Below are positions 1-64,000 of a DNA stretch of 64,000 nucleotides, one piece after another. The first letter of the stretch is position 1; each line of letters opens with the position of its first letter. The translations under genes were made by a program, and so were the position numbers. Below the pieces are notes generated by a model. It made no database searches and had not been told where the DNA came from. It saw only the letters and a list, made by a program, of their open reading frames with translations. Source of the stretch: Acidimicrobiia bacterium (GTDB lineage Bacteria > Acidobacteriota > Vicinamibacteria > Vicinamibacterales > CAVVIG01); contig VFZL01000001.1 of the NCBI GenBank assembly GCA_016871175.1, forward strand, positions 128,218 through 192,217. The letters run 5' to 3'.

Positions 1-431
1 AAGAACCGGTGATTGGCGAAGCACGCACAGCAGCCGGTCAGTTCGCGACGTGGGTCGAGGCAGTGCAGTCGCGGCCCGGGCCGGTGTGTGTGATTTCAAG
101 CGGCGAAACAACTGTGCACGTGCGCGGGCAGGGCCACGGGGGTCGCAATCAGGAGTTCGCGCTGGCGCTGGTCGAGCCGTTGTCGTCGTGGACGCGTCCC
201 GTGGTCGTGGCGAGCGTCGGGACCGACGGCGTCGACGGCCCGACCGATGCCGCAGGGGCCATCGTCCGATCCGACACGCGCGCGCGTGGGGTCGAGGCGC
301 GACTGCCGCCGCCGACCGTCTTTCTCGATCACAACGACGCCTACCGTTTCTTCGACCCGTTGGGCGATTTGATCCGCACTGGTCCGAGTGGGACCAACGT
401 GGGTGACCTCCAGGTCTGCCTAGTCGGCTGA
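1..431 (+). CDS. Glycerate kinase / hydroxypyruvate reductase family (MOFRL domain), C-terminal fragment; 5' end is outside the window
   Basis: Frame is open from the window edge (codon phase starts at nt 3). The translation contains GHGGRNQEFALA...GTDGVDGPTDAAGA...GPSGTNVGDL, typical of the MOFRL C-terminal domain of glycerate 2-kinases. Confidence 0.75.
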   Translation, partial: EPVIGEARTAAGQFATWVEAVQSRPGPVCVISSGETTVHVRGQGHGGRNQEFALALVEPLSSWTRPVVVASVGTDGVDGPTDAAGAIVRSDTRARGVEARLPPPTVFLDHNDAYRFFDPLGDLIRTGPSGTNVGDLQVCLVG

Positions 432-458
432 CCGCGGGATATAGTTGCTCGAACGGCC

Positions 459-2741
459 ATGCTGTCTCGCGACCAGATCCTGGCTCTGATGCGCGCCCGG
501 GTGCATCACCCGGCGGCTACCAAGGAACTGCTCCAGCTCCTGAGGGTCCCACGCGAGGAACGCGCGACCTTTCGCCGTCATCTGAAGGCGCTTGTCGAAA
601 CCGGCGATCTCATTCAAATCCGTGGTCAGCGGTTCGGCTTGCCAGAGAAGATGGATCTCTTCGCCGGCAGGTTGCAGGCCCATCCGGGAGGATACGGATT
701 CGTCGAGCCGGAGCGGCCGCTCGAGAGTGGTGGCGACATCTACATCGCCGGTCCACATCTCAACGACGCGATGCACAGCGACCGCGTGATCGTCCGCATC
801 GAGCGCCTGAAGGAGGGCGGACGCGCCGAAGGACGCGTCATCCGGATCCTGGAGCGCGCGAACACGTGGCTCGTCGGCCGCTACGATCGCGACGAGAACG
901 GCATGGGATACGTGGTCCCCTTCGACCGGCGCGTCTTGATGGACATCGTCGTTCCGCCCGGTCAGGAGGGAGGAGCGTCGCCCGGCGAGATGGTCTCGCT
1001 CGAGTTGACGCGATGGCCGACTTCGACGCGTGGGGCCATTGGACGCGTCGCCGAGGTCCTCGGCGACATCGATGCGCCAGGTGTCGACACGGAGATCATC
1101 ATCCGCAAGTACGGCATTCCCGATGCGCATTCCGCAGAGGCTGTTCGAGAGGCGAAGGCGATCGGCGTGGCGGTGTCAGAGAAGGACCTACGTGGTCGAA
1201 CGGACTTTCGGCCAGTGGTGACGGTGACAATCGACGGTGAGCACGCCCGGGACTTCGATGACGCGATCACGATCGAGAAACTGCCCAACGGCAACTACTG
1301 GCTCGGTGTGCACATCGCGGACGTATCGCACTACGTCGCGGAGGGGAGTGCGCTCGATCGCGAGGCGTACGCCCGCGGCACCTCGGTGTACTTCCCAGAG
1401 CGTGCCGTGCACATGTTTCCATCCGAGCTGGCCACCGGGATCTGTAGCCTAAACCCTCAAGTCGATCGGCTCGTCCAATCGTGCCTGATGGAGATCGACC
1501 ATCGGGGCGCCGTGGTCCGATACGAGTTCCACGACGGCGTCATCAACAGCAACGCTCGGATGACCTATACGGCGGTGAACGCGATTCTGACGAATCGGGA
1601 CCCCGACGCGCTCGAGCGCTACGCCACGCTCGTGCCGACCTTCGAGCTGATGGGTGAGCTGTTTCGCACCCTGAATGACGCCCGGCGTCGCCGTGGTTCG
1701 GTCGACTTCGACCTGAGCGAGGCCGAGGTGATCATGGACGCCGGCGGCATAGTGGAGGCGATTACCGCGCTCCAGCGCAACGTCGCACACCGGCTCATCG
1801 AGGAGTTCATGCTGCTCGCCAACGAGACCGTGGCGACGTTTCTCGAGCAGCAAGAGGCGCCCACGCTGTACCGCATTCACGAAGAGCCGGATGTATTGAA
1901 GGTCGCGAAGTTCGAGGAGTTCATCGCCGGGTTCGGCTACAGCCTCGGCGCGCCGCTGACGGCGCTTCGACCGCGGCATTTCCAGAAGCTCCTCGAACGG
2001 ATCCACGAGAAGCCGGAAGAGCGGCCGATCGCCTTCTTGATGTTGCGAACGATGCAGAAGGCTCGATATGCGCCGGTCAATGTGGGCCACTTCGGCCTGG
2101 CCGCTTCGAGCTATGCGCATTTCACGTCACCGATTCGGCGGTACCCCGACTTGGTGGTGCACCGGGCGCTGCGCGCGGCGCGGCACGGCGCGCTGTCTGC
2201 CGAGGTCCAAGAAGCGGCGGCCGAGGTCATGCCCGAGGTCGCCAGGCACACGTCGGAGATGGAGCGTCGAGCCGACGATGCGGAACGTGACCTCGTGCAG
2301 TGGAAGAAAGTGAAGTTCATGGCCGACAAGGTCGGCGATGAGTTCGAGGGGTACGTCATCGGCGTGGCCGCCTTTGGGCTCTTCATCGAGCTCGTGGAGC
2401 ACTACGTCGAAGGTCTGGTGCACATCTCGACGATGGCCGACGACTACTACCGGTTCGTGGACGGTGCGCACTTGCTGCGCGGCGAGAACACGCAGAAGAT
2501 CTATCGACTGGGCGACAAGGTCCGGGTGCGGGTGGTTCGTGTCAACATGGACGAGCGGAGGATCGATCTCGGGCTTGTGGAGATTTTGGAGCGCGTTCGC
2601 GAAGGAGAACGAGGGCCGAGGCGAGGCCGACCTCATACGGCACGGCCCAAAGCCGAGCGACCTGGCTCCAGACGGCCGTTGGGCAAAAGCGAAGGCCGCC
2701 CAGGCCGGCGTGAGCGTGCGTCTCATCGGCGACGAAAGTGA
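459..2741 (+). CDS. rnr: Ribonuclease R
   Basis: 760-aa ORF with an OB/cold-shock-like N-terminus, an RNB catalytic core (DFDDAITIEKL...GVHIADVSHYV...), a C-terminal S1 domain (FEGYVIGVAAFGLFIEL...) and a basic tail. Confidence 0.95.
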   Translation: MLSRDQILALMRARVHHPAATKELLQLLRVPREERATFRRHLKALVETGDLIQIRGQRFGLPEKMDLFAGRLQAHPGGYGFVEPERPLESGGDIYIAGPHLNDAMHSDRVIVRIERLKEGGRAEGRVIRILERANTWLVGRYDRDENGMGYVVPFDRRVLMDIVVPPGQEGGASPGEMVSLELTRWPTSTRGAIGRVAEVLGDIDAPGVDTEIIIRKYGIPDAHSAEAVREAKAIGVAVSEKDLRGRTDFRPVVTVTIDGEHARDFDDAITIEKLPNGNYWLGVHIADVSHYVAEGSALDREAYARGTSVYFPERAVHMFPSELATGICSLNPQVDRLVQSCLMEIDHRGAVVRYEFHDGVINSNARMTYTAVNAILTNRDPDALERYATLVPTFELMGELFRTLNDARRRRGSVDFDLSEAEVIMDAGGIVEAITALQRNVAHRLIEEFMLLANETVATFLEQQEAPTLYRIHEEPDVLKVAKFEEFIAGFGYSLGAPLTALRPRHFQKLLERIHEKPEERPIAFLMLRTMQKARYAPVNVGHFGLAASSYAHFTSPIRRYPDLVVHRALRAARHGALSAEVQEAAAEVMPEVARHTSEMERRADDAERDLVQWKKVKFMADKVGDEFEGYVIGVAAFGLFIELVEHYVEGLVHISTMADDYYRFVDGAHLLRGENTQKIYRLGDKVRVRVVRVNMDERRIDLGLVEILERVREGERGPRRGRPHTARPKAERPGSRRPLGKSEGRPGRRERASHRRRK

Positions 2742-2774
2742 GGTGGCGTCGCCGAGCCGACGTGGTGGCGGTGC

Positions 2775-2930
2775 TCAGGACTTGTGATCCGCCGTCTCGT
2801 CCTTGAGGCCGTCCTTGAAGTTCTTGATCGCGCTGCCGATGCCGCGCCCCAGCTGCGGCAACCGGTTCGCCCCGAAGATGATAATCACAATCGCCAGGAT
2901 GACCAGCATTTCCGGCAGTCCGAGTCGCAT
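2775..2930 (-). CDS. tatA: Twin-arginine translocase subunit TatA/E
   Basis: 51-aa product [44 protein letters not shown]... shows a TM helix, FG hinge and amphipathic helix. GAGGAG lies 7 nt upstream of the ATG at 2930. The 168-aa track ORF is an upstream over-extension. Confidence 0.9.
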
Positions 2931-3903
2931 GGTGAAACTCCTCTGGAGGATTGTACCACCAATCGCCGGCCGGGGTGTCGCTCCTCGGTGGACCGCGTCT
3001 GTGGCCGTGCTTGCCGCCTTGCTGGGGCTCGAACCGGCCGTTCTTCGTCCCCTGGCGGCCCAGTTCTCTTCGCGCGTCAGCCTTGTGGAAGTGTATGCCA
3101 CTGTCACAGATAGCGCGGGCCGGCTGGTGACGAACCTCCGACAGGAGGACTTCGCGGTCGAGGAGGATGGCGTACGCCAGACCGTGCAAGCGTTCGCCGC
3201 TGGATCTTTCCCCCTGTCGGTCGCGGTCGGCATCGACCGCAGCTTCAGCATGAGCGACCGCGCGCTGGCTGCGGCCGTCACCGCCGCGCGGTCATTCGCG
3301 GATCAGCTCAGGTCGGAGGACCAGATCATGGTGATCGGGATCGGGAGCGAGACCGAGGTACTGGCATCGCTCTCGGCCGATCGAGTTGCGGCTCGACGGG
3401 CGCTGGAGCGGCTCGCTCGATGGGGCACGACCCCGCTCTACGACGCCGTGATTCAGGCGATCGACGCCGTCCAGCCTGCCTCTGGTCGGCGCGCACTGAT
3501 TGTGCTGTCCGACGGCGAGGATCGCTACAGCCGCGCCACGGCCACCGACGTCGTGAGCTACGCTCGCCAGCACGACGTGTTGACCTACCCGATTGCGCTC
3601 GGGAACACACGGCCGTCGGTCTGGGCCGAGGTCGCCACGGTGAGCGGCGGACGGTCATTTGCCCTTCGCGACTTCCGAGAAATTGGACCGACCTTGTCAG
3701 CCATCGCCGAGGAACTCCGCCATCAGTACCTGCTTGGCCACGCGCCGGCGTCCGACGGCCGCGCGGGGTGGCGCTCGATTCGCGTCAAGCTCAATCGGGG
3801 GAATCGGCCGCAGCTGCGGGTGCGTGCGCGTGATGGGTACTTCGCGGGTGGTGCGATTGCGCCGAGCGTTCCCACCGATTCCACCCACCCCACCGGTCGA
3901 TAA
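2929..3903 (+). CDS. Secreted VWA-domain protein (VWFA-related acidobacterial domain type); start uncertain
   Basis: [36 protein letters not shown]... is followed by a VWA fold with the MIDAS-like motif GIDRSFSM and LSDGEDRYS. Paralogous to 58705..59670. The ATG at 2929 overlaps the divergent tatA start, so the real start may be downstream. Confidence 0.75.
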
Positions 3904-5119
3904 CCAGGCCCCACGCGAGGCCGAACTCCATGGTGCGCATCAAACGTCGGCGTAGTCCGCGGTATGGCTGCGTGCCCGCGAGGAGGTCTGCCATGACGTG
4001 ACGTACGGCGGGTCTGTGCTTGAGCGCCCCGGATATCAGGTTGATGAAGCGAGGGTGGAAGAAGGTGGCCTTCAGCTCCGCCGCGCGCGCAAGCTCGGGC
4101 AGGATGTGCGAACGCAGGAGTCGGCGGTAACCGGTCAACGCCAGGCCCTGACTTCCCGGCACGGAGGCTGGCGAGTTGGCCGCCGCGTGTATGGCGTCCG
4201 CGGCGTGGTGTCCCGACAGCAAAGCGTACAGGATCCCATCGCGCGTGATCGGGTCGACGAGGCCCGCCGCGTCCCCCACGAGCAGCCACCCGGGACCGCC
4301 CACCTCCGCTTTCGCGATGTCAGCCGCGCTCAAGGACGGAATCGGCCAGGCGTAGGGCTCGAGGTGGCTACCGGCTCCCACGCCCGTCACCTCCACCCAT
4401 CGGCGCACGTGTGCCCGCAGGTTTTCGGCGGTTACGCCCGCGTCAGCTTGCGCGCAGATCCCGATGGACAGATGGTCCGTCCGAGGGAAGCTCCAGATGT
4501 AGCCAGGTGGATCAGACACGAGCTCGAGCACGATCTCCGGGGTCGTCACGCCGTGCGCGTAGAAGCCGGTGGCGATCGAGAGTTGGCTCCGGTCGAACGG
4601 GCGACCGAAGGTTCGACGTACCAGGCTATTCGCGCCGTCGGCGCCGACCACATGGCGGCACCGATAGACGCCGGCGGCTGTTCTGAGGAGGAAGACGGAC
4701 CCGTATCGCGCGATACGACTCACGCGGGTTGCGATGAACGCCGCTCCGGCGGCGACGGCGTGCTCGAGTAATCGCCCATCGAACTGCCGCCTCGTGAACA
4801 CAGCAAGCCCTGGCGGGCGAGAAGGTTCGGCCGGCGCCGACGCGCGAGACTGGCCGACGCCGACCGGGACCGCTATGTCGAGGTGCTGCTCGGCGGTCGC
4901 GAACCGGACGGTGTCAATCGTGACCCGCGGGATCTCCTCCGCCGCTGCCCGAACACCATCCGCGACGATTGAGAGCGCTCGAGCCGTCAGCCCTCCGCCG
5001 CAGCGTTTCTCGCGGGGATGCGATCCATCGAAGAGCGCCACGCGCAGGCCGCGTCTGGCCAGCTGAGCAGCGGCCCACGCACCGCTCGGACCCGCTCCGA
5101 CAACACCGACGTCGAACAC
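3791..5119 (-). CDS. FAD-dependent oxidoreductase, geranylgeranyl reductase family
   Basis: N-terminal dinucleotide fold VGVVGAGPSGAWAAAQLARRGLRVALFD and ...CGGGLT. Full-length resemblance to geranylgeranyl reductase-like flavoproteins. The C-terminal ~37 codons overlap the convergent VWA gene. Confidence 0.8.
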   Translation of the reverse strand: MFDVGVVGAGPSGAWAAAQLARRGLRVALFDGSHPREKRCGGGLTARALSIVADGVRAAAEEIPRVTIDTVRFATAEQHLDIAVPVGVGQSRASAPAEPSRPPGLAVFTRRQFDGRLLEHAVAAGAAFIATRVSRIARYGSVFLLRTAAGVYRCRHVVGADGANSLVRRTFGRPFDRSQLSIATGFYAHGVTTPEIVLELVSDPPGYIWSFPRTDHLSIGICAQADAGVTAENLRAHVRRWVEVTGVGAGSHLEPYAWPIPSLSAADIAKAEVGGPGWLLVGDAAGLVDPITRDGILYALLSGHHAADAIHAAANSPASVPGSQGLALTGYRRLLRSHILPELARAAELKATFFHPRFINLISGALKHRPAVRHVMADLLAGTQPYRGLRRRLMRTMEFGLAWGLVIDRWGGWNRWERSAQSHHPRSTHHAHAPAAAADSPD

Positions 5120-5277
5120 GGTCTGATTCTATCGAGGTTCTCGGGTTCACACGCACAGCGGGTTCATGGGATTCACGCGACTGAAGATGTCCTGGCGGCG
5201 TCTAAGAAACTGGACGGTTTTGAGGGCACCGATCGGATGTTCCTGCAAGCCTTTGAGCCCGATAGTCCACTCTGCTG

Positions 5278-5294
5278 GGGCATTTCTTTTGCAG
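5278..5294 (+). promoter_or_regulatory. Candidate sigma54 (-24/-12) promoter upstream of the TonB-like gene
   Basis: gGGCAT-ttctt-TTGCA has GG at 5279-5280 and GC at 5291-5292, exactly 10 nt apart (consensus TGGCAC-N5-TTGCA). It lies ~58 nt upstream of the ATG at 5352. Confidence 0.3.
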
Positions 5295-5351
5295 TTGCAG
5301 CGGTCCAGTCTGGCGCCACACAATAGGTTGACGGATGACTCACCGGTGACA

Positions 5352-6275
5352 ATGCCCGAGACTTCCGCGACGGGCGGCACGCCCTATAACAGCTCCGCCG
5401 GGCATCTCTCGGTCCATGTGGAGGGCCAGCATCCGGACGAGGTGCCTTTCCTATTCGAGCAACAGGGGAAGCGCATCGGGCCATCTCTCGTCGTCGCCTT
5501 CTTGTGTCACCTGGCGTTTCTCGGGTTCATCCTCTGGGCGGTCACCCACGGGCCGCCGAGCACATTCGTCGAGGCACGTATCCCGGACCGTACGAACACG
5601 AGCCTTGTTTTCTTGGATATCCCGGGACGCGGTGGTGGCGGCGGTGGTGGCGGCAACAAGATGCCTGAGCCACCCAGGAAACCCGAGTTGCCAGGCAAGG
5701 AAAAGATCACCGTGCCGGTCGCGAAGCCGCCGGTCGTTGAGCAGCTGCGGCAGCAAGTTGAAGTCGAGCCACCGCCGATCGAGCCGATGAACATACACGC
5801 GAAGAACATGGCCAACGGCCTCGAGTCGCTGGCGGGCGTGATCGACGCGCCCCCGGCACCTCCGACGCCGTCGCAAGGCGCGGGGTCGGGTGGAGGCGGT
5901 GGCACAGGCGCCGGCATAGGTATCGGCTCAGGCACTGGATCGGGCCTCGGAGAAGGCCGCGGTGGCGGCACAGGCGGTGGCGTGTATCAGCTTGGGAGTG
6001 GCGTCACCAAGCCGATTCTGGTCTATCAGGCGCAGCCGAAGTACACGGCCGAAGCGATGCGTGCGCGAATCCAGGGTAGCGTGTTCCTGTCGTGCGTCGT
6101 CCGGTCCGACGGCACTGTAACCGACATTCAGGTCATCCGTTCACTCGATCGCGCCTTCGGCCTGGACGATGAGGCCATCAAGACCCTCTCCGCATGGCGC
6201 TTCCGTCCGTCAACGCTGCGCGGCGAGCCGGTCGCGGTCCGGGTCGAAGTCGAGATCACGTTCAGTATTCGCTGA
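5352..6275 (+). CDS. Energy transducer TonB family protein
   Basis: C-terminal TonB domain (PKYTAEAMRARIQGSVFLSCVVRSDGTVTDIQVIRSLDRAFGLDDEAIKTLSAWRFRP), a single N-terminal TM helix and a Pro/Gly-rich spacer. Start placed at ATG 5352. Confidence 0.8.
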   Translation: MPETSATGGTPYNSSAGHLSVHVEGQHPDEVPFLFEQQGKRIGPSLVVAFLCHLAFLGFILWAVTHGPPSTFVEARIPDRTNTSLVFLDIPGRGGGGGGGGNKMPEPPRKPELPGKEKITVPVAKPPVVEQLRQQVEVEPPPIEPMNIHAKNMANGLESLAGVIDAPPAPPTPSQGAGSGGGGGTGAGIGIGSGTGSGLGEGRGGGTGGGVYQLGSGVTKPILVYQAQPKYTAEAMRARIQGSVFLSCVVRSDGTVTDIQVIRSLDRAFGLDDEAIKTLSAWRFRPSTLRGEPVAVRVEVEITFSIR

Positions 6276-6411
6276 GGCGCGAGCGCGACTCACGCAGGGG
6301 CATGCCCGCGTGCATTGCGGCGAGACGGAGCTGTGTCCGATCTGATGTCAGCGCCTGGCCGTGTCGGTGGCCGCGCCTCACCATGGCTGTCCAACCTGAA
6401 GCCCCGTTCCG

Positions 6412-8373
6412 CTAACGGTCCAGGGTGTTTGGCAGCGCTAGCGTGACGAGCTCTGAGCTCGGACCGGATCCCGTGGCGACGACGAGATACTGCTTTCCGC
6501 CGTGAAGGTACGTCATTGGCGTGGCGGCCGAGAAGGCGTCGATCTCGATCGCGTGAAGCGCAGCGCCCGTCTCTTTGTCGAAGACGTACACTAATCTACG
6601 CGGTGCGGTCGAACCAGCCTGAGACCCAGGCGTGGCGAACGGGATGACGTTGACGAAGAGCAGCGTCTTCGTCAGCAACACACCGATCATCTGTAGCCGT
6701 TCCCCAAGTGGCGGGACGTTCAACCCGCGAAGCAGCGGGTGATCCCGTGGGCCGTCGCCGATCGCCGCTAGCCAGCGCTGCTCGCCGGTGTTGAGATCGA
6801 ACGCCGTGACGCGCGAGTAGGGCGGCTTGAAGATCGAGAGCCCCTCGATGAGCTCGTTACCGGCGCCCGTGCCGAGATCGGCGCGTACGTAGCGCATGTT
6901 GCCCCGTGTGCCGGCAGCTGTCGTGAGGGTGATGACCGTCGGTGCGTTGCGCGACGGGACGTACAGCATGCCAGTGTCCGGATCGAATGCCGCTCCGCCC
7001 CAGTTGGCACCACCCGCAATGCCAGGCACGAGCAGGTTCGGCCGCTCCAGCGTCAGCGGCGTGAACAGCGGTCCATGGGCGAACGTGTTCAGTTGATCGA
7101 GGGCGCGCTTGCGCAGCTCCGGTGTGAAATCGATCAAGTTGTCCTCGATCGAGCCCTGCATCTCGAACGGTGGTGGCTTGGTCGGATACGGCTGCGTGGG
7201 TGACGTCCGCTCGCCAGGCACTGTCGATGCCGGCACCGGCCGTTCCTCGATCGGCCATAAGGGCCTGCCGGTTCGGCGATCGAAGACATAGGTGAAGCCC
7301 TGCTTGCTGATCTGGATCACCGCCTTGATCCGGCGACCGTCGACAGTGATATCGCCAAGGATCGGGTGCGTGGGGAAGTCGTAGTCCCAGATGCCGTGAT
7401 GCACGGCCTGGAAGTGCCACACGCGCTTGCCGGTCTTGGCCTCGACGCAGATCAGGCTCTCAGCGAAGAGGTTGTGACCAGGGCGGTGACCCCCGTAGTA
7501 GTTGTTCGTTGCCGTTGACGTGGGCAGGTAGACGTAGTCGAGTTCGGGGTCGTACACGCCGCTCGACCACACGTTGGTGCTGCCGCTGTATTCAGCGGAG
7601 TTCTCCAGCCAGGTGTCGTATCCGAACTCGCCAGGCTTGGGAATCGTGTTGAAGGTCCAGACGCGCCTGCCGGATCGGACGTCGAAGGCATGGACGTAGC
7701 CGGGCGGCGCCTCTCGGTTGAACACGTGATCGGCAATCGAGCTGCCAACGACGACGACGTTGCCCGCGACGAGAGGACGACGAGCCGTGAAATTCGCCGC
7801 CCGTACGGCATCGCGGATGCCGATCGTCAGATCAACTTTACCGCCCACGCCAAACTTCGGGTCGGGCCTCCCGGTTCGTGCATCCACCGAGAGCAGATAG
7901 GCGTCTGCCGTTCCCACCAGGAGCCGCTCTGCCGTGCCATCAGACCAGTACGCGAGCCCCCGTTGCAGGAACCCACCGTTGTTCGGGACGCCCGCCTTGT
8001 AGCTCTCTGGATCGTAGGTCCATCGCGTCGCACCGGTTCCAGGGTCGAGGGCGGCCACGACGCCAAGGCCGGTCACGGTGTAGAGCGTGCCATTGATGAC
8101 GAGGGGCGTTTCCTCGTTGCGGGCGGCGCGCCACAGCGGGTTGGACTGCTGAAGGGACCGATCGGCGGATGCCCAGCGCCACGTGATCTGTAGGCGTCGC
8201 ACGTTGTCTGCGTTGATGTGGTCGAGCGGGGAGTACTTGGTACCCTGCGTCTGGCCGAAGTACACGGGCCAGTCACCGGCGCGAGACGGCCTCTGCGCGT
8301 GAAGGCTAAACGGAAGAACGGCCGCGGCGACGAAGGCCACCGCGGCGGCGGAGCAGGCGAGCCACGCGCGCAT
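6412..8373 (-). CDS. Secreted PQQ-dependent dehydrogenase (quinoprotein beta-propeller, glucose/quinate/shikimate-like)
   Basis: 653 aa from ATG 8373, with signal peptide MRAWLACSAAAVAFVAAAVLPFSLHAQ. Repeated propeller W-motifs (ALDPGTGATRWTY, AFDVRSGRRVWTF, VEAKTGKRVWHF, FDRRTGRPLWP). The N-terminal 74 codons of the track ORF are not supported. Confidence 0.85.
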   Translation of the reverse strand: MRAWLACSAAAVAFVAAAVLPFSLHAQRPSRAGDWPVYFGQTQGTKYSPLDHINADNVRRLQITWRWASADRSLQQSNPLWRAARNEETPLVINGTLYTVTGLGVVAALDPGTGATRWTYDPESYKAGVPNNGGFLQRGLAYWSDGTAERLLVGTADAYLLSVDARTGRPDPKFGVGGKVDLTIGIRDAVRAANFTARRPLVAGNVVVVGSSIADHVFNREAPPGYVHAFDVRSGRRVWTFNTIPKPGEFGYDTWLENSAEYSGSTNVWSSGVYDPELDYVYLPTSTATNNYYGGHRPGHNLFAESLICVEAKTGKRVWHFQAVHHGIWDYDFPTHPILGDITVDGRRIKAVIQISKQGFTYVFDRRTGRPLWPIEERPVPASTVPGERTSPTQPYPTKPPPFEMQGSIEDNLIDFTPELRKRALDQLNTFAHGPLFTPLTLERPNLLVPGIAGGANWGGAAFDPDTGMLYVPSRNAPTVITLTTAAGTRGNMRYVRADLGTGAGNELIEGLSIFKPPYSRVTAFDLNTGEQRWLAAIGDGPRDHPLLRGLNVPPLGERLQMIGVLLTKTLLFVNVIPFATPGSQAGSTAPRRLVYVFDKETGAALHAIEIDAFSAATPMTYLHGGKQYLVVATGSGPSSELVTLALPNTLDR

Positions 8374-8392
8374 CAGATCGAGGAGGAGAGAC

Positions 8393-8809
8393 TCACTTGC
8401 TCTCTTGTTTTTCGTATGGGGCGCCGATGCCCGACGATCCGACGAACATCTTCTTCCCCTCGGTGGTCGTGATGTCCTTGGCGTTGGCGGTGGGAGAGCC
8501 GTTCTTCGCCCGGTAACCGTCCACGACAATCTCGGACCCGATCGGGAGCGAGGCCTTGGTCCAGCCGCGGCGCAGCAAGGCGTTTGGCGCGCCACACTCG
8601 ATGGCCCACGTCTCGGTCTTCCCGTCCGTGACGACTTCGATGTGCACCCAGGAGTGCGGGTTCACCCATTCGGTCTTCACCACCTTGCCCTTCAGGATGA
8701 TGGGCTTGGACGCATCGAACTCCGACGAGAACGCGTGGTGCGCGGACGCTGCGCTCCCTTGGAGAAGCAAACAAGCGCCCAGTATTGGCCCGACGAGTAA
8801 TGCACGCAT
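8393..8809 (-). CDS. Small secreted protein, HHAFSSEFD motif right after the signal peptide (resembles the DUF6152 family from memory)
   Basis: Start ATG 8809 is preceded by GAGG. Signal peptide MRALLVGPILGACLLLQGSAASA is followed by HHAFSSEFD. Lies 19 nt upstream of the PQQ dehydrogenase start, same strand. Confidence 0.6.
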   Translation of the reverse strand: MRALLVGPILGACLLLQGSAASAHHAFSSEFDASKPIILKGKVVKTEWVNPHSWVHIEVVTDGKTETWAIECGAPNALLRRGWTKASLPIGSEIVVDGYRAKNGSPTANAKDITTTEGKKMFVGSSGIGAPYEKQESK

Positions 8810-8839
8810 ACGACCTCGCTCCGTAAGCAACGAGAGAAA

Positions 8840-9841
8840 TCAATTCTCGATGTCGACGCCGGTCAGCAGCTTCACATTGCGAGCGTTGCCCTCGTGGCAC
8901 GCGTACTCGAAGAGCTGATGGTCCGGCGGCGCGCGGTGAAACGCATCGAACGCGATCTTCCACGGACGAGTGAACACCTTGGGATCCTCGATGGTTGCCT
9001 CGTAGTGGATCTTGTCGCCCATCGGCGTGAAGCGCTCGACGACGTGCAGCGCCTCGGTGTTGAAGACGCCGTGGCCGGTTGTGATGCTGCTGCCGGGTGC
9101 GCCCTCCGGTGGCGCGCCGTGTCCGACCGTCCATGTCCGATCAGTGAAGTTGGTCACGTCCACGACGAGCGTGTTGCCCTCCCAACGACCCCGCGAATCG
9201 CCCATCGGCAAGCGAATCTTCGGACTGACGTGTGGGCGCCCGTCGAGTGGGATGAACCGTGTCATGTGGTTCCACTCGTAGAGGATGATGACGTACCCAG
9301 GCGTCTGCATGATCTGGTACGAGTTGTAGAAGACCGGCAGATTCGCGCGCGGTAACCCCGACTGCAGGCAGCGTACGCGTGGGTCGAGGAGCTCGGCCTT
9401 CTCCTGCCCGGCGACGATTTCGTCGCGCTTCTTGGCGGCCCAGGGCTGAAACGGGATCTTGCCGTCAGGCGGATCAACGACCATCGGCCGCCGGTCTCGT
9501 TCGACCGATCTCCGTCCCTCGTCGGGTGCGAAGAACGTGTAGGCGGCGTTCGTGCCAGGGTCAAAACCCGCAGGCGGCTTCCACGGCGCGCCGCTCGGCA
9601 CCTCCATCGGGCGCCCGCTCGGGTCGGGCAACCACATGCCGGAGATGTTCGGCTGCCCATCCGGTGTCCTGGCCGGCCGCGGCGTCGCTTTGGCCCGCGC
9701 ATCAGCGGCTTTCGTCTCGGCCCCGGCGGTCTTTGTGGTCGACGCTGGCCTGGTTTCCTGAGCCGCGACGCCGATGCCGATTGCCGTCGCGATGGCGGCC
9801 GCGACCAGGGCGCGAATCGTCGCTCGTTGCCGCACCTTCAC
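8840..9841 (-). CDS. Uncharacterised secreted protein, paralog A
   Basis: GTG start at 9841 with GGAGG 6 nt upstream. Signal peptide VKVRQRATIRALVAAAIATAIGIGVAAQ. Shares MGDSRGRWEGNTLVVD...ALHVVERF...Y.ATIEDPKVFTRPW with 9874..10707. Confidence 0.7.
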   Translation of the reverse strand: MKVRQRATIRALVAAAIATAIGIGVAAQETRPASTTKTAGAETKAADARAKATPRPARTPDGQPNISGMWLPDPSGRPMEVPSGAPWKPPAGFDPGTNAAYTFFAPDEGRRSVERDRRPMVVDPPDGKIPFQPWAAKKRDEIVAGQEKAELLDPRVRCLQSGLPRANLPVFYNSYQIMQTPGYVIILYEWNHMTRFIPLDGRPHVSPKIRLPMGDSRGRWEGNTLVVDVTNFTDRTWTVGHGAPPEGAPGSSITTGHGVFNTEALHVVERFTPMGDKIHYEATIEDPKVFTRPWKIAFDAFHRAPPDHQLFEYACHEGNARNVKLLTGVDIEN

Positions 9842-9873
9842 ATCACACCTCCGTTCGACCAACGACCAATCCC

Positions 9874-10707
9874 TTATTTCTTCTGCCTGAGGTAGTCCGA
9901 CCAGAAGAAGTCCACGCAATCGTAGTCGACAAGCTGCAGATTCGTCTCGACCCGCTTGTAGATCGGCATACGGATGGTCCAAGGCCGTGTGAAAACCTTG
10001 GGGTCCTCGATGGTGGCTTGGTAGTCGATGCGCCGCCCGCCGTCGGTCAGTGTGTACCGTTCCACGACGTGGAGCGCGTCACTATGGTAGTTGCCGGCCA
10101 TGTCGAACCAGGTGCGATCGTTGAAATGCGTCGAATCGACGACTAACGTGTCTCCCTCCCACTTCCCGCGCGAATCGCCCATCCAGAAATCGAGCGGTCC
10201 AGGATGGGGCGTGCCGTCGGTATAGATGATCCGGCCCGTGTGCGCGAATTCGTACGCGATCGCGATGTGTGAGGCAGTCTGCGCGATTTGGAACGGGAAA
10301 GGCATATAGGTCGCTCGCGGCACGCCGGGCAGGAAGCACTTCCCGACCGGATCGAGCTGCGCGCGCTTCTCGTAGTTCTGTTGACGCCGCGCCCTGGCCT
10401 CAGGCCGATAGGGAATCTCGTCGCCCTCGACCACACCGATCCCGCCCGGCATGCCGGCTTCGGCCGAGTGGGGTTCGAGGTTGACGTGGGCCGTGTTCAT
10501 CACCTGCCAGATTCCGCCGAGGTTCGGTTTCCCGTCCGCCGTGCGGGGCAGGCCGGACCCAGCAGCTCGAGCTCCAGGCGCCTGTGCGCCGCCGATAGCG
10601 CCCCATCCGGCGGCGAGCGCCAAGGTGGCCGATGCGAAGAGCAGGAACAATCCTCGCGGCCGGAAACGTGCGAGGCGTGTGAGCGCAGATTCCTTCATCG
10701 CGGGCAT
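9874..10707 (-). CDS. Uncharacterised secreted protein, paralog B (start 10698, 10707 or 10734)
   Basis: Signal peptide ...GLFLLFASATLALAAGWGAIGGAQA. Conserved block MGDSRGKWEGDTLVVD...ALHVVERY...YQATIEDPKVFTRPW. First gene of the co-directional four-gene block. Confidence 0.7.
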   Translation of the reverse strand: MPAMKESALTRLARFRPRGLFLLFASATLALAAGWGAIGGAQAPGARAAGSGLPRTADGKPNLGGIWQVMNTAHVNLEPHSAEAGMPGGIGVVEGDEIPYRPEARARRQQNYEKRAQLDPVGKCFLPGVPRATYMPFPFQIAQTASHIAIAYEFAHTGRIIYTDGTPHPGPLDFWMGDSRGKWEGDTLVVDSTHFNDRTWFDMAGNYHSDALHVVERYTLTDGGRRIDYQATIEDPKVFTRPWTIRMPIYKRVETNLQLVDYDCVDFFWSDYLRQKK

Positions 10708-10820
10708 CGTCGCGGGATTCTCGTTTGCTGTCAATAGCTGTTGTCTTTCGGGCTGTTGTCTCTTCGGGCCTGGTCGGCCAGGTTGGGCTTGGTAGGAGGG
10801 CAGGGGGGAGAAGGGGCTTG

Positions 10821-10869
10821 GGGAAAAACGCCAAGGGCCGGCGGTCTGACGACCTGCCGGCCCTTGGCG
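10821..10869 (-). terminator. Intrinsic terminator of groES-groEL
   Basis: Perfect 14-bp inverted repeat cgccaagggccggc (10829-10842) / gccggcccttggcg (10856-10869) with a 13-nt loop. On the minus strand it is followed by TTTTT (complement of 10824-10828). Starts 70 nt downstream of the groEL stop. Confidence 0.8.
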
Positions 10870-10938
10870 AGAGCTGAGAGTCCAGTGGTTCGCTCGGCGG
10901 ACAGCCCTACGCTGCCCGCACTCCGCTTTCTGTCTGCG

Positions 10939-12905
<1,967 letters not shown>

Positions 12906-12980
12906 ACATTCTCTCCGTCTGTCGTGAAAAGCGGCAGCCCTTCGGGGGGACCGCGCGCGGGAATCTGCAGCCGGGGAGGG

Positions 12981-13007
12981 TTAGCACTCGTCCCAGGCGA
13001 TTGCCAA
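12981..13007 (-). promoter_or_regulatory. CIRCE operator (HrcA-type) overlapping the -10 box of the groES promoter
   Basis: The minus strand reads TTGGCAATC-GCCTGGGAC-GAGTGCTAA. Against consensus TTAGCACTC-N9-GAGTGCTAA, the left half matches 7/9, the right half 9/9, and the spacer is exactly 9 nt. Confidence 0.75.
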
Positions 13008-13034
13008 TTATAGTCCGCGGACTAGCAGCGTCAA
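13007..13034 (-). promoter_or_regulatory. Sigma70-type promoter of groES-groEL
   Basis: The minus strand reads TTGACG (13034-13029), a 16-nt spacer, then TATAAT (13012-13007). It lies ~100 nt upstream of the groES ATG. Confidence 0.7.
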
Positions 13035-13048
13035 GGGGTGAGTGCTAA
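13022..13048 (-). promoter_or_regulatory. Second, half-degenerate CIRCE-like element overlapping the -35 box
   Basis: The minus strand reads TTAGCACTC-ACCCCTTGA-CGCTGCTAG. The left half matches 9/9, the spacer is 9 nt, and the right half matches only 5/9. Confidence 0.4.
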
Positions 13049-13085
13049 ATGGCCGCTTGTGGCGGGTTGGATTGAATGGTTGAGG

Positions 13086-13295
13086 TTACCGACGCTTGAG
13101 TTTGTAGGCCGACAGTTTTCGGGTCAGTGTGTTGCGGTGAATCCCCAGCGCGTCCGACGTTTTGGTCAGGCTGCCGTCGCAGTTGGTCAAAACCCGGCTG
13201 ATAAAGCGCTTCTCGAATTCCCGAACGGCGTCTTCGAAGTTCACGCCTCGCTCGACCATCTCCTCGACCAGTCGTTCCAGTCGTTCGCTAATCAT
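13086..13295 (-). CDS. Small Fis-family helix-turn-helix DNA-binding protein
   Basis: 69 aa. The C-terminal SLTKTSDALGIHRNTLTRKLSAYKLK is a Fis-type HTH. Same strand as groES, immediately upstream of its promoter. Confidence 0.75.
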   Translation of the reverse strand: MISERLERLVEEMVERGVNFEDAVREFEKRFISRVLTNCDGSLTKTSDALGIHRNTLTRKLSAYKLKRR

Positions 13296-13398
13296 AGGTA
13301 CCGCCGCCCCGGCCCCAGCGTCGGGACGCCGTCGCGCCGGTTCGCGGCTCCGCGCAGATCGCAGACCCGGATCGACTCGATGGGCGACAGGTGCGCGT

Positions 13399-14331
13399 TC
13401 ACGCGAGCTCGCGACCTGTGAGCCGGCGAAACGCGTCGATGTACTTCTCGCGTGTCCGCACGATCACTGCGTCTGGCAATGAGGGGACCGGCGGCTGCTT
13501 GTTCCAGCGGATCTCTTCGAGATAGTCACGGACGTATTGCTTGTCGAAGCTGGGTTGTGGGCCGCCCGGCCGCCAGTGGTCGCGTGGCCAGAAGCGCGAT
13601 GAATCTGGGGTGAGCACCTCGTCGATCAAGATCAGCCGCTCGGCATCGGTCGCACCGGGGGCAGCAGTCGGCGGCAAGAGACCGAACTCGAACTTCGTGT
13701 CGGCCACGATGATGCCGCACGACTCGGCATGCATCGCACCCGCGATGTACAAGCTCAGCGTCAGATCGCGCGCGCGCGCCAACACCTCGGCACCGACCAT
13801 CGTGGCGGCCTGCGCCTCCGAGATGTTGATGTCGTGACCGCTCTGCGCCTTCGTCGCGGGGGTGAAGAGGGGCGCGGGGAGTCGATCGGATTCACGCAGC
13901 CCCGTCGCCAGCGGGATGCCGCACACTGATCCGCTGGCGAGATAGTCCTTCCATCCCGAGCCTGAAAGGTAACCGCGCGCCACGCATTCGATCGGCAGCG
14001 GCTCCGCTTTGCGGACGAGCATCGATCGGCCGGCAAGCACGTCGACGTGCTCGCGCGCGCCGCTCGGATACGTCGCCGGATCCAACGACACGAGGTGATT
14101 CGGGACGATCGCGCGCAGGCGCTCGAACCAAAACGCCGAGAGCTGGGTCAGCACCTTGCCCTTATCAGGAATGCCCGAGGCCAGGACGGAGTCGAAGGCC
14201 GAAATCCGATCAGTGGCGACCACGATCAAGGCGTTGCCGAAGTCGTAGATATCGCGCACTTTGCCGCGCCGGTCCGGAGTGCGCTGCCCGAGCGTCGTTT
14301 GCAGAACTGGCGGCGGAAACGAGATAGCCAT
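13399..14331 (-). CDS. purC: Phosphoribosylaminoimidazole-succinocarboxamide (SAICAR) synthase
   Basis: 310 aa. RGKVRDIYDFGNALIVVATDRISAFD, LLARGYLSGSGW-like block and ADTKFEFG motif. Confidence 0.95.
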   Translation of the reverse strand: MAISFPPPVLQTTLGQRTPDRRGKVRDIYDFGNALIVVATDRISAFDSVLASGIPDKGKVLTQLSAFWFERLRAIVPNHLVSLDPATYPSGAREHVDVLAGRSMLVRKAEPLPIECVARGYLSGSGWKDYLASGSVCGIPLATGLRESDRLPAPLFTPATKAQSGHDINISEAQAATMVGAEVLARARDLTLSLYIAGAMHAESCGIIVADTKFEFGLLPPTAAPGATDAERLILIDEVLTPDSSRFWPRDHWRPGGPQPSFDKQYVRDYLEEIRWNKQPPVPSLPDAVIVRTREKYIDAFRRLTGRELA

Positions 14332-14443
14332 GCGCGCGCGAAACCGTAAATTTTACCGTCCGCCTGTGCGCACTGACAACAACAAGATATAGCGTCGACG
14401 CGGTTCACAGGCCGACACCGGCGCTATAGTACAAGCCCAGCGC

Positions 14444-15472
14444 ATGCGCACTCATGTTCGAACGATCGCGGTCCTGGCGCTCGCCGTGTCCCTGCTCGCG
14501 CTGTTTCTCTGGAACGTCGATCTGCGCGGCGTCCTCGGCGAGATCGTGCGCGCGCGGCCCGAGTGGCTTCTTCTCTCGGTGGCGACGATGTTCGTCAGCC
14601 TCTCGATACGCGCGTGGCGCTGGCAGTACTTGTTGGAACCACTAGGGAGCGTGAGCTTCAGCAACTCCTTCCAGGCGACGGCGGTCGGATTCGCCGCCAG
14701 TAGCGTGCTGCCGGCGCGCGCGGGTGAGGTCATTCGACCGTATTTCCTCGCGCGGCGCGAGCGCTTGAGCGCCACGGGTGCCTTCGCCACGATCGTTCTC
14801 GAGCGCGTCCTCGACACCCTGACGGTTCTGCTCATTCTGGCCTCCTACGTGTTCGTGTTCGGCCGAGAGCTCGGATCCGCAAACCCGGTCGCGTTTGCCG
14901 CCATGAAAGGGATTGGGGCGGTGGCCGGAGGCGCGTCACTGGTCGCGCTGGCGGTGCTCTTCTATTTGGCGCGGGACCCAGCCGCGATCGGTCAGGCACT
15001 CGGCCGCCTGGCCCGTGTCGTGCCGTCCAAGCTTGCAGGCTCGCTCGCGCAGGTCGCGGAGAAGTTTGCCACCGGCCTCGGCACCGTGCGCCGACCGGAT
15101 CGGTTGATCATGTCGCTGGCGCTCTCGTTCCCGCTGTGGCTGTGTATCAGTTTGGGCATTTGGTCGGTCGTCCGAGCCTTTCACCTCCCCGTGCCCTTCA
15201 CCGGCTCGTTTCTGCTGAACTCGATGCTCGTGATCGGCGTGGCCGTGCCCACACCGGGCGCCGTCGGCGGGTTTCATGAGGCCGTGCGCATTGGCCTCAC
15301 GCTGTTCTTTGGAGCGCGGAACGACGCAGCCGTCGGCGCGGCGATCGTGCTGCACGCCTTCAGCATCGTGCCGTCGCTGCTCCTGGGCTTGATGTTCGCG
15401 GCTCAAGAAGGAATCAACTTCTCCCGGATGCGGCAGCTCGCGAGCGAAGTCGAACCCGGGCGGACCGCCTGA
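14444..15472 (+). CDS. Integral membrane protein, lysylphosphatidylglycerol-synthase TM-region / flippase-like (UPF0104) family
   Basis: 342 aa with ~8 predicted TM helices. N-terminal pattern [45 protein letters not shown] is typical of this family. Confidence 0.7.
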
Positions 15473-15515
15473 GACGGGGTGGCCCTCGCATGAGACTCTC
15501 GCATCGCTGCGCGTC

Positions 15516-15977
15516 ATGAAGTGCCCATACTGCGGCCACCTCGGTGACAAAGTCGTCGACTCGCGCGAGAGCAAGGAAGGCGAGGTCATCCGGCGTCGGC
15601 GTGAATGTCTGGAGTGCGCCAAGCGGTTCACCAGTTACGAGCGGATCGATGAGATTCCGTACATGGTCGTCAAGAAGGACGGCAGCCGTGAACGCTTCGA
15701 TCGGCACAAGCTCATCGCCGGTTTGCTGAAGGCGTGTGAGAAGCGACCGGTGACGGTCGCCTCCCTCGAGGCGATTGCCGATCGCGTCGAGGCGACGCTC
15801 CAAGAACGGCCCGACCGCGAGATCTCCACGCACGACATCGGTGCGTTCGTCATGGAGGAGCTCAAGAAGCTCGACAAAGTCGCCTACGTCCGATTCGCCT
15901 CTGTGTACCGTCACTTCCGCGACATCGGCGAGTTCATGAACGAGCTCAAGGATCTGCTGAACGTGAAGGAAGGGTAA
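15516..15977 (+). CDS. nrdR: Transcriptional repressor NrdR
   Basis: [44 protein letters not shown] zinc ribbon plus an ATP-cone. Confidence 0.95.
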
Positions 15978-15984
15978 GGCGAGC

Positions 15985-18264
15985 ATGCCGGCGTCTATCT
16001 CGCCTTTCGTGCCCCGCCCGTCGAGCGGTGCGCCGACGCGGCCCACGCCGGCGGAGCACCGTCCGCTGTGGGACAGCCCGCGGCGGCTGCTGGTCGGCAT
16101 CGCGCTGCTGGCCGGTGCGCTGGCGGGCATCCTGACGGTCGCGAGCCGTAGCGCCGCCTCACCCGACTTTCTCTCCGAGTTCGTCCTCTACGCGCTCTTG
16201 GCCGCCGACCTCACGATGCTGGTGGCGCTGCTGTTCGTGCTCGCGCGCCACATCGTCAAGCTGGTCGTCGAGAGGCGACGCGGGCGTCCGTTTGCGAGCC
16301 TCCGCGGCAAACTCGTGGCGCTCCTCCTTGGCATGACGCTGGCGCCTGCGGTGCTCGTCCTGGCCGTTGGCAGCGAGATCATCCGCACCAACATGGACCG
16401 GTGGTTCACGGCGCCGATGGACGAGGTCCTCGCTGCGGCCAACGAGCTCGTCGGCGACTATCGCCGCGAGCGGCAGGCGCAGGTGAATCGACATGCGGAG
16501 CGCGTCGCACGTGGGCTGGTCTCCGTGGACCTGACGGCTCAGGATCAGCGGGCGCTGCGCGACCGCCTACTATCGGACCTCGCGCTATCGCGTGACATTA
16601 CCCTCCAGGTGTACCGAGTCGCGCCGCTGTCTGGCAGCGAGTCAGAGCTCGTGCCCGTGTTCGACGTCGCGGGCAACACGCTGCCCGTCGGCTACTCCCG
16701 AGATACCGCCGACCGATTGGCGGCCAAGGCCCTCACCGGTGCCGATGAGCTGCGGGTCGAACAACGATTGGCCGATGACACGGCGCTGTTGCACGCGGCA
16801 GCGACCGTCAATGTTGAGGACGGTCGCCCGGTCGGCGTGGTCGTCGCCACCGACGTGGTCACCGGCGCGATCGTGGCTCGATCCCGCCAGATGACGTCGG
16901 CCTACGAGCAGTACAGCCAATTGCGAGTGCTCAAGCGTCCGCTGACTGGGGTGTATCTGTCGTTCTTCTTGATGGTCACGCTCATGATTCTCGTCGGCGC
17001 GCTGTGGATGGGGGTGTATCTGGCGAAACGCATCACGCGGCCAGTGCAGCTCCTGGCGGCGGCGGCTCGCGAGATCGGCGCTGGCCACCTGGATCAGCGG
17101 ATTTAACCCGAGAGCGACGACGAGCTCGGCGAGCTGGCGGAGGAGTTTAACGCGATGGCCGGCGAGCTGGCTCGCACGCGTCGCGACGTCACGCAGTCCA
17201 CCGAGGAGCTCAAGCGTCGCCACGGCGAGGTGGAGCGTCGGCGGCGCTACGTCGAGACGATCCTCGAGCGCATCGCAGCCGGAGTGGTGGCCTTCGGCGC
17301 TGCTGGCGCGGTGACCACCGTCAACGGATCCGCGGCCCGGCTGCTGAGCCTGGATCGCGACCTGGTCGGTCTGCCGGTGCGCGCCGTCTTCGCGCGACCG
17401 GACTTACAGCCGTTGGCGCGACTCGTCGCCGGTCCAGGCCGGCTCACGCCGGACCCGGCCTCTGCCGAAGTGACGGTCATGCGTGACGGCCTGGCGTTGC
17501 ATCTCACGGCGGCGGTGACCCCGCTCGTCGGCGAGCACGGTGCACCCGAAGGCAGCGTCCTCGTCCTGGACGATGTGACACCGCTCATTCGGACGCAGAA
17601 GGTCGCGGCGTGGCGAGAGGTTGCGCGCCGGCTCGCGCATGAGATCAAGAATCCGCTCACGCCGATCCAGCTGTCGGCGGAACGGTTGCGACGGACCTTC
17701 TCTGGTGGACCGGCCGGCGCGCAGGCCCTGGTGGACGAGTGCACGAGCACGATCGTTGGCGAAGTGGAGTCGCTCAAGGGGCTCGTGGACGAGTTCTCGC
17801 AATTTGCACGGATGCCGGCCCCGCGGGTCGTGCCGACCGACTTGCACCGGCTCATTCTGGATACGCTCGCGCTGTACGACGGACTGTTCACGGGCGTGCG
17901 CATCATGCCCGCGTTCGCCGCCGAGTTGCCGCTGGTGCGCCGCGATCCCGAGCAGATCCGGCGGGTGATCATCAATCTCGTGGACAATGCCGTCGAAGCC
18001 ATGGAGCGATCGGGCGACATCATCGTCGAAACCGGTCACGACCCGGCCGACAACGTGGTGCGCGTCGTCGTCGCGGATAACGGCCCAGGTATCTCAGCGG
18101 CCGAACGCGAGAAGCTCTTCCTGCCGTACTACTCGACCAAGCGGCGCGGCAGCGGGTTGGGCCTCGCCATCGTGCGCCGCATTATTGCCGAGCACGGCGG
18201 CAGCATCGACGTGAGCGACAACCAGCCGCGAGGCACCCGGTTTACCATCGAACTGCCGTGTTGA
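15985..18264 (+). pseudogene. NtrY-like sensor histidine kinase (TM-HAMP-PAS-HisKA-HATPase) interrupted by an in-frame TAA at 17104-17106
   Basis: Track ORFs 15985..17106 and 17155..18264 are in the same frame. Read-through gives ...RPVQLLAAAAREIGAGHLDQRI*PESDDELGELAEEFNAMAGEL..., a continuous HAMP domain. Downstream are the H-box RLAHEIKNPLTPI and the N/G boxes. Confidence 0.85.
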
Positions 18265-18277
18265 TGGGGCGTCACCC

Positions 18278-19663
18278 GTGAAGCCCGCCATCCTCATCGT
18301 CGACGATGAGCCGGGCGTGCGTTCGGCCCTCTCTGGCGTCTTACGGGACGAGTGGTACCGAGTCGAAGCGGTGCCGAGCGGCGAGGCGTGTCTCGAGCGC
18401 GTCACGCAGGGCGCGGTCGATCTCATCCTGCTCGATGTGTGGCTGCCGGGGCTAGACGGCTTGGCGACGCTCTCGCGCCTGAGAGAACGTCAGGTCGACG
18501 CCCAGGTGATTCTCATCTCGGGTCACGGCAATATCGAATCTGCCGTCCGCGCGATCAAGATGGGAGCCTTCGACTTCGTCGAGAAGCCGCTGTCCCTCGA
18601 CAAGACGATCCTCGTTGTCCGCAATGCGCTCCGGCAGCGGCGGCTTGAAGCCGAGAATCGCGCCCTGCGTGCCCGCGTCGACCGCACACCGGCGATGGTC
18701 GGGCAGAGCGAGGCGATGAGCCGCCTGCGCGAGTAGGTGGCGATGGCCGCGCCGACCAACGGTCGCGTGTTGATCTACGGCGAGGACGGCACTGGCAAGG
18801 AACTGGTCGCGCGCACCGTGCACGCGTTGAGCCATCGGCGGTCAGCGTCGTTCGTCGAGGTCAACTGCGCGGCTATTCCCGATGAGCTCATCGAAAGCGA
18901 ACTGTTCGGCCACGTCCGGGGTGCGTTCACCGGTGCCGTGTCCGACCGCCGGGGCAAGTTCGAGGTGGCCGACGGCGGCACGATCTTCCTCGACGAGATT
19001 GGTGACATGAGTCTGAAGACGCAGGCCAAGGTTCTTCGCGTGCTTCAGGAGCAGACGATGGAACCCGTCGGTGGCACGGCCCGGATGCGCGTCGATGCAC
19101 GCGTGCTGGCGGCGACCAACAAGGACCTGCCGACGGAGATCCGCCAGGGTCAGTTTCGCGAGGATCTGTACTTCCGCTTGAACGTGATCCCGATTTTCGT
19201 CCCGCCGCTCCGCGAACGTCCCGAGGACGTGCCACTCCTCGCCGACCACTTCATGGCCGAGTTCGCTCGCGAGTACGGTCGCCGTCCGAAACAGTTCGAT
19301 CCGGAAGCGCTCGGTGTGCTGCAGGAGTACGAGTGGCCCGGCAACGTGCGAGAGCTGCGCAGCGTGATCGAGCGGCTCATCATCATGGTGCCGGGCGACG
19401 TCATCCAGGCATCTGACCTCGGCTTCTTGGACCAGAGCGGGCTGCCGCGCCTGACGCTCGCGGAGCCATCGGGTCCGCGACCGACGTTGCATGAAGCGCG
19501 CGAGCGGTTCGAGCGAGATCTCATCCTCAGGACGTTGGCCGAGCAGCAAGGCAACATGTCACGCACGGCGGAGGTGCTGGGGGTCGAGCGGAGCAATCTG
19601 TATCGAAAGATGCGCACGTTTGGGATCGCGCCGTCGCGACGGCCCGAGGACGACAACGTCTAG
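18278..19663 (+). pseudogene. NtrC-family sigma54-dependent response regulator (REC-AAA+-Fis HTH) interrupted by an in-frame TAG at 18734-18736
   Basis: Track ORFs 18278..18736 and 18737..19663 are in the same frame. Read-through gives ...MVGQSEAMSRLRE*VAMAAPTNGRVLIYGEDGTGKE... GAFTGA is present, and the C-terminal HTH is MSRTAEVLGVERSNLYRKM. Confidence 0.85.
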
Positions 19664-19726
19664 GCCCAGGCTGCGCCCCGTTCTCCGAGCCGGTCGGTCG
19701 CGAGCCATGGCGCGGCGCCGGGCTCG

Positions 19727-20665
19727 TCACGGGTTCGGTGGTGTGCGCGCGAGCCGTTCCTCGAGAATCCAATCGCCGCGAAATCCAGTCAGCCGGATGG
19801 CTTCGGACGTGGTGCCGGCCAGCGCCGCACGCGGGATCAAGCCGACGAGCTCGCTGTCGCGAATCGCCACGCCTCGGGCGGCAGCCTCGCGTCGGACGGC
19901 GTCGAACGCGACCACCGGCGGTGTGTGTACGTAGTCGGTGAGGTTCATCGACACCTGCACGTAGCCCCGGTCCGGCAGTGCCAGGCCAAGTGCCTTCACG
20001 GCCGGGAGGCCGCCGTCGCGTTCGCGGACTGCGGCCGCGACGCGTCGAGCCACTTCGAGATTGTCGGTCTCGAGATTCACGTTGAACGCAATGAGCGGAC
20101 GTCGAGCGCCGATGGCGATAGCACCAGCCGTCGGATGCGGCGTTGAGGGCCCGAAGTCTGGAGCCCAGTCGGGATCGCGAAGTCGGGGGGACAAGCCCTC
20201 GAATTGACCTCGGCGCACTGCTTCGAGCGGGCGGCGCGCGGGGGCCGACGCCGCGGCCTCGTAGAGGAACACTGGGATCCTGAACTCGCGCCCAATTCGG
20301 GCACCGACCCGCCGGGCGAGCGCGATACAGGACTCGATCGTCTCATTGCCGAGCGGCACGAATGGGATCACGTCGACCGCACCCATGCGCGGGTGCACGC
20401 CGCGGTGCGCACGGAGGTCGATCGAGGCGATCGCCTGTTCGACCAGCGCCAGGGACGCCGACTCCAGGACGTCGGCATCGCCTGCGTAGGTGAAGACGGA
20501 GCGGTGATGGGTTGGGTCGGCCGACACGTCGAGGAGCCGTAGTCGTGGGACGTGGCGCAGCACAGCAGTCAGTGCTGCGATGATCTCGGGACGTTGCCCC
20601 TCGCTCACGTTGGGAATGGACTCGATCACGCTCGACCGATGACACTCGGCCGCGGAAATGGCCAT
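19727..20665 (-). CDS. Glutamate formimidoyltransferase
   Basis: 312 aa. N-terminal VIESIPNVSEGQRPEII matches the formiminotransferase N-subdomain signature (PN.SEGR). No fused cyclodeaminase domain. Confidence 0.8.
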   Translation of the reverse strand: MAISAAECHRSSVIESIPNVSEGQRPEIIAALTAVLRHVPRLRLLDVSADPTHHRSVFTYAGDADVLESASLALVEQAIASIDLRAHRGVHPRMGAVDVIPFVPLGNETIESCIALARRVGARIGREFRIPVFLYEAAASAPARRPLEAVRRGQFEGLSPRLRDPDWAPDFGPSTPHPTAGAIAIGARRPLIAFNVNLETDNLEVARRVAAAVRERDGGLPAVKALGLALPDRGYVQVSMNLTDYVHTPPVVAFDAVRREAAARGVAIRDSELVGLIPRAALAGTTSEAIRLTGFRGDWILEERLARTPPNP

Positions 20666-20707
20666 GGGTGAATGATATAATCGCGCTCGGGTCCGCGTAA
20701 CGGCAAC

Positions 20708-21586
20708 ATGTCCGATCCTCTTCCGACCGATTCAAGTCCCCAGGGATCACAAGGGGGCCCGGCGTCCGAAGCGCTGCCCGGCGTGGGGCGTGATGCCAAG
20801 ATCGAGCAGTTGCTCCTGACCGGACTCGATCACTATTTCGACGGTCAATACGATCAGTCGATACACATCTGGACACGGGCCTTGTTTCTCGACCGCGGGC
20901 ATGCGCGGGCGCGCGCGTACATCGAGCGCGCGCGTGGGGCGCTCGCTGAGCAACAGCGTGAGTCCGAAGAGTTGTTGCAACGGGGTCTGGCTGCATTCGA
21001 CCGCGGCTCCAGTGCTGAAGCTCGCCGTTTGCTCGAAGCTGCGATCACCCGTGGCGCCCCGCGCGACGAGGCGCTCTCCGTGTTGGATCGCATTCAGCGG
21101 CTCGATCAGCCCGTGGGCGTGACCCAGGCGAGCAGCTCCGAGCCGTTGATCGATGGCGTGCCCACCCCGACGTCTCGTCAGCCCACGCAGCCGAGCTCGC
21201 GCGGGCGAATGTTGCTGGCCTGGGCCGGCATGGCGCTCGGCGTGCTCGTCCTTGGGCTGATTGCCTCAGGCGTGCTGTCGATTCAGGTGCGGTGGGGGCA
21301 GCCGCAGCCCATGCCAGGTGGCGTGCCAGTGGCGCAAGCTGACGATGCGCTGCCGCTTCCACGGCGAGGCGAGCTCGCACTGAGTCGCGCGCGGCTGCTG
21401 GCGCCGGCGGGTCGGTTGCGCGATGCCCTCGCGAGCCTCGATCAGATCGCCTTGACAGACGAGGAACGCGCCGCTGCCGATCGCCTCCGAGCGGACATTC
21501 AGCGGCACCTGATCGCCACCGGATCGGCCGCACCCACCGCGCCCGCCGTCCTCGACCCGGAGCCGTCGGTCGGGTCCACTCCATGA
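20708..21586 (+). CDS. Hypothetical membrane-anchored protein with TPR-like N-terminal helices
   Basis: 292 aa with good coding periodicity. One central TM helix (MLLAWAGMALGVLVLGLIASGVL). Its stop overlaps the next gene start (ATGA at 21583). Confidence 0.55.
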   Translation: MSDPLPTDSSPQGSQGGPASEALPGVGRDAKIEQLLLTGLDHYFDGQYDQSIHIWTRALFLDRGHARARAYIERARGALAEQQRESEELLQRGLAAFDRGSSAEARRLLEAAITRGAPRDEALSVLDRIQRLDQPVGVTQASSSEPLIDGVPTPTSRQPTQPSSRGRMLLAWAGMALGVLVLGLIASGVLSIQVRWGQPQPMPGGVPVAQADDALPLPRRGELALSRARLLAPAGRLRDALASLDQIALTDEERAAADRLRADIQRHLIATGSAAPTAPAVLDPEPSVGSTP

Positions 21587-22470
21587 AATGTCCCAAATGC
21601 GGGTACTTGGGCTTCGAGCAGGCCGAACGGTGCCGCAATTGCGGCTATGAATTCGCGCTCGCCGAGCGTCGCACCGATCGCGACGGCATCCTTCGCGACG
21701 ACACTGAACCGCGATCGGTGGACGATCTCGACCTCATTGATGGTGCGGCTTCAGCGCGACCGATACCACGCACGTCCACATCCAGGTCCCGAACCGTGGA
21801 CGCGCTCGACGAGATCGACGAACTTCCGCTCTTCACCGATGAACTCTCGCTGATCTCCCAGGCCTCGCCGCCACGTCCTCCGCTGTCGGTGCGGCGCGCC
21901 CCACCCGATGCGATGAGGCCAAGGGTCGACACGCCGACTGCACAAGACGCGCTCCAGGAACCAGAGATGGAGATGCCACTCGACGCGCTGATCAGTCCTG
22001 CGGTGCGCGCGCACGACCCGGAGTGGGTGCCGGCCGCGGCGGACGTCGCGGCGCCCGCCGGACTTGGCGCGCGGGCCGCGGCAGCGACGATTGATCTGGG
22101 TCTGCTCACCCTCATCGACCTCGCCGTGGTCTACCTGACTTTGCAGATCTGCGGGCTCACACCGCGCGAGATGGACCTGCTGCCGCTCCCGCCGCTTGTC
22201 GCGTTTCTCGTCGTGCAGAACGGCGGGTATTTGGTAGCGTTCACCGCCGGCGGGCAGACGATCGGCAAGATGGTGATGGGAGCTCGAGTAGTGGCCTCCG
22301 AGCCGGGCCAGGTGCTGGACCTCAGTCGCGCGCTGCAGCGCACGCTTGTCTGGGCGGTCATGGCGTTGCCGCTGGGCCTGGGACTGTTGTCGGCGCTCCT
22401 CACACCGGATCGCCGTGGCTTTCACGATCGGATCGCGGGGACCCGAGTCGTGCGCGCCGCGACGACCTAG
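21583..22470 (+). CDS. RDD-family membrane protein with N-terminal zinc ribbon
   Basis: MKCPKCGYLGFEQAERCRNCGYEF zinc ribbon. The C-terminal RDD-type TM domain ends ...LLTPDRRGFHDRIAGTRVV. Confidence 0.75.
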   Translation: MKCPKCGYLGFEQAERCRNCGYEFALAERRTDRDGILRDDTEPRSVDDLDLIDGAASARPIPRTSTSRSRTVDALDEIDELPLFTDELSLISQASPPRPPLSVRRAPPDAMRPRVDTPTAQDALQEPEMEMPLDALISPAVRAHDPEWVPAAADVAAPAGLGARAAAATIDLGLLTLIDLAVVYLTLQICGLTPREMDLLPLPPLVAFLVVQNGGYLVAFTAGGQTIGKMVMGARVVASEPGQVLDLSRALQRTLVWAVMALPLGLGLLSALLTPDRRGFHDRIAGTRVVRAATT

Positions 22471-22473
22471 GCC

Positions 22474-22944
22474 ATGGGGCGTGTGACGACGACTGTCGGG
22501 CTCGCCCTAGCCACAGGGTTGGGGGTCGGCTATGTTCCCTTCGCTCCCGGAACGTTTGGCTCGGCCGTCGGCCTCCTGCTCTGGATTGCGCTCCCGACTG
22601 CCCCGATGGTGCAGGCTGCCGTGATCGCGGCGGTCTTCGCTGTGGGCGTCTGGTCGGCCGGCGTGACCGAACGGCACTATCGCAGCACCGATCCGGGTGT
22701 GGTGGTCATCGACGAGGTGCTCGGCATGTTGATCACCCTCGCGATCCAGCCGGTGGGTTGGGCGGGCGCGGCGCTCGCCTTTTTGCTGTTTCGCGCCTTC
22801 GACGTGCTGAAGCCGTATCCCGCGAATCGGGTCGAGCGCATGCATGGCGGCTTCGGCATCATGGCCGACGACGGCGTGGCCGGTCTGTATGCGAACATAG
22901 TGCTCCGATTGGCGTTGCTGTGGGCGCCAGCGGGGCTCCTATAA
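22474..22944 (+). CDS. pgpA: Phosphatidylglycerophosphatase A
   Basis: 156 aa. GVGYVPFAPGTFGS...VVIDEVLGM...FRAFDVLKPYP motifs. Confidence 0.85.
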   Translation: MGRVTTTVGLALATGLGVGYVPFAPGTFGSAVGLLLWIALPTAPMVQAAVIAAVFAVGVWSAGVTERHYRSTDPGVVVIDEVLGMLITLAIQPVGWAGAALAFLLFRAFDVLKPYPANRVERMHGGFGIMADDGVAGLYANIVLRLALLWAPAGLL

Positions 22945-22991
22945 TCTCGACCCGACAGCGAGCGCCGCGCGCCTCTCCTCCAGAGACCTGC

Positions 22992-24245
22992 ATGAACGCC
23001 ATCATTCTTGCCGTTGGCAGCGAAATGCTCACGCCGTTCAAGACCGACACGAACTCTCTGGCGGTGACCGAGCGTTTGAACGCCCTTGGCTACGACGTAC
23101 GCACGAAGCTCGTTGTGGGGGACCGTCTCGACGACATTGTGAGCGCGCTCCGCTCGGTGATCGGACGCGTCGAGCTCGTGGTCTGCACTGGCGGTCTTGG
23201 CCCGACCGAAGACGACCTGACGCGGGACGCGCTGGCGCAAGTGCTGGACGTCGATTTGGAGGTCGATCCTGCGATTTTGGACGAGCTGCGCGCGCGCTTC
23301 GCGCGTCGCGGGATCGTGATGCGTGACAACAATGCGCGCCAAGCCCAGGTGCCGCGTGGGGTCGCGGTGGTGAAGAACGCGAACGGGACGGCGCCTGGCC
23401 TGCTGACCGTGCGCGCCGGCACCATCGTGGCGCTCTTGCCCGGCCCGCCGCGTGAGATGACGCCAATGCTCGAAGGGCTCATTCGCGACGGCCACATTCC
23501 CGCGCGCAGCGGGGGTCTGTTTCGACGCGTCCTCCGGATCACCGGGCGGCCGGAGTCGGAAGTCGACGCGATCGCGCATCCGGTGTACAGTCCGTGGCGC
23601 ACGCAGCCCATCCCGATCACCACCACTATTCTGGCCGTCTTGGGACAGATCGAGTTGCACTTGACGGCTGCCGCGCCCACTCGGGAGGCCGCCGACGCCG
23701 CGCTCACACCCGCGGTGGAGGCGCTGTGCGCGTCGCTCGGCTCATCGGTGTTCAGCGTGGACGGCCGCCCGCTCGAAGCCGTGGTGGGTGACCAGCTGCG
23801 ACAGGCTGGCTGGATGGCGAGTGTGGCGGAGTCGTGTACAGGCGGCCTCCTGGCCTCTCGCCTCACGGATGTCCCAGGCAGCTCGGAGTACTTCGATCGG
23901 GGCGTCGTGTGTTACAGCAACCAGGCCAAGGTCGACCTGCTCGGAGTGCCGCTGGCGCTCATCGAGGAGCAGGGTGCCGTCAGCGAACCGGTGGCCCTGG
24001 CGATGGCCTCTGGCATTCGGACGCGCGCGGGCACGGTGGTGGGCATCGGTATCACCGGCATCGCCGGGCCTGGCGGCGGCACGGATCACAAGCCGGTCGG
24101 AACGGTCGCCGTAGCGGTCGTCGCGGGCTCTCGGCAGTCGGTCCGCACCCTGCACTTGTTTGGATCCCGGGAGCAGATCAAATACCAAGCCGCCCAGGCG
24201 GCCATGAACATGCTGCGCCTCATGATGATCGACGCGAGGACCTGA
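22992..24245 (+). CDS. cinA: Competence/damage-inducible protein CinA (MoCF-like N-domain plus nicotinamide-nucleotide amidase C-domain)
   Basis: Start MNAIILAVGSEMLTPFKTDTNS at ATG 22992. C-terminal ...AESCTGGLLASRLTDVPGSS...GITGIAGPGGG. The 78 upstream codons of the track ORF overlap pgpA and are not supported. Confidence 0.9.
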   Translation: MNAIILAVGSEMLTPFKTDTNSLAVTERLNALGYDVRTKLVVGDRLDDIVSALRSVIGRVELVVCTGGLGPTEDDLTRDALAQVLDVDLEVDPAILDELRARFARRGIVMRDNNARQAQVPRGVAVVKNANGTAPGLLTVRAGTIVALLPGPPREMTPMLEGLIRDGHIPARSGGLFRRVLRITGRPESEVDAIAHPVYSPWRTQPIPITTTILAVLGQIELHLTAAAPTREAADAALTPAVEALCASLGSSVFSVDGRPLEAVVGDQLRQAGWMASVAESCTGGLLASRLTDVPGSSEYFDRGVVCYSNQAKVDLLGVPLALIEEQGAVSEPVALAMASGIRTRAGTVVGIGITGIAGPGGGTDHKPVGTVAVAVVAGSRQSVRTLHLFGSREQIKYQAAQAAMNMLRLMMIDART

Positions 24246-24251
24246 TTCAAG

Positions 24252-24848
24252 ATGCGGCTCTTCGTGGCCATCGAGCTCGATGAGACGGCGCGTGCAGGCG
24301 TTGTGTCATTGCAGCGGCGCGTGATCGGGTCCCTGAGAGACGACGCATCGGCCCTCAGGATGGTCCGACCGGAACAGTTGCACCTCACGCTGGTGTTTCT
24401 CGGCGAAGTGTCGGAGGATCGCGCGCGGACCCTCATGAACGCTCTCGACCCGCCGTTGGCCGGTGCGCCGTATACGCTGACGCTCGGAGGCCTCGGGATG
24501 TTCCCGCCACACGGTGCCCCCCGTGTGCTGTGGCTGGGTGTCGTCGAAGGGGCCGCCGAGACGATCGCGGCTCGCGCCGAAGTCCTGAGCCGATTGGTAC
24601 AGGCAGGGACACCGGCCGCCAATGGCGACGACAGCGACCCGCACGGCCGCGCGTTCACGCCCCATCTGGCCATGGGGCGGTGGCGAGACGCCAGACCGCG
24701 TCACCGCCGAGTCGTCGCCCAGGGCGAACCGTCAGGGGCGGTCGCAGCGTCGACGCGGGTGGACACTGTCACGCTGTTTTACAGGCGGCTGGGGAGCGCA
24801 GGTGCGTCCCACACCGCGCTCGTGCGCACGAGGCTCGGAGGCGCATGA
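24252..24848 (+). CDS. thpR: RNA 2',3'-cyclic phosphodiesterase (2H phosphoesterase, LigT/ThpR-like)
   Basis: MRLFVAIELDE... with first motif HLTLVFLG. The second motif reads PHLAMGRW where H-x-T/S-x is expected. Confidence 0.75.
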   Translation: MRLFVAIELDETARAGVVSLQRRVIGSLRDDASALRMVRPEQLHLTLVFLGEVSEDRARTLMNALDPPLAGAPYTLTLGGLGMFPPHGAPRVLWLGVVEGAAETIAARAEVLSRLVQAGTPAANGDDSDPHGRAFTPHLAMGRWRDARPRHRRVVAQGEPSGAVAASTRVDTVTLFYRRLGSAGASHTALVRTRLGGA

Positions 24849-25453
24849 TGCCACCTGCCACCTGGGTCTCGTTCAGTGCGGTGATGGGCTATCTTGTGGG
24901 CTCGATTCCCTTTGCGCTGGTCCTCGCGCGCCGATGGGGTGCCGGCGACCTCCGACTCGTGGGGAGCGGTAACGTGGGTGCCGCCAACGTGGCGCGGGCC
25001 TCGGGACTGAAATCAGGACTGGTCGTGGCGCTCCTGGACATCTCCAAAGGAATCGTCAGTGTGTTGCTGGCCGAGCGGTTGTTCGGCGGCGCGAACGCGG
25101 CCGCGGCTGCCGGAGTCGCCGCGGTCGTCGGTCACGTGTATCCCGTCTGGCTTGGCTTCCGCGGCGGGAAGGGCGTGGCGACCGCGTGCGGCGCCTTCGT
25201 GATCCTGGCGCCGATCGCGGCAGGCGCGGCGCTGGCGTCCTTCGTCGTGTGCGTGTGGGCGACTCGATACGTCTCGCTCGGGTCGGTCGTGGCCTCGCTC
25301 ATGGTGCCCGTGCTCGCGTGGTCGAGCGATGAGCCGCTTCCGGTGTTCACGGCCGGCATCAGTTGCGCGGCGCTCATCATCTTTCGTCATCGCGAGAACC
25401 TGCGGCGGATGCTGACCGGAACCGAGCGACGCTTCGGGCGCGTGGAGCGCTAA
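24845..25453 (+). CDS. plsY: Glycerol-3-phosphate acyltransferase PlsY
   Basis: ATG 24845 overlaps the thpR stop (ATGA). ...GYLVGSIPFALVLARRWG..DLRLVGSGNVGAANVAR...GHVYPVWLGFRGGKGVAT. Confidence 0.9.
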   Translation: MMPPATWVSFSAVMGYLVGSIPFALVLARRWGAGDLRLVGSGNVGAANVARASGLKSGLVVALLDISKGIVSVLLAERLFGGANAAAAAGVAAVVGHVYPVWLGFRGGKGVATACGAFVILAPIAAGAALASFVVCVWATRYVSLGSVVASLMVPVLAWSSDEPLPVFTAGISCAALIIFRHRENLRRMLTGTERRFGRVER

Positions 25454-25457
25454 GCCC

Positions 25458-26471
25458 GTGCAGTCGATCGCGATCCTGGGGGCAGGCAGTTGGGGCACGG
25501 CGATCGCCGCCCACTTGGGGCGGCTCGGGCATCGAGTGCACCTCTGGGCGCGCGACCCGCGACTGGCTGCCGAGATCCAGACGCGCCACGCGAACGCCGT
25601 CTATCTCCCCGACGTTACGTTGCCGCCATCGGTCCGCGTCACTGATGCACTCGAGCCGGCGCTCGATGCGATCGATGTCGTGGTGATCGCAGTTCCCTCA
25701 CACGGCTACCGCGCGGTTCTCCGCGCCGCGGCACCTCACCTCCGTCCTCATGCGACCTTGGTCAGCGCGACGAAGGGTCTCGAGCCGGTCACGCTCCTTC
25801 GCATGTCGGAAGTCATCGCGCAGGAGCTCGGCCCCGAGCGACCGGTCGTGGTGCTGTCCGGTCCCAGCTTCGCCAGCGAAGTCGCTCAGCTCAGGCCGAC
25901 GGTTCTTGTCGCCGCTTCGACGCGCGGCGATGCGACCGAGCTCGTGCAGTCGGAGTTCAGGGGCTCCGCGCTACGCCTCTACGGGTCGGCGGACGTCATT
26001 GGCGTCGAGCTCGGTGGTGCATTGAAGAACGTCATCGCCATCGCTGCGGGCGTCGTCGAAGGACTGGGACTGGGACACAACGCGCTCGCTGCGCTGATCA
26101 CGCGGGGCCTGGCGGAGATCACGCGGCTGGCCTGCGCCGCCGGCGGACACCGCGAGACCACCGCTGGACTGAGCGGCCTGGGTGACCTCGTGTTGACGTG
26201 TACCGGTACGCTCAGCCGCAACCGTCACGTGGGACTGGAACTCGCTCGTGGGCGGTCCTTGGCGGACGTCGTGTCCGGGATGAAGATGGTGGCCGAGGGC
26301 GTGAACACGACCCGCGCGGCGTTGGCGCTCGGCACGCGGTATCAGGTCGAGCTACCCATAGCCACGCAGATGGCGGCCGTGCTGGACGGACGATCGGATG
26401 CGCGATCGGCGGTCGAGGCGTTGATGGTGCGTCCGCAGCGGACCGAAATCGAGCCCCGCGGCGCGCAGTAA
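25458..26471 (+). CDS. gpsA: NAD(P)H-dependent glycerol-3-phosphate dehydrogenase
   Basis: GTG start. IAILGAGSWGTAIA...GPSFA.EVA...LKNVIAIAAG... Confidence 0.95.
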   Translation: MQSIAILGAGSWGTAIAAHLGRLGHRVHLWARDPRLAAEIQTRHANAVYLPDVTLPPSVRVTDALEPALDAIDVVVIAVPSHGYRAVLRAAAPHLRPHATLVSATKGLEPVTLLRMSEVIAQELGPERPVVVLSGPSFASEVAQLRPTVLVAASTRGDATELVQSEFRGSALRLYGSADVIGVELGGALKNVIAIAAGVVEGLGLGHNALAALITRGLAEITRLACAAGGHRETTAGLSGLGDLVLTCTGTLSRNRHVGLELARGRSLADVVSGMKMVAEGVNTTRAALALGTRYQVELPIATQMAAVLDGRSDARSAVEALMVRPQRTEIEPRGAQ

Positions 26472-26530
26472 GGCCGACGCCGGCCGCAACCTGCCCCGAG
26501 CGACGGAACTGAGCTGATAAGATCAGCTTC

Positions 26531-27454
26531 GTGGGACTGTTCGGCCGCATCCGGGAGAGCCTCTCCCGCACCAAGCAGCAGATCGTCGAACGATTCGAGG
26601 AGATCGTCGGCCGCGCCGACCAGCCCGAACGCCGCTCGCGCCCGGTGGATGTCGAGACGCTCGAGGCCCTTGAGGAGCTGTTGATATCGGCGGACATCGG
26701 TGTGGCGGCCACCGATCGCATCGTGTCGGCCGTGCGGCAGCGCACCCGGGGTGGAGAGAGCCTGCGCGAGCTCGTCAAACAGGAGATCCTCCGGATCTTC
26801 GAGCAGGTGCCGCAGCCGTCGCCGACCACGGTATCGCCCGCGGTGACGTTGATCGTCGGCGTCAACGGCACCGGCAAGACCACCACCGTCGGCAAGTTGG
26901 CGAAGCTGCTCGCGTCGGAGGGGAAGCACCCGCTCATCTGCGCGGCCGACACGTTTCGCGCGGCGGCGGTCGAGCAGCTGGAGATTTGGGCCCATCGCGC
27001 GCACGTGGACATCGTGCGGGCGCGCGACGGATCCGATCCGGCCGCGGTCGTCTTCGACGCGATCAGCGCCGCGAAGGCTAGGGGCCGCGATCCGATTCTG
27101 GTCGACACCGCCGGGCGACTGCATACGCGCGTGAACCTGATGCACGAGCTGGAAAAGATTCGCCGAGTTGCCGCGCGCGAAGTGCCAGGCGCCCCGCACG
27201 ACGTGCTGCTCGTCCTCGACGCGACCGTCGGCCAGAACGGGCTTCAGCAGGCGCGTGAGTTCACGAGCGTGGCCGGCGTGAACGGCATCGTCCTGACCAA
27301 GTTGGACGGTACTGCCAAGGGCGGGGTTGCCGTCAGCATCGCGCATGATCTGAAGCTTCCCATTCGCTATGTGGGGGTCGGCGAGGGCATCGACGACATG
27401 GTGCCATTCTCGGCCACGGAGTACGTCTCGGGACTGTTCGAAGACAAATGGTGA
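26531..27454 (+). CDS. ftsY: Signal recognition particle receptor FtsY
   Basis: 307 aa. NG domain with VGVNGTGKTTTVGKLA, DTAGRLH and TKLDGTAKGG. Confidence 0.95.
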   Translation: MGLFGRIRESLSRTKQQIVERFEEIVGRADQPERRSRPVDVETLEALEELLISADIGVAATDRIVSAVRQRTRGGESLRELVKQEILRIFEQVPQPSPTTVSPAVTLIVGVNGTGKTTTVGKLAKLLASEGKHPLICAADTFRAAAVEQLEIWAHRAHVDIVRARDGSDPAAVVFDAISAAKARGRDPILVDTAGRLHTRVNLMHELEKIRRVAAREVPGAPHDVLLVLDATVGQNGLQQAREFTSVAGVNGIVLTKLDGTAKGGVAVSIAHDLKLPIRYVGVGEGIDDMVPFSATEYVSGLFEDKW

Positions 27455-28557
27455 CCGCGCAAGACGTCATGACCCCGTCGGATTACATGGCGCGTGCATT
27501 GTTTCTCGCGGAGCGAGGCCGTGGACGCACGAGCCCGAACCCGCTGGTAGGCGCGGTGATCGTCTCGCCCGAGGGTGTGGTCGTGGGATCCGGCTTTCAC
27601 GCACGTGCTGGCGAAGCCCACGCGGAAGTGCGGGCGCTCGACGAGGCGGGCGCGGCGGCGCGAGGCGGCACGCTCTACTGCACGCTCGAGCCGTGTTGCC
27701 ATGTGGGTCGCACCGGGCCGTGCGTCGTGCGGATCGTGGAGGCCGGTGTCGCTCGGGTCGTGGCCGCGGTCGAGGATCCGAATCCACTCGTCTGCGGTCG
27801 TGGCTTTGCGTTTCTTCGCGCGCACGGCGTCGAGGTTGAGGTAGGGCTCCAGGCTGCCGCCGCGATGCGCATCAACCTGCCTTTCTTCACGCGCCACCGG
27901 TCGCAGCGGCCCCTGGTCACGTTGAAGGCCGCACTGAGTGCGGACGGCTGCGTGGCAGCGGCCCCGGGACAGCGCACGCGGTTGACGTCGGCAGCTGCCA
28001 ATCGGCACGCGCACTGGGTGCGGGCGGAGGTGGACGCCATCGCCGTCGGCGCGGGCACGATTCTGGCCGATGATCCGCTGCTCACTGCGCGTGGGGCGTA
28101 TCGTGCTCAGCCGCTGGTCCGGGTGATCTTCGACCGGCGCCTCCGTACCCCTCCGACCGCTCGAGTGCTCTCGACAGTCGACGCCGGCCCTGTCATCATC
28201 GTGACGTCCGCGGACCAGCTTGCGGGGCGCGAGTCGGGGCGCCAAGCGCTCGAGCGTCGTGGTGCGCGCGTCTTGGTCACGCGGACCGGGATGATCCGCG
28301 AGGCACTCGGACGACTCGCGGCCGACTGGCAGCTCGGCTCGCTGCTCCTCGAGGGCGGAGCGGCGATCCACGCCGCTGCCTGGGAGGAAGGCGTGGTCGA
28401 CATCGTGCGGCTCTATGTCACGCCGCACGTGATCGGCGCGGGCGGTGTGGCCTTTCTGCCGGCTGGTTCGTTCTGGTCGGGCGCGCTGCGGCAGCGACGA
28501 GTCGAACCGCTCGGGCCCGATGTCATGATTGAAGGCTATGTTCACCGGATTGATTGA
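27448..28557 (+). CDS. ribD: Bifunctional riboflavin biosynthesis protein RibD (deaminase/reductase)
   Basis: The start overlaps the ftsY stop (ATGGTGA). Deaminase motifs HAEVRAL and TLEPCCHVGRTGPC. C-terminal reductase domain. Confidence 0.93.
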   Translation: MVTAQDVMTPSDYMARALFLAERGRGRTSPNPLVGAVIVSPEGVVVGSGFHARAGEAHAEVRALDEAGAAARGGTLYCTLEPCCHVGRTGPCVVRIVEAGVARVVAAVEDPNPLVCGRGFAFLRAHGVEVEVGLQAAAAMRINLPFFTRHRSQRPLVTLKAALSADGCVAAAPGQRTRLTSAAANRHAHWVRAEVDAIAVGAGTILADDPLLTARGAYRAQPLVRVIFDRRLRTPPTARVLSTVDAGPVIIVTSADQLAGRESGRQALERRGARVLVTRTGMIREALGRLAADWQLGSLLLEGGAAIHAAAWEEGVVDIVRLYVTPHVIGAGGVAFLPAGSFWSGALRQRRVEPLGPDVMIEGYVHRID

Positions 28558-29167
28558 GAGCGTGGGGAATGTCCTGGAGGTGAAACCGGCAGCCGGCGGC
28601 GCGCGCGTCCGCATCGGGACGAGGCTGGCTTCCGATCTCTCGCCAGGCGAGAGCCTCGCCCTGAACGGTGTCTGTCTGACGGTCATCGTCGCCGGGGACG
28701 GGCAGGTTCAAGCCGACGTCGGACCGGAAACGCTTCGACTGACCGCCATCGGCGGGCTGGCCCCTGGGGCCCTCGTGAATCTCGAGCGGCCGCTACGCGC
28801 CGACGGCCGGTTCGGCGGGCATCTCGTGCAGGGTCACGTGGACGCGACCGGCTACATCGAGGACCTGCGCCAGGACGCCGAGTTTCACTGGCTGACGGTG
28901 AGCTTTCCATCGCGTCTCCGCCCGTACATCATCCCCAAGGGCTCGATCGCGATTGACGGCATCAGCCTCACCGTGGCAGGGCTTGGACAGGACCGGCTCG
29001 ATATCATGGTGATTCCGCACACGATGGCGTCCACCAACCTGAAACACGCGCAGATTCGCGATCGCGTGAACATCGAGTGCGATATGGTCGGCAAGTACGT
29101 CGTGCGCGCGGCGGAGCTCGCAGGGCTGAGTCTGACGCCCGTGCGCGCCGGAGAGAGGAAACATTGA
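28538..29167 (+). CDS. ribE: Riboflavin synthase alpha chain
   Basis: MFTGLIESVGNV... with an internal duplication (...GHLVQGHVD...). ATG 28538 overlaps the ribD 3' end. Confidence 0.9.
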   Translation: MFTGLIESVGNVLEVKPAAGGARVRIGTRLASDLSPGESLALNGVCLTVIVAGDGQVQADVGPETLRLTAIGGLAPGALVNLERPLRADGRFGGHLVQGHVDATGYIEDLRQDAEFHWLTVSFPSRLRPYIIPKGSIAIDGISLTVAGLGQDRLDIMVIPHTMASTNLKHAQIRDRVNIECDMVGKYVVRAAELAGLSLTPVRAGERKH

Positions 29168-30432
29168 AGGCCAGACACCGTTCCGAACGGAAACGTGCGT
29201 TGGCGTTGGCCAAGAATTCGCGCCCAGGGCCGTTTGCCACCGTCGAGGATGCCGTCGACGCAATCAAGGCGGGGCGCATGATCATCGTGGTCGACGATGA
29301 GGATCGGGAGAACGAGGGCGACCTCACGATAGCCGCCGAGAAGGTGACGCCAGAAGTGATCAACTTCATGGCTCGGCACGGCCGAGGCCTGATCTGTCTC
29401 TCCATGACGCCGGAGCGCTTGGACGAGCTCGAGGTCCCGCTCATGGTTTCTGCGAACACGTCGCGATTCGACACGGCGTTCTGTGTAGCCATCGAGGCCA
29501 AAGGCCGCACCACCACCGGCATTTCAGCCGCCGATCGGGCGGCCACCGTGTTGACCGCCATCGACCCGGCCACCAAACCGTCGGACCTGGCGCGACCGGG
29601 CCATGTGTTTCCGCTGCGCTCCCGGCCCGGCGGCGTGATCGTGCGCGCGGGGCAGACCGAGGCGGCGGTGGATATGGCGCGAGCCGCCGGCCTCTATCCG
29701 GCGGGCGTCATTTGCGAAATCATGAACGAGGACGGCACGATGGCGCGCGTGCCGCAGCTTGCCAAGTTCGCGAAGAAGCACGGTCTGCTGATGATCACCA
29801 TCGCAGACTTGATCAAGTACCGAATCCGGACGGAGTCCCTCGTGAAACGGATGGCCACGGCGAAGCTGCCGACCGACCAGTACGGCGACTTCGTGGTCCA
29901 CGTGTTCAAGAACATGCTCGATGGGCAGGAACACACGGCCCTGGTCAAAGGCGATATTTCGTCGGGCCACGACGTCATCGTCCGCGTGCACTCGTCGTGC
30001 TTGACCGGGGACGTCTTGCACTCCGCCCGTTGCGACTGCGGAGCACAGCGGGATGCCGCCCTGAAGCGGATCTCCACCGAGGGGCGGGGCGTCTTCTTGT
30101 ATCTGAATCAGGAAGGGCGCGGCATCGGGCTGGCGAACAAGATCCGAGCCTACGAGCTGCAGGACGAAGGGTTCGACACTGTTGAGGCCAACGAACGGCT
30201 CGGGTTCAAGGCGGATCAGCGTGACTACGGCGTCGGTGTCCAGATCCTGCGCGCACTCGGCATCAGATCCATGTGCCTCCTGAGCAACAACCCTCGCAAG
30301 CTCGTCGCGATTGAGGGCTATGGCCTCTCCGTCAGCGAATGGCTCCCGATCGAGATCCCGGCGTCGGCGACGACCGTGCGGTATCTCAAGACGAAGAAGG
30401 AGAAGCTGGGACACAAGCTGTCCGGGGTTTGA
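29164..30432 (+). CDS. ribBA: Bifunctional 3,4-dihydroxy-2-butanone-4-phosphate synthase / GTP cyclohydrolase II
   Basis: DHBP synthase block VVDDEDRENEGDL..., GCH II block HSSCLTGDVLHSARCDCG...EGRGIGL.NK. Start assigned to TTG 29164, overlapping the ribE stop; the start is uncertain. Confidence 0.9.
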   Translation: MKARHRSERKRALALAKNSRPGPFATVEDAVDAIKAGRMIIVVDDEDRENEGDLTIAAEKVTPEVINFMARHGRGLICLSMTPERLDELEVPLMVSANTSRFDTAFCVAIEAKGRTTTGISAADRAATVLTAIDPATKPSDLARPGHVFPLRSRPGGVIVRAGQTEAAVDMARAAGLYPAGVICEIMNEDGTMARVPQLAKFAKKHGLLMITIADLIKYRIRTESLVKRMATAKLPTDQYGDFVVHVFKNMLDGQEHTALVKGDISSGHDVIVRVHSSCLTGDVLHSARCDCGAQRDAALKRISTEGRGVFLYLNQEGRGIGLANKIRAYELQDEGFDTVEANERLGFKADQRDYGVGVQILRALGIRSMCLLSNNPRKLVAIEGYGLSVSEWLPIEIPASATTVRYLKTKKEKLGHKLSGV

Positions 30433-30458
30433 CAGCGATAGACCAGGTCAACTACGAT
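30429..30458 (+). promoter_or_regulatory. Candidate sigma70-type promoter for ffh
   Basis: TTGACA (30429-30434), an 18-nt spacer, then TACGAT (30453-30458). It lies ~50 nt upstream of the ffh ATG. Confidence 0.35.
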
Positions 30459-30507
30459 AACAGTTTGCATTCGAGTAGGTTAGCGGCAGCCGCAGGCGTG
30501 GCGACAC

Positions 30508-31869
30508 ATGTTTGATTCCCTGAGCACACGTCTCCAGGACGTGTTCAAGACGCTCCGTGGCCAGACGCGCCTCACCCCTGAGGCGATCGAGTTCGCGTTG
30601 CGCGAGATTCGGCTGGCCCTCCTCGAAGCGGACGTCAACTTCAAGGTCGTCAAGGCGTTCATCGACCGCGTTCGGGATCGGGCGATGTGGCAGGACGTAC
30701 TCAAGAACCTGAACCCGTCGCAGCAGGTCGTCAAGATCGTCCGCGACGAGATGCTGGCGCTCTTCGGCGACGCCCAGGGCGGCCTGACCACGACGAACAA
30801 GCGTCCGCGCGTGATCCTGCTGCTGGGACTACAGGGCGCGGGCAAGACCACGACGGCGGGCAAGCTGGCGAAATGGCTCTCCCGACAGGGGCGCCACCCG
30901 TTGCTCGTATCCACGGACGTCAAACGGCCAGCCGCGATCCAGCAGTTGAACGTCGTCGCGCAGAAGGCCGGCGTCCGCGCGCACGATCCGAGCGGCGAGC
31001 GCGACCCGGTGGCGCGCGCGAAGAGTGCCCTGTCCGAGGCCGCGAGCAAGGGCTTTGACGCCATCATCATCGATTCGGCGGGTCGTCTGCACATCGACGA
31101 CGAGTTGATGACCGAGCTGGTGGCCATCAAGGACGTCACCGGCCCGTCGGATCTGCTCTACGTGGCCGACGCCATGACCGGACAAGACGCCATCAAGAGC
31201 GCGGGCGAGTTCAATGCGCGCGTCGGCGTCACCGGCGTGGTCTTGACCAAGATGGACGGTGACGCGCGAGGCGGCGCAGCCCTGTCGGTGGTCTCGGTCG
31301 TCGGCGTGCCGATTGCGTTTGTCGGGAGCGGCGAGCGCCTCGAGGACCTCGAGCCGTTCCATCCCGAGCGCGTCGTCTCGCGCGTGATGGGCATGGGGGA
31401 CGTGCTGTCGCTCATCGAGCGCGCCGAACAGGCGATTGACCAGGACCAGGCGGCGAAGCTCGAGGAGAAGATCCGCTCGAATGAGTTCACGCTCGACGAC
31501 TTCCGGGAGCAATTGAAGACCATCCGTCGGATGGGACCGTTGGAACAGATACTCGGTCTGTTGCCGGGGATGGGGAGCGTCAAGGCGCTGGCGGAGAACA
31601 AGCCCGACGAGAAGCAGCTGAATCGCATCGACGCGATCATCAGCTCGATGACCCACGAAGAGCGGCGCAAGCAGCACATCATCAACGGCAGTCGCCGAAA
31701 GCGGATCGCCAAGGGGAGTGGAACGACGGTCGTGGAGGTCAATCGCCTGCTCAAGCAGTTCGTCCAGATGCAAAAGATGCTGAAGTCGCTCGGGGGGATG
31801 GCCGGAATGACCGGCAACAGCAGAGTCGCCCGTCGTCGAGCGATGGAGATGTTGAGGAATAGTCGGTAG
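30508..31869 (+). CDS. ffh: Signal recognition particle protein Ffh
   Basis: 453 aa. GLQGAGKTTTAGKLA, DSAGRLH, TKMDGDARGGAA and a Met-rich M domain. Confidence 0.97.
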   Translation: MFDSLSTRLQDVFKTLRGQTRLTPEAIEFALREIRLALLEADVNFKVVKAFIDRVRDRAMWQDVLKNLNPSQQVVKIVRDEMLALFGDAQGGLTTTNKRPRVILLLGLQGAGKTTTAGKLAKWLSRQGRHPLLVSTDVKRPAAIQQLNVVAQKAGVRAHDPSGERDPVARAKSALSEAASKGFDAIIIDSAGRLHIDDELMTELVAIKDVTGPSDLLYVADAMTGQDAIKSAGEFNARVGVTGVVLTKMDGDARGGAALSVVSVVGVPIAFVGSGERLEDLEPFHPERVVSRVMGMGDVLSLIERAEQAIDQDQAAKLEEKIRSNEFTLDDFREQLKTIRRMGPLEQILGLLPGMGSVKALAENKPDEKQLNRIDAIISSMTHEERRKQHIINGSRRKRIAKGSGTTVVEVNRLLKQFVQMQKMLKSLGGMAGMTGNSRVARRRAMEMLRNSR

Positions 31870-32009
31870 TCGCTCCTCAGGTGTGGGGCGGAGCCCCACG
31901 TAAGGAAGCTGTGCTGGCGTGGCGCCGACGCGCGTCGCGGACCCGGGACGGTGCACAGCGAAACAGGCGCGCGGGGGCCGGGCCTCGGGCACCACGTAGG
32001 AGATCGCAG

Positions 32010-32288
32010 ATGGTCGTCATCCGCATGCGGCGGGCGGGATCCAAGAAACGTCCGTTCTTTCGCGTCGTTGTCACCGACTCGCGCGCGGCGCGCGACAGCA
32101 GCTTCGTCGAGATTCTCGGGCACTACAATCCCCGCACGAAACCAGCCGTCGTCAAGATCGATCGCGAGCGGGTCGACTACTGGATCAAGTGTGGCGCGCA
32201 ACCGTCCGACTCGGTGCGCACGCTGCTCGCGCGCCACCTCACGCCGGAGCCGGCGGCCGCGACGCCTGTGGCACCGGTGGCCCAGTAG
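32010..32288 (+). CDS. rpsP: 30S ribosomal protein S16
   Basis: MVVIRMRRAGSKKRPFFRVVVTDSRAARDSSFVEILGHYNP. AGGAG lies upstream of ATG 32010. Confidence 0.95.
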   Translation: MVVIRMRRAGSKKRPFFRVVVTDSRAARDSSFVEILGHYNPRTKPAVVKIDRERVDYWIKCGAQPSDSVRTLLARHLTPEPAAATPVAPVAQ

Positions 32289-32344
32289 CCGCTGCTGATC
32301 CCAGCCACGCGATCTGGCGAACTCGAGGCGGGCGGAGTGTCGAC

Positions 32345-32599
32345 ATGGCGGACAGCGTAGTGAAGCAGGTAGTGACGGTGCTCGCGAAGGCGCTCACCGA
32401 CCACCCAGATCAGGTGCACGTGAACGAGTCACAACATCGAGGGACGACGCTCGTGGAGCTCTATGTCGCTCCCGGAGAGCTCGGCCGGATCATCGGCAAG
32501 CAAGGTCGGACGGCGGCGGCCCTGCGGACGCTCGCGGTCACGGCCGGCGAGAAGGAGGGCAAGAACGTCACGCTGGAGATTCGCGACGGCCGCCCCTGA
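32345..32599 (+). CDS. KH-domain RNA-binding protein (UPF0109 / YlqC-like)
   Basis: 84 aa. ...LVELYVAPGELGRIIGKQGRTAAALRTL... has the GxxG KH motif. Canonical position between rpsP and rimM. Confidence 0.85.
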   Translation: MADSVVKQVVTVLAKALTDHPDQVHVNESQHRGTTLVELYVAPGELGRIIGKQGRTAAALRTLAVTAGEKEGKNVTLEIRDGRP

Positions 32600-32633
32600 C
32601 CGACCGGCAGTCACGTTGCCGGCCTGGGACGCG

Positions 32634-33242
32634 ATGGCGGTGGTCGGGCGCATCGCCCGGCCCCACGGGATCCGGGGCCAGATGATCGTGAATCCGGACA
32701 CCGACTTTCCGCAGGACCGGTTCGTGCCCGACGCGACATTCTTCGTTCGGCGGGGAGACGCGGTAGAGGCCGTCACAATCACGAGCGTGCGCTTTCAGCA
32801 ACAACGCCCGGTCATTGGATTGCGGGGCGTTGGTGACATGAACGCAGCGCTGGGCTACGCCGGCGCGGAGCTTCGGATTCCCATCGATCGGCTGGTGACG
32901 CTGCCGACCGGCGTGTTCTATCAGCACGATCTCGTCGGGTGCACGGTAGTCACGGAGGACGGCACGGCAGTGGGGACCGTGCGCGACGTCGAGGGGGCGG
33001 CGGGGGCCACGCGGCTAGTCGTCGACGCGGGCGATGGCGAGCTGCTGATTCCGTTCGCCGCGGAGATATGCGTCGCCATCGAGACGCAGGCACGACGTAT
33101 CGCCATCGTCCCGCCCGAGGGGCTCTTGACGTTGAATGCGCCTGGTCCACGAGGATCGCGCGCAGCGCGGAGGGGCGCGAGCGGGACACCGCGACGGAAG
33201 CGTGGCGGGTCGAAGGCACAGCGTCGGCCGGGCACGTCGTGA
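32634..33242 (+). CDS. rimM: 16S rRNA processing protein RimM, with an unusual basic C-terminal tail
   Basis: [16 protein letters not shown]...[25 protein letters not shown]...LLIPF. An alternative TTG start is at 32616. The tail reads [29 protein letters not shown]. Confidence 0.85.
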
Positions 33243-33247
33243 GCGCG

Positions 33248-34072
33248 ATGACATTCGATATCGTTACGATCTTTCCGGCGATGATCGAAGGAGCGCTCGC
33301 AGTGGGTGTCGTGGGTCGCGCGATCGAGAGGGGTTCGTTGGCAGTGACGGTCCACGACCTCCGGCAGTTCACCAGTGATCGGCATCATGTGGTGGACGAT
33401 GTGCCGTATGGTGGTGGGCCCGGAATGGTGATGAAGCCGGAGCCTTGGTTTCGGGCGCTCGATGCGATCACGGAGCGAGGACCTGAGCGACCGCATGTCG
33501 TGTTGACATCGCCGCAGGGTCGTCGTTTCACACAGGCCGTGGCAAAGGAGTTGAGCGTACGGCGGCACCTCGTGATGTTGTGCGGCCGGTACGAAGGGAT
33601 CGACGAACGGGTGCGGACGCGGGTCGACGACGAGCTCTCGATCGGCGACTACGTGCTCAGTGGCGGGGAGCTGCCGGCGCTCGTCATTGTGGACGCTGTG
33701 GCGCGGTTGCTCCCCGGTGTGGTGGGCGATGAGCAATCCGTCGTGGAGGAGTCGTTCACGCGGGGGTTGCTGGACTTTCCACACTACACGCGGCCCGCTG
33801 AGCTCAGCGGGCCGGCGAGTGGGAGGCCGGACGGCTCTGGGGCAGCCGGTGGCGGGGGCGGAGCAGCGACCGACGCGACGCTGAAGGTGCCGTCGGTGCT
33901 GCTGTCGGGGAATCACGCCGCCATCCGGCGCTGGCGCAAGCGCCAGGCACTGGCGCGAACGTTGGAGCGCCGGCCGGACCTACTGGCGTCGGCCGTTTTG
34001 GACGAGGAAGAGCGCGAGATACTGCGCGAGCTGGTCGCGCACGAAGGCACGACCGGCACCACGGAAGCGTGA
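33248..34072 (+). CDS. trmD: tRNA (guanine37-N1)-methyltransferase TrmD
   Basis: [15 protein letters not shown]...[18 protein letters not shown]...[12 protein letters not shown]...[15 protein letters not shown]. An alternative GTG start at 33239 overlaps the rimM stop. Contains a Gly-rich insertion. Confidence 0.92.
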
Positions 34073-34118
34073 TCAGAGACCCAGGGTTGACGGGTTTCCA
34101 GGACTGAAGGGGTGAACG

Positions 34119-34475
34119 ATGGGCGCCATTGAGCAGGTGGAGAAAGCGCAGCTGGCGAGTCGGCCGGCCATGAAGTCGGGCGACACGGTTCGCGTCCACG
34201 TGAAGGTGCGCGAGGGCGACAAGGAGCGGATCCAGGTGTTCGAGGGTGTGGTCATCGGGCAGCATCGCGGCGGCACCCGCGCGTCGTTCACCGTCCGCAA
34301 GGTCTCGTTCGGTCAAGGGGTCGAGCGGATCTTCCCGCTGCACTCACCCATTATTCAAAAGGTGGAAATCACGCGGTCCGCGAAAGTGCGTCGTGCGAAG
34401 CTCTACTACCTACGCGAGTTGAAAGGGAAGGCTGCGCGCATGAAAGACGCGACGCGCGCCGAAGCGAAGAGCTGA
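34119..34475 (+). CDS. rplS: 50S ribosomal protein L19
   Basis: 118 aa. ...[27 protein letters not shown]..... Confidence 0.97.
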
Positions 34476-34482
34476 GGGGCGG

Positions 34483-35106
34483 ATGCCCCGGGTCACGGCC
34501 TACCGGACGCTCGAGAACTCGCTGAGGCGTCTGGGCTTCTGCCACGTCGCGGGCGCGGACGAAGTCGGCCGTGGCTGCCTCGCGGGACCGGTGGTGGGTG
34601 CGGCGGTGATCCTCGATCCCGAGCGGCACATCCCGGGCCTGGCTGACTCCAAGACCGTCCCGGCGGCCGAGCGTGCGCGCCTGTTCGAGCAGATTCTCCG
34701 CCAGGCCGTAGCCTGGGCCGTCGCGGCCCTCGATCCGCGCGAGATCGACCGCCTCAACATCCATCAGGCTGGGCTGCGCGCCCTCCAGCGTGCCATCCTC
34801 GCTCTCACGCCCCTCCCCGACATCGTCCTCGTCGATGCGTTTCGCGTGCCGGACTTGCCGATGGCGCAGCGAGGCGTCCCCCAGGGGGATCGACACTGCG
34901 CCGCGATCGCCGCGGCGTCAATTGTGGCAAAAGTGATCCGCGATCGGCAGATGGCGGTTCTCCACGGTACTGATCCGCGGTACGGCTTCGACCGACACAA
35001 GGGATATGCGACAGCCGACCATTTGCACGCGGTTGCGCGGTTCGGGTACTCGGAGGCGCATCGGCGGTCGTTCCGGCCGCTGACGCTGTTCGACTCATTG
35101 GACTGA
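34483..35106 (+). CDS. rnhB: Ribonuclease HII
   Basis: VAGADEVGRGCLAGPVV...DSK.....R...PDIVLVDA... Confidence 0.93.
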   Translation: MPRVTAYRTLENSLRRLGFCHVAGADEVGRGCLAGPVVGAAVILDPERHIPGLADSKTVPAAERARLFEQILRQAVAWAVAALDPREIDRLNIHQAGLRALQRAILALTPLPDIVLVDAFRVPDLPMAQRGVPQGDRHCAAIAAASIVAKVIRDRQMAVLHGTDPRYGFDRHKGYATADHLHAVARFGYSEAHRRSFRPLTLFDSLD

Positions 35107-35116
35107 TACCAGCATC

Positions 35117-37234
35117 GTGCCCTTCGATCGCGCCGCCACGTTGCGTTTCGCCGAGAAGCTCCTCCGGCAGGGGAAGCTCGATCAGGCAATCGCCGATTAC
35201 CTCCGCGTCGTCGAGGACGCCCCGAACGACTGAAATACCGCGAACATCCTTGGCGATCTCTTCGTTCGCGCCGGCAAACTCGACAAAGCCATCGAGCAGT
35301 TTGTCGCGGCCGCGGATTCGCTGAGCAACGAGGTCACCTTCGCAAAGGCGGCCGCCCTCTATCGCAAGATTCTGAAGCTGCGTCCCGAGCACGAGTACGC
35401 GCTGCTGCAGTGCGCCGAGATCGCGGCCACACAGGGTGTACTGGTCGACGCCCGCACCTATATGAAGGCGGTCGCGGATCGTCGTCAGGCGAGAGGGGAT
35501 CTGCGCGGCGTGGCACAGATCACGATTCGCCTCGCGTCGCTCGATTCGAATGATTTTGCGGCTCGGCTTGCCGGCGCGCGGGCACGGCTCGACGTCAAGG
35601 ATCTCAACGGAGCCGTTCGGGACTTCCGCGAGATCGCCGTCGAACTGCTGCATCAACACCGCGACGCCGAGGCCATCGAGGCATTGCGGGAAGCGATCAC
35701 GCTCGCGCCCGACGATCAGGAGGTCCGCCAGCAGTTGCTGGACGCCTTCGTGGCGGCCGGCGATCACGCCAGCGCCCGCGAGCACGCCCGCACCTCCGAG
35801 CAGCTACAGATGCTGGCCGCGCGCCTCGAGGAGCGCGGGGATCACGACGAAGCGATGGCCCTGCTGCGCGAGGCGCTCGCGATCGACCCGATGAACGTGC
35901 GGCTTCAAGCCCGGGTCACCGGCGTTGAACCCGTGCCCGGGCCTGACGTGCCTGCAACCCCCGAGCCAGCACCGCCCGAGGACGACGATCCGGCGCCGCT
36001 GCTCGTGCAGGCGGATCGATTCATCCGCGACGGTCACGTGACACATGGGCTGGCCGCCGTGCGCCTCGTGCTGGAGCGTGCGCCCGAGCTTCGCACGAAT
36101 GTGGCGCTCCTCGGGCTCTCATTCACCGAAACCGAACCCGACGTTGCGTTCGCCATCCTCGATCTCGCGGGCGATGCCGCCATCGCGGAAGGCGACTTCG
36201 CCATGGCGGCCGCGGGCATGTAGGAACTGGTCACGCGCGTGCCCGCGTACTTGCCGGCGCTCATGCGGCTGGTCGAGATCTGCGTCGATGGTGGCCTGGA
36301 GGCCACCATGCACGCGGCGCAGGCCCAACTCTGCGATGCCTACATCGAGGCCGGTGCAGCCGAGGAGGCTCGCTTCCTGGCCGAAGACCTCGTGGCGCGA
36401 GAGCCGTGGGAACGCGGGAACCTCGAACGGTTTCGCCGGGCGCTCGAGCTGCTGGGCGAGCCCGATCCGGACGCCGTCATCGCGCGTCGCCTGAGCGGGG
36501 AGTCGCCGTTCACGAGCACCGACGTGTCCGTGTCAGCCGTGCGCCAGGAGGTTCCGGCTCCCGAGCCAGGCCCGTCGCCGGCCGCACCCGTGTAGTGGGA
36601 AATCGACAACCACAACTTCCAGTTCGAGGCGACGACGTTCGATGCGCCCAGCGGGCCTGAACCCGCCGTCGAGAGTGGCGAGGAGCCTGACGAATCGGAG
36701 ATCGATCTCAGTGTCGAGTTAGACGACCTCCAGATGGGTAGCGCCGGTCTCGACCCGCTGGCGCGGTCCGCGCCCGAACGGGAACCGGTGGCCGCCGGTC
36801 CACTCGAGGCCGTGTTCTCCAGGCTCCGGGCCAGCGAATTGCGCCAAGCGGTCCTCGCCGGCGCCGAGGCTGCGCTTGCGGAGGCGATGGCGCACCAATC
36901 GGATGGCCGGATCGACGAGAGCATCCCGCTGCTGACCTTGGCGGCAGAGACGCCACAGTTGCGCTTTGGTGCGGCCTCGATGCTCGGTCGCATCTATCGG
37001 GAACGAGGGGACGCGCCGCGTGCCGCCGAATGGCTGGAGCGGGCCTCGCAGGCCCCACCCCCGACTCCCGACGAAGGGCGCCTTCTGTTGTACGATTTGG
37101 CCGACGTGCTGGAAGCGGCCGGAGAGCATACGCGAGCGCTGACGGTCTACATGGAGCTTCAGGCCGACGCCGACGCGTATCGCGACGTGGCTGATCGCGT
37201 ACGTCGGCTCGCCGTCGTCCAGATGCGAGGGTAA
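35117..37234 (+). pseudogene. Large TPR-repeat protein (~705 codons) with three in-frame stops: TGA 35231, TAG 36221, TAG 36593
   Basis: One continuous frame runs from GTG 35117 (10 nt after the rnhB stop) to TAA 37232-37234. TPR-like helices continue across every stop: ...VVEDAPND*NTANILGDLF..., ...AMAAAGM*ELVTRVPAYLPALMRLVEI..., ...SPAAPV*WEIDNHNFQFE... Confidence 0.75.
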
Positions 37235-37298
37235 CCCGCTGTTCCGTCGTCTCATCCTGGTCGCCTTCTTCATCGAGGTCGGACTGCTGCTCATCATC

Positions 37299-37514
37299 GT
37301 GCCGTGGTCGATGCTGTGGGAGCGCAACTACTTCATGGAGCGAGTTCCCATCGTCCACGCGGTCGCCATGAACTTCTTCGTGCGCGGCGCCGTGAGTGGG
37401 GTGGGCGTGATCAATCTGGTCGCGGGTCTCATGGATCTGGCTCCGATCTTGGCGCTCCGCGCTCGCCACGACGTGACGTTCGGAGACGAGGCGGACACAC
37501 AGGTCCGTCCGTGA
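37299..37514 (+). CDS. Small hypothetical membrane protein; start uncertain
   Basis: The 71-aa ORF ends in a GTGA overlap with thiE and has one clear TM helix. The same frame stays open and hydrophobic upstream to 37233 (NPLFRRLILVAFFIEVGLLLII) with no ATG or GTG. Confidence 0.4.
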   Translation: MPWSMLWERNYFMERVPIVHAVAMNFFVRGAVSGVGVINLVAGLMDLAPILALRARHDVTFGDEADTQVRP

Positions 37515-38173
37515 TTCTGCATCTCATTAGCGATCGCCGCCGTCTCGCGGGCGCGGAGACCCCGTGGACCGAGCAGCGTCGATGCCTCTTGCGGCAGGTT
37601 CGGTTCGCTGTGGAAGCCGGGGTCGATGTTGTCCAGATTCGGGAACGCGACCTCGAGGCCGGCGAGCTCTTCTCGGTGACGGAGGCCGCCGTGAGCCTCG
37701 CAGCCGGGTCGCGGACGAAGATCATCGTGAATGACCGCGTAGATGTCGCGCTGGCGGCTCGTGCTCACGGTGTTCACCTGCGCGAGGACTCGATGCCGCC
37801 CGCCGCGGTCCGCCGGTTGGCGCCGTCGCCGTTCGTGATTGGTCGCTCGGTGCACGACGCCGACGCGGCTGCTGCCCTCGGCAGCGGCGTGGACTACCTG
37901 ATCGCGGGCTCGGTGTGGTCGACCGCCTCGAAGCTCCCGGGACATCCGCTTCTCGGCCCTGAGGGGCTGGCGCGCGTGATCCAACACGCGTCGGTTCCGG
38001 TGGTGGCGATCGGGGGAATCACCGTCGATGGCGCTCGGCTGCTGGCGGCCCTCGGGGCTGCCGGTGTGGCGGCGATCGGGTTGTTCATAGCCGCGCCCGC
38101 ATCATCCGATAGCGACCCTGGATGTGGTGCGGCGCCGGTGCACGAGTTGGCACGACGCATCGCCGCGTTGTGA
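37511..38173 (+). CDS. thiE: Thiamine-phosphate synthase
   Basis: GTG 37511. ...VDVVQIRERDLEAGEL...IIVNDRVDVALAARAHGVHL...VIGRSVH...DYLIAGSVWST.SK...VPVVAIGGI. Confidence 0.85.
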   Translation: MILHLISDRRRLAGAETPWTEQRRCLLRQVRFAVEAGVDVVQIRERDLEAGELFSVTEAAVSLAAGSRTKIIVNDRVDVALAARAHGVHLREDSMPPAAVRRLAPSPFVIGRSVHDADAAAALGSGVDYLIAGSVWSTASKLPGHPLLGPEGLARVIQHASVPVVAIGGITVDGARLLAALGAAGVAAIGLFIAAPASSDSDPGCGAAPVHELARRIAAL

Positions 38174-38191
38174 GGACATGGCAGGTCCACG

Positions 38192-38968
38192 ATGTTGGAG
38201 TTTTTGAAGCGCGGACAGGCGGTTCGGGATGTCCGCTTGATGGCTGCGCGCGGCGTGGCGGAGGTTCCGATCAACGAACCGCTCGCGATTCTGGTGCTCC
38301 TGACACGGGACGCCGACGCCGACGTTCGCGCGACCGCCACGGAGACCCTCCGGCAGTTGCCGAGCGAGGCCGTTCGCGCGTTTCTTGCCACCGGTTCAGT
38401 GGCCGACGAGGTGCGCGCGTACTTCGATAACGCCTCCGCGGTCGCGTCGGCACCACAGGCGGGAACCGCTCCGACGGCAGACGCGCCCATGGCCGAAGGT
38501 CACACGGCCACAGACGACGATCCGGAAATCGTGTCCGAGGATTCGAAGGCCGATCGCGACAGCATTCTGCAGAAGCTGACGCGGATGTCGTTCTCGGAAC
38601 GCCTGAAGGCGGCGTCGAAAGGGACGCGAGAGGTTCGGTCGATCCTGATACGGGACCCGAGCAAGATGATCGCCATGGCGGTGCTGACGAGCCCGAAGCT
38701 GACCGAACCTGAAGTCGAGGCCTTCGCGCGCATGGGCAACGTCTCGGAGGACGTGCTCCGGCACATCGGGTCGAACCGGACGTGGATGAAGAACTATCCC
38801 GTGGTGGTCGCGTTGGTGAAGAACGCCAAAACGCCGCTCGGGATGTCGTTGAACCTGATGAACCGGTTGAACGACCGCGATCTTCAAGGGCTGTCGACCG
38901 ATCGTAACGTCCCGGAGCCTCTCCGCGTGGCGGCTCGCAAGAAGATTGTGAGCTCCGTCTCCCGCTGA
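38192..38968 (+). CDS. Hypothetical protein with HEAT/LRV-like helical repeats
   Basis: 258 aa with good coding periodicity. Repeated ...V..A.A.NP..P.... helices (VRATATETLRQLPSEAVRAFL; MIAMAVLTSPKLTEPEVEAFAR; VVVALVKNAKTPLGMSLNLM). Confidence 0.6.
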   Translation: MLEFLKRGQAVRDVRLMAARGVAEVPINEPLAILVLLTRDADADVRATATETLRQLPSEAVRAFLATGSVADEVRAYFDNASAVASAPQAGTAPTADAPMAEGHTATDDDPEIVSEDSKADRDSILQKLTRMSFSERLKAASKGTREVRSILIRDPSKMIAMAVLTSPKLTEPEVEAFARMGNVSEDVLRHIGSNRTWMKNYPVVVALVKNAKTPLGMSLNLMNRLNDRDLQGLSTDRNVPEPLRVAARKKIVSSVSR

Positions 38969-39028
38969 CGCTGCGCTTGGGCACCGTGCTCACTCGCAGG
39001 GCGGGTTGACGGGCGCTGAAGGGGCCCG

Positions 39029-39334
39029 CTAGCTGTCCCGTGGCGGCTTCTTGTTCCGCCTCTCGGCCCTGCCAGCCTTACTCGCGACCCGACCTGGCTT
39101 GCCCCTACCCGGCGTACCAGGCTTCGGCGACGAACGAGCCCAGTCCGAGCGCATCTGCGCCAGGCCGTCCATGTAGACACGAACGCGCTCCCGCTCGTCT
39201 TCCGTGTTCATCGTCTTGAGCAGGTGGACGGCCCTCGCCAGGTCCGCGTCGATCGTCTGGCGGGTCGTGCCGAAATAGAGACGCCGGATCTCGGCCAACT
39301 TGTCCGCTGGGGTCAGGATGACCAGATTGGTCAT
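39029..39334 (-). CDS. Small hypothetical protein (101 aa) with a strongly basic C-terminal tail, translationally coupled to polX
   Basis: ATG 39334 overlaps the polX stop (ATGA). MTNLVILTPADKLAEIRRLYFGTTRQTIDADL...KPGRVASKAGRAERRNKKPPRDS. The upstream part of the 250-aa track ORF overlaps polX and is not supported. Confidence 0.5.
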   Translation of the reverse strand: MTNLVILTPADKLAEIRRLYFGTTRQTIDADLARAVHLLKTMNTEDERERVRVYMDGLAQMRSDWARSSPKPGTPGRGKPGRVASKAGRAERRNKKPPRDS

Positions 39335-41052
39335 GACACCACGCGGTGACGGCGCAATCCGGCCTTGAAGGCGTCGAAAGGACGCGTGTTCAACACATGT
39401 CGGGGCTCGAGCCACGCGCGTCGCGCGACGGTCGTTCCCCACCGCAGACGAGCGAAGCCGCGCGCGGAGTGTGCGTCGGTCGAGATCACAAGTGCGACCT
39501 CTCGCTCGCGCGCGACGCGTGCGTGGACGTCGCTCAGATCTAGGCGGTTGACTTGGCAATTGATCTGGAGGGCGGCCCCTGTCCGCGCCGCGGCATCGAC
39601 GATCGCGTCGATTTCGAATGGGTACGCCTCGCGCCGCAGGATCAGGCGTCCGCTCGGGTGACCGAGCACGTCCACGTGCGGGTGTTCGATCGCGCGGACC
39701 AACCGGTAGGTCATCTGCGCGCGCTCCATCCCAAACGCAGAATGCACGGAGACGATGACCACGTCCAGGGCGGCCAAGCACTCATCGTCGAGATCGAGCG
39801 TGCCGTCCGGCAGGATGTCGCACTCGATGCCGGCCAGCAGCCGGACGCCTGCGTGACCGTCTCGGGCGCGAATGCGCGCGGCGTGCTCCAACGCTCGCCG
39901 CTCGTCGAGGCCGTTGGCCATCGCGAGCGACTGGCTGTGGTCCGTGATGGCGATGTATTCGAGCCCGGCACAGGCGGCAGCCTCAGCCATGGCTTCGATC
40001 GAATCCTTCCCGTCGGTCTCCGTGCTATGCATGTGGAGGTCGCCCCGCAGTTGCCCGTGCTCCAGCAGGGACGGGAGCTGCCCACTGAGCGCAGCCTCGA
40101 CTTCACCGCGGTTCTCACGCAGCTCCGGGGGGACCCACGCCAGCCCCAGAGCGGCATACACTTCTTCTTCCGTGGCACCTGCCACCCGGCTGTCGTCCTC
40201 GACGCGGAACACTCCATACTCATTGAGCTTCAGGCCCAACCCAATCGCGCGCTCACGCAGCGCGATGTTGTGTGCCTTCGAGCCCATGAAGTACTGCAGG
40301 GCCGCGCCGTGGCTGTCCGGAGGCACGAGGCGCACGTCGGCTTGAAAGCCACTTTGGAGCAGCACGCTGGACTTCGTTCCGCCATGGCCCAGCACACGCT
40401 CGACCTGCGGGTAGCGTGCAAACGCGTCGAGGAGGGTGGCATCCGCGCCCGTCACCAGGAGGTCGATGTCGCCGCAGGTCTCGCTACCGCGCCGCAGGCT
40501 TTCAACGGGTGTGATCCGAGCCTCTGGAGCGTGCGCACGCAGGTACTCCACAAGGGCCTCGGCTGTCGCCGCGGCATCGAAGAGGAGGTGGCGCCCCGCG
40601 TACTGCTTGCGCTCGGCCAGGGCCTTGAGAATCAGAGCTTCCTTCTTTGGCCCCATCCCCTTGATGGACCGCACGCGTCCCGCGGTGCAGGCGGCTTCGA
40701 GGTCCTCGAGCGTCCGGACGCCGAGCTTGCGGTAGAGCGTGGCTACGGTCTTGGGTCCCACGCCCTGCAATCGGAGCATGTCGAGCACGCTCGGCGGAAA
40801 CTCGCCGACAAGCTCACGGTGATACGCGCAGTCTCCGGTCGTTGTGAGCTCGACGACCCGACCCGCGAGGTCCTTGCCGATCCCGGGAATCTCCCGCAGT
40901 CCCGCGGCGTCGAGCGTCGTCAGGTCGTGCGGGTGGTTGGAGACGATGTCAGCGCCGTTTCGATACGCGCGGATCTTGAAGGGGTTGTCGCCTTTGATCT
41001 CGAGCAGGTCGGCGATCTCGCGAAGGACGCGCGCGATGGCCTGGTTATCCAA
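39331..41052 (-). CDS. polX: DNA polymerase/3'-5' exonuclease PolX (Pol X core plus PHP domain)
   Basis: 573 aa. N-terminal HhH (FKIRAYRNGADIV...IPGIGKDLAGRV), pol-beta palm (GSLRRGSETCGDIDLLV equivalent) and C-terminal PHP (GDLHMHSTETDGKDSIE...ITDHS). Confidence 0.92.
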   Translation of the reverse strand: MDNQAIARVLREIADLLEIKGDNPFKIRAYRNGADIVSNHPHDLTTLDAAGLREIPGIGKDLAGRVVELTTTGDCAYHRELVGEFPPSVLDMLRLQGVGPKTVATLYRKLGVRTLEDLEAACTAGRVRSIKGMGPKKEALILKALAERKQYAGRHLLFDAAATAEALVEYLRAHAPEARITPVESLRRGSETCGDIDLLVTGADATLLDAFARYPQVERVLGHGGTKSSVLLQSGFQADVRLVPPDSHGAALQYFMGSKAHNIALRERAIGLGLKLNEYGVFRVEDDSRVAGATEEEVYAALGLAWVPPELRENRGEVEAALSGQLPSLLEHGQLRGDLHMHSTETDGKDSIEAMAEAAACAGLEYIAITDHSQSLAMANGLDERRALEHAARIRARDGHAGVRLLAGIECDILPDGTLDLDDECLAALDVVIVSVHSAFGMERAQMTYRLVRAIEHPHVDVLGHPSGRLILRREAYPFEIDAIVDAAARTGAALQINCQVNRLDLSDVHARVAREREVALVISTDAHSARGFARLRWGTTVARRAWLEPRHVLNTRPFDAFKAGLRRHRVVS

Positions 41053-42034
41053 CTCGTAGCCCTTCGGTCTCGATGCGGTAGTCTAGCAGCCGAGCGCCGC
41101 CGGTAGCGAGCGACGTCGCGATGGCGTCTCGCGAGGCCGGCGGACCGAAGCAGAAGAGGCAGCCCCCGCCTCCCGCGCCACACACCTTGGCGGCGGTCGC
41201 CCCAGCGCGCATCGCCCGTGCGATGAGCGACTCGATCGCGGGCGTGGTGACGCCTGGCGCGAGACGCTTCCGGGTCGTCCACTCATCGACGATCTGCCGA
41301 CCCACTTCGTCCCAGTCTCCGGCTACAAGCGCCGCGCGCATCCGACTGGCTGCGTCACGGATGCGCTCGAAGCACTCGAAGATCTCGCGGTCCCCGTCGA
41401 TGTGCTTCTTGGTGATCTCCCAGTTGTTCGTACCCGAATTGCGCGGCGCACCGGTGTACGCCAGGACGATGCGCCGCTCCAGCTCGTGCGGGTCGACCTG
41501 GAGCCCCACGCGCTTGATGCCGTCCACGCGGAGCTCGATGGCGGCGATGCCGCCGTAGAGGGCCGGCCGATAGTCCTGCACGCCCGTTGGGACCTTGATC
41601 GTCTGGCATTCGACGTTCATCGCCACCTGCAGCAGATCCTCCGCGGCCTCAGAGGCGGCCGTGTAGCGCGCCAGCGCGCCGCACGTGGCGATGGTGAGCG
41701 CCGAGGAGCCGGCGATGCCTGCGCCAGCGGGCGATTCGCCCCGTGTCGTGAGCGTTGCGTTCTCCAAGCGGTAATGACGCGCGAGCAGCGCGAGCAGCGG
41801 CAACGCATTGTCCGCGGTGAGCTCGGACCAGTGCGCCGCGTGCGATCGGCGGTCGGTGTCGAGCGAGACGAGCTCGACCCGCCCGTCCATTCGAGGCTCA
41901 ATCGTGGCGTGCGCCCGCAGGTTAATCGCCGCGTTGAGCGTCATCGCGTCCCAGTGAAACAGGTAGAGCGGCCAGATGTCGATAGTACCGCCGGCAAGAT
42001 CAATGCGGGTCGGAGCGGACGAGTCGAGGCGCAC
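41045..42034 (-). CDS. GHMP-family sugar kinase
   Basis: 329 aa. APTRIDLAGGTIDIWP and the GHMP motif PAGAGIAGSSALTIATCGAL. Its 3' end overlaps the polX start by 8 nt. Confidence 0.8.
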   Translation of the reverse strand: MRLDSSAPTRIDLAGGTIDIWPLYLFHWDAMTLNAAINLRAHATIEPRMDGRVELVSLDTDRRSHAAHWSELTADNALPLLALLARHYRLENATLTTRGESPAGAGIAGSSALTIATCGALARYTAASEAAEDLLQVAMNVECQTIKVPTGVQDYRPALYGGIAAIELRVDGIKRVGLQVDPHELERRIVLAYTGAPRNSGTNNWEITKKHIDGDREIFECFERIRDAASRMRAALVAGDWDEVGRQIVDEWTTRKRLAPGVTTPAIESLIARAMRAGATAAKVCGAGGGGCLFCFGPPASRDAIATSLATGGARLLDYRIETEGLRVG

Positions 42035-42066
42035 CGACGAATTATAGCGAGGTAGAATCTCTTCGA

Positions 42067-43164
42067 ATGTCGCCGTCCGCCCTTCGTCGTCAGATCGGCC
42101 AGTTGCTCATCGCCGGCTTCAATGGCACGGCAATCCCCGTCGAGCTGAAATCCCTCGCTCGTGAGTTCGGTTTGGGTGGCGTCATCCTCTTCGCGCGCAA
42201 TATCGCCTCGGTCGAACAGGTCGCGGAGGTGTGCTTTGAGGCGTCGCGCCTGACGCCCGACATGCCCGCGTGGGTCAGCGTGGATCAGGAGGGTGGGCGC
42301 GTCGCTCGCTTGAAGAGTCCCTTCACCGAATGGCCGCCGATGGCGACGTTGGGCCGGAGCGGCGACGTAACGCTCGCCGAGCGTTTTGCCCGCGCCCTCG
42401 CCACCGAGATGAAGACCATTGGCATCTCGCTCGACTACGCGCCGGTGCTCGATATCCACACCAATCCCAAGAACCCCGTCATCGGAGACCGCGCGCTGGC
42501 CGAAACTGCCGAAGACGTGGCGCGGCTGGGTCAGGCGATCATCCGGACGTTGCAGGCCGAGGGGATCGCGGCCTGCGGCAAGCACTTTCCGGGACACGGT
42601 GATACGAGCACGGACTCTCACTTGGAGCTGCCGCTCGTCGAACATCCACCGGAACGGCTGCGGGATGTCGAGTTGAAGCCGTTCAGGGCCGCGATCGACG
42701 CGGACGTGGCGACGATGATGACCGCCCATATCCTGATGCCCGCCTTGGACGAGGCGCGTCCGGCCACGCTCTCGAAACGGATCGTCACGGGCCTGCTGCG
42801 GGACGACCTCGGCTACGAAGGAGTCGTGCTCAGCGATGACCTCGAAATGAAAGCGATTGCCCGCGACTATCAGGTGCCGCCGGCCGCCGTGCTCGCCATC
42901 GAGGCTGGCTGCGATGGCGTCCTCATTTGCAGCGGTGACTGGGAAGCGCAGGGTGCTGCGCTGGAGGCGCTGGTTTACGCCGTTGAAGAGGAACGTCTGT
43001 CGCTCACGCGGATCGAGGAGGCGCTGAAGCGGCAGCGCCGAGCGAAGGAGCGATTCCTTCCATCACGACCCTCACTGCGGCCGGCGTCGCTCAAAGCACT
43101 GCAGCAGACACTCGGCCAGGATGCTCACCTCCGCGTGGCCGAAGAGATGGCACGGTTCTCGTGA
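42067..43164 (+). CDS. nagZ: Beta-N-acetylhexosaminidase (GH3)
   Basis: 365 aa. ...VILFARNI...SVDQEGGRVARL...KHFPGHGDTSTDSH... Confidence 0.9.
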   Translation: MSPSALRRQIGQLLIAGFNGTAIPVELKSLAREFGLGGVILFARNIASVEQVAEVCFEASRLTPDMPAWVSVDQEGGRVARLKSPFTEWPPMATLGRSGDVTLAERFARALATEMKTIGISLDYAPVLDIHTNPKNPVIGDRALAETAEDVARLGQAIIRTLQAEGIAACGKHFPGHGDTSTDSHLELPLVEHPPERLRDVELKPFRAAIDADVATMMTAHILMPALDEARPATLSKRIVTGLLRDDLGYEGVVLSDDLEMKAIARDYQVPPAAVLAIEAGCDGVLICSGDWEAQGAALEALVYAVEEERLSLTRIEEALKRQRRAKERFLPSRPSLRPASLKALQQTLGQDAHLRVAEEMARFS

Positions 43165-44087
43165 TCCGGAAGCCCCGCGCGATCGTGCCCGGCGATCGGA
43201 TCGCCGTCGTCGCACCCGCGAGCGCCTTTGACCAAGAGCAGTTCGCGTGCGGTATCGAGGAGTTGCGCCGTCTCGGCTTCGAGCCGGTGTACGACGACTC
43301 AGTGTTCGCCCGCCACCGATATCTGGCTGGTCCCCCAGCGCTGCGGGTGGCGGCGATCCATCGAGCGTGGGTCGATCCGACGATTGCCGCCGTGATCGCG
43401 GTCCGTGGCGGCTACGGCAGCGCGCAGCTTCTGCCGCTGCTGGATCCTGCGACGGCGGCGCGGGCCTGCAAGCCGCTGATCGGGTATAGCGACATCACGG
43501 CGCTCTTGAACTTCCAGGTGTTGACCTGCGGTGTCGTGGCGTTTCATGGTCCGATGCTCGACCGACGGCTGGGCCGGGGCGAGCGAGGATACGATCGCGA
43601 GACCTTCATCCGTGCCCTCTGCCACGCGGCGCCGCTCGGGGAGCTTGCGCCAAGTGGGCTCGAGGTGATACGGCCAGGGGAGGCAGGCGGCGTGCTCCTC
43701 GGGGGCACATTGACCCAGCTGCTGGCGTCGCTCGGTACGCCGTACGCGTGGAATCCGCCGACCGGCTTCGTCTTCCTGCTTGAGGAAGTGAGCGAGCGGC
43801 CGTATCGCTTGGATCGGATGGTCACACAGGCTCGCCAAGCCGGTTTGCTCGCACGGGCGTCTGCTGTGATCATCGGCGAGTTGCCGGATTGTGACGAACC
43901 GTCAGGTGACGTGCGCGGCCGTAGCGTCATGGCCGACCTCTTCGCCGACTTTCCCGGGCCGGTCCTGCTGGGCTTTCCGACCGGGCACACCGTCGGACCC
44001 TCGATGACGTTGCCGCTTGGCGTGTCGTGCCGCGTCATCGCCGATGGACGCCCGCGGGTGATTATCGAGGAGGCGGCAGTCGCTTGA
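43161..44087 (+). CDS. ldcA: LD-carboxypeptidase (peptidase S66, muramoyltetrapeptide carboxypeptidase)
   Basis: 308 aa. ...IAVVAPAS...VRGGYGSAQLLP...IGYSDITALL...GFPTGH. Start overlaps the nagZ stop. Confidence 0.88.
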   Translation: MIRKPRAIVPGDRIAVVAPASAFDQEQFACGIEELRRLGFEPVYDDSVFARHRYLAGPPALRVAAIHRAWVDPTIAAVIAVRGGYGSAQLLPLLDPATAARACKPLIGYSDITALLNFQVLTCGVVAFHGPMLDRRLGRGERGYDRETFIRALCHAAPLGELAPSGLEVIRPGEAGGVLLGGTLTQLLASLGTPYAWNPPTGFVFLLEEVSERPYRLDRMVTQARQAGLLARASAVIIGELPDCDEPSGDVRGRSVMADLFADFPGPVLLGFPTGHTVGPSMTLPLGVSCRVIADGRPRVIIEEAAVA

Positions 44088-44126
44088 GCCATGAGCCGGT
44101 GGGCAGGCACGCAGGGTGAGTCAAGA

Positions 44127-44199
44127 GACGTGCGACTGATGACGTGTGACTGATGACGTGTGACTGATGACGTGTGACTGATGACGTGTGACTGATGAC
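44127..44199. repeat. Tandem repeat of a 14-bp unit GACGTGTGACTGAT x5 (first unit has one mismatch) plus a 3-nt partial unit
   Basis: Units lie at 44127-44140 (gacgtgCgactgat), 44141-44154, 44155-44168, 44169-44182 and 44183-44196. The mpl ATG (44195-44197) is formed by the end of unit 5. Confidence 0.95.
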
Positions 44200-45607
44200 T
44201 GGCCAGCTGCTTCGTGTGCACTTGATTGGCGTCTGCGGCACGGCGATGGCCACGCTGGCCGCCTTGCTCAAACGCAAGGAATTCGACGTGCGCGGATCGG
44301 ATCAGGACGTGTATCCGCCCATGAGCGATTTTCTCGCGGCAGAGGGCATCACGACGTTCAGTGGCTATTGCGGAGAGCACATCACGTCTGATCTCGATCT
44401 CGTGGTTGTTGGGAACGCCATCTCCCGTGGGAATCCGGAGCTCGAAGAGGTCCTCGATCGCAAGATCCGCTACTGCTCGTTGCCCGAAGCGATCCGGGAG
44501 CACTTCCTTTGGGCCTCGCGGTCCATCGTCCTCGCGGGGACGCATGGCAAGACGACGACGACGGCGTTGACGGGGTGGGTATTGGCGCACGCGGGCGTGG
44601 ACCCCAGCGTGCTCGTTGGCGGCATCGCGCGCAATTTCGGGGAGCAGGGGTCGAGCTATCGGCTCGGGCGCGGCCGCGAGTTCGTCATCGAGGGCGATGA
44701 ATACGACAGCGCGTTCTTCGATAAGACCGCCAAGTTCCTGAAGTACCTCCCGGACATCGCCGTCATCAGTAACATCGAATTCGACCATGCTGACATCTAT
44801 GCGGACATCGACGCGGTACGCGTGGCGTTCCGCCGGCTCGTGACGCTCGTCCCGCGTGGTGGTCTGCTCCTGCTCGGCTCGGATAGTCCGGATGCGGCGG
44901 CGCTGCAACGGAAGGCGGTCTCCCGCGTCGAAACGTTCGGTCTGTCCCACGGCGCGGATTGGCAGGCGCACGACCTCGTGGCCGATAAGCGCACGACGCG
45001 GTTCGTGGTCCGGTGGCAGGGTAATCCATTTGGCATGTTCGAGCTGCCGCTGCTTGGACAGCACAACGTCCGTAATGCCCTGGCCACCATCGCCGTCGCG
45101 ACCGAGGTCGGCATCAGCCCCGCGCGCATCGCGGAGGGTCTGCACACCTTCGCCGGGGTGAAGCGGCGGCTCGAGGCGGTGGGGACAGTGGGCGACGTGA
45201 CGCTGTACGACGACTTCGCCCATCACCCGACGGCAGTGGCCGAAACCTTGGCGGGGTTGCGTGCCTCGAATCCGGACGCGCGGATTTGGGCGGTGTTCGA
45301 ACCGCGTTCCGCGTCCTCCTGCCGTCGGGTGTTTCAAGATGACTTTGCGCGCGCGTTCTCCGGCGCCGATCAGGTGCTGATCGCCCCGGTGTTTCGATCG
45401 ACGCTCCCGGAGGACGAGCGCCTGTCGACTGCGCAGCTGGTGGCCGACGTGAAGCGCACAGGCCGGCAGGCGCGCGAGGGTCGTTCGATTGACGAGATGG
45501 TCGAGATCGTGGCCCGCGAGCATCAGCCGGGCGATCTGATCGTCGTCATGTCCAACGGCGGCTTCGGAGGCATTCATCAGAAGCTGCTGCGAGCATTGCA
45601 GAGGTGA
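44195..45607 (+). CDS. mpl: UDP-N-acetylmuramate:L-alanyl-gamma-D-glutamyl-meso-diaminopimelate ligase
   Basis: 470 aa. VHLIGVCGTAMATLAALL, GTHGKTTTTAL and full-length Mur ligase architecture, next to nagZ and ldcA. Confidence 0.9.
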   Translation: MTGQLLRVHLIGVCGTAMATLAALLKRKEFDVRGSDQDVYPPMSDFLAAEGITTFSGYCGEHITSDLDLVVVGNAISRGNPELEEVLDRKIRYCSLPEAIREHFLWASRSIVLAGTHGKTTTTALTGWVLAHAGVDPSVLVGGIARNFGEQGSSYRLGRGREFVIEGDEYDSAFFDKTAKFLKYLPDIAVISNIEFDHADIYADIDAVRVAFRRLVTLVPRGGLLLLGSDSPDAAALQRKAVSRVETFGLSHGADWQAHDLVADKRTTRFVVRWQGNPFGMFELPLLGQHNVRNALATIAVATEVGISPARIAEGLHTFAGVKRRLEAVGTVGDVTLYDDFAHHPTAVAETLAGLRASNPDARIWAVFEPRSASSCRRVFQDDFARAFSGADQVLIAPVFRSTLPEDERLSTAQLVADVKRTGRQAREGRSIDEMVEIVAREHQPGDLIVVMSNGGFGGIHQKLLRALQR

Positions 45608-46350
45608 TGCGCGAGTTCTCCATCACGACCCTCGGCGACGCGGGGTGGCTCCTCGAGTTCGCCGATCGGCTGGACGCCGCAATCAATGCCCGTGTGGTCT
45701 GGGTCGCAGACGACGTCCGCCGTGCCGAATACCCGGGCGTGCGAGATGTGGTGCCGGCGTTCCATTCGCTAGCCGTGTACTTCGATCCCCTCAGGACCGA
45801 CGCCGATCGGTTGCGCGCGGCGCTCGAGGCGTCTGCGGCGGCAAGCCGGGACGCCCCGATCTCGTCGGCGACTCCACGCGAGGTGCCCGTGCGCTACGGC
45901 GGTGAGCACGGTCCCGATCTCGATTGGATGATCAGTTCGACGGGCGTGTCCCGCGACGAGATCATCGCCATGCACGCAGCGCCCATCTATCGCGTGTACA
46001 TGATCGGTTTCACGCCGGGGTTCGCGTACCTCGGGACCGTCGATTCGCGCATTGCCGTGCCCCGGCACGCGACCCCGCGTGTGCGCGTGCCGGCGGGCTC
46101 GGTCGGCATCGCAGGCCAGCAGACCGGCATCTATCCCTCGGAGACACCGGGTGGGTGGCGTGTGATCGGCCGCACGCCGTTCCGTCCGTTTCAGCCGCTG
46201 CGGCCGGATCCGTTCCTCCTCAAGCCCGGCGATACGGTGCGATTCGCGCCGATGGACGAGGAGTCGTATCGCCGTCAGACCAACACGTCCGCGGAGGCGC
46301 GCGAACGGCGGGACGGATCACGCGACGGCTCGCCTGGTGGGCCCGGCTGA
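45604..46350 (+). CDS. pxpB: 5-oxoprolinase subunit PxpB (allophanate hydrolase subunit 1 / KipI family)
   Basis: 248 aa. ...AFHSLAVYFDP...YRVYMIGFTPGFAYLG...PRVRVPAGSVGIAGQQTGIYP.ETPGGW..IGRT. Confidence 0.88.
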   Translation: MMREFSITTLGDAGWLLEFADRLDAAINARVVWVADDVRRAEYPGVRDVVPAFHSLAVYFDPLRTDADRLRAALEASAAASRDAPISSATPREVPVRYGGEHGPDLDWMISSTGVSRDEIIAMHAAPIYRVYMIGFTPGFAYLGTVDSRIAVPRHATPRVRVPAGSVGIAGQQTGIYPSETPGGWRVIGRTPFRPFQPLRPDPFLLKPGDTVRFAPMDEESYRRQTNTSAEARERRDGSRDGSPGGPG

Positions 46351-47276
46351 TGGCGAGCCTGCTGGTGCTCAGACCTGGGCTGCTCTCGACGGTCCAAGAT
46401 CTCGGCCGCTGGGGCTGGCAAGCGTTCGGTGTGTCGGCATCCGGGCCCATGGATTCGCGCGCGCATCGGCTAGCCAACGCGCTGGTCGGTAATCCGCCAG
46501 AAGCGGCCACGCTTGAAATCACGCTGGTCGGTCCCGAACTGGCCTTCGATGACGAGCGCGTGGTTGCGATCTGCGGGGCGGACTTCGTCGTGACGGTGGG
46601 CGACCACTTGGCGTCGCACGCCGCCTCATTCCGTGTGCCGGCGGGCGGACATCTGCGCTTCGGGCGGCGAGGCCGGGGCACGCGCGCATACCTGGCCGTC
46701 GAAGGTGGCTTGGCGGTCGCGTCGGTCCTCGGGAGCCGGTCGACGCACGTGCCGAGCGGCATGGGCGGCCATGCCGGTCGCCCGCTGACGACCGACGACC
46801 GGGTGCCGCTGGGGCCGAAACACCCGCAGCGCTCAGCCGGGCGGCGGGCGCCTACGGTGGAAATGCCAGACGGGCGCGCGCGGTTGCGCGTGCTGCCGAT
46901 CGAGAACACCAGCCACTTTCCGACCGAGGCCCTTGCCCAGCTCCAGTCAGAGCCCTACACGCTCCGCCCAGAATCCAATCGAATGGGGTATCGTCTCGTG
47001 GGACCCGTGGTGGCCAGCGAGACCACGGGGACCCTGCTGAGCCAGCCGTCGCCGATCGGCTCGATCCAGGTGCCGCCAGACGGCCAACCGATTCTCCTCA
47101 TGGCGGACCGACAGACAACTGGGGGATATCCTGTGCTGGGTACCGTGATCTCGGCAGACCTGGGGCTGGCCGGACAATTGGGACCCGGTGACACGGTGTC
47201 GTTCACCGTGTGCACGCGCCAGGAAGCGCTGGCGGCCTTGATTGCGCAGGAGCGCCTGCTGATGGCGCCGCGATGA
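46350..47276 (+). CDS. pxpC: 5-oxoprolinase subunit PxpC (allophanate hydrolase subunit 2 / KipA family)
   Basis: ATG 46350 overlaps the pxpB stop. LLVLRPGLLSTVQDLGRWGWQAFGVSASGPMD...SNRMGYRL...GSIQVPPDGQPILLMADRQTTGGYP. Confidence 0.88.
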   Translation: MASLLVLRPGLLSTVQDLGRWGWQAFGVSASGPMDSRAHRLANALVGNPPEAATLEITLVGPELAFDDERVVAICGADFVVTVGDHLASHAASFRVPAGGHLRFGRRGRGTRAYLAVEGGLAVASVLGSRSTHVPSGMGGHAGRPLTTDDRVPLGPKHPQRSAGRRAPTVEMPDGRARLRVLPIENTSHFPTEALAQLQSEPYTLRPESNRMGYRLVGPVVASETTGTLLSQPSPIGSIQVPPDGQPILLMADRQTTGGYPVLGTVISADLGLAGQLGPGDTVSFTVCTRQEALAALIAQERLLMAPR

Positions 47277-48229
47277 GTGCGTTTGGCGGGGCCCTTCGAC
47301 GGGCGTTCGGCACGGCCCGTGTGTGGGAACAGCGGCCGCTGGCACCCCTGACGACGTTTCGGGTGGGTGGACCCGCCGAGTACCTCGTCGAGACGCGCTC
47401 CAGCGACGAGATCGTGACCGCGCACGCGCTGGCACGGCAACACGACGTTCCGGTCACCATGCTCGGCGGCGGGTCGAACGTGCTGGTCGCGGACGCTGGG
47501 ATACGCGGGCTGGTGATTCGTCCCCGCGGCGGTCTCATTCAGGCGGTGGACGAATCGTACGTGCGCGCCGACGCGGCGGCGACCATCAACGGTCTCGGAC
47601 GCTGGACGATCCTGCACGGTCTGGGCGGGCTCGAACGCTGGGCCGGAACGCCCGGCACCGTCGGAGGCGCGATCTACGGCAACGCGCACTTCGGTGGCCG
47701 TCTGATCAGCGACCACGTCGCGAACGTCTGCCTCATCGACCGCGACGGCCACCCAATCGACGTCCCAGCGGCCGGGATGGGCTTTGGCTACGACCAGAGC
47801 CGACTGCAAGGCAGCGGCGAGGTGCTGCTGTGGGCGACGTTCCAGGTGTCGCGCGAAGAGCCCGAGGTCTTGCGTGCCGCGGCACGCGAATCGCTGGCCT
47901 ACCGCAAGCGAACGCAGCCGCTCGACACGCCCAGCGCCGGCTGTGTGTTCCGCAATCCCGAGCCGGGTCGTGACCGCGTGCCGGAGGGGATTCGCTGGTC
48001 GGCCGGCGCGCTGGTCGATCGCGCAGGGCTCAAGGGTGTCGGGATTGGTGGTGCCCGGGTCTCGACCGTTCACGGCAACTTCATCGTGAACGAGGGAGGC
48101 GCGACCGCAGCCGACATCCACGCGCTTATCGAACGGTGTCGCGTCGAGGTGCAGCGACAGTTCGGCGTCGAGCTCCGCGAAGAGGTCGTCTTCCTCGGCG
48201 AGTCCAACTATGTCCACACTGCTCATTGA
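47273..48229 (+). CDS. murB: UDP-N-acetylenolpyruvoylglucosamine reductase
   Basis: ATG 47273 overlaps the pxpC stop. LAPLTTFRVGGPAEYLVE...LGGGSNVLV...AGCVFRNP...GGARVS..H.NFIVN. Confidence 0.93.
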   Translation: MSAFGGALRRAFGTARVWEQRPLAPLTTFRVGGPAEYLVETRSSDEIVTAHALARQHDVPVTMLGGGSNVLVADAGIRGLVIRPRGGLIQAVDESYVRADAAATINGLGRWTILHGLGGLERWAGTPGTVGGAIYGNAHFGGRLISDHVANVCLIDRDGHPIDVPAAGMGFGYDQSRLQGSGEVLLWATFQVSREEPEVLRAAARESLAYRKRTQPLDTPSAGCVFRNPEPGRDRVPEGIRWSAGALVDRAGLKGVGIGGARVSTVHGNFIVNEGGATAADIHALIERCRVEVQRQFGVELREEVVFLGESNYVHTAH

Positions 48230-49466
48230 AGGGGGCCGCCGACTGTCCGGCGCTGTTGCGGTCGAAGGGAACAAGAACGCCGCGCTACCGCTGCTTGCGG
48301 CATGTCTGCTCACGAAGGACGAATGCGTGCTGCACAACGTCCCTCGCATCAGCGACGTCAAAGTCATGGCGCGTCTCCTCCAGGACCTCGGCGCGCGCGT
48401 CGAAGGGATCGGCACCACGACGGTCCGCGTGCGATGTCCGGAGGTGCTGAAGGACGAACCGGATGGCACGATGGTGGGGCGACTCCGCGGGTCCGTTCTG
48501 CTCCTCGGACCGCTGCTCGCGCGGCGGGGCCGGGCGCTGCTCGCGCCGCCGGGCGGCGACTTTCCAGCGCGGCGAACGATTTCCACCCATCTTGAGGCGC
48601 TGGTCTCGATGGGCGCGAGAATCCTCGACGGGCCGTCCCATCATCTCGAGGCCCCCAACGGGCTCACGCCGACGTCGATCTACTTGTACGAGGCATCCGT
48701 GACCGGCACAGAGACAGCGTTGCTCGCGGCCGCCGCCGCACCCGGCATCTCGGAGATCCGGCACGCCGCGTGTGAACCCCATGTCGTCGAGCTCTGCGAG
48801 TTCCTGAGGAAGATGGGAGCAGGCATCACCGGAGCGGGCACGTCGACCATCCGCGTCGAAGGATCGCGCACCCTCCACGGCGCCGAGCATCGGCTGTGGG
48901 GCGACTACGTCGAGGCGGGGAGCTGGGCGGTCGTCGCGGCCGTGACGGGCGGTGAGATTGACGTGCACGGCGCGCGGCCCGAGGACCTCGAGGTCGTCGA
49001 AGCCGTGCTGCGTCGGATGAGCATCGCGTGCCATTCGAGCGGTGAGGTCTTTCGCGTCGAGCCCTCACGGCCGGAGGCCGCTGGTCGGATCACGACCGGC
49101 TTGTGGCCGGGGTTCCCGAGCGATCTCGTCAGCCTCGTCACCGTCCTGGCGACCCAGGCCGAGGGACGCACCTTGGTGCACGATTGGATGTACGAGCTGC
49201 GCCTGTTCGCCCTCGAGCAGTTGAGCGGCATGCGCGCCGACCTCTTCCTCTGCGACCCGCACCGCATCATCGTCACGGGTCCAAGAAAGCTGCGGGGCCG
49301 CATTCTCGACAGCAGGGATCTTCGCTCTGGCATGGCACTCATCGCCGCTGCGTTGGCGGCCGATGGGGAGAGCCAGGTGGCGCCACTCGAAACGATCGAG
49401 CGCGGATACGGGACGCTCGTCGACCGCTTGCGCAAGCTTGGCGCACAGGTGTCAAAGGTGGAGTAG
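48210..49466 (+). CDS. murA: UDP-N-acetylglucosamine 1-carboxyvinyltransferase
   Basis: 418 aa. MSTLLIEGGRRLSGAVAVEGNKNAALPLLAACLL.... Active-site loop region ...PGGDFPARRTI. and C-terminal ...IERGY.... Confidence 0.95.
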   Translation: MSTLLIEGGRRLSGAVAVEGNKNAALPLLAACLLTKDECVLHNVPRISDVKVMARLLQDLGARVEGIGTTTVRVRCPEVLKDEPDGTMVGRLRGSVLLLGPLLARRGRALLAPPGGDFPARRTISTHLEALVSMGARILDGPSHHLEAPNGLTPTSIYLYEASVTGTETALLAAAAAPGISEIRHAACEPHVVELCEFLRKMGAGITGAGTSTIRVEGSRTLHGAEHRLWGDYVEAGSWAVVAAVTGGEIDVHGARPEDLEVVEAVLRRMSIACHSSGEVFRVEPSRPEAAGRITTGLWPGFPSDLVSLVTVLATQAEGRTLVHDWMYELRLFALEQLSGMRADLFLCDPHRIIVTGPRKLRGRILDSRDLRSGMALIAAALAADGESQVAPLETIERGYGTLVDRLRKLGAQVSKVE

Positions 49467-49484
49467 CTCGAGCCCGCGCTCGCG

Positions 49485-50822
49485 TCAGCCGTTCGGCAAC
49501 CCGCCGAAGAGGAGGTAGGCGACGATCAACGTGACGCCGACGTTGAACGCCTGGCCACCGAGGAACGCGATGGCCGGCCGACCGCCGCCTGTGGTCACAA
49601 GGCGGCCCAGGTGCGTCTCGAGTCCAATCGACACAAACGCCATCGCGAAGAGCGCGGTGCGGAGCCCCGTCACCAGACTCTTGGTGCTGGCAACTGTCGG
49701 TCCCGCCACGAGGAACGAGAACGCGATCGACTCGAGGAGGAAGCCGAACACGAACTTGGGGAAGCGCTCCCAGATGACCGCGAGGCTCGTGCTCGGTCGC
49801 TCCGGGGACTTGTTCCGGATCGCCCACCAGACCGTCAGTGCAAAGGCCACCAGGCCGATGAGCGCGTTCTGCGAGAGCTTGACCACTACGGCCGCGTTAC
49901 GTCCAGCGTCACCGAGCATCTCACCCGCGGCAACCACGGCTGCGCTCGTGTCGAGCGTGCCTCCCAGCCACGCCCCGGCCACGACGGGGGACATGTCGGT
50001 GGCGCGAGCGATCCACGGCATCAGCACCATCATCGGCATCGCGACGAGCAGCACGAGCGACGTGACGTACGACAGCTTCTTGCGATCGCCCTGGATGGCT
50101 CCGCACGCCGCAATGGCGGCTGACACGCCGCAGATGGACACCGCGCTGGCCAACATGGTGCTCAGCTCGTCGTCGACCCGCATTCGACGACACAGCCAGA
50201 AGCAGAAGGTCCAGACGGTCAAGACCACGACCAGGGCCTGGAGGATGCCGGGCAGGCCGGCCTGCACGATCTCATTGAAGAGGATCGTCGCGCCGAGCAC
50301 GACCAACCCGGTCTTGATGTAGAACTCGGTGCGGACCGCCTCGCGAAGCCACTCAGGGACTCCGCTGGTGTGGTTAACGATCAATCCGATCGCGAGCGCA
50401 AAGATCACGTACTCCAGCCCCCACGCAGCGGCCGTCGTGTAGCCGGCCAGCACTTGTGCCAGCACGGCGAGCGCGTAAACGACCAGCAGTCCAGGGAGGA
50501 AGGCGACCATGCGTACGCGAAGCACGGACGCGCCCACGAGGACGGGTCCCAGGACCAGCAGTGCGATCTGCGCGATCCGCGTGAGATTGGGGAGGGCGGT
50601 CAGACCGCTGAGCGGTGCCGTCTCGCTGCCCCAGGCGAACCGCGGCATGGCCGGCCTGAGGCCGACGAGCACGAGGGCGATCATGGCTCCCCCGATCAGG
50701 ACGGCGAGCCAGTCTTCACCGATGAGCGGCGGACGCTCGGCCTCGAGAGTGCGGGGTTCGGCGGACGCATCGGTTTGAGCGGGCGCACGGCCCGCGAGCA
50801 CGGTCGCACTCGGCTGACTCAT
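49485..50822 (-). CDS. Polytopic membrane transporter, YeiH/UPF0324 (putative sulfate exporter) family
   Basis: 445 aa with ~11-12 TM helices. The family assignment comes from overall pattern recognition only. Confidence 0.65.
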   Translation of the reverse strand: MSQPSATVLAGRAPAQTDASAEPRTLEAERPPLIGEDWLAVLIGGAMIALVLVGLRPAMPRFAWGSETAPLSGLTALPNLTRIAQIALLVLGPVLVGASVLRVRMVAFLPGLLVVYALAVLAQVLAGYTTAAAWGLEYVIFALAIGLIVNHTSGVPEWLREAVRTEFYIKTGLVVLGATILFNEIVQAGLPGILQALVVVLTVWTFCFWLCRRMRVDDELSTMLASAVSICGVSAAIAACGAIQGDRKKLSYVTSLVLLVAMPMMVLMPWIARATDMSPVVAGAWLGGTLDTSAAVVAAGEMLGDAGRNAAVVVKLSQNALIGLVAFALTVWWAIRNKSPERPSTSLAVIWERFPKFVFGFLLESIAFSFLVAGPTVASTKSLVTGLRTALFAMAFVSIGLETHLGRLVTTGGGRPAIAFLGGQAFNVGVTLIVAYLLFGGLPNG

Positions 50823-50871
50823 GACTCGACAGTCTGGCCGGCCGAGGCGTCGCTGTCAACGCTCCTGATCT

Positions 50872-52542
50872 ATGCTGCTCGACATGCCGTTGCCGTCCTA
50901 CGTCTCTGGGGCATCTCATCTTCCGCTGCTGGGGCGCACGATTGGCGCGGAGCTCGATCGGGTCGCGCGGGCGACGCCCGACGCCTTGGCGGTGGTCAGC
51001 CGGCATCAGAGCCTCCGTCTGAGCTACGGAGCGCTGCACGAAGCGGCCGAGCGCTGTGCCCGCGCGCTGCTGGCGCTCGGCGTTGGCAAGGGCGACCGTG
51101 TCGGGATCTGGGCCGGGAATTGCGCGGAGTGGCTCATCGTGCAATATGCCACTGCGCGGGTCGGTGCCATCCTCGTGAACGTCAACCCTGCCTACCGGCG
51201 GCACGAGCTCGAATATGCGCTGTCGCACAGCGAGGTATCGCTCTTGATCGCGGCGCGTGCGTTCCGGCGGACCGACTACATCGAGATGATCCTGAGTGTG
51301 CGCCCCGGGCTCCCGCGCCTCGAGCGGGTCATCCTGCTCGGCGACGGTGAGTCCGGGATGCTCGCCTGGAGTGATTTCGTCGAGCGAGGCACGGCGGTGT
51401 CACCGGCTACGCTTGCGCAACGCGAGTCGATCCTCGACTTCGACGATCCGATCAACATCCAATACACCTCCGGAACGACAGGCTTTCCGAAGGGCGCGAC
51501 TCTGGCGCATCACAGCATCCTCAATAACGGTTTCTTCGTCGGGGAACGATGCGGATACACCGACGCCGACCGCATCTGCGTGCCCGTGCCGCTGTATCAC
51601 TGCTTCGGCATGGTGATGGGCAATCTCGGCGCGCTGACGCACGGTGCGGCGGTCGTGTACCCCTCGGCTGCGTTCGATCCGCAGGCGACGCTCGAAGCGA
51701 TCCAAGCCGAACGCTGTACGTCGCTGTATGGCGTTCCGACGATGTTCATCGAGCAGCTTGAGCATCCTGATTTCGCGAAGTATGACCTCAAGAGCCTGCG
51801 GACGGGCATCATGGCGGGTTCGCCATGTCCGGTGGAGGTGATGAAGCAGGTCATCGAGCGCATGCACCTGAAAGAGTTGACGATTTGCTACGGCATGACC
51901 GAGACGTCACCAGTGTCGTTCCAGAGCGCCAGAGCCGACGACTTGGAGCACCGCACCGCGACGGTCGGCGCGGTGCATCCGCATGTGGAATGCAAGATTG
52001 TCGATCCCGAAACCGGTCACACCGTGCCTCGAGGGACGCCGGGCGAGCTGTTGAGCCGCGGCTATCTCGTGATGTCGAGGTACTGGAGCGACGCCGAAGC
52101 GACCACGCGCGCGATCGATTCGGCGCGGTGGATGCACACCGGTGACCTAGCCGTCATGCGGGACGACGGGTACGTGAACATCATCGGTCGCATCAAGGAC
52201 ATGGTCATCCGCGGTGGCGAAAACATCTTCCCGAGGGAAGTCGAGGAATTCCTGTACCGGCACCCCAAGATTCAAGACGTCCAAGTCATCGGTGTCCCGG
52301 ACGTCAAGTACGGCGAGGAGCTGTGCGCCTGGATCAAGTTGCGCGAAGGGATGACCGCCACGGCCGAAGAAATCCAGGCGTTCTGCCGAGGCCAGATCGC
52401 GACCTTCAAGATCCCGCGGTACATCCGACTGACGGACAGTTTCCCGATGACGGTCACAGGGAAGGTGCGGAAGGTCGACATGCGTGCAGTGTCAATCGAG
52501 GAACTCGGGCTCCAGGACGCGGCGTCCACCCGAACGGCGTGA
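50872..52542 (+). CDS. AMP-binding acyl-CoA synthetase / fatty-acid-CoA ligase
   Basis: 556 aa. AMP-binding motif [20 protein letters not shown], ...YGMTETSP..., [29 protein letters not shown] and a C-terminal TGKVRK. Confidence 0.88.
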
Positions 52543-52606
52543 ACCTCGGGAAGCCGCCTGCCGTCGCCGGCCAGAGTGCGCCACGTGGCGAGGCGATCGA
52601 GGAACG

Positions 52607-53380
52607 CTAGGCACCGGAATTGATGAAATCCGCGAGTGCCGTCTGGTATGCCGCCCATTCGTGGATATCGTTGTGGCCCGCGTCTGGCACCGTCACCGAT
52701 CGCACGCTGCGACCGAAGGCTCTCGCGAGCTGCTCCGCATGGGAGGGCGGAATCACCTCGTCTTGGCCCGCCGCGATGACGAGTGTCGGCGCCTTGACGT
52801 CGGCCGCAAACCGATCGGAGCGAAATCGGTCCCGTGCCAACAGCCCGACCGGGAACCATGGCAACGCGCGCCGGCCGACCGCCACGAGACTGTTGAAGGG
52901 TGTGATCAGCACGAGCTTCGTCCCGGGACGGCTCGCGGCCAGCTGCACCGCGACGCCGCTGCCGAGGCTGCGGCCGACCACGACGATGTCGTCGCGGTCG
53001 CCGGCCACGCTGTCGAACACGACCTTCGCATCGGCAACGAGCGCAGCTTCCGAGGGTGTGCCGCTGCTGCCACCGTAACCCCGATAGCGAACGAACACGA
53101 GCGTGCGATGAGGACACAGCGCTGCGAGAGCGCCGATGGACTGCGCCACGTCTTCCGCATTGCCGCCAAAATACAGGAGCGCTCCCCTGCCCGGCCGCCG
53201 GAGGACGATGTTCTGGAGCACGGCGCCGTCGACCGTCACGGGTTCGATCGCGCCAACGACAGGCCGCGACGGTGGCACCGGAAAATAGACCATCGAACGC
53301 TGCGTGACATAGATCCAGGCGCAGAGTGCGACGTACGCCGCAACCAGTACCAACGGCAGCGCCAGCATCGAGTGCTTCAA
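52607..53380 (-). CDS. Alpha/beta hydrolase with an N-terminal membrane anchor
   Basis: 257 aa. Nucleophile elbow VVVGRSLGSGVA (GxSxG), and a late ...D..I...H pattern (AGHNDIH). Confidence 0.75.
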   Translation of the reverse strand: MKHSMLALPLVLVAAYVALCAWIYVTQRSMVYFPVPPSRPVVGAIEPVTVDGAVLQNIVLRRPGRGALLYFGGNAEDVAQSIGALAALCPHRTLVFVRYRGYGGSSGTPSEAALVADAKVVFDSVAGDRDDIVVVGRSLGSGVAVQLAASRPGTKLVLITPFNSLVAVGRRALPWFPVGLLARDRFRSDRFAADVKAPTLVIAAGQDEVIPPSHAEQLARAFGRSVRSVTVPDAGHNDIHEWAAYQTALADFINSGA

Positions 53381-53530
53381 CGTTTGGTTGCGATCATGAT
53401 ACCGCGAGGCTGGCGCGGTCCTGCCCCTAGCAACAGCGTCGACTGGGCGCGCAGCAGGACCCCGGCGGCCGTTGCGTGGCGGGCACGGCTGCGCCGAGGC
53501 GCGTGGCTCGGTGATGCGCCCTAGGTGCCG

Positions 53531-54919
53531 TCACGCGAGTGGCTCCGAGATTGGCACCGGAGGCACCGGCAGCGCGTCCCTCCCTGCCGACAGTCTGATG
53601 CGAAACTCCCGCCTCAACAGCCACAGCCCGAGCGCCATCTGCAGCACCACCGAGAGCACCGTCAGGTACCACACCCACGTCAGCTGAACGCCCGGCCAAC
53701 TCGAAAGGACGTACGCCGGAATCGCGACCACCACGATGCGCACGAACGAGGTCGCGAGGGAGGGCATGGTGTGACCCATGGCCTGGAACATGCTCGCCGT
53801 CACGAACACGAGGCCGGACGCAAGATAGCTCCAGGAGACAATCCGCAGGTACTGCTCGCCGACGGCGATGACCGCCAGATCGTCCGAGAAGAAGCGTACC
53901 AAGGCCTCGGCGAACGACTGACAGATGACGAAGAGGAGAAACATCCCCGCCACAGCGAGGCCAGCGGCGATGCGAAAGGTCGCACGGACGCGGTCGGGCC
54001 GACGTGCGCCGAAATTCTGCCCCGCGACAGGCGCGACGGCGAACCCCAGCGAGACGATCGGCATGAATCCCGCCTGGCCGACACGTTGACCGATACCGAA
54101 GCCCGCCTGCGCGGCCGCGCCGAACGGTTGACTCACGACATACACAACGCCCAGATATACGGCGATCAGCGCGAACTCCACACCCGCCGGGAGACCGATT
54201 CCCAGCAACCGCTTCCACGTGGCGAGATCGGGCACCATTTCCGCGCGCCGAACCCGCAGAAACGATCCGGGACGCTCGGCGTACACATACAACCACGCGA
54301 CGCCGACGGCGACCGCGACGAGTGTCGAGACGGCAGCGCCCGCGACGCCCATGGCGTTACCAGTGCCCCAGCCGAAGATGAGAATCGGTGCGAGCGTCAT
54401 GTTCAGCACCACCGTTGCGCTCCCGACGACCATCCCGGGCTTGAAGTCGCCCATCCCGCGAAGTGCCGCCGAGACAGCGATCAACGCGAACTGCAGCGCC
54501 ATCGCGGGCACGAACCACCACAAGAACTGTTGCGCGAGGCCGGCCGTGTATTCGTCCGCGCTGAACGTGCGGGCATAGAACGGGGTGAGGGCGATGCCGA
54601 TGATCAGAAATACGCCGCCCGCCACGCCCGACAGCGTTTGTGCCTGATTGAAGACACGTCGTGCCGCGTCGGGATCCCGTCGGCCCGCTGCATGCGCCAC
54701 GAGTGTGGTCGTCCCCACGCCGAGCATCTGCGTCAGCGCGAGTACGACGAAGGTCAGGTTCCCGGCGACGCCCACTGCGGCGACGGCCTCCTTGCCCAGG
54801 CGGCCCATCCAGTAGAGGTCTGCCAGGAAGTACATGGTCTGGAAGGCCATTGTGAAGAGCATGAAGCCCGCGGTAGAGAAGAGGTGCCGCGTAAGGGAAC
54901 CGGAGGTGAGGTTGTTCAT
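53531..54919 (-). CDS. MATE family efflux transporter
   Basis: Start at ATG 54919 (MNNLTSGSLTRHLFSTAGFML...). 12 TM helices. ...YWMGRLGKEAVAAVGVAGNL...GVGTTTLVAHAAGRRDPDAA. The 68 upstream codons of the track ORF would overlap the divergent gene. Confidence 0.88.
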   Translation of the reverse strand: MNNLTSGSLTRHLFSTAGFMLFTMAFQTMYFLADLYWMGRLGKEAVAAVGVAGNLTFVVLALTQMLGVGTTTLVAHAAGRRDPDAARRVFNQAQTLSGVAGGVFLIIGIALTPFYARTFSADEYTAGLAQQFLWWFVPAMALQFALIAVSAALRGMGDFKPGMVVGSATVVLNMTLAPILIFGWGTGNAMGVAGAAVSTLVAVAVGVAWLYVYAERPGSFLRVRRAEMVPDLATWKRLLGIGLPAGVEFALIAVYLGVVYVVSQPFGAAAQAGFGIGQRVGQAGFMPIVSLGFAVAPVAGQNFGARRPDRVRATFRIAAGLAVAGMFLLFVICQSFAEALVRFFSDDLAVIAVGEQYLRIVSWSYLASGLVFVTASMFQAMGHTMPSLATSFVRIVVVAIPAYVLSSWPGVQLTWVWYLTVLSVVLQMALGLWLLRREFRIRLSAGRDALPVPPVPISEPLA

Positions 54920-54956
54920 CACTACGTCATTGATTGTACGACGTGGGCGCGACCCG

Positions 54957-57340
54957 ATGAAGCGCCTTTCGCGGCGCGCCCTGTCGGTCGTCCTCGCCAC
55001 TGCGGTCATCGCCTCGGCGTCGGTCGACATTTCTGTGCAACGCGAGGATTGGACCGAGCCCGCCACGCGCGAGTGGCCCTTGGCCGGCGGCGACTGGCGC
55101 GGCACGCGATACTCCGCCCTCACTCAGGTCGACGCCACGACGGTGACGCAACTCCGAGGCGCGTGGGTCACCGAGTTGCCCGGTCGCGAATCCCAAAACA
55201 AGGTGACACCCATCGTCCGCGACGGGTTGATGTACGTCGTCACCGGCACGAGTGTGCACGCTCTCGACGCGCGAACCGGCGCTCGCGTGTGGAGCCAGCC
55301 CACCAACACGCAGATGAATCGTGGCATCGCCGTCGGCGACGGCTTGGTGTTCGTGGGCCAGTTCGACGCCTCGGTGGTCGCGCTGGATTGGAGAACCGGT
55401 CAGCGCGTCTGGACGTACGCGGAGAAGATGGACGCCGGCCAGCGAATCACCGGTCCGCCCGTCACGCGGACGGTCTCGTCATCATCGGCATCTCTGGCGG
55501 GGACTGGTTCGTCCGCTGCCGTGTCATGGCGCTCGACGCGAAGACCGGTCGGGAGCTCTGGAGCTTCTACACGGTGCCCGCGCCGGGCGAGCCGGGATCA
55601 GAGACGTGGCCCCCCAACAACGACGTGTGGAAGTACGGCGGTGGAGCTGTGTGGACGTTCCCGGTGGTGGATCGTGACCTGGGCCTCGTCTACGTGCAGA
55701 CGGGCAACGCCGTGCCGCCCTGGGGCGGTGAGCTCCGCGCCGGCGACAATCTCTACACCTGCTCCGTGCTGGCGCTCGACCTGAAGACCGGGAAGCTCCG
55801 CTGGTACAAACAGCTCCTTCACCATGACATTTGGGAGGCGGACGTCTCGACGCCGCTCGTCCTGTACGACACGTCAATCGGCGGCAGGACGAGGATGGTC
55901 CTGGCTGCGATGCGCACTGACGGCTTCCTGTTCCTCATGGATCGCGCGACCGGTGAGTTCCTGCAGCGCGTCGAAGAACGGGCGGTGAAACAAGACGCGC
56001 AGCTGAAGACCTCGCGGACGCAGCCATTTCCGGTCGGTGCCGATCGGGTCGGTCCCTAGTGCGTGCCGCGGGACACGGTGCTCGAAGGGTTTCTACTCGG
56101 ATGCCACTACGACCCGATCCTGCCCGACGTCCCGAACCTCGCCGTGCCGTACATGAACATGCGGTTCTCGCCGATGTCGTACAGCCCGCAGACTGGACAT
56201 TTGTATGGGACCGGGTGCGTCTATCCATTCTGGATTCGCCGGCCCGATCGGCCGTGGCTTGGCTTCGGGCCAGTGGTCGGTCATATCCCTGGACAGTAGG
56301 CCTACGGGAGTCTGGTCGCGCTCGATGGTCGAACCGGCAAGCGCGTGTGGGAACATCGGCTTCCGTATCCGGGCTGCGGGGGCAGCGGGACCCTCGCGAC
56401 GGCGAGCGGATTGCTGTTTCACGGCGATCCCGGTGGCCACTTCCAGGCATACGACGCGCGGACCGGTCGGCTCGTCTGGCAGTTCCAGACCGGATCGCTT
56501 GGACCGTGGTCGTCGGCGCTGGGACCGGGTACTGGACCGGCGATCGCCTACCAGGTCAACGGCGAGCAGCACCTGGTCTTCGCGATCGACCGCGCGATCT
56601 GGGCGTTCAAGATTGGCGGCACCATCGGACCGATGGCGGTGCCCGAGGCGTATCCAGCTGAGGAGCCCTTTCGCGGCGCAGTCCGTGAGACGACCGAGAT
56701 CGCGCTGTCGGCACTTGTCTCCGAAGACAATCCGAACACGGGACGTCGTCACGAGTGGGTCTCAGAGCACGCGGTGAATCCCACGCGGGCGGCGGTCGCG
56801 CCGGGCGCGACGGTGACGTGGCGCAACACTGGCACGCTCACACACACGATCGTCGCGCAGGATCGCTCGTGGGCGACCGGGCCAATCGGACCTGGTGCTT
56901 CGGCGTCGGTCACGATGGCGAAGCGCGGGTCGGTGGCCTAAATCTGCCAAGATCACCCGTGGGTCATCGCCGAGCTCACCATCGGCGCACGCACGTCGCA
57001 GGGCGTGTACACACGGACGCACGCCGCGCGCGGCGCAGCGGAGTATCAGCGTGCGTGTGCGTCGTGTCATCTGGCTGACCTCACGGGGCAGCACACCTCG
57101 CCGGCGCTGGCTGGCGAGACATTCTTGCGGCTGTACGACGGCAGGCCGGTCGCGGCGCTGTTCGAGCGCACTCGTTCGACGATGTCGCAAGGGGCGGTCG
57201 GATCGCTGAGCGCACAGGCGTACGCGGACGTTGTCGCGTTCCTGCTTGAAGCGAATCGATATCCGGCTGGCGACCGCGAGCTGAGCCCGGACGTCCGACA
57301 GCTCCAGCAGGTCACGATCAGCCGACCGTCCGCGCCGTGA
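54957..57340 (+). pseudogene. Secreted PQQ beta-propeller dehydrogenase fused to cupredoxin-like and cytochrome c domains; disrupted by 1 frameshift and 3 in-frame stops
   Basis: Signal peptide MKRLSRRALSVVLATAVIASA in frame 0 runs to ~55465. Homology continues one base back in frame 2 (...ADGLVIIGISGGDWFVRCRVMALDAKTGRELW...). That frame carries in-frame TAG at 56057, TAG at 56297 and TAA at 56939, with propeller motifs continuing across them (GSLVALDGRTGKRVWEH; AYDARTGRLVWQF). Next comes a cupredoxin-like block (GATVTWRNTGTLTHTIVA...*ICQDHPW), then a heme site CASCH. Confidence 0.8.
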
Positions 57341-57381
57341 GGGGTCTCGAGAAGCCGGTGTTTTCTGACATGAGGAGTGAG

Positions 57382-58610
57382 ATGCGCACACGTATGCCTG
57401 GCCTCATTCGACTTGGGCGACTACACGTCGTCGCCCTGATGGCGCTGCTCCTGACGGCAGTCGGTTTCTGGCAGGGTGACCCGCTGGCCCAGGAAGGGCC
57501 GATCAATTACCAGGTCGATCCGGGGTGGCCGAAACCGTTGCCCGCGCCGAAGGATGCGTCCGGCCAGACCCACCAGTGGATCACCGGCGACGTGGGCGCG
57601 AACTGTGTCGACGCGCGCGATCACATGGTCATCGTCACACGCGGGTTTCAGCGGGCTGGCGTGAGCACGACGGATGGGACGCAGTCCGTGGCGTCGCCAC
57701 CTGTGCTCCAGTTCGACGCGGATGGCACCCTGGTCCGCAGCTGGGGTGATCCGACGCTCGGACCCACGGGCGTCGCGACCGCCCTTCCCAATGCGATCCA
57801 TGTCTGCTTCGTGGACTACGAGGACCACGTGTGGATTGGCGGCAACGGCGACGGTGTCCTGCAAAAGTACTCGAAGGAGGGCACGTTGCTCCTGCAAATC
57901 GGCGAGAAGGGCAACTGCGACGGCGTCGAGCCCGCGCCGCCGCCACCGGCAGGGAAGTCGTGGTTCGGCCGGCCCAATCGCTTCTACCCGACGTGCGCGG
58001 AGCCGGGCACGAACACGAGCCAGACGAAACTCAATGGCGTTGCCGACATGTTCATCGATCCGGAGCCGGATCCGGTGACCGGTCAACGCGGGTCGGTCTA
58101 CGTCGCTGACGGCTACGGCAACAACCGCGTGGCGGTGTTCGACGCAAGAGGACGGTATCTCCGGCAGTGGGGCACCGCAGGGGACGGTCCCGGGCAGTAC
58201 AGCGTCTATGGCGGCGGCCACCCGCACTGCGTCGTCATCGCGAAGGACGGCCTCGTGTACACGTGCGACCGCGAGAAGGCGAGAATTCACGTGACGGACA
58301 AGCTCGGACAGTTGCAGCAGACCTTCCGCATCGATCCGCCCGATCAGAAGGCCGCCATCTGGCGCGCGACGGACATCGATTTCTCACGCGACCCGGCGCA
58401 GGCCTACATGTTCGTGATGGACCTCGGAAGTGGGAGGGTGCGGATCCTCGAGCGTAAGACTGGCCGCGAAGTGGGGAGCTTGGTCGTCCTGGCGCGATGG
58501 CTGGTGAGTTCCGCTTCGCGCACACGATTGCGGTGGACTCGAGGGAGAACGTCTACGTGGCCGAAACCTCCTCCGGTCGACGCATTCAGAAGTTCGCGCG
58601 GATCAAGTAG
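57382..58610 (+). pseudogene. Secreted NHL-repeat beta-propeller protein with a single-base frameshift near 58480-58483
   Basis: ATG 57382 has GAGGAG 4 nt upstream. Signal peptide MRTRMPGLIRLGRLHVVALMALLL. After ...TGREVGSL the NHL repeat continues one base back: GRPGAMAGEFRFAHTIAVDSRENVYVAETSSGRRIQKFARIK*, with the stop at 58608-58610. The annotated frame instead gives a low-complexity Arg/Ser tail to 58740. Confidence 0.7.
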
Positions 58611-58704
58611 GCGATCCCGCGACTCGTCGAGCTGCGCGCCCGCCGACGTGCCGGTGTCCGGCCGAGGTCGCTATCAGGTCTGCTCGTCGCGGATGATCGA
58701 GCCT

Positions 58705-59670
58705 TCAACGTCCACTGGGCTCGGAGGCGCCTTCAGCTGATGGCCGTCGCGCGGGGCCGACGGGATCGGTCGGGGCGATGTAGCCACTGCGCGCGCGAAT
58801 CTTGTAGTCGCGGTCCTTGACGCGCACGCGGATACTGTGGAACTTGCCGTCCGTTCCATGAGACGACGTGTAGCCGAGGAGGTACTGGTGGCTCAACTCG
58901 TCCGCGATGCGGGCCGCGGCGCTCTCCAGTTCCGCCGTTGACTGGACCACCTCGGTGCGGCCGCCGCTTTGGTCAGTAATCTCGCGAAGCGTCTGCGGAT
59001 TCACCCGCGCATTGATCGCGCGCTGCGGCCTGGCGTCGATCGCGATTGCATAGATGAAGGCGTCAGAGCGGAGCAGGGCGTTGCGCACATCGCGCGGCGA
59101 GGCATCCGACGCCGTATCGGCGCCATCCGAGACGATCACGAGTGCGGCGCGTTGACGATTCCGGCGTGCCACCAGCGGCAAACCCGCGACGACCGCGTCG
59201 TACGCCGCCGTGGCGCCGCTCGGCTTGATCGCATCGAGCGCACGACGGACCTCGAACGGATTTGCGGTCCACTCAGTGAGCAAGTGCGGAGCGTGGTTGA
59301 ACGCGAGGATGAAGAACTCATCCTGTCGATCCAGCAACTCGAAGAGAAATCGGTCGATCGCGCCCCGTGCCTCCTCCAAGCGCGGTCCGAACATGCTGTC
59401 GCTCGTGTCGAGCAGCAACCCAAGGCTGACCGGAACGCGTCCACCGACGAACTGCGACACGACCTGAGGGACGCCGTCCTCGTAGACCTCGAAATCGTCC
59501 CGTCCGAGCCCGGTGACGAGGGCGCCGTTGGTGTCGAGCACCGTGACGTTCACACTCGTGAGGTCGACGCTCGACCGGAAGGGGCGCTTGTCTCGCAGGA
59601 GCACTTCCTGCGCGGCGAGCGCGGTGCCGGCAAGCAGGAAGGTCACGAGGATCGGCGCTGCCCCTTTCAT
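58705..59670 (-). CDS. Secreted VWA-domain protein (VWFA-related acidobacterial domain type), paralog of 2929..3903
   Basis: Signal peptide MKGAAPILVTFLLAGTALAAQ. SVDLTSVNVTVLDTNGALVTGLGRDDFEVYEDGVPQVV, MIDAS-like LLDTSDSM and VSDGADTAS. Confidence 0.8.
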   Translation of the reverse strand: MKGAAPILVTFLLAGTALAAQEVLLRDKRPFRSSVDLTSVNVTVLDTNGALVTGLGRDDFEVYEDGVPQVVSQFVGGRVPVSLGLLLDTSDSMFGPRLEEARGAIDRFLFELLDRQDEFFILAFNHAPHLLTEWTANPFEVRRALDAIKPSGATAAYDAVVAGLPLVARRNRQRAALVIVSDGADTASDASPRDVRNALLRSDAFIYAIAIDARPQRAINARVNPQTLREITDQSGGRTEVVQSTAELESAAARIADELSHQYLLGYTSSHGTDGKFHSIRVRVKDRDYKIRARSGYIAPTDPVGPARRPSAEGASEPSGR

Positions 59671-59679
59671 GGTGTGGTG

Positions 59680-62574
59680 CTACGGAGTGCGGGCCGGCAT
59701 CAATATGACGATAGTGTAACGGTCGAGCGGCAGGTGCGTGCGAAACGTCTCCTGAAGCACGGCCGGCGTGAGCGCGTCGATGCGCGCGTTGCGCGTGAGG
59801 ATGTCCGCGGGGTTGCCCCCGAGCATGTGAATCGCCTGCAAGCGGCCCAACCAGTACGCGTTCTGCTTCAACGAGGTCTCATAGCCCCGTCGCGCCGACT
59901 CCTTTGCCCGGGTCGTGAGGTCGGCCGACGGCCCTTCCTGCTGCAGCCGTCTGACCTCTGCGAGAACGCGGTCCGCCATGGCCTGGATGTTCTCTGGGGC
60001 TGCCCCGAAGCTCGCCTGGACGTGCCCGTCGCCCCTCTGCGGCAGCTGCTGCGACAGCCCCACTGACACCGTATAGGTTTGTCCGAGATCCTCGCGCAGC
60101 ATGTCCCGCAACGACGTCTGCAGCACCGCCGTGGCTGCGATGATGCGCTCTTGCTCCGCCGGATCGGCAGAGGGATCGGCGAAGAAGCTGATCACCGTCT
60201 GGCTGCGTGGTTCCTGCCCCTTTTCGACGATCGCGCGTTCGATGCGAGGGGGGAACGCAATCCCTACGTCCTTGAACGTGGAGCGACGCGTCCCGCTCGA
60301 CGGCAGGCTTCCGACGTACTGCGCGAGCAGCGGAATCGCGGTGTCGGGTGCAAACGTGCCCACGAGAAACACCGTGAAGTCGGCGGCGTTGCTGAAGCGC
60401 GCTTTGTAGAACGACGTCATCGCCGCGCGATCGATCGCGGCCACAGCCTCCGGCGTGAGCGGCTTCGACGTGTAGTGGTCCGAAGTGTTCAGCTGCTCGA
60501 GGCGTTCGCCGAACACCTCAACGGGGTTCCGGCCGCGGTTCGCCACCATCGCCGACAGCTGACGCTGCAGCAGCGCAAAGGCCTGCGGGTCGTCGCCCGG
60601 TGCCGTGAACTGGATGTAGAGGAGTTGCAGCGCCGTCTCGAGCTCGTTCGGAGCCGCCGAACCGTTGAATCCGTGGCTCGAGAGCGAGATGTACGGCGAG
60701 GCCGACGCGCGCCTGCCGGCGAGCAGTTTCTCGAGGTCCGTCGCTTTGATGCCGCCGGCGCCCGAGAGCCCGACGTATGAGGTCGCCATCGACGCCTCGA
60801 GAAAGTCCTCTTGGCTCGCCAGCGACGCACCGCCAGAGGCGTACATCGACAGCAGCACTTGATCGTTCTTGAAGTCGGTCGGCTTCAGCCAGGCTTCGAC
60901 ACCATTGCTGAAGGTGACGATCGTGACGCCGAGATCCGCGAGCGCGCGCGTCGATGTGACGGTGCCTGGCGTGGGTTTCTTGGCCAGGATCTCCTTGACC
61001 TCGGTGGCATCGGTCCACGCGGTGACAGGTCGCGCCTCGGCCGCGCGGATTGCGAGCCGGATTTCGTCCTCGGATGGTGGCTGCGCGCCTAGTTTCTCAG
61101 GTGCCGTCGCGAGCAGCACGCGGCTTGGTGACGCCATGCGCTCGCGGAAGCGTGCCGTGACCTCCTCGATGGAGATCCCAGGCATCGCCTGCTTGATCAG
61201 GCCGTATTCGTACTCGATGCCAGGACTGGGCTCCCCATTCAGGAAATAGGCGACGTACTCGCCGGCGTACGAGCCGCTCTCCGTCTTGGTGCGCTCGTTG
61301 TATGCGCGCTCGTAGAACGCCAACGTCGAGCGCTTCGCCCGGTCCAGCTCTCCGGCGGTGAATCCGAACTGCTCGGCTCGTTTCGCCTCGGCCACCACGG
61401 CCGACAGGCCCTCCGTCAGGCCACCTTCGGGGACACGCGCCATGAGGGTGTATGTGTCAACGCTCGGCGTGAGCCCGCCACCGCCCCCGCCGGCGCCAAG
61501 GAACGGCGCATCCGGCTTTCGTGTCAGCTCACCGAATCGCTCGTTCAGCATGCGGTCCGCCAAACGGTCGACGACCATTCGGCGGTAGTCGCGGACGAGG
61601 CGATCGGGTTCGCTGGCGCGCTTGCGCAGGAGTTGAACCGAGGTCTGGGTGATCTCTGGATCGGTGACCACGCTCACCATCAAATCGGACCCGAGCGGCA
61701 TCGTCGAATCCCTTCGCGGCGCTTCGGGCGCTCGGACGGCCAGCGGGCCGAACGACGTCCGAATCTGCGCTTCCATCTGCGCAGGATCGATGTCGCCCAC
61801 GACGATGACCGCGACGCGATCCGGTCGGTAGTACGTGTCGTAGAAGTCGCGGAGCCGCGACGCCGGCGCGGTGCGGAGGATCTCGGGCTTGCCGATCGGC
61901 AACCGCTCCGCGTAGCGCGACTTGTTGTAGAGGACCGGGATCTGCTTGTCTCGAACGCGGGTCCCGGCACCGAGTCGACCTCGCCATTCCTCGACGACGA
62001 CGCCTCGCTCCTTGTCCACCTGCTCAGGATCGAGCGTCAGGCCGCCGGCGAAATCCGCCAGCGCGACGATACCGCGTTCGAGGAGCGCCGCGTTGTCGGT
62101 CGGCAGCTCCAGCATATAGACGGTCTCTTCAAAGCTCGTGTACGCATTGACGTGCGGCCCGAGGCGCGCGCCTGCGGATTCAAAGTACGACACGAGTTCG
62201 CCCGGCTTGAAATGCGCGCTGCCGTTGAATGCCATGTGCTCGAGGAAGTGCGCGAGCCCCTGCTGATCGTCGGCCTCATCGAGCGAGCCGGCCTTCACGG
62301 CCAGACGCAGCGCCACGCGCTTGGCTGGCAGCTCATTCCGCCGGATCAAGAACGTGATCCCATTCGACAGCTTGCCGCTGCGGACCGCGCTGTCGAATGG
62401 AATGACTTCATCCGGAGCGAATGCCGGGGACGCCAGTGCTTGGACCTGCGCCTGCGCTTGGACGACGGGATGTGCCATCCAAGCGTGTCCCGCAATCCCT
62501 ATCAGACCGAACGTCAGCAACGCACCGACCAGCCGCCTCGAGACCTCACCGGCAGGGCGAGACACCAATGTCAT
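59680..62574 (-). CDS. Secreted M16-family (pitrilysin/insulinase-like) zinc peptidase, double-length (two M16 modules)
   Basis: 964 aa. Signal peptide, then zinc motif GLAHFLEHMAFNGS (HxxEH) in the first module. The second module lacks it, as is usual for such fusions. Confidence 0.92.
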   Translation of the reverse strand: MTLVSRPAGEVSRRLVGALLTFGLIGIAGHAWMAHPVVQAQAQVQALASPAFAPDEVIPFDSAVRSGKLSNGITFLIRRNELPAKRVALRLAVKAGSLDEADDQQGLAHFLEHMAFNGSAHFKPGELVSYFESAGARLGPHVNAYTSFEETVYMLELPTDNAALLERGIVALADFAGGLTLDPEQVDKERGVVVEEWRGRLGAGTRVRDKQIPVLYNKSRYAERLPIGKPEILRTAPASRLRDFYDTYYRPDRVAVIVVGDIDPAQMEAQIRTSFGPLAVRAPEAPRRDSTMPLGSDLMVSVVTDPEITQTSVQLLRKRASEPDRLVRDYRRMVVDRLADRMLNERFGELTRKPDAPFLGAGGGGGGLTPSVDTYTLMARVPEGGLTEGLSAVVAEAKRAEQFGFTAGELDRAKRSTLAFYERAYNERTKTESGSYAGEYVAYFLNGEPSPGIEYEYGLIKQAMPGISIEEVTARFRERMASPSRVLLATAPEKLGAQPPSEDEIRLAIRAAEARPVTAWTDATEVKEILAKKPTPGTVTSTRALADLGVTIVTFSNGVEAWLKPTDFKNDQVLLSMYASGGASLASQEDFLEASMATSYVGLSGAGGIKATDLEKLLAGRRASASPYISLSSHGFNGSAAPNELETALQLLYIQFTAPGDDPQAFALLQRQLSAMVANRGRNPVEVFGERLEQLNTSDHYTSKPLTPEAVAAIDRAAMTSFYKARFSNAADFTVFLVGTFAPDTAIPLLAQYVGSLPSSGTRRSTFKDVGIAFPPRIERAIVEKGQEPRSQTVISFFADPSADPAEQERIIAATAVLQTSLRDMLREDLGQTYTVSVGLSQQLPQRGDGHVQASFGAAPENIQAMADRVLAEVRRLQQEGPSADLTTRAKESARRGYETSLKQNAYWLGRLQAIHMLGGNPADILTRNARIDALTPAVLQETFRTHLPLDRYTIVILMPARTP

Positions 62575-62738
62575 AGTGGAATTATAGGTCCGACCGAGAG
62601 ATTCAACAGATGGCGTGCTGAGTCGTGAATCTCGAGTGCTGACTCGTCTGACGGGGTGGAAGGCGCGGAACCACGCAGATTAGTGGCGGTTCCGCGTGTG
62701 TGGTGTGGTCGTGTGGCGACTGGGTCGACTGATTCGGG

Positions 62739-63602
62739 CTAGTCGCGCGAGAGCGAAATGTTCACCGGGACCGTTTCCCCGCGGCGGACCTGGACTTCCG
62801 TGCTGACCGTTCGGTAGCCGTCCTTGCGCACCTCGACCTGGTGCGACCCCTCGCTCAGTTGCACGATCAGTCGCTCATCGTCACCGCCGCCCGTCCAGCG
62901 CTCGCCATCGATGAAGATGTCAGCCTCACCAGGCTGCACCCGGAGCGAGACCGTGCCGAGACGAGATGAGGTGCTCGATGGCGTCGGCTCGCGTGGCGGG
63001 GGTCCGACGCGACCGGGTCGCATGCCTCGGCGCGGCGGCGGAGGGAGCGCCTGATCGTTCGACCCTCTGCCACGGTCCGGGGCTGCGGCCGGCTCCGGCA
63101 ACGGTTCGTTCGGGTCCCCGGGCGCCAGCCGATCAAGATCGCGTGTCACCTTGCGCGAGCTGTTGACCGGCAAGTAGAGCCGTTCCCGGTGGCTTCGATA
63201 GCCGTCCTTGTAGATCACGATCTCGTGCTGGCCCGGGCTGAGACGGAGGCGCTGGAACGTTCCGTCGAACTGGTCGACATCGCCAGCGAAATAGCCGTCG
63301 ACGTAGACCTGCGCATCACGCGGCTCGATGTCGAGGCGCACGCTCGCTTGAGGTGGCGCCATGGCCCAACCTCCCCAGCCCCAGGGAGATCCCCAGCCCC
63401 ATCCGGGGCCGAACCAGGGGTCGTAAAACGGACTGTAGAAGCCGCCATAGAAGGGACGGTAGGGGGGCGGGTAGTACGCACGTGCGACGACGACCCCCGT
63501 CGGACCACGGCGGCGGGCTTGTGCGCCCGCGTCGGCCGGCCCCAGCAGGACCCCTCCGGCAACGACACCCAACGAAACACAGCGCAGGATTCTGCGGGAC
63601 AC
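62739..63602 (-). CDS. Secreted PEGA-domain protein (two PEGA modules, Pro-rich linker)
   Basis: Start assigned to GTG 63602 (GGAG 8 nt upstream; VSRRILRCVSLGVVAGGVLLGPADAGAQA). PEGA-like blocks DAQVYVDGYFAG...IYKDGYRSHRERL and EADIFIDGERWTG...VRKDGYRTVSTEV. The track ORF start at 63719 is an alternative. Confidence 0.75.
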   Translation of the reverse strand: MSRRILRCVSLGVVAGGVLLGPADAGAQARRRGPTGVVVARAYYPPPYRPFYGGFYSPFYDPWFGPGWGWGSPWGWGGWAMAPPQASVRLDIEPRDAQVYVDGYFAGDVDQFDGTFQRLRLSPGQHEIVIYKDGYRSHRERLYLPVNSSRKVTRDLDRLAPGDPNEPLPEPAAAPDRGRGSNDQALPPPPRRGMRPGRVGPPPREPTPSSTSSRLGTVSLRVQPGEADIFIDGERWTGGGDDERLIVQLSEGSHQVEVRKDGYRTVSTEVQVRRGETVPVNISLSRD

Positions 63603-63761
63603 GATCGACACTCCTGGCAGGTGGCACGTCACTCTGGAGGCAACCACTGTGCCAGGGGACCACTCGTGCGCTCTCATAAGAAACCCGCCTGACGCCGGAC
63701 CCGTTGTCGGAAGGGTCATCGGCTGGGCACACTTGAGTGTCCCGCTCAGGGGACGCCCGCC

Positions 63762-63790
63762 TTGACGCAGGTGGCTCGTAGGGGCATAGT
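63762..63790 (+). promoter_or_regulatory. Candidate sigma70-type promoter of a small right-edge transcription unit
   Basis: TTGACG (63762-63767), a 17-nt spacer, then CATAGT (63785-63790). An ATG lies 7 nt downstream at 63797, so any mRNA would be leaderless or nearly so. Confidence 0.3.
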
Positions 63791-63796
63791 GCCAAC

Positions 63797-63946
63797 ATGG
63801 GTCGAAGAAGCGCAGCGACGTGCGCCTGTTGTCCTGGGTTCTGCTTCTGGCACCGGGTGTGCTGCGTTCTCGACCGCAATCGCCTCCGTGACGCGCGCGT
63901 CACAAGACACCGAGAACGACACTCAGCAGCACCCGGGGCCCGGTAG
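63797..63946 (+). other. Small terminator-bounded unit: either a 49-codon Cys-rich ORF (MGRRSAATCACCPGFCFWHRVCCVLDRNRL...) or a small RNA
   Basis: ORF ATG 63797 to TAG 63944-63946, below the track cutoff, with no Shine-Dalgarno. It contains a perfect 16-bp palindrome (63888-63903) and is followed directly by an intrinsic terminator. Confidence 0.2.
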
Positions 63947-63978
63947 GCGAGTGGCGCTTACCGGGCTCTCTGCTTTTT
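63938..63978 (+). terminator. Intrinsic terminator (plus strand)
   Basis: 12-bp stem gcccggtaggcg (63938-63949) / cgcttaccgggc (63955-63966) with one G-U pair and a 5-nt loop. It is followed by tctctgc and TTTTTT (63973-63978). Confidence 0.7.
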
Positions 63979-64000
63979 TCGGCCACTCGTCAGCTCCAGG

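Follow-up and report, generated by a model that had tools for sequence, protein, structure and literature searches.

Why should ten coding interruptions fall in only five genes of a bacterial contig? The stretch of DNA analyzed here (the window, 64,000 nucleotides) comes from a metagenome bin whose label, Acidimicrobiia, is wrong; the organism is an uncultured member of the Vicinamibacterales (Acidobacteriota) from Lake Tanganyika. GenBank lists the pieces of the five genes as ten separate ordinary CDSs, under the names "HAMP domain-containing protein," "PAS domain S-box protein," "cytochrome c," and "hypothetical protein." The first-pass annotation of the window had ranked recent pseudogenization first among its explanations. 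We agree with that ranking, since the same lesions appear in independent runs, the genes evolve neutrally between strains, and orthologs are intact. At a probability of roughly 90%, the five are true pseudogenes of recent origin, carried by a natural population of this bacterium.

Lesions and the genes that carry them

The affected genes and their lesions are as follows.

15985..18264, + strand: NtrY-like sensor histidine kinase pseudogene, 759 codons, with TAA at 17104-17106 inside HAMP
18278..19663, + strand: sigma54-dependent response regulator pseudogene, 461 codons, with TAG at 18734-18736
35117..37234, + strand: TPR protein pseudogene, conserved, 705 codons, downstream of rnhB
35231-35233 (TGA), 36221-36223 (TAG) and 36593-36595 (TAG), + strand: three in-frame stops of the TPR gene
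54957..57340, + strand: PQQ-dependent dehydrogenase with C-terminal cytochrome c, pseudogene, 794 codons
55463/55464 (1-nt deletion), 56057-56059 (TAG), 56297-56299 (TAG) and 56939-56941 (TAA), + strand: lesions of the PQQ gene
57382..58610, + strand: NHL-repeat beta-propeller gene, with a 1-nt deletion at 58481/58482 (TTC to TT-)

All eight in-frame stops lie where they had first been reported (TAA 17104, TAG 18734, TGA 35231, TAG 36221 and TAG 36593, and in the PQQ gene TAG 56057, TAG 56297 and TAA 56939), and in six-frame translations the reading frames run on through every one of them. Both reported frameshifts prove to be 1-nt deletions relative to intact orthologs. The claim that domain similarity continues across the lesions also holds, with Pfam domains spanning the HAMP stop, the Sigma54_activat stop, and the frameshift in the PQQ propeller. 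The five genes total 9,393 bp, or 14.7% of the window (about 15% had been estimated) and 15.5% of its coding sequence, and make up about 9% of its genes. Their clustering, described earlier as non-random, has a probability of 2.5e-4 if ten lesions are dropped on the 56 genes in proportion to length and at most five genes are to be affected.

The other genes of the window, said to be free of lesions, are so as far as Pfam coverage and public gene predictions can tell: their Pfam matches extend from end to end, and JGI and Logan predict them as unbroken genes of ordinary size. Neither a simple GC3 filter nor a codon log-odds gene finder proved fine enough to detect lesions. A candidate eleventh lesion, in the overlapping minus-strand ORFs at 8840-9982 and 9874-10734, was rejected, as these are two intact tandem paralogs. 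A single mutational process (a deaminase or oxidative damage) was likewise rejected because the spectrum of the eight stops is mixed, with four G:C to A:T transitions, three G:C to T:A changes, and one A:T to T:A; seven of the eight run in the GC-to-AT direction.

Read through its stop, the kinase matches NtrY_N, HAMP, PAS, HisKA and HATPase_c, although the NtrY_N match is weak, at 27.3 bits with a cut-off of 23.2, and PAS falls below its own cut-off. HAMP, at residues 346-395, spans the stop at residue 374, and GenBank lists the gene as two CDSs, MBM3769808.1 and MBM3769809.1. The regulator matches Response_reg, Sigma54_activat, AAA_lid_14 and HTH_8, and here Sigma54_activat (140-306) spans the stop at residue 153, eleven codons upstream of the Walker A motif. 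By its domains (REC, sigma54 AAA+, and Fis-type HTH in the regulator), the ancestral pair fits an NtrY/NtrX-type two-component system.

The PQQ gene was first described as a PQQ-cupredoxin-cytochrome c fusion. Its PQQ and cytochrome c parts stand, while a cupredoxin Pfam match occurs only in homologs, not in the copy in the window. PF01011 scores 254 bits; Cytochrom_C passes its cut-off at 22.4 bits, and Cytochrome_CBB3, at 25.1 bits, lies just below its own. The propeller match (40-362) spans the frameshift, and the product contains a CASCH motif (CxxCH). The ancestral gene probably encoded a PQQ-dependent, quinohemoprotein-like dehydrogenase with an eight-bladed propeller and a c-type cytochrome domain. 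The order PQQ then NHL is kept in two relatives (L005 and L178) and in a JGI contig. In the window the out-of-frame tail of the NHL gene extends to 58740.

The five genes had also been called accessory, a label that fails for three of them, the NtrY-like kinase, the regulator, and the TPR gene, all conserved across the order Vicinamibacterales. The kinase/regulator pair has relatives in no fewer than 551 stretches of the genome collection; of the best 80 loci, nearly all come from Vicinamibacterales or other Acidobacteriota MAGs. Full-length copies of the TPR gene are widespread as well. These three are lineage-core genes that were lost rather than accessory ones.

Independent assemblies carry the same lesions

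An artefact of sequencing, assembly or polishing, or a chimeric consensus of a mixed population, would put these lesions in no real cell. The source is a metagenome bin, and the sample contains no fewer than two strains, as one JGI contig (L001) and the window disagree at positions 47189, 53689 and 53788; those three differences, however, fall outside the lesion sites. Wherever JGI contigs of the Lake Tanganyika metagenome 3300020193 reach a lesion, their sequence there is that of the window. The Logan assembly of SRR7990526 shows 100% identity over 12.4 kb, and GenBank proteins MBM3769808-853 match the fragments. Identical lesions come out of three pipelines (GenBank MAG, JGI, Logan) and at least five other runs, which also disposes of the mixed-population consensus offered in the first-pass annotation. 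Substitution errors would have to yield stops in five genes only (P ~2.5e-4), and neither deletion lies within a homopolymer longer than 3. An artefact is scarcely credible. Judged from assembled contigs of public runs, the lesions are real and reproducible across independent assemblies and runs.

A second strain, 99.8-99.96% identical to the window, is represented in ERR14789947, ERR14789950, ERR14789951 and ERR14822406. It has every lesion that its contigs cover, except two. The kinase stop at 17104 is present in ERR14789950 and ERR14789947, the regulator stop at 18734 in ERR14789947, ERR14789950 and ERR14789951, and all three TPR stops in ERR14789950 and ERR14789951. Position 56939 is TAC in ERR14789947, ERR14789951 and ERR14822406, with the other covered PQQ lesions shared, and contigs of ERR14789951 and ERR14789947, at 99.9% identity, have an unbroken NHL gene (409 aa). 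Eight of the ten lesions are thus common to both strains, while 56939 and 58482 are specific to the strain of the window. Decay has therefore been stepwise, and the NHL deletion is the youngest lesion. A scan with the repaired PQQ protein of a metagenome contig set that lacked the Tanganyika contigs yielded only distant homologs, at no more than 74% identity, and so added no samples. An exact look-up of the putative GroEL gave no match.

Orthologs are unbroken at all ten sites and continuous at every site compared, and none is naturally split at a lesion point (80 orthologs for NtrY, 77 for NtrC, 14 for TPR, 3-6 for PQQ, and at least 5 for NHL). Recovery of the ancestral codons from them, a check proposed earlier, shows that the stops were E, Q, W, Q, Q, E, K and Y and that the two deletions struck TAC and TTC. 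At 17104, 66 of 80 orthologs show the ancestral GAA/GAG (Glu), with GAA in the nearest (L011), and at 18734 the ancestral CAG/CAA (Gln) is found in 77 of 77. The TPR stops replaced W, Q and Q; all 14 orthologs have both the W and the first Q. For the PQQ gene, comparison with L005 gives TAC at the deletion (now -AC), followed by GAG, AAG and TAC at the three stops.

Recoding

Full-length proteins might instead be made by suppression or reassignment of stops, including recoding of the selenocysteine or pyrrolysine type, together with programmed -1 frameshifting. Precedents exist: codes 4 and 25 read TGA as Trp or Gly, pyrrolysine is inserted at TAG, and selenocysteine at TGA. As in those systems, the stops here lie in frame within conserved domains, one of them a TGA at an invariant Trp, and frames and domains run through every lesion. 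Unlike them, the stops also terminate genes in the window, the residues replaced are heterogeneous, frameshifts co-occur, and the genes evolve neutrally. All three stops end neighboring genes (TGA 37, TAG 11 and TAA 8 of 56 gene ends), so the earlier statement that the genetic code is unchanged holds. No single decoding rule would restore the five different amino acids lost, since TAG stands for Q, Q, Q, E and K, TAA for E and Y, and TGA for the invariant W.

That five of the eight stops are TAG, a count we reproduce, could be taken to favor recoding, but it carries no signal. TAG is what 59-62% of one-step nonsense mutations in these five genes would give under three mutation models, a dominance predicted by their codon usage, and a special meaning for the excess was rejected.

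The frameshift sites fare no better. As in prfB, dnaX and IS3-family transposases, a single-base frame change is needed for the full protein, but here there is no slippery motif and orthologs are in frame, for NHL even in the 99.9% identical strain. The PQQ break lies between CCCGTC and ACGCGG, the NHL break between GGGAGCTT and GGTCG; neither CCC-GTC-ACG nor AGC-TTG-GTC holds a slippery heptamer, and orthologs have one extra base at each site (T for PQQ, C for NHL). Programmed ribosomal frameshifting was rejected on these grounds, the shift not being conserved in orthologs. A scan of the window with Rfam finds no RNA element, and the window holds no tRNA. Dependence on suppressors or readthrough, already ranked last in the first-pass annotation, fits neither the mixture of amino acids replaced nor neutral evolution between strains with mostly non-synonymous changes, and recoding as a whole is extremely improbable.

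Selection and age

Between the two strains the five genes show 16 differences in 9,393 bp (0.17%), compared with a pS of 0.174% and a pN of 0.053% in intact genes; non-synonymous plus nonsense changes stand to synonymous ones as 12:3 in the five genes vs 11:13 in intact genes (Fisher p = 0.049, with an intergenic 4-bp indel left out of the pseudogene counts). Pooled, the five genes have evolved neutrally since inactivation. Their dN/dS had been suggested as a check, and the outcome is split: the strain-level N/S of the pooled genes is raised, while pairwise dN/dS against distant orthologs is still low. Against relatives at ~83% nucleotide identity it is 0.098 for PQQ, 0.060 for NHL and 0.169 for TPR (the last against L179), within the ranges of neighboring genes (0.016-0.232 for the neighbors of TPR). 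Amino-acid relative-rate tests show no large excess. The low values indicate that inactivation is recent, and neutral divergence since then would be roughly 1-1.5%.

Taken singly, the genes differ. A three-taxon codon test gives the PQQ gene an N/S of 52/94 on the window branch vs 67/215 on the two ortholog branches (p = 0.012), the rise being confined to the window branch. The same test shows no raised N/S on that branch for NHL, which fits the strain-specific lesion there. For NtrY and NtrC, relative-rate tests show no excess beyond controls; strain SNPs are few (NtrY 2 N : 2 S; NtrC 1 N), and neither gene by itself demonstrates relaxed selection. Taken singly, TPR gives no clear signal either.

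The number of stops sits uneasily with the number of missense changes. At 18-25 missense per nonsense mutation, eight stops would imply ~140-200 missense changes under pure neutrality, and the measurable excess on the window lineage is only in the tens. The lesion count fits neutrality only at the low edge, with the first lesion in each of three units granted free by ascertainment.

Possible fragment function or selected loss

A fragment could persist as a working protein, either a soluble PAS-HisKA-HATPase kinase or a receiver-less, possibly constitutive sigma54 activator. Removal of the receiver domain activates some NtrC-family proteins, e.g. DctD and NtrC1. A candidate restart for the kinase is ATG 17155, with GGAGGAG ~10 nt upstream, and for the activator a GTG directly after TAG 18734; both this adjacency and the purine run ahead of the ATG can be read directly from the DNA, but GTG and the purine run are ancestral codons (V; A-E-E-F) rather than new signals. 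NtrY and NtrC show no excess amino-acid change relative to control genes, no strain SNP falls in the C-terminal fragment of NtrC, and PGAP annotated the fragments as ordinary CDSs. On the other hand, the kinase stop cuts HAMP and parts the sensor and transmembrane portion from the catalytic one, and the strain variants seen in the fragments are non-synonymous (S to W in NtrC; A to T and G to D in NtrY), although power is low. The idea is inapplicable to the TPR and PQQ genes, with 3-4 lesions each, and we consider it improbable.

A doubtful but more serious alternative is that inactivation was itself selected, the genes being shed adaptively or streamlined away in a pelagic freshwater niche. 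Planktonic bacteria with streamlined genomes are typically poor in two-component systems. Here three units conserved order-wide have gone within a short span, nonsense is somewhat over-represented relative to the missense excess, and an intact second PQQ dehydrogenase remains at 6412-8595. Selection of this kind would explain at most the first lesion per unit, however, and the other seven need neutral time anyway; for PQQ, ~1.4 stops are expected from the missense excess vs 3 observed (P ~0.17), which the wide Poisson error makes compatible with neutrality, and no independent parallel knock-outs are seen in other lineages. A link through the sigma54 regulon, by which loss of the regulator would lead to decay of its targets, was rejected: TGGCAC-N5-TTGC-like sites show no enrichment (17 vs 21.6 expected), and neither the PQQ gene nor the TPR gene has one upstream.

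Under recent pseudogenization, then, three functional units would have been knocked out or no longer needed: the NtrY-like kinase with its sigma54 activator, the TPR protein, and the periplasmic PQQ-dehydrogenase/cytochrome c together with the NHL gene next to it. Neutral drift would have followed, with point mutations and two 1-nt deletions piling up, and lesions are still being added (the strain-specific 56939 and 58482). Essential neighbors stay clean because purifying selection removes such mutations there. We infer this order of events, with relaxed selection rather than selection for loss as the cause.

Implications

Recent pseudogenes are a known, ordinary kind of event. Disrupted (unitary) bacterial pseudogenes have reportedly been catalogued in free-living as well as host-restricted bacteria by Liu et al. 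2004, Lerat & Ochman 2005 and Kuo & Ochman 2010, and Pseudofinder is a tool for finding bacterial pseudogenes. The present genes share with them in-frame stops and 1-nt indels, intact orthologs, several lesions per gene, neutral evolution after inactivation, a GC-to-AT bias, and polymorphism among close strains. There is no difference in kind; the host here is an uncultured free-living lake bacterium, and no larger deletions are present yet. Mycobacterium leprae, Salmonella Typhi and Shigella exemplify reductive evolution with mass pseudogenization. As in those organisms, regulatory genes and genes of periplasmic or peripheral metabolism decay stepwise while core genes stay intact; in contrast to them, this is a planktonic or sediment-type environmental organism, the window shows no expansion of IS elements, and the decay is known from 64 kb alone rather than from a genome-wide wave.

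The main value of the finding lies in quality control and annotation. Ten GenBank CDSs are really five pseudogenes, so metabolic or regulatory inferences from this MAG should leave out the sigma54 two-component system and the broken PQQ dehydrogenase, and the taxonomic mislabel (Acidimicrobiia for Vicinamibacterales) is flagged. The case also shows that independent public assemblies can take the place of reads in validating clustered lesions in a MAG. For the organism itself, the locus is a small but clear-cut case of genes decaying neutrally and step by step in a free-living bacterium not yet cultured, with eight shared and two strain-specific lesions. It is unlikely, though worth entertaining, that the near-simultaneous shedding of a regulatory system, a TPR protein and a PQQ module reflects ongoing, possibly selected streamlining after a move into the Lake Tanganyika water column, or co-option of fragments (in this rarer variant, a receiver-less activator or soluble kinase fragment would be still active). 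If it does, the strain-polymorphic lesions would be a natural time series of gene loss.

Ten lesions in five genes

The interrupted genes, with the Pfam matches of their lesion-spanning translations, are:

15985..18264 (+), NtrY-like kinase: NtrY_N, HAMP, PAS, HisKA, HATPase_c
18278..19663 (+), sigma54 response regulator (NtrC): Response_reg, Sigma54_activat, AAA_lid_14, HTH_8
35117..37234 (+), TPR protein: multiple TPR families
54957..57340 (+), PQQ protein: PQQ propeller and cytochrome c
57382..58610 (+), NHL protein: NHL repeats

The first-pass annotation reported eight in-frame stops and two frameshifts in these genes; the start coordinates of the stops are exact, recognisable protein sequence goes on past each of them, and the frameshifts are located at 55463/55464 and 58481/58482. 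The similarity said to continue through the lesions extends to individual Pfam domain matches: the kinase HAMP match (residues 346-395) includes the stop at residue 374, the regulator Sigma54_activat match (140-306) the stop at 153, and a PQQ match (40-362) the frameshift. The five genes make up roughly 9% of the genes of the window and span 9,393 bp, 15.5% of coding sequence (roughly 15% had been estimated), and the probability of ten random lesions falling in at most 5 of 56 genes is 2.5e-4. The remaining genes look lesion-free, as claimed, with full-length Pfam matches and with public gene calls on identical contigs that are unbroken and normal-sized. An eleventh lesion was considered in the sole suspicious pair of overlapping ORFs and rejected (the pair is two complete tandem paralogues).

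Source and strain comparison

Exact-sequence look-up matches the fragments to GenBank proteins MBM3769808-MBM3769853 (FJW27_00785 to FJW27_00905 by locus tag); their contig is 256,320 bp long and belongs to a MAG that NCBI lists as 'Acidimicrobiia bacterium'. For both the TPR protein and the kinase/regulator pair, the great majority of the best relatives come from Vicinamibacterales/Acidobacteriota MAGs, and on this basis the NCBI label, or the binning, appears to be wrong. Contigs identical to the window are present in IMG metagenome 3300020193, one of 24 Lake Tanganyika metagenomes (PMC8245535). One JGI contig of this metagenome (L002) matches window 21350-38459 at 100% identity, while another (L001) differs from window 47063-62542 at three positions (47189, 53689, 53788), none of them a lesion site; the Logan assembly of SRR7990526 shows 100% identity over window 51595-64000. 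Four independent runs (ERR14789947, ERR14789950, ERR14789951 and ERR14822406) hold a strain whose identity to the window is 99.8-99.96%. The A allele of the JGI assembly at 53689 is also that of the ERR14789947 and ERR14789951 strain, which indicates that the source sample contains two or more strains.

The lesions might be read as assembly or polishing artefacts, or as a chimeric consensus of a mixed population (the fallback of the first-pass annotation). These readings are excluded because eight of the lesions, namely the NtrY TAA, the NtrC TAG, the three TPR stops, the PQQ deletion and the two PQQ TAGs, recur in the second strain's contigs from four other runs. That strain has TAC (Tyr) rather than TAA at 56939-56941 and keeps an in-frame NHL gene of 409 aa. 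All ten lesions are therefore present in the window as first described, with the correction that two are strain-specific; decay is visibly stepwise: eight lesions are older and shared by both strains, and the other two occur in the window's strain only.

Ancestral states and mutation spectrum

Ancestral states rest on an intact syntenic orthologue contig (L005, ~83% nucleotide identity) for the PQQ and NHL genes, on 14 orthologues for the TPR gene, and on up to 80 loci, the best of at least 551 relatives, for the kinase and regulator.

Table. Ancestral state at each lesion (position; change; support)
17104; GAA (E) to TAA; E in 66/80 orthologues, nearest GAA
18734; CAG (Q) to TAG; Q in 77/77
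35231; TGG (W) to TGA; W invariant
36221; CAG (Q) to TAG; Q invariant
36593; CAG (Q) to TAG; Q in closest relatives
56057; GAG to TAG; L005
56297; AAG to TAG; L005
56939; TAC to TAA; L005
55464; T of TAC lost; L005
58482; C of TTC lost; L005

Aligning the read-through translations to orthologues, a check proposed earlier, thus recovers ancestral sense codons, and none of the orthologues compared for the five genes is naturally split at a lesion point. Four stops arose by G:C to A:T transitions, three by G:C to T:A transversions and one by A:T to T:A, an ordinary AT-biased mix rather than the mark of a single special mutational process. The excess of TAG (5/8) is uninformative: because CAG, GAG and AAG are preferred codons, 59-62% of the one-step nonsense mutations possible in these genes yield TAG, and 5/8 is therefore expected.

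The label "accessory" does not suit the kinase/regulator pair, which is conserved across the order (kinase relatives occur in at least 551 stretches of the genome collection), nor the TPR gene, likewise conserved across the order with more than 100 full-length orthologue clusters.

Neutral evolution and age of inactivation

The window and the other strain's contigs were compared over 39.8 kb. Intact genes show 13 synonymous and 11 non-synonymous changes (pS 0.174%, pN 0.053%), and the five broken genes show 3 synonymous, 11 non-synonymous, 1 nonsense and 1 frameshift change in 9,393 bp (0.17%), so that N:S is 11:13 in intact genes versus 12:3 in broken ones (Fisher p = 0.049). Across all their sites, then, the broken genes diverge as fast as synonymous sites do in intact ones. 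(A 4-bp indel, GCGC, versus the ERR14789950 strain lies at 14332-14335 in the purC / LPG-synthase intergenic region and is not counted to the broken genes.) In a three-taxon codon comparison of the window with the orthologue contigs L005 and L178, N/S for PQQ is 52/94 on the window branch, compared with 29/99 and 38/116 for the two orthologues (p = 0.012). Codon comparison finds no such excess for NHL, as expected because its frameshift is strain-specific.

Pairwise dN/dS against distant orthologues is still low and in line with that of neighbouring genes: 0.098 for PQQ and 0.060 for NHL (neighbours 0.063-0.086), and 0.169 for TPR (neighbours 0.016-0.232). Amino-acid relative-rate tests find no large excess for NtrY, NtrC, TPR or NHL. 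The PQQ branch excess, ~23 non-synonymous changes, would correspond to roughly 1.4% neutral divergence, ~8x the between-strain divergence and far below the distance to the closest intact relatives (dS 0.55-0.8). With nonsense making up 2.8-3.6% of mutations, this predicts ~4-5 stops over 9.4 kb; the eight observed are on the high side, and the numbers would agree within Poisson error once the initial hit to each of the three functional units is discounted as an ascertainment event. Neutral change between strains together with low dN/dS against distant orthologues supports recent pseudogenisation, the reading preferred from the start.

Possible readthrough, residual function or selected loss

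Recoding or suppression could in principle restore full-length products. It is contradicted by the heterogeneous amino acids that the stops replace, by the neutral evolution of the five genes, by the lack of slippery sites at the frameshifts, and by the finding of no tRNA and no Rfam element within the 64-kb window; suppressor dependence, already ranked least likely, falls with it. The earlier rejection of a genetic-code change stands, since all three stop codons are real terminators at gene ends here (TGA 37, TAG 11, TAA 8).

The kinase and regulator fragments may keep residual function. An ATG at 17155 preceded by GGAGGAG and a GTG directly 3' of TAG 18734 are candidate starts, but these signals are simply codons of the ancestral genes. 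The few differences between strains within the fragments are non-synonymous (per-gene data are sparse).

Besides pseudogenisation through merely relaxed selection, loss may have been selected for (streamlining). Within the window, a test for sigma54 promoters connecting the lost regulator to the remaining lost genes is negative, and sigma54-type -24/-12 sites overall are not enriched there. One near-consensus element of this type, TGGCACAGTGGTTGCC (63639-63654 (-), 1 mismatch), lies ~37 nt upstream of a PEGA/CarboxypepD_reg gene at 62739-63602.

Neighbouring genes

The intact DNA polymerase X/PHP gene at 39331-41052 (-) carries 3 non-synonymous SNPs between strains (39567, 39613, 40286) and 1 synonymous (39421), the largest non-synonymous load of any unbroken gene, and may be under relaxed constraint. 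At 8840-10734 (-) are two adjacent paralogues (~380 and 286 aa; overlapping ORFs) without a Pfam match, sharing motifs such as GDSRG-WEG-TLVVD and EDPKVFTRPW and followed by a small secreted-looking ORF (8393-8830 (-)). All three immediately precede a second PQQ dehydrogenase, which is intact (6412-8595), and this may be an uncharacterised periplasmic module. The public MatE call (524 aa, minus strand, start 55105) overlaps the PQQ gene start by ~150 bp (54957-55105); its orthologue has 462 aa, which suggests an over-extended start. Between AMP-binding and MatE genes, L005 (lineage ERR13655510) has a nucleotidyltransferase/HEPN pair (3247-4001) in place of the window's alpha/beta-hydrolase gene (52607-53368), and the orthologue contig L179 has an Xre/RES toxin-antitoxin pair after its thiE-HEAT genes. 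Although a ribD-ribE-ribBA operon and thiS-thiE genes are present (26500-30500, 37234-37311), the whole 64 kb contains no Rfam match that reaches the gathering score, FMN and TPP riboswitches included.

Disrupted bacterial pseudogenes evolve neutrally after disruption, and the five genes of the window present the same classical picture. The kind of phenomenon is known and the instance is new; GenBank mis-annotates these five pseudogenes as ten ordinary CDSs.
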